A stretch of 62,462 nucleotides of DNA, the filler included. It is 3 parts of 3 records of this genome, joined end to end, with 100 filler letters (N's around TTAATTAATTAA, not from the genome) between each part and the next. Parts side by side here need not be neighbours in the genome. Positions count along the whole stretch, not along the records: positions 1 to 21,852 come from SRR22947727_4916; positions 21,953 to 52,676 come from SRR22947727_4930; 1 more part is not named here. The stretch is one strand, 5' to 3'. Position numbers and translations under genes: made by a program. Of this stretch, positions 1-62,462 are shown one piece after another (the first letter of the stretch is position 1; each line of letters begins with the position of its first letter). The notes below the pieces were generated by a model that worked only from the letters and a program-made list of their open reading frames with translations, ran no database searches and was not told the origin of the DNA.

Positions 1-360
1 ATATCCACCCACTAAAATCCGGGAAGAACCTTTTTTTGGATCGAGTGAACTCTGAGTGTTTTTCAACCCTGCGAATCGAGTAGGGGGCTTCATAAGCCTC
101 TTTCTACGAGCGATAGAGCGACGCGGCAGTGTCAGGGTTTTCAGGAAAAATATGACGCGAACCTCAAATTGGAATTTAACATTCGCGTGAAAAACCACAT
201 CCAATTTTCAGGATTGTTATATAGAAAGGGGTAGCCAATGGGCCAATCCTAACCAGAAAACTCTATAAACTAATCGGCGCGCGAAGCTTGTTTTTATGTC
301 CGATTTTTTCCCGGGAGGAGGCGCGGAATTTTGATTCTAAAGTGGTCAGCAGGTTCACAA

Positions 361-403
361 CGAACCAATTGGGTGTGTTCGCCGAATCGACCCTGTTGGT
401 TCG
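361..403. repeat. 43-bp doublet of dispersed palindromic unit (intergenic)
   Basis: CGAACCAA-TTGGG-TGTGTTCG-C-CGAATCGA-CCCTG-TTGGTTCG; same 8-5-8-1-8-5-8 layout as seven other copies in the window. Confidence 0.85.
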
Positions 404-583
404 AAACGGGCGCATGACAAAATTCCGGCCAAATTTTGGAATCTGACCGAAATGAGTGGGGATCGATTGGTGCAGAATGCGAAAACGAAAAAAGCGTCCA
501 CAAGCGGGAATCTCCAGCTTGTGGCTTTGGTGGCTTCTTAAAATGGGATCAGTAGGGGGTTGATTTCCCCTTATGATCTTCGC

Positions 584-2872
584 TTATTTTTGTTTCAACA
601 CCTGAACGGCGTCGATGTGGACATTCCCGTCGATGCCCTCGGTTGTGATGACCACTTGGCCTGGAGTCCCTTTTTTGAAGGTGTGAACTCCGACCGTGTA
701 AAAACTGTGCTGCAACGGCGGCGCGACCCGCTGATTCAAGATGACAGTTTTCTCGCCGTTTTCAGATTTGATGGTCACTGGAGTTTTCGTGGAGCGGTTT
801 TCATGGGGCAAGCTGGCAACGCGGACTTCGTAATCGCCGTCGGCAGGAACTTCGAATTCGAAGGTCGCGGTCGCACCCGATCCTGCGCTGGCATAACGAT
901 AACCGTTTTCGATGTGATTTTTCAATCCGGCTCCCTGTGCCCATTTTCCAGTCAATTTGGCCGCATCATCGTCGATGACGATGCCAGTGATCTTGCTGAG
1001 TGGAATGTATCCTGTCACTTCCGGCTCGAACTTCGGCAAATTAGGATCTTCAGCGAATTCGTCTGAAATCGAGGCGCGACGCATATTTCCAGGAAGTCGC
1101 ATGAGTTCAACCAATTCGTCGAGATGCTGGTAGTACACCTCGCGAGGTGTCACGTCGTGCTCAGTGCAAAGGGCCGCCGCTTTTCCGACAACGACACCCA
1201 TCATCCCGCAGGTTTTCATGACGCGAACGGTTCCAAGTGCTTTGTGAGTCACTGAAACGTTTCGACCTGCCATGAAGAGGTTTTCGATATTTCGGGAGTA
1301 GAAGCAACGATATGGCACCGGATAGCCTTTCTTTCGATCAACGCCCTTGCCATGCTGGGCATAGGAAATGAAGGGATTGTCGGGAAATTTCTTGGCGTAT
1401 TGCTCCTTCGGATAGTGGAGGTCAACCGACCAGGTCGTCAGCACGCAACCATCGTTAAATGGCTTTTTGCTAACGATGTCTTCTTCGGTCAAAATCACGT
1501 CGCCGAGCAGCTGCTGTGTCTCGCGAGTGCCGCCGATGTAGGCAATCCAAGTCATCTCTGAGGTTTTGTGAGCGTTGCCTGTTTTATCGTAACGATCGTA
1601 AGCGCCTTTGTTTTTCAGGGCGTTCCAGGCTCCGAAGCTTGCACGGAGGTTCCAATCGCGGATCGATTCGAGATCGTTCAAAGGGTGTTTGTCGTAGCCG
1701 CTTTCCCAAAACCACTGCGCGTGGAATTTTTGAGGGTAGGGGAAGTCGCCTTCTGCCAAATCAAGTGCCCAGGGCGTCTCTGGGAATGTCGTGTCCGCAT
1801 CAGTGTTTGCCCATGACCACATGTTGGACATTCCCATGCGTCCGGCGTCGATCATTTCACGATCGGCGTTCGCTTTCATTCCGATGTAGCCGTGACCCGT
1901 GGTGTCGCAGAAATTCCGGGCGGTGAAGCGTCGAATGGCTCCGGTCCGGGTGTCAAAGGCGAGAACTGCCCTGATTTTTGTCTCGCTCTCCATCTCGACT
2001 TCGTAGCCGTGGTGCCAGAGGAACAGGTCGAGATTTTTCTCGGCTTCGGTGATCTCCAGCTTCTTATCGTCTTCAAACTCCTCAGCAGGGGCTGGTGATG
2101 CGCTGGCGTCGTCATCGAGTTCACGCACAATGTCGCCAACTGGATAAAGTCCCGGAGGAGTATTTCCCATTGCCCAGACCCGAACTTCGCTGGAGCCGTT
2201 TCCGCCGAGAACCCCGCGGTTTTGAACCAATGCGACTTTCAATCCCATACGTGCTGCTGAAATTGCGCCGGCATTGCCTGCAAATCCTCCGCCAATGAAA
2301 ACAATGTCGTAGGGACCTTGTTCGATGGGTTCCGCTGAAATCCCGGCAAGCTCACGTCGCCATGCTGGAAGAATGTCGCTTGAATTGTCCGGGACAAATC
2401 CAGTTTCGTTCGAGAAAATAATCGCATCGCAACGACCGTTGAATCCGGTCAAATCGTGAAGGGCGAGTTTCACTTCCGTGCTGGCGATCTCAACTTCGCC
2501 GCCTTCCTGCCAGTGCCAGTCTGCGCCTTTGGTTCCGAATTTCTCTCCGACTGCTTTGCCGTTGACCATCACTTCAAACTTTCCGGGTGCGCCTGCGGCC
2601 TTCCACTGAGCGACCCAATCTTTGGTGCGCACCCACATTTTGTATGTACCGGCAGCGGGAAATTTCACGGTTGTTTCAGCATTCGCGACCGGTTTGCCCA
2701 TTCCGTGTGCCATTAGATACGGCGAACCCATGATTTCGATGAACTGCGTGTCCAGCTTCCAGCCGCCCTGATTTTCAAACGACTCCGCTTCCACTAAAAT
2801 CGTATCTGCCCGGAGACCGGAGATCGACAAAAACAGCCCTGCGATGGTTGCAACAATACAAATATTTTTCAT
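584..2872 (-). CDS. Secreted FAD-dependent oxidoreductase (FAD_oxidored-like) with C-terminal golvesin/xanthan-lyase-like beta-sandwich
   Basis: Signal peptide MKNICIVATIA; FAD motif IVFIGGGFAG; LGGNGSSE, VPYRCFYSRNIENLFMAGR and RVMKTC motifs; C-terminus IVIDDDAAKLTGKW...HIDAVQ. Start moved from 2929 to the ATG at 2872. Confidence 0.8.
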   Translation of the reverse strand: MKNICIVATIAGLFLSISGLRADTILVEAESFENQGGWKLDTQFIEIMGSPYLMAHGMGKPVANAETTVKFPAAGTYKMWVRTKDWVAQWKAAGAPGKFEVMVNGKAVGEKFGTKGADWHWQEGGEVEIASTEVKLALHDLTGFNGRCDAIIFSNETGFVPDNSSDILPAWRRELAGISAEPIEQGPYDIVFIGGGFAGNAGAISAARMGLKVALVQNRGVLGGNGSSEVRVWAMGNTPPGLYPVGDIVRELDDDASASPAPAEEFEDDKKLEITEAEKNLDLFLWHHGYEVEMESETKIRAVLAFDTRTGAIRRFTARNFCDTTGHGYIGMKANADREMIDAGRMGMSNMWSWANTDADTTFPETPWALDLAEGDFPYPQKFHAQWFWESGYDKHPLNDLESIRDWNLRASFGAWNALKNKGAYDRYDKTGNAHKTSEMTWIAYIGGTRETQQLLGDVILTEEDIVSKKPFNDGCVLTTWSVDLHYPKEQYAKKFPDNPFISYAQHGKGVDRKKGYPVPYRCFYSRNIENLFMAGRNVSVTHKALGTVRVMKTCGMMGVVVGKAAALCTEHDVTPREVYYQHLDELVELMRLPGNMRRASISDEFAEDPNLPKFEPEVTGYIPLSKITGIVIDDDAAKLTGKWAQGAGLKNHIENGYRYASAGSGATATFEFEVPADGDYEVRVASLPHENRSTKTPVTIKSENGEKTVILNQRVAPPLQHSFYTVGVHTFKKGTPGQVVITTEGIDGNVHIDAVQVLKQK

Positions 2873-3051
2873 CGTCTGAATCCTATCGCCAGTATGAAAA
2901 TGTTCCAGCTTCAAACACAATAAAAACACGTAGTGTCCAAAGATCTGAAAGTCTCTCTGCTGGGATTCGTCCCACCTTCAGAGAGTTGAGAATCCTCGAT
3001 TTTCGGGTAAGATCCCTAACGTTCCTGAAATAATTTCACCTTCCTGCCAGA

Positions 3052-3465
3052 ATGGTCACCGTCACAGAAAATGCTGCCTCAGCCCTCCGCGATATGCTGG
3101 AGGCAAAAAATGCTTCCCCTGATAAAATGGGGCTGCGGCTTCTTGTCGAAAAAGGAGGCTGCGCGGGAATGAGTTATGCGATGAAAATCGATGCCCCGTC
3201 CGCGACGGATCAAGTCGTCGAGCGTGATGGCGTCAGCTTTTTTGTCGATCCTGAAAGCCTTGAGTATCTTGATGACTCAGAGGTTGATTACGTCGATGCC
3301 TTGAATGATTCAGGCTTCAAAATCAATAATCCGAACGCGGCCCGAAGCTGTGGTTGCGGAACGTCATTCGAACCTGCCAGTGCGGAGAAAGCTCCGGAAT
3401 ACGATCCGTCCATGGATGGTGAAGTCTGCGGCGGGGAGGGCACGGACCTCGAGCGTGACGCTTGA
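3052..3465 (+). CDS. iscA: A-type Fe-S cluster carrier (IscA/HesB/ErpA family)
   Basis: GGCAGMSY and NPNAARSCGCGTSF motifs. Confidence 0.9.
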   Translation: MVTVTENAASALRDMLEAKNASPDKMGLRLLVEKGGCAGMSYAMKIDAPSATDQVVERDGVSFFVDPESLEYLDDSEVDYVDALNDSGFKINNPNAARSCGCGTSFEPASAEKAPEYDPSMDGEVCGGEGTDLERDA

Positions 3466-3495
3466 AATCAGCCTTTGATTTAGTTTGTATCGATT

Positions 3496-4416
3496 ATGGA
3501 ATTCCTCAGCGAAGAAAGTGATTTTTCGAAAAAGAACTCCCGCGAAGATGAAGATCCAAACGCAGCGGGCGGTAACCTCATTTTGTGGGGTGTCGCCATC
3601 ATGGTCTTGCTCGGACTGAATGCGTTTTCGTGGATTTTCTGCATGTTCGTTTTCGGACACCCTGAAGATCCGTTCTGCTACAAATTGTTGTCAAAGCTTG
3701 AGAAAGTCCCTGAGGTAAAGGGATTTTCTCCGACGACCGCTCCCCGTGGGGATTTCTTTAGCGTGAAACAAATGTATGCAAAGATTTATCCGTATACAGA
3801 TGGCGAACTCAAGGCCTACAACGACATCAAAAAGCGTCACTATGTGAAAAATTTCTACGAGCGGAGTGACGCCACATTCATCAGTGGGGAATTTGTTGTG
3901 CAGAATGTGAGAAAGCTGGGAGAAAACGATGTGTTTCCTCGCGGGTTTGCCATTCGGGCACGTGCTGAGAGTTTTCCTGACGGATTGGTCGATTTTGTGA
4001 TTCCTGCCGGCAGCGAAGATGATCTTCTTCCTATCAGTGAGAAAGAAGAGGATGAAGGCAAGCAGCGAGAGCCAATGAAGCTGATCCCCATTCCTGATCG
4101 GTTGTATGTGGCGGGCGAAGTTCTCAAAATTGAAGAATCTGCGACCTGTGCCGTTCTTCTACATATCGACCGACAGGAAAACGATGAGATGGTGATGACC
4201 GTTGTGCCCGTCGTCAATCGAGCTTTCAAAGCCGCCAATGGCGCGGAGTTGACGTCGCGTCCGCCGCAGCGTCTTAATTTGGCTGCGAAACGCTGGCCGT
4301 TGAGTGACAACGGCCTGGTGAGCAATCCGATTGGCCCAACTGGTGGCGAAGACGAAACGAAGCCCGCAGAAAAAGAGGATGATACGGTGGCCGTTGCTCC
4401 GGCTGCAGGAGAGTAA
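3496..4416 (+). CDS. Hypothetical membrane-anchored protein
   Basis: 306-aa ORF with a hydrophobic N-terminal segment, co-directional with iscA; family not recognised. Confidence 0.7.
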   Translation: MEFLSEESDFSKKNSREDEDPNAAGGNLILWGVAIMVLLGLNAFSWIFCMFVFGHPEDPFCYKLLSKLEKVPEVKGFSPTTAPRGDFFSVKQMYAKIYPYTDGELKAYNDIKKRHYVKNFYERSDATFISGEFVVQNVRKLGENDVFPRGFAIRARAESFPDGLVDFVIPAGSEDDLLPISEKEEDEGKQREPMKLIPIPDRLYVAGEVLKIEESATCAVLLHIDRQENDEMVMTVVPVVNRAFKAANGAELTSRPPQRLNLAAKRWPLSDNGLVSNPIGPTGGEDETKPAEKEDDTVAVAPAAGE

Positions 4417-4432
4417 CTAGTGGCTCCCTTTC

Positions 4433-5377
4433 TCACTCGACTGGAACGGTATCGAGAATTTCTTCGAGGATCGCCGTCACTTTGGCACGTCGTCGTGCTT
4501 CTTCCCCGATTCCGAAATCATCCGTTGCGGGTGACAGTCGATGCGTGAGGACTGCAGAAGCGATTCGTTTCACATCGTCCGGGAAAACAGAGCTGTTTCC
4601 TTCCAACGCAGCGACCGCACGCGAAGCCCGCATCAGAGCAATTGATCCGCGGGCTGAGACATCATTTTTCAATTCAGGATGCTTCCGGGCGGCCTCACAC
4701 AAATTTACGATATAGCTGCACACGGGGTCTGAAATCATGATTTCGGCGACTTGTTTTCGCCAAGTCGAAATTTCATCAATTGAAACCACTGGCTCCGGCG
4801 AATGCGCCCCATTAGGCCCGGTTGCGTGGAGTCTTAAAATCGAATGCTGAACATCCGGTGCCGGCAAACGCATTTCCACCGAGACCAGAAAGCGATCCAA
4901 TTGCGGTTCGGGCAGTGAAAACGTGCCCGCCGTGTAGCGATTGTTTTGCGTGGCGATCACCAGAAAGATATCGGACAACGGACGCGTTTCGCCGTCGATC
5001 GAAACCTGCCCTTCATTCATGCACTCAAGCAGTGCAGATTGAATGCGCGGGCTTGTCCGGTTGATTTCGTCCGCGAGAAGCAAGTGAGAAAATACCGGTC
5101 CTTCTACGAAATCGAACTCACCTGTTTTCTGATTAAAAATCGAATAGCCCACGATGTCGGAAGGCAACAGGTCGGGCGTGAACTGGAGCCTCCGGAATGA
5201 GCCATCAATCAAACACGTCAGGGTTTTAGCGAGCGAGGTTTTCCCCACACCCGGCGCGCCTTCGATCAACACGTGGCCGCCGGCCAACAATGCTACGAGA
5301 AGATTGTAAACCGCTTCGTCCGAACCAAGGACGGCGTTGGTCAATTTGTCGCGGAGCGTATCGAGTTGTGCTTTCAA
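4433..5377 (-). CDS. MoxR-family AAA+ ATPase
   Basis: GHVLIEGAPGVGKT, RLQFTPDLLPSDI, LLADEINR and QSALLECM motifs; TTG start. Confidence 0.92.
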   Translation of the reverse strand: MKAQLDTLRDKLTNAVLGSDEAVYNLLVALLAGGHVLIEGAPGVGKTSLAKTLTCLIDGSFRRLQFTPDLLPSDIVGYSIFNQKTGEFDFVEGPVFSHLLLADEINRTSPRIQSALLECMNEGQVSIDGETRPLSDIFLVIATQNNRYTAGTFSLPEPQLDRFLVSVEMRLPAPDVQHSILRLHATGPNGAHSPEPVVSIDEISTWRKQVAEIMISDPVCSYIVNLCEAARKHPELKNDVSARGSIALMRASRAVAALEGNSSVFPDDVKRIASAVLTHRLSPATDDFGIGEEARRRAKVTAILEEILDTVPVE

Positions 5378-5528
5378 GGAACCCGACTCTATCAGATTGA
5401 TCGTCGCTTCGCTTCAATTTTTTAGCCCTTCCACAACGGATTCATTATATTTCGTCTGTTTTGATGAGCTGCGCCGAATTCTCAGGAAAAATCTCACCTT
5501 TTTTGAAAGGTTACCCATGCTCGCTGGT

Positions 5529-6295
5529 ATGAGTGATTACTTCTCTTTTTCAATACGAATTATTTTAAAGCTTTCTTTACTAGTTGCCTGGGTGCTTTTT
5601 CCATCACCGTAATGGCCGATCAGGTCGCAGATTTCCGGCTCGATAACGGCCTGACGCTCAACGGTGGCGACATCGTGAACTGGGCTGACTTCAATGTTCC
5701 GGCGTCACACACATTGACCAAAACTGGGCCTTTTACCGCTTCATTCGAAGGCACAGAAACGCCAAACAGTCTCCCCGCGGCGTTAGTTGAGGGCGAAAAG
5801 GCGATGGTTTCGCCAACCGGGGAGCGCTTTGTGCTGGCCGGCTCAGGGGAGCACACCATGGTTGCGATTTTCGCTCCAGAGAATGGAAATGTTGTAGGAG
5901 AGGGAGATTCGGTGTTTAAAGCGTCAGTGATTGCGACAACCACAAATGTTGTTCAGCACGGTGGGAAGGTTTTAGCATATCACGATGACGCTGTCTATTT
6001 CGGCTTTGATGATCCTGCCATTATTAAAGGTGCCTCTCAATCGCGGGCGGAAATCGCACGGGAGAACAAAGCATTCAAGCTCGCTTTTCCTGAGCGGAAA
6101 TTCTCGTTACTTGATATTGAAGTCATTCCAAACGGATCGGATGGGAGCCTCCAAAAGCTCAACGTTCGTTAGAGCGTGAGATTGGTGGCGGCTGATGGGA
6201 ACGTCCGGCAGTTTGAAATTGTCGACGAAATCGTGATTAAGACCGAAAGCGGAGTTCGAACTATTCAATCTCGCAGAAGAGCCAACTGGCGGTAG
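5529..6295 (+). pseudogene. Probable disrupted secreted hypothetical protein (frameshift plus in-frame TAG)
   Basis: ATG 5529 frame gives a signal-peptide-like MSDYFSFSIRIILKLSLLVAWVLF that joins the 5612-6172 ORF by a one-base shift in a T5 run; after TAG 6170-6172 the frame stays open for 40 codons to TAG 6293-6295. Confidence 0.55.
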
Positions 6296-6322
6296 AAAAT
6301 TAGAGGGGAGGGCTACGATGAA

Positions 6323-6955
6323 TTACTCAGCCCGAAGCGTCGCGATGACTTCCTTCGTCTGCTCAACAACATCAGGCCCCATTCCATCTACGTAGGCGCG
6401 GACTTTTCCGGTGGCGTCGACGATGGCGAAGCTGTTGCTGTGGAGAATTTTGGTTTTGTTACTGACCAGTTTGGCGCGTTCTTCGGGCGTCACGGCGGCT
6501 GCCTGAAGAAAGCTTTCTTTGACGAGTTTTTGGATTTTCCCAGCGTCGCCCGTCAGGAAATTCCATTTCTCAAAATCTGCATTTTGGATCATTCCGTATT
6601 GTTTGAGGCGCTTCGGATTATCCGTTTGTGGGTCCATCGAAAACGACACGAAGTCGATGGTCTCATCCTCGGCGAACTCGGCTTGGAGGCGATTCATGTT
6701 GTAGGAAAGCACCACACACTCCGCGTTGCAGGAGGTGAAAATGAAATTTGCGATCCAGATTTTCCCTTTCAGATCTGCCAGCTCGAAAGGGTTGCCCTCT
6801 TGATTCGTCAGGCTGACACTCGGAACGTCGCGGTATTCGCGGATCGGGATCTTTTCGGGAATCCCGGATGACATGGGTTTGCGCTCGACTTTGCAACTGA
6901 TCATCGGGAGGCAAGTCAGCAGGACTATTCTCAGTATCTTTTGATTGAATCTCAT
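6323..6955 (-). CDS. SCO1/SenC family copper chaperone, lipoprotein
   Basis: Lipobox-like MISC; FIFTSCNAEC (CxxxC); conserved His in ILHSNSFAIVD. Confidence 0.9.
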   Translation of the reverse strand: MRFNQKILRIVLLTCLPMISCKVERKPMSSGIPEKIPIREYRDVPSVSLTNQEGNPFELADLKGKIWIANFIFTSCNAECVVLSYNMNRLQAEFAEDETIDFVSFSMDPQTDNPKRLKQYGMIQNADFEKWNFLTGDAGKIQKLVKESFLQAAAVTPEERAKLVSNKTKILHSNSFAIVDATGKVRAYVDGMGPDVVEQTKEVIATLRAE

Positions 6956-7018
6956 CGTAATAAAAAACTGTCTGCCCTTTTCATCGGGGAATTAGAATCC
7001 CGTCCTACTTTCATACAA

Positions 7019-7921
7019 ATGAGCATTCCAAAAGCCCTTTGGCTATCACTGATTCTTACGCTGACCGGCTGCGGCGAGATGAAAGAAAATGCGGCGACTG
7101 CCGTCGATTCGGATCCGGGGAATCAATTTTTCCCGAAAGTGAAGGGGATTGTGCAGATTCTCCCGACTGCCGATCAGCCTACGCGGGTGATCATCGACCA
7201 TGAAGAAATGGAAGGCTACATGTTTGCGATGATCATGCCGTTTTACGTTCAGAATTTGAGCGAACTCAATGGATTGGAACCCGGCTCCGAAGTGACGTTC
7301 GATTTCCACGTGAAAAATTACGAGTCATGGATCGATAACGTTCAGCTCACAGGGAAGAAGGGGAAAATCAAGACCACGCCTGCCGATTGGGAAGAAGATT
7401 CCGATACGCTCTCTCCCGGCGATGTGATGCCCGACTACGATTTCGCGGACGAAAACGGCAAACCAGTGAAGCTGAGTGATTATCGGGGAATGCCAGTCGC
7501 GATGACCTTTGTTTTTGCCCGCTGCCCAGTACCTGAATATTGCCCGAAAATGATGCGGAATTTCAATGAAGTTCGAGAGAAACTTGAAACAGATCCCGAA
7601 GCTCCGGAGAAATTTCAACTCCTCACTATTTCTTTCGATACAGTCAATGACACCCCGGAAGTTCTCAAAAATTGGGGAGCGGCCTACGGACACACGGAGG
7701 AGCAGCCGTGGAGTCTGCTTTCGACTCCCGAAGATGCCAAAATTCGTGAGATCGCGGGTGATGTCGGATTGAAATTCGGGACGATCGAGGGCTCTTACAT
7801 TCACAATCTCCGCACCGTGATTCTCAATCCAGACGGGACCGTGAGGAAAATCTTCACCGACGAAACGTGGAATGTCGATTCGCTGATTGAGGAGATGAAA
7901 GCTGCCGAGAAACAAGAGTGA
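7019..7921 (+). CDS. SCO family lipoprotein with N-terminal CusF-like Cu-binding domain
   Basis: Lipobox LTGC; IDHEEMEGYMFAMIMPF (His/Met motif); FVFARCPVPEYCP; IHNLRT. Start moved to ATG 7019. Confidence 0.85.
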   Translation: MSIPKALWLSLILTLTGCGEMKENAATAVDSDPGNQFFPKVKGIVQILPTADQPTRVIIDHEEMEGYMFAMIMPFYVQNLSELNGLEPGSEVTFDFHVKNYESWIDNVQLTGKKGKIKTTPADWEEDSDTLSPGDVMPDYDFADENGKPVKLSDYRGMPVAMTFVFARCPVPEYCPKMMRNFNEVREKLETDPEAPEKFQLLTISFDTVNDTPEVLKNWGAAYGHTEEQPWSLLSTPEDAKIREIAGDVGLKFGTIEGSYIHNLRTVILNPDGTVRKIFTDETWNVDSLIEEMKAAEKQE

Positions 7922-7948
7922 CTTCAAACTCCCTGTATTCCTAAACCA

Positions 7949-8313
7949 TCACTCGGCCGATCCCAGCCATTCAGCAGAGCGCAGATGATTGATATTGAGT
8001 CCAAGCCCGCCTTCTTCCTCGATTTGGCGAAAACAACTGGCGTCGTCAGTAATCGATAGAATTTTTCGTTTTGAGGCATCAACTACGGAAGCATGAGTGA
8101 ATCCTAAATACGAAAAATAGGGCAATTTACAGATTAACTTACTTTCTTCTGTAGGATGGTGAAGTCTTCGGCGGTATAGCGCTGGGTAAGCTTGAATTTT
8201 GAGACTAGTTCAATCCGGTGAAGTCCTACCAGGAAAACCAAAAACAAATTGGTATCCAGCAATACCCCGTTTTCAGCTTTGCGTAGGAATTCCTGAATAT
8301 ATTCAAATTGCAT
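7949..8313 (-). pseudogene. PIN-domain protein with internal deletion/frameshift
   Basis: Not in the ORF track. ATG 8313 gives MQFEYIQEFLRKAENGVLLDTNLFLVFLVG...RYTAEDF and stops at 8134. Another frame gives ...FSYLGFTHASVV...ILSITDD...NINHLR to TGA 7949. The central PIN segment appears absent. Confidence 0.7.
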
Positions 8314-8503
8314 CCAACAATTCTCGAATTTTCATCTTGGTGACTTTTTTAGTAAGTTTGTCGACTGTAAAGATCTTGAAAGCTCTTGCTGTTCGTCCCA
8401 ACATGGAAATTGCATTTGATTGAAGACGAACCATTCCTAAAGTGACCAGCCATTCACTCCCAATGTCCTCAACTTCTTCAAGAAGGACATCCTTGGCTTC
8501 CAT
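8303..8503 (-). CDS. Small hypothetical protein, partner of the PIN gene (possibly 5'-truncated)
   Basis: MEAKDVLLEEVE...WLVTLG...FKIFTVD...MKIRE; its 3' end overlaps the PIN start codon. Confidence 0.55.
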   Translation of the reverse strand: MEAKDVLLEEVEDIGSEWLVTLGMVRLQSNAISMLGRTARAFKIFTVDKLTKKVTKMKIRELLDAI

Positions 8504-8543
8504 TTGAATCAGATTATGGCAATTAGGCTTCCACTTCAATTCC

Positions 8544-9881
8544 TTAAATCGCGCGGAACTTCGCTTCGACTTTTTCACCGATAAACTCTTTCACGCCGTC
8601 ACCTGCGAGGCGCTGAATCACTTCGTTCAGAAAACCAAAACTGATCATTCGACGGGCGCGCTCGGCGGGAATGCCGCGTGCTTTGAGATAGAAAATTTCT
8701 TCGTCGCTGATCTGACCGCTAGTTGAACCGTGGGAACACTTGACCTGATCGGCATCAATTTCGAGACCAGGCATCGCGTTGGCTTCTGCCTCATCACTGC
8801 CGAGCATGTTACGGCAGGTCTGGTAAGAATCGGTGTGATGCGCGTTCTCGCCAACTTGAATCAGACCGGAGAAAATCGTGCGCGACTGATCGTAAAGGGC
8901 GTTCTTGTAAAGCAGATCACTGGTGGTGTGCTGCGCTTCGTGAAGCTGCAACGTCCGCTGATCATACTCTTCCTTGCTATTCGCGAGGTTTGCTGAAAAC
9001 ATCTGGCTGTCTGCTCCGGTATCGATCATTCGCGAAACCGCTTCGTTGCGAACCCAGGCTGAACCGAGGTTCACGAAGCAGTTTTTCACCTGCGAATCGC
9101 GACCAATCCGGCTAGCATTGATCTGCATGTGCTTGGCTTTTGGGCCATTGTTTTGGAGGGACGCATATTGAATCTTGCCGCCATCACGCGCATCCAAATC
9201 GACCATGCCGATGGTGATTGGTGAGTCATCTTCAGAAATAGTCTCGAAATTCTCGATCACAGAAACAAACGAATTTGCTTCGGCCACGATGAGAGTGTGC
9301 GGAAAGTTTCCAGTCGCTTCGCCGCCGTTGAAGTGGTGAATCTCAATCGGACCATCAATCACGATGTTCTTGGGAACGTGAATAAAAATACCATTCAACG
9401 TCGCCGAACCATGCAAAGTCGCGAATTTCTCAGATCCCAAACGAACGGGATCTTGCATGAAATGCTCTTTCACCAAATCACTGTGCGTTGCTAGCGCTTC
9501 GTTGATTTCAAGACAAATCACGCCTTCAGGCAGTTTTGAAAAATCAGAATCGACCACTTCGCCATTCACGAACAGACAGTGTCCGATCGATGACTCAACC
9601 CTATTGGATCGGAAGCGCTTCACGATCGCACCCTGTTCGATCGATGAACCAACAGGGGTGATTCGTTCGAAGCGAATTTTCTTCAGGTCCGCGAAACGCC
9701 AGTCCTGATCCTTACGGGTTGGCTCCGGGGTTTCGAGAAAACTGTGCCAGGAATCGGCTTGGATTTGCTGATACCAATCAGGTAAAACATGGCCGGTGTC
9801 GCGGCGCGGAGGTTCGGAAACCCATTCTCCTTTTAAGGATGAGGATGATGACATTTCAGGCTGTTTCAAAGTTTCAGGCAT
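8544..9881 (-). CDS. sufD: Fe-S cluster assembly protein SufD
   Basis: PTRKDQDWRF, SDLLYKNAL, PGLEIDADQVKCSHGSTSG, FYLKARGI; directly downstream of sufB; start uncertain (9881 chosen). Confidence 0.92.
   Translation of the reverse strand: MPETLKQPEMSSSSSLKGEWVSEPPRRDTGHVLPDWYQQIQADSWHSFLETPEPTRKDQDWRFADLKKIRFERITPVGSSIEQGAIVKRFRSNRVESSIGHCLFVNGEVVDSDFSKLPEGVICLEINEALATHSDLVKEHFMQDPVRLGSEKFATLHGSATLNGIFIHVPKNIVIDGPIEIHHFNGGEATGNFPHTLIVAEANSFVSVIENFETISEDDSPITIGMVDLDARDGGKIQYASLQNNGPKAKHMQINASRIGRDSQVKNCFVNLGSAWVRNEAVSRMIDTGADSQMFSANLANSKEEYDQRTLQLHEAQHTTSDLLYKNALYDQSRTIFSGLIQVGENAHHTDSYQTCRNMLGSDEAEANAMPGLEIDADQVKCSHGSTSGQISDEEIFYLKARGIPAERARRMISFGFLNEVIQRLAGDGVKEFIGEKVEAKFRAI
9569..9611. repeat. 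43-bp doublet of palindromic unit inside sufD
   Basis: CGAACAGA-CAGTG-TCCGATCG-A-TGACTCAA-CCCTA-TTGGATCG; encodes RSNRVESSIGHCLF. Confidence 0.7.
9623..9665. repeat. 43-bp doublet of palindromic unit inside sufD, cores in outward arrangement
   Basis: CGATCGCA-CCCTG-TTCGATCG-A-TGAACCAA-CAGGG-GTGATTCG; encodes RITPVGSSIEQGAI. Confidence 0.7.
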
Positions 9882-9906
9882 TCGAAGAAGAGGGCAGGTG
9901 ACCACA

Positions 9907-11319
9907 TTACCCAACGGAGCCTTCCATCTGCAAATCGATGAGGCGTTTCAGTTCGACGCTGTATTCCATTGGGAATTCGCGGGCGAGGTCATTGATGAAT
10001 CCGTTCACACTCAAGCTCATAGCTTCGGCTTCGTTCAAACCCCGTTGTTTCATATAGAAAATCTGGTCTTCGCTGACTTGGCTGACGCTGGCTTCGTGCT
10101 GAGTCGCGTGCTGATTTCCCTTCACCGTGATTGCTGGATAGGTATCTGTCCGGCTGTTGGTGTTGATGAGAAGCGCGTCGCACTCGGTGTTGTTCTTGCA
10201 GCCCTTGAGATGCTTAGGAATGTGAACCTGACCACGATAAGTGGAGCGTCCTGTTCCCACAGAGATCGATTTTGCGATCACGTTCGAAGTCGTTTCGTCG
10301 GCTGCGTGGATCATTTTAGCGCCGGTGTCTTGGTGCTGTCCGTCGTTTGCGAGGGCGATTGAAATCACTTCGCCCCGAGCTTTGCGACCTTTCATGATCA
10401 CGCCTGGATATTTCATCGTGAGGCGGGATCCGATGTTGCAATCAATCCAGCGGATCTCTGCATTTTCGTGAGCAATACCGCGCTTCGTCACGAGGTTGAA
10501 AACGTTGTTCGACCAGTTCTGAACGGTGATGTATTGGATTTTCGCATCCTTCATCGCAACAAGCTCAACCACAGCCGAGTGAAGCGTCGCTGTCTCGAAT
10601 TTCGGAGCTGTGCAGCCTTCCATGTAAGTGACTTCAGCGCCTTCATCGACAATGATGAGCGTCCGCTCAAACTGACCGAAGTTCTCGGCATTGATTCGGA
10701 AATACGCCTGTAGCGGGTGTTTCACTTTCACTCCCGGAGGAACGTAGATGAAGCTTCCACCAGAGAAAACCGCGCTGTTCAGAGCTGAAAACTTGTTGTC
10801 GCCGGTTGGGATGACTTTGCCAAACCACTTGCGAAAAATCTCAGGATGTTCGCGAAGTCCTTCAGTGGAATTTACGAAGACCACTCCTTCTTTGGTAAGC
10901 TCTTCTTTTACGTTCGAATAAGCCGCTTCAGAATCGAATTGAGCTTCAACTCCCGCAAGAAACTTCCGTTCTTTCTCAGGAATCCCAAGACGCTCGAAGG
11001 TTTCTTTCACGTCGTCAGGAACCTCGTCCCATGAGCGCGTCGGCGTCTGACCTTTCGCCAGATAGTAGCGAATATTTTGGAAGACAATGTTTTCAAGGTC
11101 CTTTGATGCCCAGTGAGTTGGCATCGGTTTATCATTGAAAACTTTAAGCGCACGTTTCCGGAAGTCGCGAACCCAATCCGCTTCCTTTTTGATGTCGGAA
11201 ATGTAATCGAGGACACCTTCGTTCAGGCCGGTGCCTGCATCGTGCTTGTAGTCCTCAGGATAAGAGAAATCGCCAGTATCTGCGATATTGACTGCATCGA
11301 GTGTTGCTTGGTCGCTCAT
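9907..11319 (-). CDS. sufB: Fe-S cluster assembly protein SufB
   Basis: [32 protein letters not shown], terminal QMEGSVG. Confidence 0.97.
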
Positions 11320-11371
11320 GTTGGAAGTTTGGTTAAAAGTTTTCGGTATTCAATACGGACGAGTTGAGGTT

Positions 11372-12130
11372 TTAAGCCGCAGCCAATTCCTCTTTCACCC
11401 AGTCGTAGCCTTTTTCTTCGAGTTCTAAAGCAAGGTCTTTGCCACCGCTTTTGACGATTTTGCCGTCAAACATCACGTGAACCACGTCAGGCACAATGTA
11501 ATCTAGTAGACGCTGGTAGTGGGTAATAACTAACATCCCACGTTCAGGGGAACGCATTGCGTTGACGCCCTGGGCAACGACTTTCAAGGCATCTATGTCG
11601 AGGCCGGAATCAGTTTCGTCGAGAACCGCGTATTTTGGCTCGAGCATCATCATTTGGAGGATCTCGTTGCGCTTTTTCTCGCCCCCGGAGAAGCCTTCGT
11701 TTACAGAGCGGCCAGTGAATTTGCGATCCATCTCGAGTTCGTCCATTTTCGCATACATGTCCTTGTAGAACGCAACGGCGTCGATTTCTTCCCCTTTAGG
11801 AAGGCGGGCCTGAAGCGCGGCGCGGAGGAAGTTTGCATTCGAAACACCCGGAATTTCGTGTGGGTATTGGAAAGCGAGAAAGAAGCCTGCGCGGGAACGC
11901 TCATCGATCTCCATACCAAGAAGATCAACCCCGTCCATCAGCGCAGAACCAGCTGTGACTTCATAATCTTCGTGGCCGGCGAGCACTTTCGAAAGTGTCG
12001 ATTTTCCAGAACCGTTTGGCCCCATAATGGCGTGAACTTCACCCTTCGGGACTTCAAGCGAGAGTCCTTTGAGGATTTCTGTGCCTTCAACTGAGGCGTG
12101 GAGATTTTCGATTTTCAGTGTGTTACTCAT
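11372..12130 (-). CDS. sufC: Fe-S cluster assembly ATPase SufC
   Basis: [55 protein letters not shown]. Confidence 0.97.
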
Positions 12131-12197
12131 TTGGGAAAAAGGATTGGGGGGGGGGGCAGGATTTGGGATTCAGGGCCTCCGATCGGAAAATTATGTT

Positions 12198-12665
12198 TTA
12201 AAGTGCAGCTTTGGAATTTTCTTCGCTGCAGGTTGGGCATTTACCTCGCATCGTCACGTCGAGATGATCGACTTCGGCTCCGGAAGGGAGCTGCCAGGGA
12301 GTGGTCGCTTCGGCCTGTTTTTTCAAGTCGATGTCGAAAACCTCTTGGCATTCCGAACAAAAAAAGTGGGCGTGGGGCTGGAGATTTGGGCAAAAACGGG
12401 ATGCTTCGCGATCGACGTTCACCTGTTTCACTGCACCGACGTGAGTCAATGTTTCTAAACAGTTGTAAACCGTTGCCAGTGAGATGCTTGGCATGCGTTC
12501 TTTCGCGCGGATAAAAACCTCCGAAGCCGTCGGGTGATCCCGCTGCTCGTCCATCAACACATCGTAAACGACCTTGCGCTGTTTCGTCATGCGCAAGTCG
12601 CCCAATGGATTGGGTGGGTTGGTGACTGCAGAGTCTTCTGCCGTCGTTGTCATCTCTTTTGCCAT
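12198..12665 (-). CDS. Fur-family (Fur/PerR-like) transcriptional regulator
   Basis: RMTKQRKVV, HPTASEV, ISLATVYNCL, HAHFFCSEC and C-terminal CPTC. Confidence 0.92.
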   Translation of the reverse strand: MAKEMTTTAEDSAVTNPPNPLGDLRMTKQRKVVYDVLMDEQRDHPTASEVFIRAKERMPSISLATVYNCLETLTHVGAVKQVNVDREASRFCPNLQPHAHFFCSECQEVFDIDLKKQAEATTPWQLPSGAEVDHLDVTMRGKCPTCSEENSKAAL

Positions 12666-12723
12666 CGTTTAGAACGGGAACTCCGTCTCTCCTCAAATTA
12701 CTACGAACTGGTAGATGAAAAGG

Positions 12724-12750
12724 TTTTTAGATCAAGAACTATTCTAAAAA
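12724..12750. promoter_or_regulatory. Candidate operator upstream of fur-sufCBD
   Basis: Perfect 8-bp inverted repeat TTTTTAGA-N11-TCTAAAAA about 60 nt upstream of the regulator start; contains ATTCTAA, resembling a Per-box half site. Confidence 0.4.
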
Positions 12751-12861
12751 AGGATTTTCTACGCGAAATTTGAGGTAGCGGAAGATGTTCGGGAATCGTC
12801 TCAATGCAAGGAAAAAGCGGGACAAATTGGCCCATTTCAAGGTCTCGGAGAACCGCGTCTG

Positions 12862-13716
12862 TCAGCTCGACCAATCGTAGGCGACTTTCGAGAAATCGCG
12901 GCTTTTCAGATCTTCCGGGCGGATGAAGAAGTTTCCGATGTCACCCCAGTAAATATTGGCGTCGACATCGGAGTCCATTTGAAACATGAGAATCCAATCC
13001 TCATGTTCTACCTGATATCGCGGATCCGTTTGGGTAAAGTTTCCTCAGCCCCCGATTTTGTGCTGATTTCTCGAAGGACGGGCATAGAACCAGTTCCAAA
13101 CCTGGCCTTCAAAGGGGCCCAGCCGTTCGTAGAAATCCTTTCCAAAGATGCGGGTGAATCGGTCGCCATCGGGATTAATAAATTCAGTTCGTTTTTGGAA
13201 AGTCAGGCGAGCCTCATCCTCAAGCGGAAGGAAAACCTCACCATAATCGGTTGGTGGTGGCAAAAACGAGAAATCGTTTTTCTGCTTCGATAGATCACGA
13301 TCAACTGTCGGGAAAAAACGGACGTGATAGCCCTGATTATTCCCGGGATTCGCAAAGTTATCTTCATCCCATCCCAGCAGATCATCATGCGCCGCGATGA
13401 AGAACTGCAGGATTCCGGTTTTGGGGTAGCCCTTGAGATGGGGAATCTCCTCAAAATTGATCTGAGCGATGATTGCCATCGGACGGTCTTCCTTGTCCTT
13501 CGGATGGGATTCTCCTTTCGGGAAATAGAACGAGGAGGGGAGAAAGCGACTCTGAAAAGGATTTGTGATGGGTTTTGAAACTTTCTCAGCCGAGATTGAA
13601 ATCGACGTCAAGAACAGTTGACTGGTGAAAGAGCCGATAACTAAGATCGTTCCCAAAATCAAGGCCGCGCCGATGTAGAAGGCGATTGGGCGGCGTTTTG
13701 GAAGTTTGAATTTCAT
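12862..13716 (-). pseudogene. YwqG/DUF1963-family protein interrupted by in-frame TGA
   Basis: IAQINFEE..P..GILQFF motif; HKIGG-TGA(13045-13047)-GNFTQTDPR...FQMDSD...WGDIGNFFIRPEDLKSRDFSKVAYDWSS continues in frame to TGA 12862. Confidence 0.85.
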
Positions 13717-13756
13717 CGAGTGTCTTCCTCAGCGAACGCAAGCCGAATCTCTTGGT

Positions 13757-14264
13757 CTAGATTGATGGGAGATTGCGGTTGAATATTGCTCGAATTCCGA
13801 CGGTTTTTCGAGGTAAAGCTTGGTCGATTGGCGGCTCACCACACATTTCAGGGATCGATGGATCGGCTCCCGAATTCAAAAGTAACTCCAGGATTTTGAT
13901 ATGGCCTCCGCCTGAAGCCCTATGCAGCGGTGTTTCATCAAGGATGATCTTTGGAATCTAGATTTGCTCCGGCTTCTACGAGGATGCGGCATATTTCAAG
14001 ATGTCCCAATTGAGACGCTGCGTGTAACGGAGAGTCATCATCGGATGTTCCGTTGGGGGTGGCGTTGTGATCTATTAGCCAATCAACAATTTCTATCTGG
14101 TTTTCGGTGGCGAAAAAATGTAATGCGGACTCAGAATCTCCAAACACAGCATGATCGATAAGCTCGGGACGATTTTTGAGAAGTGATTCTGCTAACGCAA
14201 AGTCTGATGCGAGCGCGCTACGAAATTCGTAAGCGTTTTCTCTCATGCTTGGTCTTTTGGGCAT
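13757..14264 (-). pseudogene. Ankyrin-repeat protein split by a frameshift
   Basis: SALHFFA and SPLHAASQLGHLEICRILVEAGA repeats end at TGA 13938; a one-base shift near 13947 gives ILDETPLHRASGGGHIKILELLLNSGADP... to TAG 13757. Confidence 0.85.
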
Positions 14265-14454
14265 AGCAGCTTTAATTGTCGAAACTGGAGATGGAGAACC
14301 AATCGATCTCCAAATAGTCTTTTGAATTTAGCGTTAACGAGCAAACTACGTCAAGGATTCCGGCTTCGCTCCGTCACCTTATCAGAGAATCTCCTCGCGC
14401 AAACCCGCGTGGCTATTCCTTGATCATTTTCGTCGGATCTGGTTTCTTTGGAGC

Positions 14455-15750
14455 ATGAATAGACGCAATTTTGTCCGACAAACGACTGCTACGACGCTTC
14501 TCACCACTGCTGCTGGCGCGGTTTCGATTTCTAAAGCGCAGGACAATCCCAATGACCGAATCACGATCGGCGTGATCGGTGTTGGAAAACAGGGGGTTTC
14601 AGATTTCACAAAGGCGATGAGAATGCCGCAAACGCAGATGGTCGCGATGTGTGATGTGGTGGCTGAGCGAAAGGAAAACGGCAAAAAGATCGCCAATGAT
14701 TTTTATGCGAAGCTGAACAATCAGCCGGATTATGATGGCATTTCGGTTCACGAAGATTTCCGCGAAGTGATCGCGAATGAGAAGATCGATGCGGTCATGG
14801 TGGTCACTCCCGATCACTGGCACGCGATTCCCGTGGTTGCTGCAGCCAAGGCGGGAAAAGACATTTATTGCGAAAAACCGATCTCGCGGACCATAGAAGA
14901 AGGTCGTGCCATGGTGAATGCGGTGCAGGCGAATAAGGTGGTCTTTCAAACAGGAAGCCAGCAGCGCAGCGAATACGACGGCAAATTTCGGATCGCGGCC
15001 GAGCTCGTTCGCAATGGTCGGATCGGCGATATCATCTCCGTAAATATTGGCATCGGTGATCCAAATGTACCGTGCGATTTGCCGACTGAGGCAATCCCTA
15101 AAGGCACGAACTGGGATCTCTGGCTCGGGCCTGCTCAGGAACGCGGCTACAACGAGATTCTGTGCCCGAAAGCCGTTCACACTCATTTCCCGGCATGGCG
15201 TCGCTATCGCGAATATGCCGGTGGTTCGGTTGCTGATTTTGGTGCGCATCACTACGACATTGCTCAGTGGGGACTCGGCACGGACGATACCGGTCCGGTG
15301 AAAATCGTCCCGCCAGCTGACCCTGAAGCCAAGCGCGGCATGCGTTTGATTTACGAAAACGGCGTTGAAATGATCCATGGCGGCCCTGGTGGCACCACGT
15401 GGATTGGGACCAAAGGAATCATCACGGTTGATCGCGGTCGTTTGGAAATCATTCCCGGTGATCTGCGCGAGAAAAGCCCAATCACCGACAAAGACATTCG
15501 TCTCGAAAATGCAGGCGGCCGCAACGGTGTCAGCCACATGGCAAACTGGATTTCAAACGTGAAAAGCCGCGGCAAATGCATTTGTCACGAGGAAGTCGGA
15601 CACCGCACAGCAAGCCTGTGCCACATCACCAACATCGCGTATCAGCTTGATCGCGAGCTGGCCTGGGATCCGAAGACAGAGAAATTCGACGACGCCGAGG
15701 CAAACAAAATGGTCGCGCAGGAAATGCGGGGTGATTGGAAATTGTCGTGA
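14455..15750 (+). CDS. Tat-exported Gfo/Idh/MocA oxidoreductase
   Basis: MNRRNFV Tat signal; IGVIGVGKQG; TPDHWH; DIYCEKP; FQTGSQQRS. Confidence 0.92.
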   Translation: MNRRNFVRQTTATTLLTTAAGAVSISKAQDNPNDRITIGVIGVGKQGVSDFTKAMRMPQTQMVAMCDVVAERKENGKKIANDFYAKLNNQPDYDGISVHEDFREVIANEKIDAVMVVTPDHWHAIPVVAAAKAGKDIYCEKPISRTIEEGRAMVNAVQANKVVFQTGSQQRSEYDGKFRIAAELVRNGRIGDIISVNIGIGDPNVPCDLPTEAIPKGTNWDLWLGPAQERGYNEILCPKAVHTHFPAWRRYREYAGGSVADFGAHHYDIAQWGLGTDDTGPVKIVPPADPEAKRGMRLIYENGVEMIHGGPGGTTWIGTKGIITVDRGRLEIIPGDLREKSPITDKDIRLENAGGRNGVSHMANWISNVKSRGKCICHEEVGHRTASLCHITNIAYQLDRELAWDPKTEKFDDAEANKMVAQEMRGDWKLS

Positions 15751-15782
15751 ATAATTGTGGCGCGGAAAATGTAAGAGGGGAT

Positions 15783-16241
15783 ATGACGGTAAAAGTTAAT
15801 GAACGCGAATCGCTGGAAATAATGGAGCACTATGAAAATGAAATGCGTCCGTCACACCGCTATTTTCACGCCTTTGCTGAGAAATTGCGGAGCAAATTAA
15901 GTGCAGTCAGTAAAGTAGATTTGATACGGTCTTTTGATGAGGAAGAAGAACAAGATGTTGTATTTTCAATTAGCCTTCTTGCCCCTCCAATGACATTTTT
16001 TGGAATCTGTCTGGATAAGACTGATGAGTTGGCGCGACATGAGGTTATTAAGGCGTTAGAAGAAAGCGCTCAAGGGGGGAAGTTTTTGTTGTGGGTTCGA
16101 GGAGGGGGTGTTTCGCTGCTTGTTGATAAATTTGGGAACAGCTTTCTGTGGCCGAAAGATCTCAAATATTTCGCTTCATTAGATTTTTCTGAAGTTTTGT
16201 CAGAGAATCGGAATTCTTTGCTGCCGTATGGTATTTCATGA
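15783..16241 (+). CDS. Hypothetical protein
   Basis: Open frame filling the gap between two + strand genes, visibly more AT-rich; start uncertain. Confidence 0.5.
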   Translation: MTVKVNERESLEIMEHYENEMRPSHRYFHAFAEKLRSKLSAVSKVDLIRSFDEEEEQDVVFSISLLAPPMTFFGICLDKTDELARHEVIKALEESAQGGKFLLWVRGGGVSLLVDKFGNSFLWPKDLKYFASLDFSEVLSENRNSLLPYGIS

Positions 16242-16293
16242 CTCGATGCGACCATGCAATTCTCAGATTTTTTATTCAGAATAATTCCTCATT

Positions 16294-17193
16294 ATGAAAA
16301 CCGGAATAGGAATCGACCTCGGCGGCACCCAGATCAAAGGAGCCTTGTTCAATCTTGATTCCGGAGAGATCATCGAGAAAAAAATCGTGCCGTCGCTCGA
16401 TGGAGAAACGAGCGACTACGAGCCTGCGTTTCTCGTGCAGGTTCGGAACTTGATTGCTGAACTCGGCGGCGAAAAAGCCCATCATATCGGGGTTTCAGCG
16501 CCGGGAATGGCAAATAAAGAAGCTACGGCGATCAGCTATTTGCCGGAACGCCTCGATGGAATTGAAGGCTTGATTTGGAGCGACGAAATTGGGCGCACGG
16601 TTTCGGTCATAAACGACGCGCATGCCGCTCTCAAAGGCGAAGTCTGGCAAGGCAGCGCGAAAGAATGCCGCGATGTCATTTTCCTAACGCTAGGAACCGG
16701 CGTTGGCGGGGCGGTAATTTGCAATGGGAAACTGCTGCGCGGATCGATCGGAAGGGCAGGGCATCTCGGGCATATTCCGATCGATTTTCGAAAGGACGGC
16801 GACATTTGCGGAATGCCGGGCAGTCTCGAGGATTTTGTGGGGAATCACAACATCAGCGAACGATCCGAAGGTAAATTTGAATCCACTCACCTGTTGGTTA
16901 CCGCGCTTGCCGATGGCGATCCTGATGCCGAAAGCGTCTGGGAAGAATCGATGCGTGCCCTTGCAGCGGGAATCGCTGGGCTGATTAACATTTTTGATCC
17001 TGAAGCTGTCATCATCGGCGGAGGAATCAGCGCGGCGTGGTTTGAAATCGAATTTCGTCTCAAACGATTTCTCGAAGACTTTGAATGGCGACCCGACGGG
17101 CATCAGGTTCCCGTCCGAAAAGCGGAACTCGGCGAATGGGCCGGCGTCTACGGAGCGATGGCGTTTGCGATGGATGAAAAATCCTCCAAGTGA
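16294..17193 (+). CDS. ROK-family sugar kinase
   Basis: GIDLGGT, INDAHAA, LTLGTGVGGA, AGHLGH. Confidence 0.92.
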   Translation: MKTGIGIDLGGTQIKGALFNLDSGEIIEKKIVPSLDGETSDYEPAFLVQVRNLIAELGGEKAHHIGVSAPGMANKEATAISYLPERLDGIEGLIWSDEIGRTVSVINDAHAALKGEVWQGSAKECRDVIFLTLGTGVGGAVICNGKLLRGSIGRAGHLGHIPIDFRKDGDICGMPGSLEDFVGNHNISERSEGKFESTHLLVTALADGDPDAESVWEESMRALAAGIAGLINIFDPEAVIIGGGISAAWFEIEFRLKRFLEDFEWRPDGHQVPVRKAELGEWAGVYGAMAFAMDEKSSK

Positions 17194-17212
17194 GGTATGA
17201 TTGCGGCTTCCA

Positions 17213-17256
17213 CGAGTCAATAGGGTCTGTTTCGATGAACCAACCCTATTGGTTCG
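17213..17256. repeat. 44-bp doublet of palindromic unit (intergenic)
   Basis: CGAGTCAA-TAGGG-TCTGTTTCG-A-TGAACCAA-CCCTA-TTGGTTCG (one extra base). Confidence 0.85.
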
Positions 17257-17274
17257 TCAAACCGGGGCCGGAGT

Positions 17275-17368
17275 CATTCCCGCGAATTCCATTAAATTCC
17301 ATTAAATTCCCGTTTCTTCATCTAGTTGAACGGGAATTTTAAAGAATTAGTTGGAATTGACGGGAATT
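17275..17368. repeat. Long inverted repeat built from 10-bp periodic units
   Basis: ATTCC at 17276, 17286, 17296, 17306 mirrored by GAATT at 17334, 17344, 17354, 17364; 41-bp arms (31/41 complementary by my count) around a 12-nt loop. Confidence 0.8.
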
Positions 17369-17408
17369 GGAAAATGAGAGTCTGCGTCCTGACAAACGAC
17401 AATTTTAA

Positions 17409-17822
17409 ATGAGTAACGAATCCAATACTGACGACCTGAGCTTGCTCGGGCATTCCGAAAACCGGCTCCCGCAATCGCCCGACGAGGCTACGCTGGAGAC
17501 GTTTCCCAATCGCAATTCGAAGCGCGATTTTACAATCACGCTGGACTATCCCGAGTTCAGTTCGGTCTGTCCCGTAACTGGCCAGCCAGATTCAGCGCAT
17601 CTTCAAATCAGTTATGTGCCGGATGAAAAGTGCGTTGAAACGAAGTCGCTGAAGTTCTATCTGGCGTCGTTTCGGAACACAGCCTCGTTCAATGAGGACA
17701 TCGTCAATCGCGTGCTCGAAGACATGGTTGCCGCAACCAATCCGCGTCGCATGACCGTTCGCGGAAAATTCTCGCCGCGTGGGGGAATTCAACTCACGGC
17801 TGAAGCAACGTTTCCAGAATGA
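17409..17822 (+). CDS. queF: PreQ1 synthase (7-cyano-7-deazaguanine reductase, type I)
   Basis: EFSSVCPVTGQPD, VETKSLKFY, PRGGI. Confidence 0.93.
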   Translation: MSNESNTDDLSLLGHSENRLPQSPDEATLETFPNRNSKRDFTITLDYPEFSSVCPVTGQPDSAHLQISYVPDEKCVETKSLKFYLASFRNTASFNEDIVNRVLEDMVAATNPRRMTVRGKFSPRGGIQLTAEATFPE

Positions 17823-18487
17823 GTTCGAAGAAAGTCGTTGTGCTGGTGAGCGGGGGAATGGATTCCGTCGTTGCGCTACACGATGCCATTGCGGCAGGAC
17901 ATGACGTAGTCGCCGCAGTGAGCTTTGATTATGGTTCAAAGCACAATCATCGGGAGATTCCGTTTGCGAAAATTCATGCGGACCTGGTCGGCGCGGGGCA
18001 TCGAGTGATCGACCTGATATTCATGGATGAGCTTTTCGAAAGCGACCTCCTTAAGAGCGGTGGCGATATTCCCGAAGGCCATTACGAGCAGGAAAACATG
18101 AAGCAAACCGTGGTTCCGTTTCGAAACGGGATCATGTTGTCGATTGCGGCAGGTTTTGCCGAAAGCATTGAAGCGGAGGGACTCGTAATCGCGGCGCATT
18201 CCGGAGATCACGCGATTTACCCTGACTGCCGCGAGGATTTCATGAAGCCGATGGGCGATGCGATTCAGGCGGGAACGTATGTGAATCTCGAACTGATGCG
18301 GCCGTTCATTGCCCTGCGAAAAGAAGATATCGCCGCTCGCGGAGCGGAGCTGGGCGTCGATTTTTCACAAACGTGGTCCTGTTACAAAGGCCTCGATTTG
18401 CACTGCGGAAAATGCGGAACATGCGTCGAGCGCAAAGAGGCGTTTGCGATCGCTGGAATTTCGGATCCTACTGAATACGAGACCTAA
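17819..18487 (+). CDS. queC: 7-cyano-7-deazaguanine synthase
   Basis: SGGMDS, VVPFRNGIML, YPDCR, TWSCY...HCGKCGTCVER; ATGA overlap with queF. Confidence 0.95.
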   Translation: MSSKKVVVLVSGGMDSVVALHDAIAAGHDVVAAVSFDYGSKHNHREIPFAKIHADLVGAGHRVIDLIFMDELFESDLLKSGGDIPEGHYEQENMKQTVVPFRNGIMLSIAAGFAESIEAEGLVIAAHSGDHAIYPDCREDFMKPMGDAIQAGTYVNLELMRPFIALRKEDIAARGAELGVDFSQTWSCYKGLDLHCGKCGTCVERKEAFAIAGISDPTEYET

Positions 18488-19317
18488 TCTTTCCCCGCAT
18501 CCACAAACTGGATCGCTTTTTCGAGCCAATCGGCTGGCGGCGGTTTGTGGCCATGGGCGGGAATTTCGAAGAACTCGGCGTTTTTGAATTTCTCTTTTTG
18601 AAAGCCACCGACAAATGCTCCCTTGGTGTTGGCAAGATTGAAGTCCTTTTCGCCAGTGATCAGCGCGTAGCGGCAGGCCTTCTTGACGATGGGAAGCAGC
18701 TCCTCGTTGGGTATGTAATTCAGGCCATAGACCTTGCCGTCTGGGGCTTTGATGTCGGTGTAAAAATTCACGCCCATGCAACAAATGGTGCCTGAGAACA
18801 TGTCGCCCCAAGCCACGCCAATCATGCTGGCAACGCGGCTGCCGCCTGAAAAACCGGAAACGTAGACTCGCCGCCCATCGATTTTGTAAAGCTCGCGCAT
18901 GTTGTGATTGGCGTCGATCGCCATGCGGATTCGATCAAAGATATTCCGTTTGTTGCCCGATTTTTTGGCGCCGATGAACATTAAATTGTGCTTTGCGAGA
19001 ATGGGCTCCCACGCATTGGGAATCGACGGGCTGTCGCCTGCACTGATCCAAATGAAAAGGCCATGCGGTTGGTTGGCTTTGAAGTTTTTGGGAAGCAGAA
19101 CATCGAACGTTTCCTGAGTCACATCATAGGCGGGCGGCTGTTCCGCAGCCATCATGCGGTAGCGAATCCGAATCGGGTCTGAGGATTGAACTGGAGATTT
19201 TGTGAACTGAATTTCACTCCGTTTTCCGGGAAAGATCTTAGCCTCTTGCCCTTTTGAACTTTGAGAAAATGAGCACAGCCCGACGAGGATGAGGATTTGA
19301 GCGATTGGAATTTTCAT
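18484..19317 (-). CDS. Secreted alpha/beta-hydrolase-like protein
   Basis: Signal peptide; IDGRRVYVSGFSGG (GxSxG); TGEKDFN; C-terminal GH. Confidence 0.7.
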   Translation of the reverse strand: MKIPIAQILILVGLCSFSQSSKGQEAKIFPGKRSEIQFTKSPVQSSDPIRIRYRMMAAEQPPAYDVTQETFDVLLPKNFKANQPHGLFIWISAGDSPSIPNAWEPILAKHNLMFIGAKKSGNKRNIFDRIRMAIDANHNMRELYKIDGRRVYVSGFSGGSRVASMIGVAWGDMFSGTICCMGVNFYTDIKAPDGKVYGLNYIPNEELLPIVKKACRYALITGEKDFNLANTKGAFVGGFQKEKFKNAEFFEIPAHGHKPPPADWLEKAIQFVDAGKD

Positions 19318-20483
19318 TCTGCGCCGTTGGCCGGTTTAGAAACTCCCGAGAACGGATTATTGATGACCGCCTGCCACGCGATTTTTCGAAACATCCTATC
19401 CAACTCTGGACTTGGGAAATCGGATTGCCCGAACTTGATTGGCGCTTCGATCAATTCGGGAGATTTTCCGTAAAGCGTTGCGTAAAATACGTACCCTTCG
19501 AGTCGGTCAAACCCGGGCCCGAGATGGCCCAGCTGGTCGCGCCACAAGGAGCGATCCTTTTTACCAATGACTTTGTTGATGCCTTCGATTCCGGGCAATT
19601 CGCCGCGCAGGTAGTGTTTCGCGGCGAGAGTCATTGCATCCGATGTGGGAAGGATAAAGAATTTGTCCGGGTATTTCTTGCGCAAGGTTTCGATCAATCC
19701 GATCCCCGCGTCGCGTTTCTGCTGAGTGAGTTTGTCGAAAATTTCCTCTGTGAAAAAGTCTTCCGATTTCGGGATTTTGTCGAGTTGTCCCAATTGGACC
19801 CAGGAATCCGAAAGGTAGAATTTCATCTCTGGATTTGTTTTCAGGCAGAAATCAATCCAGCAGGAATAGTATTCCGGTCGGTCGTTGAAATAGGGGCCCC
19901 ACATCATGGCATCCCATTTTGCATTGGCGATCGATGCGAGAAGCTTTGGAACCGGTTTTTTATCGAATTGAAAAATGCCGTTTTCCTGCTCCCACTTGTA
20001 GCGCGCACTTCCGGTGATGCCGCCGCCGGTGTGGGTGTGGAGAGGCTGTTTGAAGCCGGCCGCCTCGCAAATTTTGGGCAGTGTTTGATAACCGGGGCGC
20101 ATAAAACTGTGGCCCGTGCCAACGATTCTCAGCGCACCGTCTGTTGGCTTTTCAAAAGAAATCACATCGGGATAAAGCCCCTTGATGGCGTCTGGAGATA
20201 GATAGCAAATCGCGTGGTCAGGAAATTTTTCGGCCTTCCAGCCTGGATCGACTTCGAATTTCGAGGGCGCACCACCCTGCTTTTTTTTCCCGGTTTTGCC
20301 GCCGAGCATTTTGTCGCGGAATGCTGTCGCCTCAGCGATCGAAAGCGTCCCGTCTTTGTTTGTGTCGGCCGCGGGGAAACGCTTCAGCCATTTAGCCAGT
20401 TGCTCGAGTGACGCTTTTTCTTGAGCGGTGCCAACGAGCGGGACTCCGAGGGCGAGCAACAAAGTGAGGAACGTTTTTTTCAT
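19314..20483 (-). CDS. Secreted hypothetical protein with EF-hand-like N-terminal motif, possible SGNH-like fold
   Basis: Signal peptide MKKTFLTLLLA; PAADTNKDGTLSIAEA; GTGHSF; WRDQLGH. Start moved to ATG 20483. Confidence 0.65.
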   Translation of the reverse strand: MKKTFLTLLLALGVPLVGTAQEKASLEQLAKWLKRFPAADTNKDGTLSIAEATAFRDKMLGGKTGKKKQGGAPSKFEVDPGWKAEKFPDHAICYLSPDAIKGLYPDVISFEKPTDGALRIVGTGHSFMRPGYQTLPKICEAAGFKQPLHTHTGGGITGSARYKWEQENGIFQFDKKPVPKLLASIANAKWDAMMWGPYFNDRPEYYSCWIDFCLKTNPEMKFYLSDSWVQLGQLDKIPKSEDFFTEEIFDKLTQQKRDAGIGLIETLRKKYPDKFFILPTSDAMTLAAKHYLRGELPGIEGINKVIGKKDRSLWRDQLGHLGPGFDRLEGYVFYATLYGKSPELIEAPIKFGQSDFPSPELDRMFRKIAWQAVINNPFSGVSKPANGAE

Positions 20484-20696
20484 AGGGGCACGTCGAGATC
20501 GTGGGTTCAGTATTACGAAATTCAAAACGCGGGGTCAATTGGATTGTGTTCTTCAATTTCGATAAGACCTAAGCCGAAAGAAGCATTGTCTTTCGCAGGA
20601 GTCACTAATCCGACAGAATACATGTTGAATACATGTTCTGTAAGAAAGTTCAGGGAAAGACTTGTTAGGTGGAGGGGAGTGTGTAAAAATGAAGCA

Positions 20697-20963
20697 ATGA
20701 AACTCACCGTCAACTTAGATCAGGAAATCCTTGATAAAGTTGTCGAAATTACAGGATCAACCACAAAAACGGAGGCCATTATGTTTGCATTAAAAGAAGT
20801 AGAACGCCGGGCGCGGTTAGTTGAAGTGTTACGTGAAGGGTTAGGTGCCTCCGAATCCGAATTAAAGTCGATGTTCGATCCCAATTCGGCACCCGACGCG
20901 ATTGGTAAAAAATATACGACTCCAAACGTCGATTCACTTCCGCTTGTTGCGGAGGGCGACTGA
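20697..20963 (+). CDS. vapB: VapB-type antitoxin
   Basis: MKLTVNLDQEILDKVVEITGSTTKTEAIMFALKE ribbon-helix-helix-like start, immediately upstream of a PIN toxin; start moved to ATG 20697. Confidence 0.8.
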   Translation: MKLTVNLDQEILDKVVEITGSTTKTEAIMFALKEVERRARLVEVLREGLGASESELKSMFDPNSAPDAIGKKYTTPNVDSLPLVAEGD

Positions 20964-20968
20964 AAGTG

Positions 20969-21361
20969 ATGAGTCGTCCGATCATGGTGGACAGCTGTTG
21001 GTATATTAACCAGATGTCGGATGGGGTTGATCCAGTCAAGACGTTGTCTTATTTGGCTGAATCGCGGGACATTGCTACTTGTGGGGTTATTAAATCTGAA
21101 GTCGGTCGTGGTCTCAAGCAGCGCGAACGTTTTGACAAGTTTTGTCGAGCGTGGGATGTCATGCTTTATGTCGAATCCACACTTGAGCGGTGGGAAGAAA
21201 CCATGAATCTAGCGTGGTCTTTGGATCGGAAAGGAATTGTTCTTCCATTGCAAGATGTCCACATAGCCGTGTGTGCATCAAAGATTGGAGCGGTGATTCT
21301 GACATACGATAAACATTTTAGTCGTATCCCAGGCATCGATGCTACTGATCGAATTTTCTGA
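20969..21361 (+). CDS. vapC: VapC-type PIN-domain toxin
   Basis: IMVDSCWYI, IKSEV, QDVHIA, ILTYDKHFSRIPG acidic PIN motifs. Confidence 0.88.
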   Translation: MSRPIMVDSCWYINQMSDGVDPVKTLSYLAESRDIATCGVIKSEVGRGLKQRERFDKFCRAWDVMLYVESTLERWEETMNLAWSLDRKGIVLPLQDVHIAVCASKIGAVILTYDKHFSRIPGIDATDRIF

Positions 21362-21390
21362 CTGGCCTGGTTTTTACCTATTCAATCGCA

Positions 21391-21852
21391 ATGTGTATGA
21401 TGAATTGGTGCTCGGACCCAACAAACGCGGAGAATTTCTCGGTGTTTTTCAATCGTGATGAGAGCAAAGAGCGCTCGATTGCGGAGCCTCCAGCTGAGCT
21501 TGTGACGGAATCCGGCACTCGATTCCTGATGCCAACTGATCTCGATGCGGGCGGGACGTGGATGTTTGTGAATGAACGCGGCGGCGTCGTGACGTTGCTG
21601 AATTGGTATGACAAGGCGGTTCCGTATGCTGAGAAGGCGTCTCGATTTCGCAGTCGGGGGCTTTTGGTAAAAGAGTTGGCGGATGTTCGTGACTTGGGAG
21701 AGTTGGAGAATCGATTAGTTGAGGTAAAAGAGAGAGCTCCGTATCGACCATTTCATTTATTGGGCTTTGCACCGAATTCGTCGCCATGTGGGTGGAGCTG
21801 GGATGGGAAGTCCGTTTCGAAGCAACAGGGTTGGTTCATCGGTAAGTTCAAC
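21391..21852 (+). CDS. NRDE/TANGO2-family protein, truncated by contig end
   Basis: N-terminal MC, FNRDE, AGGTW, TLLN, SRGLLV. Confidence 0.85.
21818..21838. repeat. Single palindromic unit near contig end, inside the NRDE ORF
   Basis: CGAAGCAA-CAGGG-TTGGTTCA. Confidence 0.65.
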
Positions 21853-21952
21853 NNNNNNNNNNNNNNNNNNNNNNNNNNNNNNNNNNNNNNNNNNNNTTAA
21901 TTAATTAANNNNNNNNNNNNNNNNNNNNNNNNNNNNNNNNNNNNNNNNNNNN
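21853..21952. other. Artificial contig linker
   Basis: N44-TTAATTAATTAA-N44 (stop codons in all six frames). Confidence 0.99.
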
Positions 21953-22048
21953 TCCAAAACCCCCATCGAACTGGGCGGCTACCTCGTGGATGATGTCCAA
22001 CTCACATCGATTAAGCAGCCCAATCTTCCGGTGCGTTTCGTGAAGTGA
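21953..22048 (+). CDS. Probable 3' end of an unidentified gene
   Basis: Open frame from contig start SKTPIELGGYLVDDVQLTSIKQPNLPVRFVK-TGA, followed by hairpin GATTGAGT-ATGC-ACTCAATC (22055-22074). Confidence 0.4.
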   Translation, partial: SKTPIELGGYLVDDVQLTSIKQPNLPVRFVK

Positions 22049-22153
22049 GCATCTGATTGAGTATGCACTCAATCGCTGCCGCTAGGCGGGAAATTTAACG
22101 GACAGTTTTTGTTTTTCCGAAGGTCGAAGACAGAGATCGGGATTGTTTCCCCA

Positions 22154-22174
22154 CGAACCAATAGCGTTAGTTCA
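22154..22174. repeat. Degenerate single palindromic unit
   Basis: CGAACCAA-TAGCG-TTAGTTCA. Confidence 0.55.
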
Positions 22175-22330
22175 CGAACTTTTCTTCTTCCGTTTCTGAT
22201 TTTGTTTTTTCCGTCTCCGGTAAAGACATCTATCAATTAAACTTAAATGGGAAGCGGTTGGTGGGTGGGTTGGGTTTCCGGTTCAAGATTTCGGCTGAGG
22301 TTCGGTGTCCTTGTCAGGCTTTCGCGGCTT

Positions 22331-23140
22331 TCAGGCGATTGGGAGATCAGGGAATTCCTTGTGAATACCTGCGATGACATTCCCGAGCCGGGTGACGAGA
22401 AAGACGTTGTGATATTGTGAGTAAACGGTGGTAATGCCCACCAGCAGTGGCTGAGCCATGGCGTGAGGATTTGGAAGTTCTTTGCTCCAAGCGAAGGCGC
22501 CGCCACCGCTCATGCCGCTGAAGTCATGTTTCTTACCCGGGATCATCGTCTTGAAGCTGATCCCCTTTTTCATCCGGTATTGAAGAAGGAGATGCGTTTG
22601 GGGATCGAGCTTGAGCTTGCCGAATCGATGATCTTGCACGCCAGAGCACGAAATGCGGGAAATCTCAGTTGTTGCTGTATTCTCACTGAAGTCGCTCAAT
22701 TCAGCCTGATAACCGATTATCGTGTAGGCATCGCCGTCCTTGGTCGAGTCTATCGGATCGCAATCAAGTTCATCCAGAAAGATCAGTGAGCTATTCAGTT
22801 CCGACTCAAAACCGTCTTTTAATTGGAAGTAGCCAAGATCGTCATTGTCCTCATCTCGCGTTCCGCCTTCCGGGACCGGCGTCACTCTGTATTCCCCATA
22901 GATCTCAACGAGGTAGTCGCGGCCCGGGATCATGATGGCGTGATTTTTGAAGTCGTCGAAGACATGTGCGGCCGATAGCAGGAAATGGTGGTCAGCGATC
23001 CTGATCAGAACACCAGACCCAAACTGCTCTGGCTCGCCTTTTCCATCTTCTCGGAAGATGGGGCAGACTCCTGCCTCAGGCCTCCGAAGGTAGGGATCCC
23101 CGACATCAGACAGCGAGATGTCGGGGTTCTCCTTGATCGG
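22331..23140 (-). pseudogene. Trypsin-like serine-protease-fold protein, apparently lacking its native 5' end
   Basis: FGSGVLI, LLSAAHV (catalytic His), DDLGYF, SGMSGGG (catalytic Ser), LVGI; the only early in-frame start (TTG 23194) lies within the opposite-strand gene remnant. Confidence 0.55.
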
Positions 23141-23585
23141 ATCGAGGCGCTGAAGGCTGAGCTGGAAACGGAACGCGGCGATCCGGCGTATCAAAAGAAA
23201 CTGGATGCGGGTCGGAAACGGCGGGCGAATGAGCAGGTGGTTTATGCGGCGGATTTTGAAACGTCGGTTCGTGAGTTTCTGAATTTCGACGTGAGATACA
23301 AAGATCTAGAATCGCAAATGGCTCGACAGATTGCGGATCACGCAACGCCGGTGGGAATCGGGACGGTGGCCCGGACCAAACGAATCCCGATCGAAAGACG
23401 GGCGGAAGCGGCAACGATCGCGTGGATGCGGCATCAAACGACGGCTTACGATGACATGACGATTCAACGGCAAGCGGCGGGAGGTTCGGCAAATGCTGGC
23501 GAAGCGCTCCAAGTTGCTGCTGAACGAATATCGAAACGGGTCAGCGCGCTCGGAGAATTGCCCTTTAGAGAAGGCCTTGAAATAA
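23135..23585 (+). pseudogene. DUF2293-like protein remnant (5'-truncated, frameshifted)
   Basis: HATPVGIGTVARTKRIPIERRAEAATIAWMRHQTTAYD; after a shift at ~23465 it continues NGKRREVRQMLAKRSKLLLNEYR...CPLEKALK to TAA 23585. Confidence 0.7.
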
Positions 23586-23592
23586 AGGGGTG

Positions 23593-24369
23593 TTAGCTGT
23601 GCATCACCTGACCACCATCAATGTTCAGGGTTTGCCCAGTGATGTTTTTGGCGTGATCCGAGGCCAGATAGACAGCCATCGCACCAAACTCTTCAGGGGT
23701 TTGCCAGCGAGCTAAGGGAGCAATTCCGGCAATCTTTTCTTCAGCCCATTCGTCATAGGATTTTCGGGCATCTTCCGGCAAACCCTCTTGAGTTGAAGCC
23801 CAGACGGATTGGTTCAGATCGGTTTTCACCATACCAGGCGACAGCGCATTTACCCGCACTCCAAACGGGGCAAAATCTTTGGCGGCGCCTTGCATGAAGT
23901 TGATGACCCCGGCTTTCGCAGCGCTGTAGGGAGGATCCGTTTGTGAACCAATTTGGCCGGCGACTGATGTAAGAAACAATATCGTCTTGCGCCTGGATTC
24001 ACCCTCCTGAAGAAACGGGGCGACAGCATGGGCGACGTTGACGGTGCCCATCAAACTGATTTCGAGGACGCGTTTCCAATCAGACGGATCGAGATTCCAA
24101 AACGGGAATCCGAATTTCCCGGAACCAATCGCCGCTGCACAAACAACGTGATCAATCCCGCCCCATTCCGTCGCAATTTTCCCGGAAAGTTCACGAACCG
24201 ATTCGAAATCAGCGATATCAACCGTGGCGGAATCGGGGCTTTCATCAGGATTCAAATCAGCCCGACAAACGCGAGCCCCTTCTTCAGAAAACGCGTCGGC
24301 GATCGCTTTGCCAATCCCGCGCCCGGCACCGAAAACGATCACGTTTTGGTTTTGTATATTCAGATTCAT
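23593..24369 (-). CDS. Short-chain dehydrogenase/reductase
   Basis: FGAGRGIG, YSAAK, VRVNALSPG, ITGQTLNIDGG; start moved to ATG 24369. Confidence 0.93.
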   Translation of the reverse strand: MNLNIQNQNVIVFGAGRGIGKAIADAFSEEGARVCRADLNPDESPDSATVDIADFESVRELSGKIATEWGGIDHVVCAAAIGSGKFGFPFWNLDPSDWKRVLEISLMGTVNVAHAVAPFLQEGESRRKTILFLTSVAGQIGSQTDPPYSAAKAGVINFMQGAAKDFAPFGVRVNALSPGMVKTDLNQSVWASTQEGLPEDARKSYDEWAEEKIAGIAPLARWQTPEEFGAMAVYLASDHAKNITGQTLNIDGGQVMHS

Positions 24370-24374
24370 CAGGG

Positions 24375-24803
24375 CTAAGCGTCCGGCAAATAGATCGAGA
24401 GATAGATCCAATTCAAGAGAACTAGAATAGGAAGGCCAACCGTCAAAAACAATTTCCTGAGCTGTCGTTGACGTTTGGTTAGCGGAGTCGGCCAGTTTTC
24501 TCCGGCACTATTAAAATAGCGCCGCAGGGCGATAAGAAACCAGACCAAAACTACCAAAACACCGGCAAAGACGGCCGGATTAAACAGAAAGCTCTGCACC
24601 AGGTTTCCATGCGAAAGCGCCATCATGCAGCGGGTGCCGCCGCATCCCAGGCAGGGGATCCCGACAATCTGTCGAAAGCCGCACGGAGCGGGTTTGATCG
24701 GCAAATACTGATAAAAACGCGCGACAACGATCAATCCGCAAATCACCAAAAAGGTGACTCCAGCAGGGACGATTGTTGCGAGATTTCGGCGTGGTGCATT
24801 CAT
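24375..24803 (-). CDS. DUF2752-family membrane protein
   Basis: PCGFRQIVGIPCLGCGGTR...LSHG...FNP motif. Confidence 0.85.
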   Translation of the reverse strand: MNAPRRNLATIVPAGVTFLVICGLIVVARFYQYLPIKPAPCGFRQIVGIPCLGCGGTRCMMALSHGNLVQSFLFNPAVFAGVLVVLVWFLIALRRYFNSAGENWPTPLTKRQRQLRKLFLTVGLPILVLLNWIYLSIYLPDA

Positions 24804-24821
24804 GCTGAATCAACTGAACAC

Positions 24822-25841
24822 TCAACCTTCCAGCTGTTGCTGAGCAGCGGAACGTTTCCCGCCAAAGATGTCTTCATAAACATGAAGCATGGCCAATAAA
24901 GTAAGGGGAACGGTGACATACAGCCCAATGACAAGCAGGGCGAACCCGAGAAGGTTTATCAAAACCAGCGTCAGAAAAAATAGAGAAAACCAGAAGAACT
25001 GCCGATTGTAAGCCTTCATGCTGAGTTTCATTGAGTCCCAAAACGGGAGGTTTTTATCAAAACAGATCACGGGCGCCAATGTCCAGGCGACCGAAACATA
25101 GAGGTAAAACAGGATCATAATGCCCGTCAAAACCATCCCGCCAATTGCGAGAACCGACGGCTCTTCACTACCGACAGCCGCCGATGCAAAAATAACAACA
25201 AAGAAGGGTATTAACGCCGCAATGCTGATTCCCAGGATGACCAGGTTCATCAAAAAGAACTTTAGAAAGCCATTGGAAAAGCCGTAGAACGCGTCACCGA
25301 TTTCAGCGGGTTGGCCGCGTATTTTTCTCAGTAAATAGTAGTAAAGCCCTGCAAAAATCGGAATCGCGACGAGGCCACCGCCAACCTGAGAAGCCGCCCC
25401 ATAAACCACATTGATCAACAATGCGATCCCCGTAATCGGCCAAAAGTCCTGCGCCATGGTCGTCCAGGCTCGACTGAGGCTGCTGCCGATATTGACGCTG
25501 AAATCCGCCGGCAAGACTCCATCGTCATTCGAACTGACGGAGTCACTTGTCTCCATCAGGTTTTGCACAAATGCATCGCTATGCTCGGGCGAGATGAACT
25601 TATCACCGTATGGCATCATCTCAGACTTGAGCATGACCTTTCCGGATTGCGCACAAATCGCCATCTCGGCGCCATCTTCAGAAGTCAAGGCATCCGCTTC
25701 ACGTAACGGCGTCCAGTTGGCCATCCCATCGCGCCAAACCAAGTTGTCCAGCGTGATTTCTCCACGATTGAGAATTTCGACCAGCTCTTGAATTGAGACC
25801 GGGCCCTGACGCTCACCAAATTTTTCGAAGTACCATTTCAC
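24822..25841 (-). CDS. GYF_2 (DUF4339) domain integral membrane protein
   Basis: WYF...RQGPVS...ITLDNLVWRDGMANWTP; several TM helices in the C-terminal half; GTG start. Confidence 0.85.
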   Translation of the reverse strand: MKWYFEKFGERQGPVSIQELVEILNRGEITLDNLVWRDGMANWTPLREADALTSEDGAEMAICAQSGKVMLKSEMMPYGDKFISPEHSDAFVQNLMETSDSVSSNDDGVLPADFSVNIGSSLSRAWTTMAQDFWPITGIALLINVVYGAASQVGGGLVAIPIFAGLYYYLLRKIRGQPAEIGDAFYGFSNGFLKFFLMNLVILGISIAALIPFFVVIFASAAVGSEEPSVLAIGGMVLTGIMILFYLYVSVAWTLAPVICFDKNLPFWDSMKLSMKAYNRQFFWFSLFFLTLVLINLLGFALLVIGLYVTVPLTLLAMLHVYEDIFGGKRSAAQQQLEG

Positions 25842-25892
25842 GGTGCCAATAATAACGACAGATTTGGATTTGAAAACAATATCTGCACCAAA

Positions 25893-26819
25893 TTATTCGT
25901 TACTTGAAATGGGCGCATCTCCTTCCACAACGACTGTATAAACTCCAACACGGCCTTCCTGGGGTTCTGTGTCATGAACACCCGGTGAAATTTGCTCTTC
26001 TTTGATTCCTGCTGCTTTCAAAACTCCTTCAACCGTTTTAATTCGCAGCGCTTCCATCTTTCGATTCCCTTCTGCATTCCCCACGATCGGAAGGGCATGA
26101 ACCTGAAATTGCGCGCCGGGAACTTTTAAGTCAGCGACCAGCTTTTCGTGTTCCTTCAAAAGGCCCGTCATCCGCTGTTGTTGACGGAGCCCATCTTCAG
26201 AAAGCTCGTCGCCCCCCGATAGGAAAATAAAAGTGAGTTCTCCAATCTCTTCACGAACTTCATCGAGGCGTGCCTGCGAGGAGTTCTTCAGATTTTCAAT
26301 GTTCACCTCTCCCGTTAAAACAAGACTGGGAAGTTCCCGAACCACATTGGAAAATAGCGGCTCGTCCAAATGCCCTTTCAGAAACCACTGGTCGTCCTCC
26401 AGATAAATTTCAGCAGTTGTCGCAGCTTCCGGGAATCGCGTCTGAAAAACGGACTTCGTCATCGTCTCCAAATCGTCGCGGCGAACTTTTGAGACCGCTT
26501 CAACCATGTCTCCAAACCGATCAATAAACTCCGCATTGGCGACTTTCAAACCACGAAACTCTTTTTGCCAAACCGGCTTTCCCATCGACGCCCAAAAATC
26601 CGTCAGCGAATCCCCCACAAAGACGAGGTCCCCTGATTTCATCCGCTTAAATTCCGCATTTTGGTCCCAATACCGCTTCAGCCATTGCTTCGTTCCCCCA
26701 TTTTGGGCGATCCACGGCTTGTTTCGATCAGATAGGGTTGGTTGTTTTTGGTTAGGGCTGCCTTCCGGGTTCGCGAAAGCGAAGCCAAAAACAAGAGCCA
26801 AAGCAGCCATCCATTTCAT
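25893..26819 (-). CDS. Probable chimeric ORF: SGNH/GDSL esterase N-terminus joined to an unrelated C-terminus
   Basis: Signal peptide and LVFVGDSLTDFW...VWQKEF...VAN, then no SGNH blocks II, III or V; junction about 26531. Confidence 0.5.
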   Translation of the reverse strand: MKWMAALALVFGFAFANPEGSPNQKQPTLSDRNKPWIAQNGGTKQWLKRYWDQNAEFKRMKSGDLVFVGDSLTDFWASMGKPVWQKEFRGLKVANAEFIDRFGDMVEAVSKVRRDDLETMTKSVFQTRFPEAATTAEIYLEDDQWFLKGHLDEPLFSNVVRELPSLVLTGEVNIENLKNSSQARLDEVREEIGELTFIFLSGGDELSEDGLRQQQRMTGLLKEHEKLVADLKVPGAQFQVHALPIVGNAEGNRKMEALRIKTVEGVLKAAGIKEEQISPGVHDTEPQEGRVGVYTVVVEGDAPISSNE

Positions 26820-26875
26820 CTTTCAAGCCTGACACAAATACGATTTTTTATCAACCAACCTGCGCGATGCGTGTC

Positions 26876-26903
26876 TTGACGCTGGCCACCACTTCGCTAC
26901 AAT
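26876..26903 (+). promoter_or_regulatory. Sigma70-type promoter
   Basis: TTGACG-N16-TACAAT ending 27 nt upstream of ATG 26931. Confidence 0.6.
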
Positions 26904-26930
26904 CGCGCCCTTCCATCACTTTAAAAACCC

Positions 26931-28676
26931 ATGAGCAACGATATCGACCCCTCGCAAGAAGCCGCCGAATTGGCTGAAATTAACAAACTGCCGCTCGGCA
27001 AGCGCCTTGGCTATTACACGAAAAAATCGGGGCCCGGTTGGTTGCAGGCCGCAATTACGCTCGGTGGGGGCTCGCTTGCCAGCGCCCTGTTCCTCGGGGT
27101 GATTCTGGAATACAACCTGATGTGGCTTCAGCCGCTCGCGATGATTTTCGGAGTGATCATGCTAAGTGCGATCGCTTACGTCACGCTTTCCAGCGGAAAA
27201 CGGCCTTTCGGAGCGATTAACAAACACGTCAGTCCTGTTCTCGGATGGGCTTGGCTAATCGCTGCGATGATGGCGAATATTGTTTGGTGTTTGCCTCAGT
27301 TTGCCCTCGGAACCGGTGCCGTTCAGCAAAACTTGATCCCATCTCTCGAATCCGTGACGTGGGCTCCCTGGGCGATTGGTGCCGCTTTACTCATCGTTTG
27401 TGCACTGATCGTGAAGGCTTACGATCGCGACAGCGCCGGGGTAAAGTTGTTCGAGATCATTTTGAAGGTTCTCGTTGGGATTGTGGTTGTTTCATTCTTC
27501 CTCGTGGTCGCAAAGTTGACGATGGCGGGAACGCTTGAGTGGGGAGCCATTTTCAAAGGCCTCATCCCGAATTTCTCCTTCCTTTCTCAGCCAGCTCCTG
27601 CGATTCAGGCTGCGATTGACGCGACTGACCCAACTGCGGCAGAGACTTGGAAAACTCAGATTAGTGGGATTCAGACTGATAAAATTATCGCTGCTTTTGG
27701 AACGGCAGTGGGGATTAACATGACGTTTCTCCTGCCTTATTCGATGTTGAAAAAGGGTTGGGGTAAGCCCCATCGCGGCTTAGCAACTTTCGACCTTTCA
27801 ACCGGTCTCATCATTCCGTTTATCATCGCAACCAGCTGCATCGTGATCGCTGCAGGAAGTCAGTTTCATGGGAAATTTGACGACAGCCTCAATCCGGACG
27901 GCACTGTGATTGCTGGAAAAGAATCCGGATTTAACAAAGTGGCTGATTCGTTTGTGAAAGCGAATTTCGCGACTGAGTTTACCGCGATAAAAGAAGCGGC
28001 AGATTTGGAAACAAAAAATGGTAAAGCCGAATTCGAGGCAACAACGGAAGCAAAAGTCGCTGAGCTCCGCGACGGCCTGTCTTTGGAAAACAAAAAGCTC
28101 GCTGCTATGTTGGTTGATCGGAAAGACCGCGATCTTGCCAAATCCCTATCTGCATTGGCTGGGGAAGGCGTTGGACGAATCATTTTCGGAGTCGGGGTGT
28201 TGGGAATGGCGATCTCGACCATCATTATTCTCATGCTCATTAACGGGTTCTGCCTCTGTGAAGCGCTCGGACGGCCGAATGACAAGAAACTGCATTTCAT
28301 TGGGGCGCTGATCCCGGGTTTCGTTGGCATTTGCTTCCCGATCATTTGGAAAGGCGATTCGCTCGCCGCGCTTGCTGTTCCCACATCCGTGATCGGTTTC
28401 TCGCTTCTGCCGATTGCGTATTTCACCTTCCTTTTGCTCATGAATTCGAAGAATCTCCTCGGCGACGCGATGCCGAAGGGCGGAAAACGCGTCATCTGGA
28501 ATCTCGCGATGATCGTCGCGACCGGCGCAGCGACGTTTGGCTCGATTTGGGCCATGAAGGATCGGGCGTTCAAAGGATTTGCCTTCGGTAAACTCGGAAT
28601 CGCTATTTTAATCCTGCTATTCGTCCTCGGAACCTTCGGCTTCATTGCTAAGAATCGCAAAAATCGGCAGGACTGA
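26931..28676 (+). CDS. Nramp-like (APC superfamily) transporter
   Basis: GPGWLQAAITLGGGS, about 11-12 TM segments, VGINMTF; long hydrophilic loop near residues 310-410; substrate unknown. Confidence 0.75.
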   Translation: MSNDIDPSQEAAELAEINKLPLGKRLGYYTKKSGPGWLQAAITLGGGSLASALFLGVILEYNLMWLQPLAMIFGVIMLSAIAYVTLSSGKRPFGAINKHVSPVLGWAWLIAAMMANIVWCLPQFALGTGAVQQNLIPSLESVTWAPWAIGAALLIVCALIVKAYDRDSAGVKLFEIILKVLVGIVVVSFFLVVAKLTMAGTLEWGAIFKGLIPNFSFLSQPAPAIQAAIDATDPTAAETWKTQISGIQTDKIIAAFGTAVGINMTFLLPYSMLKKGWGKPHRGLATFDLSTGLIIPFIIATSCIVIAAGSQFHGKFDDSLNPDGTVIAGKESGFNKVADSFVKANFATEFTAIKEAADLETKNGKAEFEATTEAKVAELRDGLSLENKKLAAMLVDRKDRDLAKSLSALAGEGVGRIIFGVGVLGMAISTIIILMLINGFCLCEALGRPNDKKLHFIGALIPGFVGICFPIIWKGDSLAALAVPTSVIGFSLLPIAYFTFLLLMNSKNLLGDAMPKGGKRVIWNLAMIVATGAATFGSIWAMKDRAFKGFAFGKLGIAILILLFVLGTFGFIAKNRKNRQD

Positions 28677-28713
28677 TCGCTGACGCCCGAAACCTGATCC
28701 CTTCTCCCCAACC

Positions 28714-29760
28714 ATGAAATTCGGAATCATCGGAGCCGGCATGATTGCCAACTTCCACGCCAAAGCCATCGCTGCGATGGACGGCGGAGAACTACACTCG
28801 TTTTACGGACGTCGGCAGGAAGCTGTCGACGAACTCGTCGCTGAAAACGGAGGCATCGGTTACACCGACCTCGATGCGTTTCTTGCTGACCCAGAGCTCG
28901 ACATCGTGACCATCGCGACGCCAAGCGGAGCGCATTTGGAGCCAGCATTGGCTGCGGCTAAAGCGGGAAAACACGTCGTTTGCGAAAAGCCGCTCGAAGT
29001 CACGCCTGAGCGGATTGATCAAATGATCGCTGCGTGCGACGAAGCTGGAGTGACCTTGTCCGGAATTTTCAATCGCCGGTTTCACCCCGCGATGGATGTC
29101 TTCAAAAAGGCCGTCGATGACGGTCGATTTGGTCAACTAACGCTGTGCGACGCCACCGTAAAATGGTATCGCGATCAGGCCTACTACGACTCCGGCGCAT
29201 GGCGCGGAACGTGGGCACTCGATGGCGGCGGTGCGTTGATGAATCAGTCGATCCACTTGATCGATCAGCTCATTTATTTGGCGGGAGACGTCGCTGCAGT
29301 TTCAGCCTCAATGGCCTGTCTCGCTCACGAAGGCATCGAAGTTGAAGACACCGCCGTGGCGATTCTCGAATTCAAAAACGGTGCTCGCGGCATCATTCAA
29401 GGATCCACCGCCTGCTATTCTTCAACCGGACACCCCGGCGAAGTGAATCTCTGCGGCGATCAAGGTTCCGTATTTCTTTCCGACGAAAAATTCCGCGTCT
29501 GGGATTTTGCCGAAGCCAAACCCGAAGACGAAGACATCCAGGCAAATCTCATGACCACCTCCGAAGGCGGCGGCCTGGGAGCCAATGATCCCAGCGCAAT
29601 CAACTTTCTCGGTCATCAGCTCAATTTCGAAGACGTCGTCAAATCGATCACCGAAGGTCGCCCTCCCCGCGTCGGCGGCACCGAAGCACGTCGTGCCGTT
29701 GCCTTGATTTGCGCGATCTACGAAAGCGCTAAAAATGGCGGAAAGCGGGTTGATCTCTAA
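28714..29760 (+). CDS. Gfo/Idh/MocA oxidoreductase
   Basis: FGIIGAGMIA, TPSGAH, HVVCEKP, DGGGALMNQSIH. Confidence 0.93.
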   Translation: MKFGIIGAGMIANFHAKAIAAMDGGELHSFYGRRQEAVDELVAENGGIGYTDLDAFLADPELDIVTIATPSGAHLEPALAAAKAGKHVVCEKPLEVTPERIDQMIAACDEAGVTLSGIFNRRFHPAMDVFKKAVDDGRFGQLTLCDATVKWYRDQAYYDSGAWRGTWALDGGGALMNQSIHLIDQLIYLAGDVAAVSASMACLAHEGIEVEDTAVAILEFKNGARGIIQGSTACYSSTGHPGEVNLCGDQGSVFLSDEKFRVWDFAEAKPEDEDIQANLMTTSEGGGLGANDPSAINFLGHQLNFEDVVKSITEGRPPRVGGTEARRAVALICAIYESAKNGGKRVDL

Positions 29761-29771
29761 GGCTTTCTTTT

Positions 29772-29814
29772 CGAACCAATAGGGTTGGATCAATGAACTT
29801 ACCCTGTTGATTCA
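29772..29814. repeat. 43-bp doublet of palindromic unit (between convergent genes)
   Basis: CGAACCAA-TAGGG-TTGGATCA-A-TGAACTTA-CCCTG-TTGATTCA. Confidence 0.88.
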
Positions 29815-29861
29815 AAATGCAGCCATGCACCAACGCTTAGGCTGTTGATTTTCTACTTTGA

Positions 29862-30134
29862 TCATTCAACGCCCCAAGAAATAAGACGCAATACCAGCTC
29901 GTGAGATAAGATGGCACCGATTCCAAGGCCAAACCCGACTGCTGCCGCTATTTTGCTGGAAATTACATCACCCCGTTTCCCAAATTGCCTCCTGACAGGG
30001 ATCAGGAAGATGACCAACATTATAATTGCGATCAATATCCGAATGATAAGCGTAAGAAAGTCTGGTGTCTGATTGACTAGGACCACACCGACCAAGGTTG
30101 TTGTGACCGCTGTGATTACCAATACTGACTTCAT
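29862..30134 (-). CDS. Small membrane protein
   Basis: 90 aa with three hydrophobic segments. Confidence 0.55.
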   Translation of the reverse strand: MKSVLVITAVTTTLVGVVLVNQTPDFLTLIIRILIAIIMLVIFLIPVRRQFGKRGDVISSKIAAAVGFGLGIGAILSHELVLRLISWGVE

Positions 30135-30188
30135 AGATTTTTACATCCGGAGCTATTCCATTCCCAAAAAACGGTTCGTTTCTCTGCT

Positions 30189-31577
30189 CTACGAACCCGC
30201 GATGATCTCCACATTATCAATGAAAATCGGCGCGAGATTCCACTTGTTGTAGATGATGATCTTTCCTGAATCCCGTTCGAGCTGAATCGGAATGGAAAGC
30301 TGCTGCCACTCTTTATTTGCCTTGAATGAAGGCTGGTAGATCACTCTTGAAATACTTTCTGCATCATAAACGTCGACCTGCAACAGCCCGACGTCTTTGT
30401 GTTTCTCGAGATTTAGATTTCCTTTTTTCGCCAACGCGCTGAACCGCAAGGTGACGCCTTTCGCCGTCGGGATTTTTAAATCATCAATATAAAACGCCAG
30501 CGAATCGTCACGAAACTCGTAGCAATCATTGGCTTTCTCGACGGGATCAAAAGCGTTGCCACCGGTATCAAAATGATTCGCGTAAATCGGCGGCCCATCC
30601 GATTTCTTCTTTGCCGCGGCTGATTTCTTCGGCTCGTATTTCAGCCGTTTGTGAGGCTCTTGGAAAAACAAGGCGCCTTTCGTTTGGGTTTTCCGACGGT
30701 AGACAGTGTCGCCGCAAGCGATGTAAAGGTATTCGTGATTTGGCCCCGCGAAACAAACACTGACAATGCTTTCATCTTTGGGTTTGGCGATCACGCCGCC
30801 CAGCCGGCCGGTTGGATCATACATTTGCAAACCAACCGCAGTCGTCACATACCAACGACCGTGAGCATCGGTCGCCATTCCGTCTCCTTTTGCGATTTCA
30901 GGGTCCACCACTGGTGTGCGCATTTCCATGTAAGCTTGAGGAGAATTCAACGTTCCGTCTTCACCAATCTGAAACACAGAAACAAATTTCCCACCGTGGT
31001 CTGAAACCGCCAACGTGCTTTGGTCGGGCGAAAGCGTGATTCCGTTTGGTTTTTTTACGGTCCCGGTATCCACCACGGTCATTTCCCCCTGAGGATCAAT
31101 TCGGCGAATTTCCGATGTCGAGGTCATCGTGAAATACATATTCCCGTCGTGCGTCACCACCAAATCGTTTGGCCGAACTTCAGTGGCAAGTTCTTTCATC
31201 TCACCCTTCTTTGAAAAAGAAACCACCCGCTGTCCGCGAGCGACACAAGCATAAAGCCGACCGTCTGCGCCCCACTGCAATCCGCTGATCCCCGTGACCT
31301 CTGGAATGAAGTCTGTCTTGTTTCCGTCGAGATCAACTTTGTAAATCGCCATGCCGCCCTTCACGTCGGCGAAATACAAATTCCCCTCCGCATCGGTGCA
31401 CAAACCATCCGTGAAGTTGTGACCAGAACTGACGGCTTCCCAGTCTTCGCCATCAATCAAGACTTGGCTCAGAGGCATGTCTTGAGATAAAAGACTACCG
31501 CTCAGGAAAACACAAAAAGCGACAACGGTTTGGTGGAAGCAAGTTTTCAACCTCGAACAATAACTCATATTCAACAT
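30189..31577 (-). CDS. SMP-30/gluconolactonase family protein with extra C-terminal domain
   Basis: FTDGL..D..GNLYFAD, RPNDL, KPNGITLSPD, GDGMATD; about 140-aa C-terminal extension; start uncertain (31577 or 31568). Confidence 0.85.
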   Translation of the reverse strand: MLNMSYCSRLKTCFHQTVVAFCVFLSGSLLSQDMPLSQVLIDGEDWEAVSSGHNFTDGLCTDAEGNLYFADVKGGMAIYKVDLDGNKTDFIPEVTGISGLQWGADGRLYACVARGQRVVSFSKKGEMKELATEVRPNDLVVTHDGNMYFTMTSTSEIRRIDPQGEMTVVDTGTVKKPNGITLSPDQSTLAVSDHGGKFVSVFQIGEDGTLNSPQAYMEMRTPVVDPEIAKGDGMATDAHGRWYVTTAVGLQMYDPTGRLGGVIAKPKDESIVSVCFAGPNHEYLYIACGDTVYRRKTQTKGALFFQEPHKRLKYEPKKSAAAKKKSDGPPIYANHFDTGGNAFDPVEKANDCYEFRDDSLAFYIDDLKIPTAKGVTLRFSALAKKGNLNLEKHKDVGLLQVDVYDAESISRVIYQPSFKANKEWQQLSIPIQLERDSGKIIIYNKWNLAPIFIDNVEIIAGS

Positions 31578-31581
31578 TTTG

Positions 31582-32454
31582 TCAGGGCTGGAGTTCTTTC
31601 CAGTCACGCCAAAGCCAGCGAAGGGTGTCCGGAAAAATCGCGCCACCATGACGACCGGAATGTCGACCGGTGCCTAACACGAATTTGTAATCGTATTTTG
31701 AAAACTCGAACGCAGCTGCCATTTGTTGGTTCGCCAGCGGCCAGTTGCCGTGAAGATTATCAAGATCGTTCTCGCCGTCCTGAATAAAAACGCGCAGCGG
31801 CTTCTTGTCCGTTTTTCGAATCAAAGCAGGGTAAACGTGCCCTCCACGAATATTGGTGAAGCTGCCGATGTGACTGATCACTTTCCGAAATTCGTCGGGC
31901 CGTTCCCACGCAACAGTGAACGCGGCAATGCCACCCGAGCTGTTTCCGCAAATCGCGCGGGCATCGGGATTTTTAGTAAGATTGTATTTTTTCGCCACTT
32001 CAGGAAGCATTTCCTCCATCAGAAAGCGGGCATACTGATCGCTCAACGTATCGTATTCAAAACTGCGATTACTCCGCGCCTCTTGACCTTTTTTGGCAGC
32101 AGGGACTTTTCCGGGATTGATAAAAATCCCAATCGTGACCGGCATTTCTCCTGCGTCGATAAGGTTATCAAAAACGATCGGCGCGCGGAAGGAGCCTTTT
32201 TCTCTGACAAATCCGCCCCCGTCTTGAAGGACCATGACGCACGCCGGTTTGGCTGAATCATACTGAGCCGGAACGTAAACCCAGTAGTCACGAACCGTTC
32301 CGGGAAAAATCTTACTGGTCCACGAATACTGCGTCACCTCGCCTTTGGGAACACCTTCTTTGACCTCCGCGTCCGGACCGGGTTTGTAATCTTCGTCAGC
32401 AGCGATCAGAAAACCGCTTACGGTAAATAGAATAAGAGCTGGAGCGAGTCGCAT
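31582..32454 (-). CDS. Secreted Fes-like alpha/beta-hydrolase (putative esterase)
   Basis: RDYWVYVPAQY, QDGG, NRSFEYD, ICGNSSGG (GxSxG), LRWLW. Confidence 0.88.
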   Translation of the reverse strand: MRLAPALILFTVSGFLIAADEDYKPGPDAEVKEGVPKGEVTQYSWTSKIFPGTVRDYWVYVPAQYDSAKPACVMVLQDGGGFVREKGSFRAPIVFDNLIDAGEMPVTIGIFINPGKVPAAKKGQEARSNRSFEYDTLSDQYARFLMEEMLPEVAKKYNLTKNPDARAICGNSSGGIAAFTVAWERPDEFRKVISHIGSFTNIRGGHVYPALIRKTDKKPLRVFIQDGENDLDNLHGNWPLANQQMAAAFEFSKYDYKFVLGTGRHSGRHGGAIFPDTLRWLWRDWKELQP

Positions 32455-32589
32455 AACTTAATTGGGCAGGAAACAGAGTTGAAAATCAGCCAATGGGAAC
32501 GATTATCTAAGTTTTATCAATAATCAGTTTTATTGAATTTTCTGGAAATTACAGCTTCCAAACACTGCCCATAAGAACCTGTCTTTTCA

Positions 32590-33810
32590 ATGGCCGATAT
32601 CAATACTTTTAGCGGCGGGGATGATGCCCTGCCGAGCGAACGTCTTATTTGTCTCGATATTTTTCGGGGCCTTGTGCTTTTTTTGCTGTTGCTGGGGGCA
32701 GCAAATTGGGACTGGCAACAGCATTTCGCGGATTCCCATCCGGACTCCTGGTTCGCCCAATTCGTCGGCTTTCAGCTTGATCATGCGCCCTGGCAGGGAG
32801 TCACCTTTTGGGATCTCATTCAGCCCGCGTTCATGTTCATGGTTGGCGTGTCCATGCCGTTTTCCTATTTGAGCCGTGCTCATCGCGGCGAGCGTTACGG
32901 CGATCTTCTCACCCACGCTTTGATTCGTTCGCTGGTGCTGATCTTCCTGGGAATCTTCCTTCGATCGATGTTTTCGGAGTCGACGAATTGGACTTTCGAA
33001 GACGTGCTAACGCAAATTGGACTCGGTTATTTCGTGCTGTTTTTCATGTGGCGGAAATGGTGGCGCATTCAGGCAATTACCGTTTTCGCGGTGCTTTTTC
33101 TTTATTGGTTATTCTTCGTGATTTGGAAAACTCCAATGGAGGGATTCGATTGGGCCATTGCTGCAGGCGAAGGCTGGACCGCTCCACTGACTGGTTTCGA
33201 GGGACATTGGAATAAAAATGCCAACCCGGCCCACGGTTTTGATCTCTGGTTTTTGAACGAATTCTCTCGACCGGAACCTTTCATGGCACACGAAGGCGGC
33301 TATCAGACGCTCAACTTTGTTCCCGCATTTGTGACGATGTTGATCGGCTTGATGGCAGGTGAATTCCTTCAGGAAGAAAACCGCGGCTGGGCGATTCCCA
33401 AATTGCTCATGTTTGTCGGCGTTGTCGGAATCCTTCTCGGAGTGCTGCTCGATGCCACCGGCATTTGCCCGATCGTAAAACGAATTTGGACGCCCTCATT
33501 TGTGCTCTACAGCGGCGGATGGTGTCTGCTCGCACTTGCGATCCTATATGCCGTGACTGAATTGTATTCCGGCTGGGAAAAGGTCGGCAAACCATTCATC
33601 ATTCTCGGGATGAATTCGATCGCCGTTTACGTCATGGCGTGGATCGTTGCACCGTGGTTGAATACGATGTTAAAAATTCACCTCAGCGAAAACTACACGG
33701 GATTTTTCGGTGACGCCCTTCGTCCTTTCATGGAGAACGTGATCACCACTGTCATCGTTGGCTTGATCGCCTGGTGGATGTATAGCCGCCGTATTTTTCT
33801 ACGGATCTGA
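32590..33810 (+). CDS. HGSNAT/NagX-like (DUF5009) membrane acyltransferase
   Basis: RLICLDIFRG, HAPWQG..FWDLIQPAFMFMVG, PIVKRIWTPSF, LGMNSI. Confidence 0.85.
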   Translation: MADINTFSGGDDALPSERLICLDIFRGLVLFLLLLGAANWDWQQHFADSHPDSWFAQFVGFQLDHAPWQGVTFWDLIQPAFMFMVGVSMPFSYLSRAHRGERYGDLLTHALIRSLVLIFLGIFLRSMFSESTNWTFEDVLTQIGLGYFVLFFMWRKWWRIQAITVFAVLFLYWLFFVIWKTPMEGFDWAIAAGEGWTAPLTGFEGHWNKNANPAHGFDLWFLNEFSRPEPFMAHEGGYQTLNFVPAFVTMLIGLMAGEFLQEENRGWAIPKLLMFVGVVGILLGVLLDATGICPIVKRIWTPSFVLYSGGWCLLALAILYAVTELYSGWEKVGKPFIILGMNSIAVYVMAWIVAPWLNTMLKIHLSENYTGFFGDALRPFMENVITTVIVGLIAWWMYSRRIFLRI

Positions 33811-33819
33811 CGGCTATTG

Positions 33820-33862
33820 CGATCCGGTAGGGTACGTTCGATGAATCCACCCTGTTGGTTCG
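33820..33862. repeat. 43-bp doublet of palindromic unit (between convergent genes)
   Basis: CGATCCGG-TAGGG-TACGTTCG-A-TGAATCCA-CCCTG-TTGGTTCG. Confidence 0.85.
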
Positions 33863-33864
33863 AT

Positions 33865-35334
33865 TTACTCAAAAACCGATTTCTGAGCGGGATACAATTT
33901 GCTCAACAACTCAACAGTGAGCGGCCTGACAACTTTTTCCAAACGGCGCTGAGCTTTGTCGGCGTCGTCTTTTCCGGGAGCGGCCTTTTTCCAAATTTCG
34001 ACAAACGCTTCACGATTTTTTTCGATCAAACAGTGAACACAAACTTCCCAATGCGCGGGGTTGTTTTCGGGATCCTGCCAGACGCCACGTCCGCGCCCGA
34101 AGTGCGCTACACCGAGATAGAGCATCAGAACAAATTCCAACTGCTGGATGAAATGGTTTTCCGTCCAGCGAACTGAGTTTTTATCGCTCTGGGCAAGATT
34201 GTAGCCTTTCGCCAGAGCATAGGTCGTTGCTCCGCCGAGAACTGCCCCTAGCGCCGCACCGCCACCAAATGTCATTCCGCCATGAACCAGATCGGCTGAA
34301 ATTCCGACAACCAATCCTGACGCAGCCCCTCCAAGAGCTGATGCGATCGACTCCTCAACATCTCGACGAACGGCAAATTCTTCCTGTGAATGCTCGGCTA
34401 TTTTCCGGGCAGTTTCGCCATCGAGACCGTGCAACTCGATCAGCGAATTAATTGTGGTGCTCGTCCGCGCGGCTAAACGGGCATACATCGTTTTCTGAAC
34501 ATTCTCGAACTCGGGATCTCGATCTGTTAGGGTTTTGATGAGTCCTTTGACTTTCTCCAACATCGATTTGTCAGTGAGCTTTTCTGAGTCACAAACAGAC
34601 TGCGCCATCAGCGTTGAAATTTGAGAAACCGCCTCATCAAAAACCGCGACGTTTCGATTTTTCCACGCGTCAGTCAATTTCGTAGCCGTTTTCTTTTTGG
34701 TCTTATCCTCAACAACTGTCCCGGTAAGCTCGAGGACTTCGTGCTCCTGAATCCAACAACGGGTAAATGCATCCAGCGTTGCGACACTTTTTACGATCGG
34801 CTGTTTTGCCAAATGATCGCGCCACGCATTTTCATCGCTCGCGGTTCGCTCGGGATTGGGGCGTCCCGTTTGATTCAAAAAAACCAAGACCGGTTTTCCA
34901 ATCCATTCCAAGATCTCCATTTCCAAATCGACGTAGCCAACTGTGTCGGGTGCCTGAGACGCATCCACCAAATAAAGCACCACATCAGCGTCGCTCGAGA
35001 TATTACGAATCGCTTCCTGACTGCACCACAGCGATGTGTCTTTCATGCGATCCCACACCTGATGCAAAATCCATCCCACGGGGTTTTTGCTCGATTTCAG
35101 CCGCTTCGCAAGCTTTGCCAAATTCGAACCAAAGCCCGGTGTATCCCATAAAAGCGCTTCACGACCATCCGCCTCGATCAACGAATATCCTTCCGAAACG
35201 ACCGTGACGTGAGCACTGTCCCGCACCTCCCCCACGTCTTTTCGCAAGAGCGTCCGAGCCAATGCCGTTTTCCCAACATTCGTGTGGGAAATGAGACTGA
35301 GAACGATTTGGTTTGGGTTCTTCGATTCGGCCAT
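33865..35334 (-). CDS. P-loop GTPase with DUF3482-like C-terminus
   Basis: SHTNVGKT (G1), WDTPGF (G3), FLNQTG (G4 variant), Gly-rich hydrophobic hairpin ADLVHGGMTFGGGA. Confidence 0.8.
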   Translation of the reverse strand: MAESKNPNQIVLSLISHTNVGKTALARTLLRKDVGEVRDSAHVTVVSEGYSLIEADGREALLWDTPGFGSNLAKLAKRLKSSKNPVGWILHQVWDRMKDTSLWCSQEAIRNISSDADVVLYLVDASQAPDTVGYVDLEMEILEWIGKPVLVFLNQTGRPNPERTASDENAWRDHLAKQPIVKSVATLDAFTRCWIQEHEVLELTGTVVEDKTKKKTATKLTDAWKNRNVAVFDEAVSQISTLMAQSVCDSEKLTDKSMLEKVKGLIKTLTDRDPEFENVQKTMYARLAARTSTTINSLIELHGLDGETARKIAEHSQEEFAVRRDVEESIASALGGAASGLVVGISADLVHGGMTFGGGAALGAVLGGATTYALAKGYNLAQSDKNSVRWTENHFIQQLEFVLMLYLGVAHFGRGRGVWQDPENNPAHWEVCVHCLIEKNREAFVEIWKKAAPGKDDADKAQRRLEKVVRPLTVELLSKLYPAQKSVFE

Positions 35335-35372
35335 GATAATTCAAGTGTCGCAAAGCAGACTTCGCGGTCCTT

Positions 35373-36824
35373 TTAGACGTTCGATTTGCTAGAAGAAGTC
35401 ACATGAAGCGCTTCGCCGAATTCGGCCGGTGCTAATTCGCGCCAGCCTGCCAGTCGGGTTTCTCTACGTTGCTTAAAATCAGCGAACGAGTCCGCTTTCC
35501 GATCAAAAGATTCAGCATCGAGAAATAAATGAAGATGAGTCGTTCCTTCAGATTCCCGGACGGATTGCCCGATGTTTTTCAGGAGCGCCCCATAAGTCTC
35601 CTTCTCCGGAGTCGACGCAAAATTGAACGCGACGATCAAATCTGCCGGCCATCGTTCAAAAGCAAAACCTTCATCTTCCTCTCCAAAAGCAATCGGATTC
35701 ATCCACTCCAATTTTACAGCCCCACCGATGATATCTTCAGCATCTTTTTGGATTTTGTGTCGCATCGTTGCCGACGGATTATGAGCATAAGGCAGCACTG
35801 CGATCTTCAGCGCGTCGCCCATGGAAACAGCGAGAAGCCGATCAAAAAAGGCCGGCGCATAGGAACGAAATGGAATTATTTTCTCGCGAAGCTTGGATCG
35901 TCCTTTCCAAATGAAAGCCAGAACCAGTCGGGGCAGAATCACAAAAACGGCCGTCGTGACGGCATACAAGTGAATCCAGCGAGCCGCGTTTTCCCCTTCG
36001 TTGGTGGGTGAATTTTTCATCACCGTGAGCTGATCTAAATCCGGCAATGCAATTCCGGAGATTGCGGAAGCTGGCCCGAGAACCCCCTTGAGAAAAGGGT
36101 GTAACGTTTCTGCCGTAAAAAAAGTGCTCGCCCACACCGCATTGTATTCGTTGGCGAGCCCTTTGACATACATGCCGCCGATCGCCGCCACGGCCAAAAG
36201 AGCCGCCGCACAATGAAGCAGCGATTTCACCCGTGCGGTCATCACTGGCATCAGCGCCCGAAACCAGTTCTTTCGGAAAAGGGCCACCGATTGACGAATC
36301 TCAACCGGCTCGTCGCTCGTTTCATCATCAGCATTTTGCTTATCGGAAAATGGACTCGCCGCCAGCCAGCGCCCCAACGATCCAACATTCGTTGCGCCTT
36401 CTTTTTTACCGCGAAACAGCCCGAAAATTTCACGCAAATAAATGACGAAATTCCACAAGACAATTCCGATCAGAGGAAATGAGAGAATGTTAATTTTGCC
36501 CGGAATCCCCAGCTCGTTTGTGAGAAATCCGACGACTAGCGCGGCAATGATTACGCCCAATGAAAACAATCGAAATCGTCCCAGGGGCGCTCCTTTTACG
36601 GCAGCTGCGATTGATGGAAATCGAGGCTCCAAAAAACTAACGACTCGCTCAGCCCGACGAATCAAAAACGACTGCTGCTTTTTTTCCGAAGCGGATTCAG
36701 CCAACGGAGCACCCGCTGCATTCGACGCAAGCTCTCGCTCCGCATCCGGTAAAACCGTCCCGCTCGAATCGGATTCTTCAACCGACTGCGCGAGCAATAG
36801 GTGGCGAACGTCATTTAAATTCAT
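35373..36824 (-). CDS. DUF2868-like membrane protein
   Basis: Several TMs; YNAVWASTF and WIHLYA...ILPRL motifs; directly upstream of the DUF3482 GTPase; ATGA overlap with upstream gene. Confidence 0.75.
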   Translation of the reverse strand: MNLNDVRHLLLAQSVEESDSSGTVLPDAERELASNAAGAPLAESASEKKQQSFLIRRAERVVSFLEPRFPSIAAAVKGAPLGRFRLFSLGVIIAALVVGFLTNELGIPGKINILSFPLIGIVLWNFVIYLREIFGLFRGKKEGATNVGSLGRWLAASPFSDKQNADDETSDEPVEIRQSVALFRKNWFRALMPVMTARVKSLLHCAAALLAVAAIGGMYVKGLANEYNAVWASTFFTAETLHPFLKGVLGPASAISGIALPDLDQLTVMKNSPTNEGENAARWIHLYAVTTAVFVILPRLVLAFIWKGRSKLREKIIPFRSYAPAFFDRLLAVSMGDALKIAVLPYAHNPSATMRHKIQKDAEDIIGGAVKLEWMNPIAFGEEDEGFAFERWPADLIVAFNFASTPEKETYGALLKNIGQSVRESEGTTHLHLFLDAESFDRKADSFADFKQRRETRLAGWRELAPAEFGEALHVTSSSKSNV

Positions 36825-37567
36825 TTCGCCACTGCCCATGCGAAGGCGTTTTTCAACAATTTTCGAAACTCAGTGTCTTCGAACTCTTCCACCAAGCCAA
36901 GCGAGGTGTAAAAGACCTTCGCTTTGTTTTCTCCAACTTCGTTTGTCCACGCGACCGGCTCAGGTTTTTTACCTTCGACCGTAGCAATCAACAATCCGGT
37001 CGCAGTCGACTTCAATGGATCAGAGTTGTAGAGCTTGGTTGTGGCTGGCAATTTTCCTACACCCACAAGAATGGAGTGCTTCTCAGAACCTTTCACGACC
37101 ATTACGGGCGCAGGCTCATCGCGGTAATGCCCCGTGTAATTTCCGCCCAAAATTTCCGGATCGAACTCTTCCCAGACCGCATGACCTTCTGGAATCGGCT
37201 TATCTTTCAAATGAAAAGCGTGACTCGCTGTGCGAATTCCCATGAGCGGCTTGCCGTCTGCAACAAATTTTTTCAGCGCCGCCATATCAGCAGCCGCCGG
37301 AGCCCGACGCCGCGTGCTTACCATCACGACATCTGCTTTTCCCAACGCTTCGGCTAATCCGGAAAAATCATTCCGCTTGTCGCCTTCGGGTGGAGCCGTG
37401 AAAAAAGTCGCCGTGTATCCCGCTGGCTTCAATTCAGACTCGAAAAATTCAGTCAGTGATTCTTCGGTTTTGTATTCTTTTTCGCCGATCACAAAAACAA
37501 CATGCGGCCCCGCAACCGCCGAAACGGAGAAAAGGGAAATCAAAGCAACCAAGAAATTTTTCATCAC
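36821..37567 (-). CDS. Secreted ThuA-like (class I GATase-fold) protein
   Basis: HVVFVIGEKEY, GIRTASHAF, EPVAWT, VFYTSLG, NAFAWA. Confidence 0.8.
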   Translation of the reverse strand: MMKNFLVALISLFSVSAVAGPHVVFVIGEKEYKTEESLTEFFESELKPAGYTATFFTAPPEGDKRNDFSGLAEALGKADVVMVSTRRRAPAAADMAALKKFVADGKPLMGIRTASHAFHLKDKPIPEGHAVWEEFDPEILGGNYTGHYRDEPAPVMVVKGSEKHSILVGVGKLPATTKLYNSDPLKSTATGLLIATVEGKKPEPVAWTNEVGENKAKVFYTSLGLVEEFEDTEFRKLLKNAFAWAVAK

Positions 37568-37569
37568 TA

Positions 37570-37612
37570 CGAATCAACAGGATCTGATCGACGAATCAAC
37601 CCTGTTTGATCG
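37570..37612. repeat. 43-bp doublet of palindromic unit (abuts a start codon)
   Basis: CGAATCAA-CAGGA-TCTGATCG-A-CGAATCAA-CCCTG-TTTGATCG. Confidence 0.82.
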
Positions 37613-37633
37613 GTTTTGACGATTAATCAGATT

Positions 37634-38224
37634 TTACTTTTGAGCCGGCAAAAACCGAATAAACGGCACTTGGCTGGCAGTTTCCCCAAGCGCATCGCCT
37701 GCCGCATTCGTCACCCGAACGGCGTAGCCCCGATAATTTCGAGAGAACTTGCCTTTCCGATTGTAGGTAATTTTAAACATCGTGGCCCCATCGACCTTCA
37801 CTTTCTGGGTCACTGATTTAAATTTCCCATACTTTGCTGAATTTCCTCCATCACCGATCCAGATCAGCTGCACATTAAGTTCGCGGCCCGCCCCACCTTT
37901 TAGATCAACTTGGATTTGTCGCTGATCTAATTTGGTTCCGGTCTGGTTGCTTTTCACCTTTAACGTCTTCGCATCCAGTTCAATCGGCCAATTGTCTCGC
38001 CTCTTTTCGATGTAATCAACATCCGCCCTCGAGAGATCTTTCAGCGGAATTTCAATCCGGTTTCCTCCGACAACTACATCCACTCCCGCGCCAGTGAAAC
38101 CGGCAAGCGAACCGCTCATCGATTTCCCTGCTTTATTTGTCCAAGTCCGTTCTTCCGCGTTAGCGCAGGTGAACAACATACCCACAACAATAATCGCCAA
38201 CGTTGACTTGTAGAAACGGTTCAT
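37634..38224 (-). CDS. Secreted protein with SHD1-like N-terminal domain
   Basis: Signal peptide; RTWTNKAGK...IPLKDLSRADVDYI pattern common in PVC proteins. Confidence 0.7.
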   Translation of the reverse strand: MNRFYKSTLAIIVVGMLFTCANAEERTWTNKAGKSMSGSLAGFTGAGVDVVVGGNRIEIPLKDLSRADVDYIEKRRDNWPIELDAKTLKVKSNQTGTKLDQRQIQVDLKGGAGRELNVQLIWIGDGGNSAKYGKFKSVTQKVKVDGATMFKITYNRKGKFSRNYRGYAVRVTNAAGDALGETASQVPFIRFLPAQK

Positions 38225-38270
38225 GAATTTAAGAAACCCCTTTTTGGCAGGACCTTGTCAATGCCGACTA

Positions 38271-41200
38271 TCATTTCAGCGCCTTTTTCAAAAACGGAGC
38301 CGTTCGACTTTCTTTCGATTTCGCAACTTCTTCCGGCGCTCCCTCGGCAACGATGACACCGCCTGCATCACCAGCTTCAGGGCCAATATCGATGAGGTAA
38401 TCGGCCTCGGCAATGATGTCGAGATTGTGCTCGATAACAACAACCGTGTGACCATCATCCGCGAGTCGATGAAGCACTTCGAGAAGCCGTTTCACGTCCG
38501 ACATGTGAAGTCCGATGCTGGGCTCTTCGATTAGATACACGTTACTTTTCGGTTTCCGGTTTTCGCGAAGCCGCGCGTGATCCGCCCGGCCAACGCCACG
38601 CGTCAATTCGCTAACGAGTTTGATTCGCTGCGCCTCGCCACCGGAAACGGTTGGACTTGGCTGACCTAGCTTCAGATAGCCCAAACCAGTGTCATTCATC
38701 AATCCCAGCGTCCGCGAAATTTTCGGATGACCGGAGAAAAATTCAGCAGCTTCCGCAATCGACATGTCCATGACATCGCCAATCGACTTATTTTTGTATT
38801 CGACTTCGAGCGTTGGATCATTGAATCGCCGTCCGTGGCATTCTTCACATTTGATGTAGCTGGTCGGAAGAAAATTCATCTCCAACTTGATCTGACCGTT
38901 TCCTTTGCACGGCTCGCAACGCCCGCCTTCGGTGTTGAACGAAAAACGCGACGCCGTGTAGCCACGCGCTCTGGCGTCAGGAAGGTTCGCGAACATCTTA
39001 CGAATCTCATCAAAGACTTTCACGTAAGTTGCCGGGGTGGATCGTGAGGTTTTTCCGATGGGCGATTGATCCACTTCGTAAACCGTTTCGAGACGTTCGA
39101 TCCCACCGGAAATTGTCTTCCAGGTTTTAGGCCGTGCTTTGTCTGACGGTGTCAGTTTTTTCTTCACGACCGATTCAATGGCGGGGCGCAACACCCCACG
39201 CATCAAACTCGATTTGCCTGATCCCGAAATACCGGACAACACGGTGAGACTGCCAATCGGAATTCGCGCGGAAACTTTTTTCAGATTATTTGCACTTGCA
39301 CCCGAAATTTTGATCCAGCCGTCTTTCGAAGTCTTCCCCGGGAGTTTGCGACGCTCACCCCGCATCGGGTGTTTGATCGGATTATCCAACGCCATCAAGG
39401 TTGGAGATTTCTTTCTCGAAGCCGCCGATTTGCTCTTCAACGAACCATTCCAGACTACTTCCCCGCCGTGCTGCCCTGCCCCCGGCCCGAGATCGATCAA
39501 ATGATCGGCCACCGCCATGGTGTCTTCATCATGCTCAACAACGACAAGCGAATTCCCTTTGTCCTTCAATTCCAAAAGCGTCTTCAACAAATTGTCGTTA
39601 TCCCGTGGATGAAGCCCGATCGTTGGTTCATCAAGAACGTAAAGCACGCCCCGAAGATTCGAGCCCAGCTGCGCCGAAAGTCGAATCCGCTGACTTTCCC
39701 CGCCACTCAACGTCGTCGCGGATCGATCCAATTGCAGATAGCCGAGGCCGACTTCGGTAAGAAATTTCAAGCGCTGCGAAATCTCGGGCAAGATGTCGCG
39801 TGCGATCAGTTTGTGCTCTTTGTTGAATTCAAATTCATCAATCACCGTCTTTGCATCGATGACGGATAGCGCCGCAATTTCATTAATCGATTGATCACAC
39901 ACCCGAACAAATCTAGCGACTTCATTGAGCCGCGCCCCTTCACAAGTCGGGCAGATTTTCGTTTCAATCTTTGATCGAGTCCGCGAACGGCGGCGCTCTT
40001 CGCGGAGCTCCGCATCGAGCTGACTTTCGGCATCGCGTTCATCGGACATCGTCGGCTTTTTCTCAACTGAACCGTAGCCGCGACACGTCGGGCAGCAGCC
40101 ATGCGGTGAGTTATAGGAGAACAGCCGTGGATCCAGCTCTTCAAACGAACGCCCCGTCTCGGGATCACTCATCTGAGTGCTGGCTACTTGAATATCGCCT
40201 TTGGCATCAATGTATCGCGCCGTGTTTTTTCCAATGCGCAGCGCCGTTTCCAGCATCTCACGAACGTCTTCCGGCTTCGTCTTAGCCGTCACGTCTCCGA
40301 TGATGACATCGATGGTGTGTTCCTTAAAACGAGCCAGTTTCTGAAAACCTTCCACCTCTTTAAATTCGCCATCGACTAGCAGCGTTTCAAAATTCTGGCG
40401 AGCCGCCCAATCTGCAACCTCGGTGTGAAAACCCTTTCGCGCCTTGATTAGCGGTGCCATGATTTTCAATTCTCGTTTCGACTTTTTCGCCTCCGCTCGA
40501 AGCCGACTCACAATTGAAGTAACGCTCTGTTTCTCAACCGCGAGCCCAGAATCAGGTGAAAACTGGGTTCCGACTTTGGCATACAGCAGGCGAAGGAAAT
40601 GCCAAATTTCCGTAACCGTCGCCACGGTCGATTTTCCACCGCCCCGTGAAATCCGCTGCTCAATCGCAACCGTCGGCGGCAAGCCTTCGATGTGATCGAT
40701 GTCCGGTTTTTCCATCTGTTCGACAAACTGCCGAGCGAACGTCGACATACTATCGAGAAAGCGCCGTTGGCCTTCAGCAAACAGAATATCAAACGCGAGC
40801 GTCGATTTCCCTGAACCGCTCAAGCCAGTCACGACTACAAATTTATCACGCGGAATCGCGACACTAACATTCTTCAAATTATTCTCGCGAGCGCCATACA
40901 ATTGAATCGAGTTTTGGGCTTTTTCATCACCCTTCCATGCTTGAACAATTTTAGGCTCGGCCACCATCGCCAGTTTGTTTGCGCTGGATTTTTTAGCATA
41001 CGACTTCGGCAATACGGTGCGGAGAAAACGACCTGTGTGCGAAATCCAAGCCTTGGCAATTTCTTCAGGCGTCCCCGCAGCGACCAACTCACCGCCGTTC
41101 ACCCCAGCTTCAGGGCCGAGATCGATAATGTGATCCGCGCATTTCATCACGTCGAGATTGTGTTCAATCACCAATACCGAATCACCGGCTTCGACCAGCC

Positions 41201-43946
41201 GTTCAAAAACTTTTAGCAGCATCGCCACATCGTCAAAATGAAGTCCGGTTGTCGGCTCGTCAAAAATCAGAAGCGAGCCTTTTTCGATCGAACCCTGTTC
41301 ATTCGCTGAACCAACCCTGTTGGTTCGTTTTGGCTTGGAAAGCAAATGGCCAACTAATTTCAGGCGCTGACTTTCTCCGCCGGAGAGCGTGTTCAGCGGC
41401 TGGCCCAAACGCAGATATCCAAGTCCCACTTCGGCAAGTAGCTGCATGCTCGTGACCGCTTTCGCAGCTTTCCGATCAGGGATCGCAAAGAAAAATTCAA
41501 TCGCTTCACTGACCGTCATTTTGAGAACGTCGTGAATCGATTTTCCTTCGAGCAAAATCTCCATCGCTTCAGGCGTATAGCGCCTTCCCTCGCATTCGGG
41601 GCAGGTCACGTAGAGGTCGGAGAGAAACTGCATCTCAACTTTCTCGTAGCCATTTCCCATGCAGCGTTCGCAGCGGCCCGCCCCGGAGTTGAATGAAAAA
41701 TAGCCTGGTGTTACTCCGCGACTTTTACCGTCAGGCGTTTCTGTGAAGAGCTTGCGGATGTTTTCAAAAACGCCCGTGTAAACCGCCGGAGTCGATCGCG
41801 GAGTTCGCGCAAGTTGCGCCTGATCAACCATCACGACTTCTGCGATTTTCTCCGCGCCGGTCACCTTTTTGCAGGTGCCCGGCTCGTTTTCGGAAGCGTT
41901 GTCGAATGCGCTATTAAGGTTTTCAAAAAGCACCGAATGAATCAGCGTCGATTTTCCGGAGCCAGAAACACCTGTGACGCAGCAAAAAACGCCAAGCGGA
42001 ATATCCACGTCGATCTTCTTTAGATTGTGTTGAGTCGCCCGCGTGATGTTGATCCAGTCACTCGGCTTCCGCCGCTTCTTCGGGACCTCGATTGTTCGTT
42101 GTCCCTGCAAGTAGTCCAGAGTCAGCGAATTCTGCCCTGTGATTGCTTTGCATTTGTCGGTGAAGACGCCATCAAAAACCAATTCGCCGCCCAATTCTCC
42201 GCGCCCCGGACCGATGTCGATCAAGTGTTCCGCCGCGCGAATCACCGCTTCTTCGTGCTCCACAACGACGAGGGTATTTCCTAAATCGCGTAGCCGATTC
42301 ATCACGCCAATTAGCTTTCCGACGTCTCGTGGATGCAATCCAACCGTCGGTTCATCAAGGACAAATAGCGTGCTGGTCAAGGTTGCTCCAAGACAAGTCG
42401 TCAGATTGACCCGCTGGGTTTCTCCGCCACTGAGCGTCCGAGTCGGCCGATCCAAATTCAAATAGCCGAGCCCGACTTCCTGCAAAAAGCGCAGCCGGTT
42501 GCGAACTTCGTCGAGCAACATTTCGCCGGTTCGATCGCCTTCGCGGGCATTGAGCCTTTCTAAAAAGGCGAGTAGATCATCAATCGAGAGCTTCCAAAAT
42601 TCAGGTAGCGTTCGCCCTTCGACTTTAAAATTCAGGGCTTCCGGTTGAAGGCGTCCGCCTTTGCAAACACGACACGTGGTATAGCTGCGGTAGCGCGACA
42701 GAAAAATCCGCACGTGCATTTTGTAGGCGCGTGCTTCGAGCCAATCGAAAAATCCTCGCACGCCATACCAGCTTTTCATTTCCCAGGCGATCTCAGGATC
42801 ACCGCCATCACCATCGACGATCCAGTCCTGATCCTCCTTCGACATTTCATCGAACGGCTGCACAAAACTGACCCCACGCTGACGCGCACAACGCTCTAGG
42901 TCTTCCTCACATTCGGCGTGACGATCACCTTGAAACGCTTTTACCAATCCCTCAGCAATCGAAAGCGACTTGTCAGGGATCGCTTTATCGATATCGATCC
43001 CGACGACTTTTCCAAAACCACGACACTCAGGACAAGCGCCGAGGGGGTGATTGAAATTGAACAGACCCGGAGTCGGCGGACGCAGCTCGACATCACTTCC
43101 CGGAGAATGCCAGCCGCGTGAAAACTCACGACGGTCGCCCTTCTCTGGCTCAACAATGGTGATGCGGCCTTTACCCAAATCGAGGGCGCGTTCGACAGCT
43201 TCCTGAAATCGCGTTTTCTTTCCCGAAGCAACGCGATCCTGAATTACATCGACAACTGCTGGCAGCGCTTTGCGTTTGTATTTTTTCGGAGCATCCACCC
43301 GGTAGGCTTCGCCAAAAATCCAGACGCGAAGGTAACCCTGAGCTTGCAGAAATTCGAAAAACTCCGCGACTTTGGTTTCTGCTGGAACAGTGATTCCGAA
43401 CAGAACGAGAAGCGGTTTTTCTTTTCCAAATTGCTCGGCTGACTTCCGCAAAATCGTCGCAGGTGAATCCGGCTCGACTTCTTCGCCCGTCTCCGGATCA
43501 TAACCCCTACAAAGGCGAGGAAAGAGCAGTTTCAGGTAGTCGTTGATCTCCGTGATCGTTCCCACGGTTGACCTCGTCGTCTTGACCGCATTCTGCTGCT
43601 GAATTGCAATCGCCGGCGGAATACCGTTGATCGCATCGACCTGCGGTTTGTCCATCCGGTCGAAAAATTGCCGCGTGTAGGGCGAAAAGGTTTCCACGTA
43701 GCGGCGTTGCCCTTCCGCATACAGTGTCTGAAAAGCGAAGCTGGATTTTCCTGAACCACTTGGACCCGTGACCACAACGAATTTCCCCAGCGGCACATCC
43801 AGATCGATTCCCTTCAAATTATTCTGCCGCGCACCACGCACCTCAATCACATCGCCGGTAGCCACTTTCAGCTTGGCCGTCTTCTTCCGTGGAGCAGCCT
43901 TTTTCTTCGTGACCGGGGATTTCTTTTTCTTGGCAGCAGGAGGCAT
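38271..43946 (-). CDS. uvrA: Excinuclease ABC subunit A, double-length (two tandem UvrA units)
   Basis: 1891 aa; four Walker A motifs ([32 protein letters not shown]), four SGGE signatures, Zn-finger CxxC pairs. Confidence 0.96.
41285..41327. repeat. 43-bp doublet of palindromic unit inside uvrA, cores in direct arrangement
   Basis: CGATCGAA-CCCTG-TTCATTCG-C-TGAACCAA-CCCTG-TTGGTTCG; encodes [14 protein letters not shown]. Confidence 0.82.
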
Positions 43947-44042
43947 TTTTGTGAGACGTGTGTTCGCGTGTGCAGTTACGTCATACCGCGAAGAACGGCT
44001 GAATTCCAGCGCTGGTTTTTTGGATTCTTTCCGGAAACCGAG

Positions 44043-44756
44043 TCACTTGCCGCCCGCGCCCGTCAGTTCTCGTAGGGAAACGCGCTGGTTTCCATCCTTG
44101 TCGAAATTGTCGGGATGTAACCACTGCAAGAACGCTGCTTTCAACACGGGCCAATCCGAGTCGATTACCGAATACCACGCCGTATCTCGATTGCGATTTT
44201 TGTAGATGGTCGCTTGTCGAAAAATGCCTTCGAACTAAAAACCAAAACGCTCAGCGGCACGACACGAAGGAGTATTCAGGGCGTCGCATTTCCATTCAAA
44301 TCGACGATAACCGAGCTCAAAAGCGCGATTCATCAGTAGAAAAATGGCCTCCGTCGCGGCAGGAGTCTTTCTCACAAACTTCGAAAAATGAATGTGCCCA
44401 ACCTCGATGTTACCAACGTGTGGCTCGATTCGGAGATAACTGAGAATTCCAACAGTCAGCCCCGTCGATTTCTGAATGATGGCATAAAACTGGGGATCCA
44501 CTTCTACAGCAACCATTTCGATCCACTTCTCAAACTCCATAAAGTCACCAAACGGCCCATACGGTAAATAGGTCCAGCTCGCATCATTTACATCGATCGA
44601 ATTCGCTCCAAAAAGCCCCGCTGCATGGGCAACCGCATCCAAAGGTTCCAGTCGGCAAAATTGACCTTCAATGATTTCCTTTTCAGGAAACGGCGGCGCC
44701 TCCCATTCTGAAAGATAATTGCTAATCGGTTGCCCGTATTCATTTACCGAACTCAT
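44043..44756 (-). pseudogene. RimJ/RimL-type GNAT acetyltransferase interrupted by in-frame TAG
   Basis: IEVGHI, ELGYRRFEWKCDALN..S..AAERFGF-TAG(44235-44237)-FEGIFRQATIYKNRNRDTAWYSVIDSDWP... continues in frame to TGA 44043. Confidence 0.88.
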
Positions 44757-45595
44757 GATTCCATCCAATCCGTTGGGTTCACTCCAAAATACTTCGCCAG
44801 CTGCTCGAATAATTCAGGGTGCTCTTCTTTCAAATCATGCGGCATTTCAAAAAACGTCTCCGTTGAAACGGCAAAAAATTCTGCCGGATTGGTCGCGCCG
44901 TAGGTATCGAGAAGCGGCTTGGGGTGGGACTGGGGATCATTGGTGGCTTTAACGAGTTCTTCGTATTCACGGCTGAAAACCCGCGCCCATTCTGAATAAT
45001 CACCACGCTGAGGAAGCGGCGGAGCTCCATCAGCCGACGAATCGACCTGATCCAGCTGGTGAGCAAATTCGTGATAAACGACGTTCATTCCGTCATCATC
45101 GCGCGCGGCTCCGGCGAGAACATTTTCCCAGGAAAGCACGACTGAACCTGAATTCCACGACTCCCCCAACCGAACGTGATCGTCATCATCGTCGCTGAGA
45201 TCGAACGTGCGCCGCCGGCGATCCCGATACGCACCGGGATAAATCAAAATGGATCGCAGCCGGGGAAAATAGCCGTGTTTCTTCAAGCCAACCAACAGCA
45301 GGCAGGCCTGAGCGGCGACCACGACACGAATTTCATCCGTGATTTCTTTCAACCCACCGCAGGCTTCGAAACTCTTTTCATCGAGAAAAACCTGCATGAT
45401 TCCCGAAAGCCGCGAGCGAAGGGGGGCCGGCAACTGGTTAAAAATCCGAAAGCGTTTTGCAAGAATCGCCTGCCATTTTGCTGGCAACGGCGTCGCGATG
45501 AGATTTCGCCGCTCCGACTTCATCCGAACTTTCCGCGCAATCAAAAAAATCACGGTGGCAAGCAAAATTCCTAAAACTGAAAACGCAATGGTCAC
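44753..45595 (-). CDS. Zinc metallopeptidase family M90 (MtfA-like)
   Basis: VAAQACLLL, LGESW, NVVYHEFAHQLD (HExxH), YGATNPAEFFAVSTETFFE. Confidence 0.9.
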   Translation of the reverse strand: MTIAFSVLGILLATVIFLIARKVRMKSERRNLIATPLPAKWQAILAKRFRIFNQLPAPLRSRLSGIMQVFLDEKSFEACGGLKEITDEIRVVVAAQACLLLVGLKKHGYFPRLRSILIYPGAYRDRRRRTFDLSDDDDDHVRLGESWNSGSVVLSWENVLAGAARDDDGMNVVYHEFAHQLDQVDSSADGAPPLPQRGDYSEWARVFSREYEELVKATNDPQSHPKPLLDTYGATNPAEFFAVSTETFFEMPHDLKEEHPELFEQLAKYFGVNPTDWMES

Positions 45596-45856
45596 AACAA
45601 AATGGTGCTACAAACTGGTTTCGGGATTGTAACTGTCAAAACGCGGATTGCCCCGCATTTTTGTCCTTTGAAAAACGAAACCCGAAATGAACCCCACGGA
45701 GCAATCGCAGGATTCTTGTTCGTTCCCTGGGAATTGTATCGCACAGCACTGAACATCGAATCAGGAAACGCAAAACGCCGAATCTGGTTCACCGCAGGAT
45801 GGATCGCCGTCACGTTGACGACGGTCGGACTCCTTGTGGCTTCAGTTTTTGTGTGA

Positions 45857-48094
45857 TCACTCCGCAAAATACGCAACGGGATCCTTGGGAGCGACGATGC
45901 TTCCGCCCGCTTTAGCTGCCGCACTTTTCATTTCATCGACCAACGCCTTGTCGCTGTCGATCAGCGCAGTTTCATACGGCGCGTTCAGCACGAGAAATCC
46001 GGCAACGTCTCCGTATTTCACCGCTCCGGGAAGAAAATCGGCATCCCAGTGAGTCTTCAGCTTTGCAAAACGAAAGTCGCTCGTGTCGATCCACGCTTTT
46101 TGGATCACGTCGCCACCCGCTACCGCCCGAGCCGCTGCTGCCCAATGACCCGTTCCTTTCGGTGCTGCCAGCGAGATCTTTTTCACCGCCCAGGTTTCGT
46201 TGTTTTTTGCAAACGCGACCGCCGTTAGAATATCGTGAACGCGACGGGAAAACGTGCTGTGATTGTAGCCGTAATAATAAACTGGCGAACGCTGCCAGCT
46301 GTCTTTCGGCAGCTCCGTGTCCTGTTTTTTTGAAAAAATAATCTCGGGGTTTTGCCCAGCTGTTTCCGGCGTCTCCCCCGGATTTAGAAATTCACCCTGC
46401 GCAAAAAGATCCAGCCCCATCACCGCAATTCCACGATCCAGCAGCTTGCGAATCGGTTCGCTCGGACTTCCTAGCTTATCAAAAAGCCCCGCCTTTCCGT
46501 CAGGCGACAGCCAAATCACCACGTGACCTTCCCACCCGTTTTCGGGATACAAAAACGCTGCGGGAACTTCTTCGCCGTGCGTGTCATTGCCGATCAACCC
46601 GCTCAATTCGAGAAATCCATTTCGCTGCTCTTTTCCGACCAGTCCAAAATTCACTTCATCGCTCGTTGGCAAATCACGACCGATCATCACATCAACCGCA
46701 CCGCCAATGACCGATTTCGTTTTCGCAAAATCATCCGCGCTTGCCGGATTCAAAAGCGCTTTCAGCTGCGCATCTGAGTCCTCCGCCCACCATTGGTTCA
46801 ACGATTTTTCGTGAGGCAGCCCGACTTGATCGCCCGATGGCTTGGGATGTTTCTCATCAAAAACCGTCAGATCTGCTTCATCGAGCAATTCAAAATCGCG
46901 CTCCAAAACCGGAGACTCCAATCCCAAACCGAAGTGCTGATTCACAAATTGATACATGTGAGTCCGCGAAACGTGATTGTAATTGTGCTTAAAATGGATG
47001 TCGAAATGCCCTTCGTATTTCTTCGGCGCCCCGACCAGTTTGTAGAGATTCACCAAATCGGGATGCCCCTTTTCCTCAAGCTCAATCGTCCAGTCATCCG
47101 CCGCCGTCAGCCCGAGCGGACGAGGCACCACCGCCGCTGCGATGTCGATATTTCCCTGCCCGATGCGCAGATAATGCGTGTTCTCACACGTGCAACCGCC
47201 CTGCATCGCCGTCGAAACCATCACGCACGGAAACGACGCCGTGACCCGTTGATCCAGCGCACTGACCATCATCGTTTGCGTCGCGCCACCACTCGCACCC
47301 GTCACCAAAATCCGCTCCGAATCGATCCCGTCCAGCCCCGATAGAAAATCCAGCGCGCGAATGCTATTCCACGTTTGCAGACCAAAATTCGTTTGCAGGC
47401 GAGCCGTCGCATTTTTAGAAACAAAGCCCCAATCGCCCATCGCATCGCCACTGGCCTCCGGACGCGGCCCCCGCCGGTGTTCCAGAAACTGATCCGAATC
47501 CGAATCGCCCAGCATGTCATAGAAAAAAACCACGCACCCCATCCGCGCCAGCTGAACGCACCGCGCTTGATGCAGCGAAATTCCCGCATTCAAAAAACGC
47601 TCGCCCCCGATTCGGATTTCATTTTTCGCCGCCGCCTCCGTTTTGTGAGCATGACGTGCATCTTTCCAATGCCCGTGCGCGCAGAGAACTCCCGGTCGCT
47701 TCCCGTTTTTCTCACCTATTTTCAGCGAATCCCCCGCTGGTCGAAACAAACTGCCCGTCACAAAATGACCCGGCATCGATTCAAAAAACACCGCCTCCAC
47801 CGTGTAATCGCCCTTGTCGATTTTTTTGTGAGCCACCACATTTAGCGGCGTTTTCGTTGGCTGAGGCCACAACCCGCATCCCACCGCCATTCGCCGCACA
47901 ATCTGCTCTTGCCGAATTTCCCACTCCGCTTTTGAAGCAACCATACGAAACGGATGATACCCATGCAGCGTCACCGGAGCCTCAAGCCGCACATCCTTCG
48001 GACGCTCGCCATCAGGCGTTGCCGGCAGGCTTTGCGCAACAACCGGGCCGACAAAAAAGGCAGTCGCAATCAGGAACAGGGCGATTTTTCTCAT
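45857..48094 (-). CDS. Secreted two-domain alpha/beta hydrolase (acetylxylan-esterase-like)
   Basis: Signal peptide; VLCAHGHW, VTGASGGATQT (GxSxG), GGCTCE, HNY; start moved to ATG 48094. Confidence 0.8.
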   Translation of the reverse strand: MRKIALFLIATAFFVGPVVAQSLPATPDGERPKDVRLEAPVTLHGYHPFRMVASKAEWEIRQEQIVRRMAVGCGLWPQPTKTPLNVVAHKKIDKGDYTVEAVFFESMPGHFVTGSLFRPAGDSLKIGEKNGKRPGVLCAHGHWKDARHAHKTEAAAKNEIRIGGERFLNAGISLHQARCVQLARMGCVVFFYDMLGDSDSDQFLEHRRGPRPEASGDAMGDWGFVSKNATARLQTNFGLQTWNSIRALDFLSGLDGIDSERILVTGASGGATQTMMVSALDQRVTASFPCVMVSTAMQGGCTCENTHYLRIGQGNIDIAAAVVPRPLGLTAADDWTIELEEKGHPDLVNLYKLVGAPKKYEGHFDIHFKHNYNHVSRTHMYQFVNQHFGLGLESPVLERDFELLDEADLTVFDEKHPKPSGDQVGLPHEKSLNQWWAEDSDAQLKALLNPASADDFAKTKSVIGGAVDVMIGRDLPTSDEVNFGLVGKEQRNGFLELSGLIGNDTHGEEVPAAFLYPENGWEGHVVIWLSPDGKAGLFDKLGSPSEPIRKLLDRGIAVMGLDLFAQGEFLNPGETPETAGQNPEIIFSKKQDTELPKDSWQRSPVYYYGYNHSTFSRRVHDILTAVAFAKNNETWAVKKISLAAPKGTGHWAAAARAVAGGDVIQKAWIDTSDFRFAKLKTHWDADFLPGAVKYGDVAGFLVLNAPYETALIDSDKALVDEMKSAAAKAGGSIVAPKDPVAYFAE

Positions 48095-48335
48095 GCAGAC
48101 GATCCTAGAAAAAATCGCGAACCGTGTCACGCCCGCGAATGCGGGTCTTCGGAAGAAAAAGGGGCATCGATAAATTGATCAATTCATGAACATCCCTGAA
48201 AATTCACCTGTCGATGAATATATTTTTATGACGGCCTCGACTACCCCTCGATCACGCGACCTGAAAATTATTTCCCAATTTCCTTTACATCGCTTACATT
48301 TCGCAGCGATTTTTAAGAAAAACGCACGCAAACTG

Positions 48336-49175
48336 ATGCTTAAGTCGAAAAATCTTAAAACTATGATCCCTGTTGCAATTTTAGCAGCCGTGGGAATTTT
48401 CATGACGATGATTCTTCCGGGGTGTGCCAGTAGCGGTCGTGGAAAATCGTGGGAGCAGCAGCTTGGAGCTATTCCGCAGGGGCCAACTGATCCCGGCAAG
48501 ATGAGAAAGGAAGTCCGGATCAAAAAGGACATGATTCAAAAAGGCCGTTTTGGTAGACGTCTCGATCGTCCGATGACGCCGCGTTTCATCACGATTCACA
48601 GCACGCAGAATTATACAGGCGATGCGTTTGCTCATGCAAAGGCGCTGAAAAGAGGCGCTCTGAAGGGCGGTGTTTGCGGCTATCTTTGCTGGCATTACAC
48701 GGTCCAGGACAACACGGCGATCCAGCACATTCCAACCAACGAGCGCGGCGAACACGCGGATTTTGATGGTCAGGGAAATCGCGAATCGATCGGGATCGAA
48801 ATGTGTGAGCACAAGGGCAACAACCAGGCGCGAACGATTGATCGCACGGCGAAACTCGCTGCATCTTTGATGATGGAGCACAATATTCCGATTCAAAATA
48901 TAGTTCCGCATTACCATTGGCCGCGGCGGGGATACAGTACGCCGAACAAAAACTGCCCGCACTTCCTGATGGATAAAGGCCAGCCGAAGGCAACGTGGAA
49001 ATGGTTTCAAGATCGTGTGGAAGGTCACTACAACCGACTCGTTGCCTATCAGCAGATGATGCAACAAAAGCAGGTGCCGACGAGCCCGATTCCAATGGCT
49101 CCGTCTGAGATGCAGGTCCGTAATTTTGAGCCGATTGCGCCGCTCCAGCCAGCGCGTCCGCAGTCGCGGGATTGA
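48336..49175 (+). CDS. N-acetylmuramoyl-L-alanine amidase (Amidase_2), probable lipoprotein
   Basis: LPGC lipobox; ITIHST, WHYTV, SIGIEMC, IVPHYHW...KNCP; start uncertain. Confidence 0.85.
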   Translation: MLKSKNLKTMIPVAILAAVGIFMTMILPGCASSGRGKSWEQQLGAIPQGPTDPGKMRKEVRIKKDMIQKGRFGRRLDRPMTPRFITIHSTQNYTGDAFAHAKALKRGALKGGVCGYLCWHYTVQDNTAIQHIPTNERGEHADFDGQGNRESIGIEMCEHKGNNQARTIDRTAKLAASLMMEHNIPIQNIVPHYHWPRRGYSTPNKNCPHFLMDKGQPKATWKWFQDRVEGHYNRLVAYQQMMQQKQVPTSPIPMAPSEMQVRNFEPIAPLQPARPQSRD

Positions 49176-49214
49176 TCCAGAATCCGGCCGGATTAATTTC
49201 TGTTTTTGCGGCCA

Positions 49215-49244
49215 TTGAGTCGTTGACTCAACCCTATTGAGTCG
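49215..49244. repeat. One-and-a-half copy of palindromic unit upstream of pheS
   Basis: TTGAGTCG-T-TGACTCAA-CCCTA-TTGAGTCG. Confidence 0.75.
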
Positions 49245-49259
49245 TTTTTTAGGCGGACC

Positions 49260-50273
49260 ATGCTCGACGCTCTCGAACAACTCAAAAACGATGCCCTCGC
49301 GGAAATTTCCAGCCATTCTACGGAAGCGGAACTGGAAGGCGCTCGCGTAAAATTTCTCGGCAAAAAAGGCCAACTCGCTGCAGCCAGCGGTGGGATGCGT
49401 GATGTCGCAAAGGAAGACAAGCCAGCGGTCGGCGCAAAGCTGAATGAAGTCCGCACCGCGATCACCGAGGCGTTGGACGAGAAAAACACGGCTTTGACCA
49501 ATGCGAAAGATGCAGCGGCTTTTGATGGCATCGACGCCAGTCTGCCGAGCCGCCCGATTCCACAGGGAGCGCTTCATCCACTGACGCAGGTTCAGCACAA
49601 CGCGATTTCGGTACTTCGCCGTATGGGATTCTCGCTCGCGGAAGGGCCCGAAATCGAAACGGAATGGCACTGCTTTGATGCGCTGAACACACCGACTGAT
49701 CACCCCGCTCGAAACGAGAGTGACACGTTCTATTTCGAAAACGGAAAACTGCTGCGGACCCACACTTCATCCGTGCAAGTTCGGACGATGGAAACGACGC
49801 CACCACCGATTCGGATCATTGCTCCGGGAAGCGCGTTTCGCCGGGATGAAGTCGACGCGACTCACCTCCCTGTTTTCAACCAGCTCGAAGGTCTTTACGT
49901 CGATGAAGACGTCACGCTGGCCGATTTGAAAGGAACGCTCGAATTTTTCTTCCAGGAAATGTTCGGCGATGTGGAAGTTCGTTTCCGCCCTCACTTTTTC
50001 CCATTCACCGAACCTAGTTTTGAGGTCGATGTGAAACTCGAAATCAAAGGCCAAGCCGCCAAATGGATCGAGATCGCCGGTTGCGGCATGGTCGATCCTG
50101 CCGTGTTCGACTCCGTCGGAAAAACTCGCGATGACAAGGAGTATTCACCCAAGAAGATCAGCGGCTTCGCATTCGGCATGGGCATCGATCGCCTCGCCAT
50201 GATCACCTACGGAATTCCCGACTTGCGATTACTCATTGAAAACGACGTTCGTTTCCTCGGTCAATTTGCATAA
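49260..50273 (+). CDS. pheS: Phenylalanyl-tRNA synthetase alpha subunit
   Basis: HPAR..SDTFY, LLRTHTSSVQ, FRPHFFPFTEPS, GFAFGMGIDR. Confidence 0.98.
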   Translation: MLDALEQLKNDALAEISSHSTEAELEGARVKFLGKKGQLAAASGGMRDVAKEDKPAVGAKLNEVRTAITEALDEKNTALTNAKDAAAFDGIDASLPSRPIPQGALHPLTQVQHNAISVLRRMGFSLAEGPEIETEWHCFDALNTPTDHPARNESDTFYFENGKLLRTHTSSVQVRTMETTPPPIRIIAPGSAFRRDEVDATHLPVFNQLEGLYVDEDVTLADLKGTLEFFFQEMFGDVEVRFRPHFFPFTEPSFEVDVKLEIKGQAAKWIEIAGCGMVDPAVFDSVGKTRDDKEYSPKKISGFAFGMGIDRLAMITYGIPDLRLLIENDVRFLGQFA

Positions 50274-50294
50274 TTTTTTAGCCCACTTTTAAGA

Positions 50295-52676
50295 ATGAAA
50301 GTTTCACTCAATTGGCTCAATGATCACATCGATCTCTCACAGCATTCCATCGAAGAAATCAGCGACCTGCTGACGTTTTCGGGAATCGAAGTCGAAGAAA
50401 TTCACTCGCTCCCTGATCACTTGGTCGTTGGCGAAATCCTGAAATCCGATAAACATCCTGACGCCGATAAACTTTCGGTTTGTCGCGTGAATGATGGCAC
50501 GGGAACGCCCCGGCAAATTGTCTGCGGCGCGAAAAATTTTAAGGTCGGCGACAAAGTTGCTGTGGCTCTCCCCAGCTGCGTCTTGGATGCGGGCGATGGC
50601 AAAACGTTTGAAATTAAAGAAGGCGTCCTTCGCGGCGTTGAGTCTCACGGAATGATGTGCGCCGCGTCAGAAATCGGACTGACCGATGATGCGGACGGCC
50701 TCATGATTTTGCCGACGGATCTCGTTCCGGGAACGCCAATGGCGCAGGCTTATCCCGCTGTCTTCGTTCTCGAAATCACGCCGAACCGTCCGGATTGCCT
50801 GAGCCATCTTGGAGTCGCGCGCGAGCTTCGGGTTCTCACGAAAAAGGACCTGAAAGGAAAATCTCACTACGGTGGTGTTTCCGCTTCGCCCAAAACAGCG
50901 ACGGATGATGAAATCAAAATCACTTCTGAAAACGCACCGTTTTATACCGGTCGCTGGATTCGCGACGTGAAGGTTGGACCTTCTCCTGATTGGCTGAAGC
51001 AAAAGCTCGAGTCGATTGGTCTGCGTCCGATCAACAACATCGTCGACATCACCAACTACGTGCTCATGGAAATGGGCCAGCCGTTGCATGCGTTTGACCT
51101 CGCGAAATTGAGTGGTGGTATCGAAGTTCGTGATGCGAAAGACGGTGAAGAATTCGTCGCGCTCGATGGCGAAACCTACACGTTGAACAGCGAAAATGTC
51201 GTGATCGCCGATTCCGAAAAAGTGCTCGCACTTGGCGGAGTGATGGGCGGCGACAACTCCGGGGTCACTGAAACCACGACTGACATTTTACTGGAAGCTG
51301 CGTATTTTGAATCCTCTTCGATTCGCCGGACGTCCCGCTCGTTGAATTTGAGCAGTGATTCCAGCTATCGTTTCGAGCGTGGAGTTGACCCGCATCAAAT
51401 CATCGGCGCGTCTGAAATGGCGACCGCATTGATTCTCGAAGTGGCAGGCGGAACAGCGGAAGATTCCATCGTGACTGCCGGCAAGGCGACGTATTCGACT
51501 ATGCCGGTCGGCTTGGATAACGAAAACGTCCGCAAGCTGATGGGCTGCGATATTTCGGAAAAAGAAATCGAATCTACCCTTCATTTACTGGGGATGGATT
51601 CCTTCGGAAAAGATGGAACCTACGCGATGTGGCGCATCCCCACCTATCGTCTCGACCTTGAGCGTGAAGTCGACCTCATCGAAGAAGTGGCTCGTGTCTA
51701 CGGCCTCGACAACGTGCCTTCGAAAATGCGTTCGTGGTTCTCTCCGACGTCGAAAGCGGATACCAGCTACGATTTTACGCGCACGCTGCAAACTCAGCTC
51801 GTCGCGCAGGGATTTTTCGAATCTCGTAATTTGAAGCTCATTTCCGGCGAACAGCTCAAAGATGACGTGGCGACAAACCACCGCGGCATGACGCCGATTC
51901 GGTTGAAAAACCCGCTCAATGATGAGCAGGACTATCTGCGCCCCGGCTTGATTCCCGGTCTTCTCGCTTCCGCCGGACGCAACGTTCGCTTTGGAAATTC
52001 TGACCTCCGACTTTTCGAAAACGGCCGCGTTTTCACGGCAACACCAAAAGGAGCCGAAGTCGAAAACGAGCACCTTGGATTGCTCATGACCGGTGGGATC
52101 AGCCCGAAAAGCTGGCACAACGCCAAACCAACGGCGGCGGATTTATTCGACCTCCGCGCCGTGATCGAAAGGCTCTGTCCTGGAAAAGTCGTTTCATTCG
52201 TGCCGATCGAAGATGAGCGGATGCTTTGCCCCGTTTCGATCGAAATTGGTTCCGGCAAAAAAGCAGCCAAAGTTGGACTCGCAGGCTTCGTTTCGCCCGG
52301 TCGCGCTCGCGATTTTGATCTGGAAGCACCCGTTTCTGTGGCCGAGATCAACTTGAAGAAACTGACGGCCGTATTGAGCGAAGAAGTTAAGTTTGAGGAA
52401 CTTCCAAAATTTCCAGGAAGCTCCCGTGATGTTGCGATGCTCGTTCCCGTGGATTTGCAAAATATCGAGATTGAAAAATTCTTCCAAAATGTGAACGAAC
52501 CGCTCCTTTCGAGTGTCGAATTGTTCGATGTATTTGCTGACTCAAGTGGCGAGAAACTTGCTTCCGATAAGCGGTCACTGGCATATTCATTGCTGTATCG
52601 CTCTCCGGAACGGACGCTCGAAGCTCCAGAAGTTGAAGCGGCACATTCCAAACTTTTAGATTCCCTCAAATTAAAA
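50295..52676 (+). CDS. pheT: Phenylalanyl-tRNA synthetase beta subunit, truncated by contig end
   Basis: HPDADKL, IVCGA, ITPNRPDCLS, SYRFERGVD, REVDLIEEVAR, RDVA, KRSLAY. Confidence 0.97.
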
Positions 52677-52776
52677 NNNNNNNNNNNNNNNNNNNNNNNN
52701 NNNNNNNNNNNNNNNNNNNNTTAATTAATTAANNNNNNNNNNNNNNNNNNNNNNNNNNNNNNNNNNNNNNNNNNNN
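52677..52776. other. Artificial contig linker
   Basis: N44-TTAATTAATTAA-N44. Confidence 0.99.
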
Positions 52777-52803
52777 CTGAGCCAGGATCAAACTCTCAAG
52801 TTG
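52777..52803 (-). rRNA. rrs: 16S rRNA, 5' end only (truncated by contig edge)
   Basis: Reverse complement CAACTTGAGAGTTTGATCCTGGCTCAG contains the universal 27F site; a non-coding leader extends to about 53180. Confidence 0.92.
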
Positions 52804-53184
52804 AAAAGCTGTTACCAGCTTGTCCTTGACGTTCGAACCTATGCACATCGAATAATTGTTCAAATTATTCATCTTCTGTTTATCTGTGCTCAAGGTACCA
52901 AAAGATACCGAAAGCCGACAAACAGTGAAGCTGACACCACATCATCGGATTAAAAACCCTAGTGGCGCGATATGATAGGCAGATCCATCGAAATGAACCA
53001 AACTGCCCACATATCTCTTCAGTTTTCTATCAATGTCAAATAACGTCGAAGACAAATTAACAGATCACGCCATCCTCTCAAATCGCGCAACCCGCCCAAT
53101 ATATCCTCAGAATTCTCTAAGTTCCCACCAAATCTTCCATCCAGCAAGACCACCTTAAACGCCGTAACGCCCTCAGTGAAGGCG

Positions 53185-53213
53185 CTTTTAGAAGCAACAG
53201 ATAACATCCGCAA
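53185..53213 (-). promoter_or_regulatory. rRNA operon promoter
   Basis: TTGCGG-N17-TAAAAG followed by a GC-rich discriminator, with an A-rich tract upstream. Confidence 0.7.
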
Positions 53214-53351
53214 CCCCCTTTCGATAACTATTTATATCTTTTTTTACTTTCATGGAAAATTCTTGATCCAAGACGAACCCGCAAAGCACAATTTCCCATA
53301 AAACACTGCGTTTTTGGGGGGTTCACTGCTTTGCAGACCCCTTAACGACTT

Positions 53352-53981
53352 TTAAAGCGTTGGCGCTTTGGGCTTTCTATCCGCTGCGAAAACACGCCAT
53401 TTTCCAATATCGACCCGCGCCAAAAGTAAAAACAGAATCGATCCTAAGTAAAGAAGCGGTTCGATCTGGAGACCTTTGCGCAGCATCACAAAATGCAGCC
53501 CCCCCAAGATACAGATCCCATAGGTTAGCCGATGCAATTGACGCCATCTTGAACCCAGCCGGCGTTGCGCAACATTATTTGACGTGAGCGCCAAAGGAAT
53601 CAGCCCCAACAGCGCCAGCATCCCAATCGTTATATAAGGGCGTTTCATTATATCCGCCCAAACCCGATTGAGATCCCCAAGATCGAGCAAGGCCCAGGTC
53701 AGAACATGCAGGAGCACGTAGCCAAACGCAATCAATCCAATCGCCCGCCGAAACTTAAACAGGTTGATCCCAAAGATACGGCGCAGCGGTGTAATCGCCA
53801 ACCCAAAAACCAACATTTGCAGCGCAAATTCGCCCAGCAGATGTTCTAATTTCGCAATTGGCTCTGGACCCAGCTCGTTGCGAACACCGAGCATGATAAA
53901 ATAAACACCGGGCGCCGCCCCGATTAAGTATATAAGCCAAACAGAAAGTTTGCGGCTTAAATGATTTATGTGCTCCACCAC
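53352..53981 (-). CDS. msrQ: Protein-methionine-sulfoxide reductase heme-binding subunit MsrQ
   Basis: LAITPLR, RRAIGL, KRPYITIG, LALTS, WRQLHRLTY; GTG start after GAGGGG. Confidence 0.93.
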   Translation of the reverse strand: MVEHINHLSRKLSVWLIYLIGAAPGVYFIMLGVRNELGPEPIAKLEHLLGEFALQMLVFGLAITPLRRIFGINLFKFRRAIGLIAFGYVLLHVLTWALLDLGDLNRVWADIMKRPYITIGMLALLGLIPLALTSNNVAQRRLGSRWRQLHRLTYGICILGGLHFVMLRKGLQIEPLLYLGSILFLLLARVDIGKWRVFAADRKPKAPTL

Positions 53982-54011
53982 GCGCAGATCACCCCTCAAC
54001 TTTCAGGCTTA

Positions 54012-54926
54012 TTAGATAAACTTTGTCAGATCCATGTCCTTATACAGTTCTGCAACATCCTCTTGATAGCCATTGAACATCAATGTGGGCTGGCGTTTGG
54101 CAAACAGGCCTCCTCCGATGCGCCGCTCTGTTGCCTGCGACCAACGCGGGTGATCAACCTGTGGGTTCACATTGCTGTAAAACCCGTATTCCCGCGCATT
54201 CGCCAAAGACCAACTGGTGGGGGGCATCGTATCGGTCAGGGTAATCTTTACGATCGATTTAATTGATTTAAAACCATATTTCCATGGCACCACCAGACGC
54301 AGCGGCGCGCCGTTTTGATTGGGAATTTGTTTCCCGTAAATACCATTTGCCATCAGCGTCAGCGGATGCATTGCCTCATCAAGCCGCAGCCCCTCTACAT
54401 ATGGCCAATCAAGCACTGGATAATTTTGTCCGCGCATCTCTTCGGGCCGGTATAAGGTTTGAAAGGCCACATATTTCGCCTGCGATTGAACCCCTGCCAT
54501 ATTCAAAAGATCCGCCAGTTCGAACCCGTTCCACGGCACCACCATTGACCATGCCTCGACGCAGCGAAACCGGTAAATGCGTTCTTCAATCGTCATCTTT
54601 TGGAGAATATCTTCAAGGTGATATACCGCAGGGCGATCCACCAACCCATTGATTTCCACGCTCCACGGAGTGATGCTTAAAGCGCCTGCATATTTGGCGG
54701 GATCACTTTTTCCCGTACCGAATTCATAGTAATTGTTATAGTTGGTAATATCTTCCCATTCATTCGGCACCAGCTCTTCAGCGCGTTGCGCTGCGCTTGA
54801 CGCAGAGGCCAAACCACCTGCCAACCCAGTCCCCGCCAGACCGGCGAGCAAATGCCTTCTGTTTACAAAAACCTGCTCATCGGTCAACTCCGACTGTTTC
54901 AGATCAGATTTCCAACGATGCCCCAT
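54012..54926 (-). CDS. msrP: Protein-methionine-sulfoxide reductase catalytic subunit MsrP
   Basis: Tat motif [47 protein letters not shown]. Confidence 0.96.
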
Positions 54927-55016
54927 GACAAATCCCTTTTACACAATTTCAATCGTGAACTTAGCGCGTTCCGCAGCATCTTCAAAAAACAACCTTTTTC
55001 ACAAAAACGTGTTGTT

Positions 55017-57635
55017 TTAGTGAAGCACCGCATCCTGCGGCGTCACCGCCATGGGTTTCGCTAGCTGTCCAGCAATCACGAGCCCCGCATCCTCTGCGGA
55101 AATAGGCACCTGCTGATCCTCAGCGATTTCACCAGAGAGCAACAGCTCTGCCAAAGCATCTTGAACATGGCGTTGAAGAACCCGTTTCAGCGGCCGCGCG
55201 CCAAAGCTGGCATCATAGCCATGCTGCGCCAACCAACTTTTGGCCTTCGCATCAACCTCAAGCGAAATATTGCGGCCAGAAAGTCGCGCCTGTAGCCGCG
55301 CAAGCTGAATATCAACGATTGCCCCCATATGCGCAGGCTGCAAGCGGTTGAAGACCACCATTTCATCAAGGCGATTCAAGAATTCAGGCCGAAAATGACC
55401 ACGCACGGCCGCCATCACATCTTCATTCGTCGCAAAGCGATCCTGAGACTCGGGCGCGGCATTCAAGGGTTGCGAGCCCAGATTTGACGTTAGAATGATC
55501 AGCGTTTGCTTAAAATCAACGTGATGGCCCTGACTATCGGTGAGCATCCCCTCATCCATAACCTGCAATAACAGATTAAACACATCCGGATGCGCTTTTT
55601 CCACCTCATCAAACAGCACCACTTGATAGGGCCGTCGGCGCACCGCTTCTGTTAAGACACCGCCCTCTTCATAACCGACATAGCCCGGAGGCGCCCCGAT
55701 AAGGCGCGCAACGGAATGTATTTCCATATATTCCGACATATCGATGCGCACCATCGCGGCATCATCATCAAATAAGAATTGCGCAACGGCTTTCGTCAAT
55801 TCGGTTTTGCCGACTCCCGTCGGGCCCAAAAACAAAAAGGACCCCAAGGGCCGGTTTTCATCATTCAATCCGGCGCGCGCCCGCCGCACCGCGTTTGCGA
55901 CAGCGGCTAAAGCAACATCCTGACCGATCACCCGCTGGCTCAGCGCTGCCTCCATGCGCAGCAACTTATCACGCTCTCCCTCAAGCATCTTGCTGGTGGG
56001 GATGCCCGTCCAACGCTCGACCACCGTGGCGATATGTTCGGGGCGTACCGCCTCTGTGATCAGCGCGCCTGCAGAATCAACGTGCTCGGCATCGGAAAGT
56101 TGCTTTTCCAATTGCGGAATAACCCCGTATGACAATTCACCCGCCCGCGCCAAATCGCTTTGGCGCGTTGCCTGATCCAATTCCGCCCGCGCCCCATCCA
56201 ATTGTTCTTTAATGCTACGCCTGCCAGCCATTTTATCGCGCTCTGCCTGCCATTGCGCGGTAAAAACAGCGCTTTCATCCTGCAGCATCCCCAAAGCTTT
56301 CTCAATATCTGCAAGCCGCGCAAGGGATGCGGCATCATCTTCGCGGCGCAGCGCTTCCACCTCGATTTGCTTTTGCAAAATTTCGCGATCAAGCGCGTCT
56401 AAGTTTTCCGGCTTGCTGTCAACTTGCATCCGCAACCGGCTGGCCGCCTCATCCATCAAATCAATGGCTTTATCAGGTAAAAACCGATCTGTGATATACC
56501 GGCTAGACAACGTGGCGGCTGCAACCAGCGCCGAATCGGAAATACGCACGCCATGATGCAACTCATATTTCTCCTTGATTCCGCGCAAAATGCTAACGGT
56601 GTCTTCCAAGGTTGGTTCGCTGACCATAAGCGGCTGAAAACGCCGCGCCAGCGCGGCATCTTTTTCAACATATTGCCGGTATTCATTCAATGTGGTGGCA
56701 CCAATGCAATGCAACTCACCGCGCGCCAGCGCTGGCTTAATCATATTCGCCGCATCCATGGCGCCATCCGCCTTACCAGCCCCGATTAAAGTGTGCATTT
56801 CATCGATGAACAAAATGATCTCGCCCGCTGCGGCGGTGATTTCCTTTAAAATTGCAGTCAGGCGCTCTTCAAATTCGCCGCGATATTTGGCACCTGCAAT
56901 CAAAGCCCCCAAATCCAACGCCATCAGACGTTTATTCTGCAAAGATTCGGGCACATCACCGTTCACAATGCGCAAGGCCAAGCCTTCGGCGATGGCAGTT
57001 TTGCCAACGCCGGGATCGCCGATCAAAACCGGGTTGTTTTTGGTGCGCCGCGACAGCACTTGCATCGCGCGCCGAATCTCTTCATCGCGCCCAATGATGG
57101 GATCGATGCCGCCAGAGCGGGCGCGCTCAGTCAGATCCAACGCATATTTATCCAAAGCTTCAAAACCATCTTCGGCATGCGCGCTTTCTGCAGTGCGCCC
57201 TTGACGCATCTCTGCAACCGCGCGGGTCAGGCTTTGAGCCGTCACGCCCCCTGCCACCAACACGGCCTGCGCCGGTGATTTCACCAAAGCCAAACCCACA
57301 AGAAGGCGCTCAACAGTGACAAAGCGATCCTGGGCTTTTTGTGCCTGATTCTGCGCCTCTGAAAGCACTTTTACAACGCTGCCATCCAGTTTTAACTGCC
57401 CCGACTCGCCCGAAACTTTTGGTAATTTTCTGAGTTCAGCCTCGACAGCAGTGGCGATAGCCGCAGGGCGCCCTTGCGCCCGCTCGATCAGATTGCGCGT
57501 TAATCCTTCGGGGTCATCCATCAAAGCTTTCAATAAATGTACCGGCATAAACCGTTGATGATCTTGCACCGTCGCTAGGGTTTGCGCATTTTGAATAACC
57601 CCGCGTGCGCGTTCCGTGAACTTGCTTAAGTCCAT
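55017..57635 (-). CDS. clpB: ATP-dependent chaperone ClpB
   Basis: [18 protein letters not shown], coiled-coil middle domain, [24 protein letters not shown]; start ATG 57635 after AGGAG. Confidence 0.97.
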
Positions 57636-57717
57636 CGCACTCTCCTTTACTAAAGCGCCTATTACGTCAAACACCCGGCTTTCGGCATATTTACACATCA
57701 GGCCTTTCTGAGATGTG

Positions 57718-57746
57718 ATATGGGCAATCGACCAATTGGTTTCAAG
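57718..57746 (-). promoter_or_regulatory. Candidate RpoH (sigma32) promoter for clpB
   Basis: CTTGAA-N16-CCCATAT upstream of a heat-shock gene. Confidence 0.6.
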
Positions 57747-57863
57747 AAAACTCAGTTTATTTTACTGATGAGGCGTTACAAGCGATGCCGATCACGGGTC
57801 AATGGCTTGACGGCAAGCCCATGCCAAGCTTAGACCCGCAACAACCCAAAAAGGACCAAAATA

Positions 57864-58562
57864 ATGCCAGATTCCAGATTAATTGTTGCCCTTGATGTTC
57901 CCGATGCGCTTGCCGGATTGGCCTTGGCGCAAAAACTTGGCGATCAGGTGGGATTTTATAAAATTGGGCTGGGCATGTTGACAGGGGGCGGTTTGGCGCT
58001 GGCCAATGAATTGAAGCAAGAGCACGGCAAACAGATCTTCCTTGATATGAAGCTGTTCGATATTTCAGCAACGATCGAACATGCCACGCACGGATTGGCG
58101 CAATATGATATTGATTTTTTGACCGTTCATGGGGATCCGCATGTGGTCAGAGCGGCAAAAGCAGGGGCCGCGGGCAAGAATTTGAAGATTCTTGCCGTGA
58201 CAATCCTTACATCGCTTGATCGCGCAGATTTAGATGCTTGTATGATAAAAGGCGGCGCCATTTCCGATCTTGTCATCGAACGGGCCACCCGCGCATTCGA
58301 CGCTGGCGCCGATGGGGTTATTGCCTCTCCGCAAGAAGCTGCTTTGATCCGCAGCCTTCCGATCAGCGCTGGTAAATTAATCGTCACGCCAGGCGTGCGC
58401 CCAACTGGCGCTGCTCTGGGGGATCAAAAGCGCGTCATGACACCCGCTGAGGCGATTGCCGGCGGCGCCGATCATCTGGTGATTGGCCGGCCGATTACCG
58501 CAGCCAACGATCCCGCAGCGGCCGCAGCGGCAATTCTCGCTGAAATCGAAGGCATAAAATGA
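57864..58562 (+). CDS. pyrF: Orotidine-5'-phosphate decarboxylase
   Basis: LIVALD, FLDMKLFDI, AVTILTS, VTPGVRP, DQKR, VIGRPI. Confidence 0.96.
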   Translation: MPDSRLIVALDVPDALAGLALAQKLGDQVGFYKIGLGMLTGGGLALANELKQEHGKQIFLDMKLFDISATIEHATHGLAQYDIDFLTVHGDPHVVRAAKAGAAGKNLKILAVTILTSLDRADLDACMIKGGAISDLVIERATRAFDAGADGVIASPQEAALIRSLPISAGKLIVTPGVRPTGAALGDQKRVMTPAEAIAGGADHLVIGRPITAANDPAAAAAAILAEIEGIK

Positions 58563-58590
58563 AAAACCCCGCCAAGATGGCCGGGCGTTT
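58562..58590. terminator. Possible bidirectional terminator between pyrF and the L36 gene
   Basis: Imperfect GC-rich hairpin flanked by A and T runs (AAAAACCCCGCC-AAGAT-GGCCGGGCGTTT). Confidence 0.4.
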
Positions 58591-58614
58591 CGAAAGCTTA
58601 CTGACCCTGTGGGT

Positions 58615-58740
58615 TCAGCCCTGACGGGCTTTGAACCGAGGTTGCGTCTTGTTAATGACGTATACGCGGCCTTTGCGGCGCACGACACGACAGTCGCGGT
58701 GACGCTGCTTCAGCGAGCGGAGTGAGTTTTTGACCTTCAT
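58615..58740 (-). CDS. rpmJ: 50S ribosomal protein L36, type B (zinc-free)
   Basis: [41 protein letters not shown], with AGGAG upstream. Confidence 0.95.
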
Positions 58741-58814
58741 GGCATTCTCCTTCAATCGCGGCGCGTCTTTGCGCCAGTTGCTGTTGACCCCATAATGAGG
58801 GGCCGTGAAACCCG

Positions 58815-58889
<75 letters not shown>

Positions 58890-58948
58890 GTCTTGGCGAT
58901 GCGCGCAGCACCAAAAAACGGAGCGCGGAAAGCCGCGCCGGTGGAGGG

Positions 58949-58977
58949 TCTATAAAAGGTTGGTTGCGCGGGATCAA
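58949..58977 (-). promoter_or_regulatory. Candidate promoter for tRNA-Val/L36
   Basis: TTGATC-N17-TATAGA upstream of the tRNA. Confidence 0.55.
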
Positions 58978-59017
58978 GGGCTTTTGCAATTCTCTATTTT
59001 TAAGCTATCCTGAACCC

Positions 59018-59890
59018 ATGGAAAACCTGCCCTTGGACCATTGCGCCTATAAAATTGTTGAACCCGAGGCTTTAACATCCTCTGTGGTGTTTGCCTCCCC
59101 CCATAGCGGGCGCGCGTATCAGGGCAGCTTTTTGAAAAGCTCTATTCTCGATGACTTAACGATTCGCAGTTCGGAGGATGCTTATGTCGATCAACTGATC
59201 GCCTGCGTCCCCGGTTTTGGCGCGCCGCTTTTAACCGCCAAAGCGCCCCGATCCTTTTTGGATCTTAACCGCGCTGAGGATGAGCTAGATCCAGCCCTAA
59301 TTACCGGCGTTCCGAGCGCCAAGCAAAATCCACGGATTGCCTCAGGGCTGGGGATCATCCCACGCGTCGTTGCAAATGGGCGCGCGATCTACGGCGGGAA
59401 AATGTCTAAAAAAACCGCCCAAGCGCGCATAGACACCTATTGGACGCCCTATCATAAGGCTTTAAAAGCGCTTCTGGCGCGCGCGCAGACCAAATTTGGG
59501 CGCGCAATTTTGATCGATGTGCATTCAATGCCCCACGAAGCCGTTGCGCCAACCGGCCGCGTACAGCAAACCACCGAGATCGTTATCGGGGATCGCTTTG
59601 GGGCCTCTGCCGAGTCGCGACTGGCGGAGAATGTGCTTGATATTTTTAGCAGCCACGGATTTCGCGTGGCGCGCAACGCGCCTTTTGCCGGTGCTTATAT
59701 CACCCAGCGCTATGGCCGCCCCCATTTCAATCAACATGTTTTGCAAATCGAAATTGACCGCGCGCTTTATCTGAATGAGGCCAATATCACCCCCTCTGAG
59801 CAATTTGAGTTTTTTCGTCAACGATTGCGCAAAGTGCTGGCCGAGATCGCAAAAACCGGCGCAGCAGAAAGAAGCCTCGCCGCCGAATAG
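59018..59890 (+). CDS. N-formylglutamate amidohydrolase family protein
   Basis: VFASPHSG, SEDAYVD, LDLNR, PYH, IDVHSMP, NAPFAG, LQIEIDR; start moved to ATG 59018. Confidence 0.9.
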   Translation: MENLPLDHCAYKIVEPEALTSSVVFASPHSGRAYQGSFLKSSILDDLTIRSSEDAYVDQLIACVPGFGAPLLTAKAPRSFLDLNRAEDELDPALITGVPSAKQNPRIASGLGIIPRVVANGRAIYGGKMSKKTAQARIDTYWTPYHKALKALLARAQTKFGRAILIDVHSMPHEAVAPTGRVQQTTEIVIGDRFGASAESRLAENVLDIFSSHGFRVARNAPFAGAYITQRYGRPHFNQHVLQIEIDRALYLNEANITPSEQFEFFRQRLRKVLAEIAKTGAAERSLAAE

Positions 59891-59893
59891 CCA

Positions 59894-61147
59894 CTAGCGC
59901 AGCGCCCGGCCTTTAAGAATCGCATCCTCGCCAAATTTTTTGCGGATTTTATCCGTGGCACGCTCTGCAGCGCCGCGCTGATGGGCCTGTGGGTCCAAAA
60001 GATCCCCAGATCGCTCCGCCTGGCTGGCCTCGCATAAATCTGACAGACCCGCTCCGATCAACCGGTAGGCTTGCCCTGCTGGAATTTGCGACAGCATGGC
60101 CTGCGATACGCGGTAGACACGATCGGCCAATTGCGTCGCATCCTCCAACGTTTGACGTTTGGTAATAATTTTATGGCCAGCGGTTTTAAGCTTCAGCGTT
60201 ACCACACGCCCCGCCAACTCTTTTGCCTTTGCCCGATCCGATACTTTTTCGCACATCCGCCATAAATGACCGTCCAATAAATCAGGATCGGCGGTATCTT
60301 CAAAAAATGTGGTTTCATTAGAAATCGATTTCACCGGTGTGTTTCGGCTAATCCGGCGATGATCTTGGCCCCGCGCAAGATGCCAAAGCCTGTCGCCCAT
60401 CGACCCAAATTTTTGCGTCAAGTCATCGCGTTGCCAGCGCAACAAATCGGTAAAACTGCGAATGCCGGCCTGCGCCAAAGCGGCTTGCGTGGCGCTGCCT
60501 ACCCCCCAGATCATCCGCACAGGCTTATCCTGCAAAAACGCCGCCGTATCGTCTTTTCCGATCACAGAAAACCCACGGGGTTTGTTTAAATCAGAGGCCA
60601 CTTTTGCCAGAAACTTATTATGCGACAACCCGATCGATCCGGTCAGACCCAACTCTTGGCGCATCCGATACACCAGGCGCGCCAACATCACTGCGGGGGG
60701 CGCTCCATGCAATTTTTCTGTCCCGCGTAAATCGAGAAAAGCTTCATCTAAAGAAAGGGGCTCAATGGCCGGCGTCAGATCTTCCATCATCTGCCGGATT
60801 GCGCGGCTGACCTCTGCATAAACCGCCATTCTAGGCTTTATAATCACCGCGTCGGGGCAAAGCTTTAAGGCTTGGAACATCGGCATGGCGGATTTCACGC
60901 CCCGAATCCGAGCCACATAGCAGGCGGTGGACACCACACCGCGCCGCCCACCGCCAATAATCACCGGCTTATCTGCCAAATCAGGATGATCGCGCTTTTC
61001 CACGCTGGCGTAAAAGGCATCGCAATCCATATGCGCGATACTCAGCGTAAAAAGCTCTGGATGCGTTACGATATTGGGCGCATGGCAACGCGGGCAGCGC
61101 CGGCCCGTTTCAAACGGCTGGCAGCATTCTTGGCACAGGCTAGGCAT
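59894..61147 (-). CDS. dinB: DNA polymerase IV
   Basis: HMDCDAFYASVE, STACYVAR, SLDEAFLD, KFLAKVASD; N-terminal CxxC...CxxC extension. Confidence 0.95.
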   Translation of the reverse strand: MPSLCQECCQPFETGRRCPRCHAPNIVTHPELFTLSIAHMDCDAFYASVEKRDHPDLADKPVIIGGGRRGVVSTACYVARIRGVKSAMPMFQALKLCPDAVIIKPRMAVYAEVSRAIRQMMEDLTPAIEPLSLDEAFLDLRGTEKLHGAPPAVMLARLVYRMRQELGLTGSIGLSHNKFLAKVASDLNKPRGFSVIGKDDTAAFLQDKPVRMIWGVGSATQAALAQAGIRSFTDLLRWQRDDLTQKFGSMGDRLWHLARGQDHRRISRNTPVKSISNETTFFEDTADPDLLDGHLWRMCEKVSDRAKAKELAGRVVTLKLKTAGHKIITKRQTLEDATQLADRVYRVSQAMLSQIPAGQAYRLIGAGLSDLCEASQAERSGDLLDPQAHQRGAAERATDKIRKKFGEDAILKGRALR

Positions 61148-61294
61148 TAACCTGCCTTGCAGCTGCCCATGGCGCCCGATATTGCGGCGCTTGTTTCAGG
61201 AAGAAGCTCACACTCATGTCCATCGGCCCAACGATTGGCGTATTTCAAATCTTGCCGACGATAACAAAAAACGCCGCGCAGGCAAAATGCAAAA

Positions 61295-62462
61295 TCAACC
61301 CTTTTCGCGCCATGCATTCACGATAGGGTAGCGCCGATCCAGCCAAAAACCCCGCGCCGATAGCCGCGTTCCGGGCGCCGCTTGGAAGCGTTTATATTCG
61401 CTTGCGTATAACAGGTTTTGCACGCGCAACGCCTCCTGTCGTGAAAACCCTTGCGCCACACATTCATCAATTGATTGATCCTCATCCACCAATAGCGTCA
61501 AAATCGCATCTAGAACGGGATAATCGGGCAAGCTATCGCTATCTTTTTGATCGGGACGCAATTCGGCACTGGGGGGCTTATCAAGGATAGTTTGGGGAAT
61601 AATAGCACCGGGTGGGCCCTGCATCCACTCGCGATGATGCGCATTGCGCCACTGACAAATTTCAAAAACGCGGGTTTTATAAAGATCTTTGATCGGGTTA
61701 TAGCCACCGGCCATATCGCCATAAATTGTGGCATATCCCACGGCCACTTCTGATTTATTTCCCGTTGTCAGCAGCATTTCCCCAAATTTATTTGAGAGCG
61801 CCATTAAGAACAGGCCCCGCAAACGCGATTGTATGTTTTCTTCCGTTAAATCGGGCTGTGTGCCCTCAAAAAGCGGGGCAAGGCTATCATGTATGGCCGC
61901 TTGGCCCTGCGAAATCGGCAGAAAATCATACCGGCATTTCAGATTTTCAGCCAAATCTTTGGCATCCTGCAAAGAGCCTTCAGACGTATAATCTGAAGGT
62001 AACATAACAGCGCGCAGATTCTCAGCGCCCAGCGCATCGGCGGCAATTGCCGCCACCAAAGCGCTGTCAACACCCCCGGACAGGCCCAGCAGAACCTGCG
62101 GAAACCCGCTTTTTGCGCAATAATCACGCAAGCCTGACACCATCGCATGATAATCCGCCTCTAGGCTGCTAGGCAAAGGCGCCAAAGCGCCTTGCATCGC
62201 GCTCCAACCCGAGCCCTGCTTTATCAGAACCACATGCGCAAGCGCCGATTCAAACATCGGCATCTGCACGGCCAATGCCCCGCCGGGATTCAGCACAAAG
62301 CTGCCCCCGTCAAACACCTGATCATCTTGGCCACCCACCATATTTAGGTAAATCAACGGCAAGCCCGTTTCGATCACACGCGCCACCATAACATTCTGCC
62401 GCTCTTCAGATTTCTGGCGGTGATAGGGGGACCCGTTGGGCACCAATAAAAACTCGGCGCCG
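61295..62462 (-). CDS. nadE: Glutamine-dependent NAD+ synthetase, 5' part outside the window
   Basis: Nitrilase-domain tail NGSPY...LNMVGGQD; LGLSGGVDS, ENIQSR, TTGNKSE, PPSAEL. Confidence 0.95.
   Translation of the reverse strand, partial: GAEFLLVPNGSPYHRQKSEERQNVMVARVIETGLPLIYLNMVGGQDDQVFDGGSFVLNPGGALAVQMPMFESALAHVVLIKQGSGWSAMQGALAPLPSSLEADYHAMVSGLRDYCAKSGFPQVLLGLSGGVDSALVAAIAADALGAENLRAVMLPSDYTSEGSLQDAKDLAENLKCRYDFLPISQGQAAIHDSLAPLFEGTQPDLTEENIQSRLRGLFLMALSNKFGEMLLTTGNKSEVAVGYATIYGDMAGGYNPIKDLYKTRVFEICQWRNAHHREWMQGPPGAIIPQTILDKPPSAELRPDQKDSDSLPDYPVLDAILTLLVDEDQSIDECVAQGFSRQEALRVQNLLYASEYKRFQAAPGTRLSARGFWLDRRYPIVNAWREKG

Follow-up and report, generated by a model that had tools for sequence, protein, structure and literature searches.

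The window, a stretch of 62,462 nucleotides, comprises three contigs (1-21852, 21953-52676 and 52777-62462) joined by linkers of the form N44-TTAATTAATTAA-N44. Dispersed among its genes is a repeat whose unit is a 21-bp stem-loop sequence with arms of 8 bases and an asymmetric 5-base centre, CCCTR or YAGGG, and two such units with one spacer base between them make up a doublet. Eight doublets and four partial copies were located, all on contigs 1 and 2 (8 doublets and 4 partial copies per 52.6 kb), while contig 3 held no unit of at least 14 bits in a weight-matrix scan, in which its top score was 10.5 bits at 58597. The copies are as follows.

361..403, unstranded: doublet of units 361-381 and 383-403 (20.8 and 29.7 bits); intergenic, 180 bp past the stop (584) of the FAD-oxidoreductase-like gene 584-2929(-)
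9569..9611, unstranded: doublet within the SufD gene (8544-9914, -), codons 102-116, phase 0
9623..9665, unstranded: second doublet within SufD, codons 84-98, phase 0
17213..17256, unstranded: doublet, one base longer in its first unit, beginning 20 bp past the stop of the ROK-family gene 16294-17193(+)
21818..21852, unstranded: full unit (21818-21838, 30.2 bits) and the beginning of a second, truncated by the end of contig 1, in a TANGO2-like ORF likewise truncated there
22154..22174, unstranded: lone intergenic unit of 24.9 bits, past the stop of ORF 22331-23194(-)
26725..26745, unstranded: lone weak unit (16.1 bits) at the 5' end of ORF 25893-26819(-)
29772..29814, unstranded: doublet 12 bp past the stop of the GFO/IDH/MocA oxidoreductase gene 28714-29760(+), with gene 30189-31649(-) convergent on it
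33820..33862, unstranded: doublet occupying the gap between convergent genes 32590-33810(+) and 33865-35334(-)
37570..37612, unstranded: doublet 22 bp past the stop of ORF 37634-38224(-) and directly upstream of the ThuA-like gene 36821-37567(-)
41285..41327, unstranded: doublet in the double UvrA gene 38271-43946(-), 1891 aa
49224..49250, + strand: single unit with an 8-bp stem and CCCTA loop, then T6, 49 bp past the stop of the amidase gene 48186-49175(+)

The initial annotation had listed the same eight doublets, including the extra base at 17213, together with partial copies at 21818 and 22154 and a weak one at 26725, at a density of about one site per 4-5 kb, and all of this was recovered. 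Its partial copy at 49215 corresponds to the unit at 49224, the earlier start having taken in a stray 8-base arm; this unit is the sole window copy resembling a classical terminator. Of the eight doublets, three are intragenic, two in SufD and one in double UvrA, a point that had been overlooked. The two in SufD start 54 bp apart, and the one in UvrA, with identical centre orientation in both units, covers codons 874-888 in phase 0, in a loop between the ABC signature and Walker B.

The repeat is real. The strict pattern YGA-N5-(CCCTR or YAGGG)-N5-TCR matched 14 times in the window against a mean of 0.22 and a maximum of 2 in 200 mononucleotide shuffles, which confirms the earlier observation. 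The first weight matrix, which is partly circular in that it was made from the same 14 units it scored, gave 20 matches scoring 14 bits or more, at 19 positions, against a mean of 0.25 in 20 shuffles. The enrichment also held in the codon-preserving comparison named in the initial annotation: in 661 ORF interiors of related loci (783,228 nt), 59 units of at least 16 bits were observed against 0.4 expected, while between 6 and 16 bits the CDS interiors held 45 against 35.7. Copies are all-or-none, that is, whole elements without a surplus of weak partial matches.

An explanation by chance, by composition or by an assembly artefact could draw on the circularity of that matrix, on the roughly two random 20-mer matches that our own arithmetic predicts for both strands of 596 Gb, and on lone units in SIBE01 and CAMAWP01, which lie in one conserved gene and may be random matches. 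However, chance and artefact are refuted by the strict-motif and codon shuffles and by 207 pairs of units with a fixed 22-bp spacing, and the same family occurs in independent assemblies from different projects; we assign this explanation practically no probability.

Host lineage and architecture

An exact consensus 20-mer was found in 102 stretches of a species-level genome collection (596 Gb), all of them in eight Verrucomicrobiales MAGs and 91 in just two (CALAHF01, 43; JABDJT01, 48), with five in JBLWYI01. The family is thus lineage-specific, occurring in a few uncultured marine Verrucomicrobiales. The scan of relatives that had been suggested yielded 491 units in 1,108,510 bp of loci around the exact matches. 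These loci were picked via the exact consensus word, which 103 of 283 elements contain; when only the search-word-free elements are counted, the density is one per 6.1 kb for CALAHF01 and one per 4.7 kb for JABDJT01. At least two related genomes of uncultured Verrucomicrobiales carry the family at about one copy per 5-6 kb, and a third carries it more sparsely.

Genes of the two main genomes are just 65-80% identical in DNA; their repeat information profiles correlate at r = 0.875, with conserved and variable positions alike in each genome (1.1 Mb around search-word matches). Some sites are common to the diverged genomes, and at these the element is retained while the flanks are randomised. 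No recent movement was seen, as 165 of 166 doublets are distinct and the window has the same copies as the near-identical CALAHF01 contigs (99.8-99.97% identity, over 25.3 kb).

Successive units exactly 22 bp apart form 207 pairs with orientation counts of 166, 21, 17 and 3, the first being head to head. The recurring entity is this head-to-head pair, 43 bp long or 53-54 bp with its A/T-run flanks, with the consensus A-CGAACCAACAGGGTTGGTTCG-N-CGAACCAACCCTGTTGGTTCG-T. In 12 of 13 cases, neighbouring doublets are separated by an 11-bp linker, giving a 54-bp period, which is also that of the SufD copies. Inner-arm positions 16 and 28 pair in just 23 of 166 doublets, mutual information is limited to neighbouring positions, and usually just one of the two inner arms equals the consensus. 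Neither a GTAG nor a CGTC tag is present in the units.

Copies between and within genes

According to gene calls from a greedy ORF heuristic made for the analysis, 27 of 208 doublets lie deep within ORFs, which supplies the coding fraction that had been asked of the repeat, 28 lie at segment edges and 153 lie between gene pairs. The last group divides into 55 ++, 40 --, 41 convergent and 17 divergent pairs, against background counts of 247, 216, 138 and 133, respectively. The distance from stop codon to element is at most 30 bp in 114 of 177 cases, with a median of 15 bp. Most elements are intergenic and stand directly behind stop codons. Around 206 doublets, 2-5-mers match at chance level, giving no sign of a target-site duplication.

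About one doublet in eight sits within a real gene. Net insertions are clear in some of these, with 15-16 residues added in the Hsp70 relatives P0251, P0264 and P0267, and 25 for two doublets in a BlaR1-like protein. Unusually, elements also occupy conserved coding sequence without lengthening the protein: six genes (SufD, DnaK-like, IscS-like, MnmA, RsmB and HemN-like) gain 0-2 residues rather than 15, and plain insertion leaves these copies unexplained.

Folding and flanks

Of five (-,+) window doublets, four fold into a single long hairpin with imperfect pairing (-15.9 to -21.4 kcal/mol, z -2.2 to -5.2), with doublet 17213 at -21.4 kcal/mol (z -5.15), while doublet 361 folds otherwise (-16.7 kcal/mol, z -1.5). 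No compensatory base-pair changes were found: pairing in the long hairpin stands at 74.8%, with 75.2% for shuffles (427 of 500 shuffles reached at least the observed value), and in the two-unit hairpins at 77.0%, with 76.3% for shuffles (9 of 500). Moreover, the sense strand shows no G:U excess (106 G:T vs 124 A:C), which leaves an RNA role without direct support.

The flanks bear on the possibility that the elements are the lineage's intrinsic, bidirectional transcription terminators with an unusually uniform stem sequence, in keeping with their place directly past stop codons and their enrichment between convergent genes. In JABDJT01, at least four T among the five downstream bases follow 39 of 96 doublets and at least four A precede 28 of 96, and the T6-bearing unit at 49224 was called terminator-like. 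However, the polarity is opposite in CALAHF01, the window's own genome type, where such T runs stand downstream in 5 of 101, at least four A stand downstream in 32 of 101, and T runs lie upstream. No T run follows the 89 elements that were oriented by their upstream gene, and terminator calling over 29500-49400 of the window returned, among intergenic copies, only 49224 and not 29772, 33820 or 37570. In addition, copies in intact DnaK-like, IscS-like and UvrA genes would cut their own mRNAs short, and a terminator requires structure, yet compensatory changes are absent. We therefore regard this reading as very improbable.

The initial annotation had also offered a high-copy protein-binding site. 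On this reading, the double-stranded DNA would be bound by a host protein and kept by selection or conversion-like drive instead of transposition, with candidate roles in organising the nucleoid or chromosome, in binding gyrase or an IHF-like protein as E. coli BIMEs do, or in DNA uptake. Conservation that is positional and not pairing-based, equal treatment of the strands without G:U bias, and spacings of 22, 32 and 54 bp, which would approximate whole helical turns, all lend it some support, as do the common profile in two diverged genomes and the elements that outlast their flanks; a change of 0-2 residues in conserved domains is likewise the outcome to be expected of substitution or conversion, not of insertion. 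But a gradual build-up of sites, of the kind in models of uptake sequences, should leave an excess of weak ones, and coding DNA has no such surplus. The clear net insertions, a strong preference for gene 3' ends and a scarcity in divergent promoter regions that lack an obvious DNA-level reason also stand against it, and we know of no protein that binds the doublet. On this evidence a DNA site seems unlikely.

Relation to known repeats

REPINs of Pseudomonas and Enterobacteria are inverted REP doublets that form the replicating unit, with a spacer of tens of bp and a GTAG tag, and the IS200/IS605-type enzymes are expected to leave no target duplication. On a strict REPIN-RAYT reading, the doublets would be non-autonomous elements, cut out and pasted in as single-stranded hairpins by a single-copy RAYT (Y1 HUH) encoded elsewhere. 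The present family resembles these systems (compare PMC3116915, PMC3337134) in its inverted doublets folding as one hairpin, its absent target duplication, its hundreds of copies per genome and some sites shared by diverged genomes, which fit the long vertical persistence described for REPINs. It differs in its 1-bp spacer, in lacking the tag and in having no adjacent RAYT.

The window has no phmmer match to RAYT, in agreement with the earlier remark that it encodes no transposase. In 1.17 Mb, covering part of each genome, one RAYT homologue was found, in JABDJT01 (E = 1.1e-13 vs E. coli RayT). A RAYT flanked by dense copies had been envisaged, but this one has on either side copies of a different repeat that is G+C-rich, carries a GTAG tag and is confined to the RAYT locus (4 of 5 motif matches in 1.17 Mb), and the closest doublet is about 850 bp off, past another ORF. 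No enzyme able to move the elements was thus found in this 1.17 Mb. A crude HUH-motif screen of 912 ORFs is no evidence either way, because it overlooked the RAYT later detected by phmmer. With the length-neutral gene copies also beyond insertion alone, the strict reading appears quite unlikely; the REP-doublet comparison made in the initial annotation stands for build (8-5-8 stem-loops, 166 of 207 head to head, a long imperfect hairpin) and for location behind stop codons between co-directional and convergent genes, and on the evidence so far fails for strict REPIN membership.

E. coli REP/BIME elements combine two types of unit, alternating in orientation, into mosaics behind stop codons; they have proposed roles in mRNA 3'-end stability and host-protein binding and are essentially extragenic. 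The present elements are comparable in arrangement, but some are intragenic. Rickettsia palindromic elements (RPE) are tolerated in frame in conserved protein-coding genes and add residues; the copies here are likewise in frame, but six genes gain only 0-2 residues, and the hosts are unrelated.

RPE are also named in the sections of Di Nocera et al. 2013 (PMC3733652) used here, which describe REPs with 8-9-bp stems and 4-5-nt loops that form head-to-head dimers, preferably heterodimers, less than 20 bp from ORF 3' ends. The CGTC-type REPs described there are similar in these respects and in that no dedicated transposase was found, but bear a CGTC tag and CCA tail and belong mainly to Alphaproteobacteria. 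GTAG-17 and GTAG-19 of Opitutus terrae, according to the same sections, also have a verrucomicrobial host, short stem-loops paired at 1-2 bp, and many intragenic copies, including in uvrA, with a dimer encoding about 15 residues. In contrast, those units are GTAG-tagged in a G+C-rich genome, their peptides (e.g. VAGVADIGPDSTSQA) are unlike the 15-residue peptides here, and their intragenic copies are treated as insertions; the comparison covers the description and the peptides. By analogy of build, the family belongs to the class of REP-like palindromic repeats, a broadly known kind, with the Opitutus terrae dimers as its apparent nearest counterpart.

We consider it probable that the repeat is a REP-type (repetitive extragenic palindrome-like) family peculiar to this lineage and that it acts as follows. 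The element would form part of the 3' end of the upstream gene's mRNA and fold there into a hairpin of about 19 bp with an internal loop, which might protect the end from exonucleases or damp read-through, as proposed for REP/BIME elements. The sequence itself may also be read by a protein, most likely the copying enzyme, because conservation tracks positions and not pairing. The rule of one consensus inner arm would keep the palindrome imperfect near its centre, possibly through selection against unstable perfect palindromes. Intragenic copies are translated as about 15 codons and would endure where their translation happens to suit the local protein sequence.

The doublet repeat in the window and in related genomes

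All repeat sites named in the initial annotation are present in the window, where the contigs at 1-21852, 21953-52676 and 52777-62462 are separated by linkers (N44-TTAATTAATTAA-N44) at 21853-21952 and 52677-52776. The fixed motif YGA-N5-(CCCTR or YAGGG)-N5-TCR is enriched, with 14 matches against a mean of 0.22 and a maximum of 2 in 200 shuffles. A weight matrix built from these 14 units, which are 21-bp palindromes of 8-5-8 build, scored at least 14 bits at 19 positions (0.25 in shuffles). These are confined to contigs 1 and 2, with no unit of that score in contig 3, which may begin with the 5' end of a 16S rRNA gene in reverse complement. At gathering scores, the Rfam search of the window gave no match for the repeat family; the only match was a tRNA gene (58818-58889, minus strand).

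The enrichment also survives codon-preserving shuffling. Coding DNA (783 kb) shows no excess of weak matches (6-16 bits; 45 versus 35.7 in codon shuffles), yet it holds 59 matches of at least 16 bits against 0.4 in shuffled sequence and, therefore, the elements arrive whole and not by gradual drift. DNA uptake sequences (DUS/USS), which competent cells take up preferentially, are expected to accumulate through point substitutions, so that partial sites should be over-represented; this coding DNA, lacking such an excess, gives no support to a DUS/USS-like build-up.

The species-level genome collection was scanned once with the 20-mer GAACCAACCCTRTTGGTTCG, a search that detects exact matches only. 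The 102 stretches found all lie in Verrucomicrobiales, Pedosphaera or Akkermansia MAG records, and about two chance matches would be expected in the collection by our own arithmetic. The lone units of SIBE01 and CAMAWP01, both within one conserved gene, may be such chance matches.

Stretches with the 20-mer in each MAG
JABDJT01: 48
CALAHF01: 43
JBLWYI01: 5
CBFHPY01: 2
SIBE01, CALCPI01, JAKSBG01 and CAMAWP01: 1 each

When elements that contain the search word are set aside, one element occurs every 6.1 kb in CALAHF01, every 4.7 kb in JABDJT01 and every 12.3 kb in JBLWYI01. The window itself is 99.97% (7235-21852) and 99.84% (31308-42020) identical to two CALAHF01 contigs, and no element has been gained or lost between them over 25.3 kb. 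Only 1 of the 17 SNPs against a near-identical contig falls inside an element, which is therefore no mutation hot spot. A length difference of 2 bases separates the window from one CALAHF01 contig (L080) across 14.6 kb, register being lost from about 12156, not at an element. The end of contig 1 falls within an element (21818-21852), and for at least 6 of the 102 matches (loci L019, L021, L023, L028, L039 and L096) the contig stops no more than 100 bp away; the repeats seem to break short-read assemblies. The family can serve as a marker for one clade of uncultured marine Verrucomicrobiales.

The loci fetched around the matches were merged into 97 segments (1,108,510 bp in total), which contain 491 units of at least 14 bits. 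Between successive units, spacings of exactly 22 bp (207 cases), 32 bp (21) and 54 bp (4) were found. Among the 22-bp pairs, the YAGGG unit precedes the CCCTR unit in 166, the centres are alike in 21 and 17, and the order is reversed in 3. The resulting 43-bp imperfect palindrome has the consensus A-CGAACCAACAGGGTTGGTTCG-N-CGAACCAACCCTGTTGGTTCG-T. Conservation reaches 90% or more at about 24 of its positions, and positions 4-6, 15-16, 21-23, 28-29 and 38-40 are free. The spacer base is variable (A 53, C 27, G 35, T 51), and 165 of the 166 doublets have distinct sequences.

The flanks are opposite in polarity, being T-rich upstream and A-rich downstream in CALAHF01 and the reverse in JABDJT01, even at some shared sites. 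In arrays, 12 of 13 adjacent doublets are joined by an 11-bp linker, AAA-GSC-TTT, seen in CALAHF01 only (12/12), and the 54-bp period is read as whole elements of 53-54 bp abutted with their flanks. The flanks looked complementary by eye, as if prolonging the hairpin; this was discarded, as a weak excess was found at flank position 3 only (86 versus 70.0 +/- 6.0 of 206), the remaining positions being at chance. In the window, a short tandem duplication (ccattaaatt x2; 17281-17305) lies just 3' of the doublet at 17213.

Placement beside genes and likeness to known repeats

Gene context was assessed with a greedy ORF heuristic of our own that calls too many genes, marking 92.6% of the DNA as 'coding'. 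By these calls, 27 of 208 doublets lie far within ORFs, a further 28 occur at segment edges and the remaining 153 fall between gene pairs, the latter divided among ++ (55), -- (40), convergent (41) and divergent (17) pairs against a background of 247, 216, 138 and 133. As is usual for REPs, the placement near ORF 3' ends is thus co-directional or convergent in 136 of the 153, versus 17 divergent. The distance to the stop codon has a median of 15 bp and is at most 30 bp in 114 of 177 cases, in 15 of which the stop codon is within the element itself; this closeness is partly built in, because short 3' spacers consist largely of the element. Further marks of REPs and REPINs were found, in that the repeat is a short (21-bp), high-copy imperfect palindrome, mostly outside genes, with inverted pairing (166 of 207 pairs) and folding into a single hairpin (4 of 5 folded window doublets).

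In the passages of Di Nocera et al. (2013; PMC3733652) that describe REP families, these have stems of 8-9 bp, loops of 4-5 nt and head-to-head dimers, heterodimers being preferred; fewer than 20 bp separate them from the 3' ends of ORFs, and CGTC-type families are without a dedicated transposase. The same passages report dimers with 1-2-bp spacers in the verrucomicrobium Opitutus terrae, with many intragenic copies, uvrA included. The doublet family has this build, but without a GTAG or CGTC tag: no such unpaired tag appears in the column profile of the 166 doublets with their 20-bp flanks, which contains A/T-run flanks only. The peptides encoded by the doublets also differ from those given there for the O. 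terrae dimers. In an open-access full-text word search on REP, REPIN and RAYT in Verrucomicrobia and on coding palindromic elements, no account of the doublet family was found.

The initial annotation had stated that the window holds no transposase, and a phmmer search with E. coli RayT, the transposase of REPINs, agreed, giving no match there in six frames. Across the six-frame translation of 1.17 Mb, a part of each genome, a single match was obtained (JABDJT010000335.1, nt 586-1125, locus L027; E = 1.1e-13). On either side of this RAYT-like gene stand paired GTAG-tagged palindromes, rich in G+C and found only there in the examined DNA; the nearest doublet is about 850 bp off. The gene and its palindromes form a classical REP-RAYT unit of their own, in a genome (JABDJT01) that also carries doublets. 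In addition, nine ORFs are flanked on both sides by elements, none transposase-like by eye; regular-expression screens for HUH motifs gave 0 and then 6 matches, none convincing, and are weak, since they missed the RAYT-like gene. The REPIN-like reading of the initial annotation therefore stands as regards build and 3'-end placement, and strict REPIN-RAYT membership is unsupported, the tag being absent and the one RAYT-like gene of the 1.17 Mb being accompanied by other repeats.

Two other classes of element were considered and fit poorly. An intrinsic terminator needs a stem-loop directly followed by a U/T run, and no T run was found 3' of elements oriented by the upstream gene (T 0.33-0.35 at +2 to +4); at least four T in the next five bases occur in 5 of 101 CALAHF01 and 39 of 96 JABDJT01 doublets. 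Among intergenic copies in the window scan, the single unit at 49224, followed by T6, is the sole one like a classical terminator. A MITE would carry a target-site duplication besides its terminal inverted repeats, and no duplication was seen at the doublet ends: identical flank k-mers of k = 2-5 occur in 30, 19, 8 and 2 of 206 doublets, against 29.3, 18.6, 9.5 and 1.9 in shuffles. The doublets are a real, lineage-restricted REP-like palindromic repeat family.

Folding and sequence constraint

Of the five head-to-head window doublets that were folded, four give one long imperfect hairpin interrupted by an internal loop, with energies between -15.9 and -21.4 kcal/mol and z between -2.2 and -5.2, and the doublet at 361 folds differently (z -1.5). 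Over 150 doublets, no compensatory pairing was detected for the long hairpin: 74.8% of its cells are paired, column shuffling gives 75.2%, and 427 of 500 shuffles reach the observed value. For two separate unit hairpins the values were 77.0% and 76.3% (9 of 500), a weak signal by the tool's own caveats. Matching column frequencies had suggested covariation at 15/29 and 16/28, which was rejected, as no more than 46 and 23 of the 166 doublets are paired there. Pairing at these inner-arm positions is below that expected under independence, the consensus is usually held by just one of the two inner arms, and mutual information is confined to neighbouring positions. Moreover, among 95 doublets oriented by the upstream gene there is no bias towards G.U in the mRNA, G:T not exceeding A:C (106 versus 124 and 116 versus 132).

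Nothing in the folding, covariation or G.U tests, therefore, indicates that pairing itself is maintained. The profile of fixed and free positions is common to CALAHF01 and JABDJT01 (r = 0.875), though their genes are only 65-80% identical in DNA, and for both reasons it is the sequence itself that appears to be recognized, a protein being the presumed reader. Mismatches at its centre prevent the palindrome from becoming perfect, an idea also proposed for REP heterodimers in the corresponding passage of PMC3733652. Most likely, the doublet is transcribed as a hairpin at the 3' end of the message, and a protein recognizes its sequence. That the doublets are instead a DNA site read by a host protein is a less likely reading.

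Copies inside genes

Of the eight doublets in the window, three fall in coding sequence:
SufD gene, codons 84-98, doublet in phase 0
SufD gene, codons 102-116, doublet in phase 0
38271-43946, minus strand, double UvrA gene, codons 874-888, doublet in phase 0

The last gene encodes a fused double UvrA of 1891 aa. The relatives listed for it, 120 in number, range from 1596 to 2403 aa and mostly belong to Verrucomicrobiales MAGs, so that a fused protein is the rule in this group. Across the loci, doublets occur well inside ORFs of at least 200 aa in 23 cases, the three phases being represented 10, 7 and 6 times. Such in-frame presence in intact genes, in window and loci alike, is a trait of RPE-like elements. 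Intragenic doublets match 27-39 of the 43 consensus positions, and the usual flanks are often present.

Residues added at intragenic doublets
SufD, two doublets: +0, with 11 homologues aligned without gaps and the stretch lying within the SufBD_N domain match
IscS-like: +0, gapless against a solved cysteine desulfurase
DnaK-like: +2, against a solved DnaK
MnmA: +2, against a solved MnmA
RsmB: none, against a solved RsmB
HemN-like, two doublets: 68 residues where the profile of the matched HemN_C domain has 66 positions
UvrA: +9, loop of 49 residues against a modal 40 (44 of 118 relatives)
BlaR1-like, two doublets: +25, Pfam match
Hsp70 relatives P0251, P0264 and P0267: net +15-16, element translation in another frame

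A gain of the element's full length, as in RPE-like insertion, was not seen in SufD, IscS-like, DnaK-like, MnmA, RsmB or HemN-like proteins. In the length-neutral genes, the native family already has a few of the residues supplied by the element translation (in IscS, G-F/Y-x-V...P-V). The Hsp70 series shows further states of one site: the doublet is present in the DnaK-like protein and its 99% relative, the 89% and 79% relatives have 13-14 unrelated residues at that place, and a 75% relative again has a canonical doublet at the same place and phase. Of the Hsp70 relatives, P0243 and P0244 lack the element and P0245 has it. At this loop before the VILVGG motif (codons 313-327 of the DnaK-like gene at L048), different relatives among P0246-P0267 have the element translated in two frames, and the loop is a hot spot in this Hsp70 subfamily. 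Other relatives have seemingly decayed copies at the loop, e.g., LDSTGSGPGANPVVS.

True insertion and length-neutral occupation, therefore, both occur inside genes. For the latter, it is conceivable, if rather doubtful, that the family spreads, at least inside genes, by templated, conversion-like overwriting of a stretch of similar length, favouring element-like targets. By such overwriting, conserved domains of DnaK-like, IscS-like, MnmA, RsmB and SufD proteins could accommodate a 43-bp palindrome without losing key residues. Insertion followed by loss is the alternative to such replacement for the length-neutral copies. Elements at orthologous sites are identical at 36, 31, 39, 29 and 38 of 43 positions, compared with 33.8 +/- 2.8 in random pairs, and shared ancestry is thereby neither proved nor disproved; only two of these pairs also share flank sequence. 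A cross-genome tblastn comparison of filled and empty sites in genes gave one usable pair, for a single unit.

The doublet family is a further case of a tag-less, transposase-less palindromic repeat, a type whose origin is treated as an open question in the relevant passage of PMC3733652. The length-neutral copies in conserved genes are its unexplained and most interesting part: a 43-bp element lies within conserved housekeeping domains with their length almost unchanged, and in a series of close relatives of one Hsp70 gene it is present, absent or in another frame. Intragenic copies are treated solely as insertions in the passages of PMC3733652 that concern them, and an open-access full-text word search returned no account of length-neutral intragenic palindromic copies. 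Replacement over insertion, if true, would be a mode undescribed for REPs, REPINs, RPEs and MITEs in that search and in those passages. It would bear on how such repeats are copied at all, as well as on how one set of bases can satisfy constraints on both the DNA and the protein.
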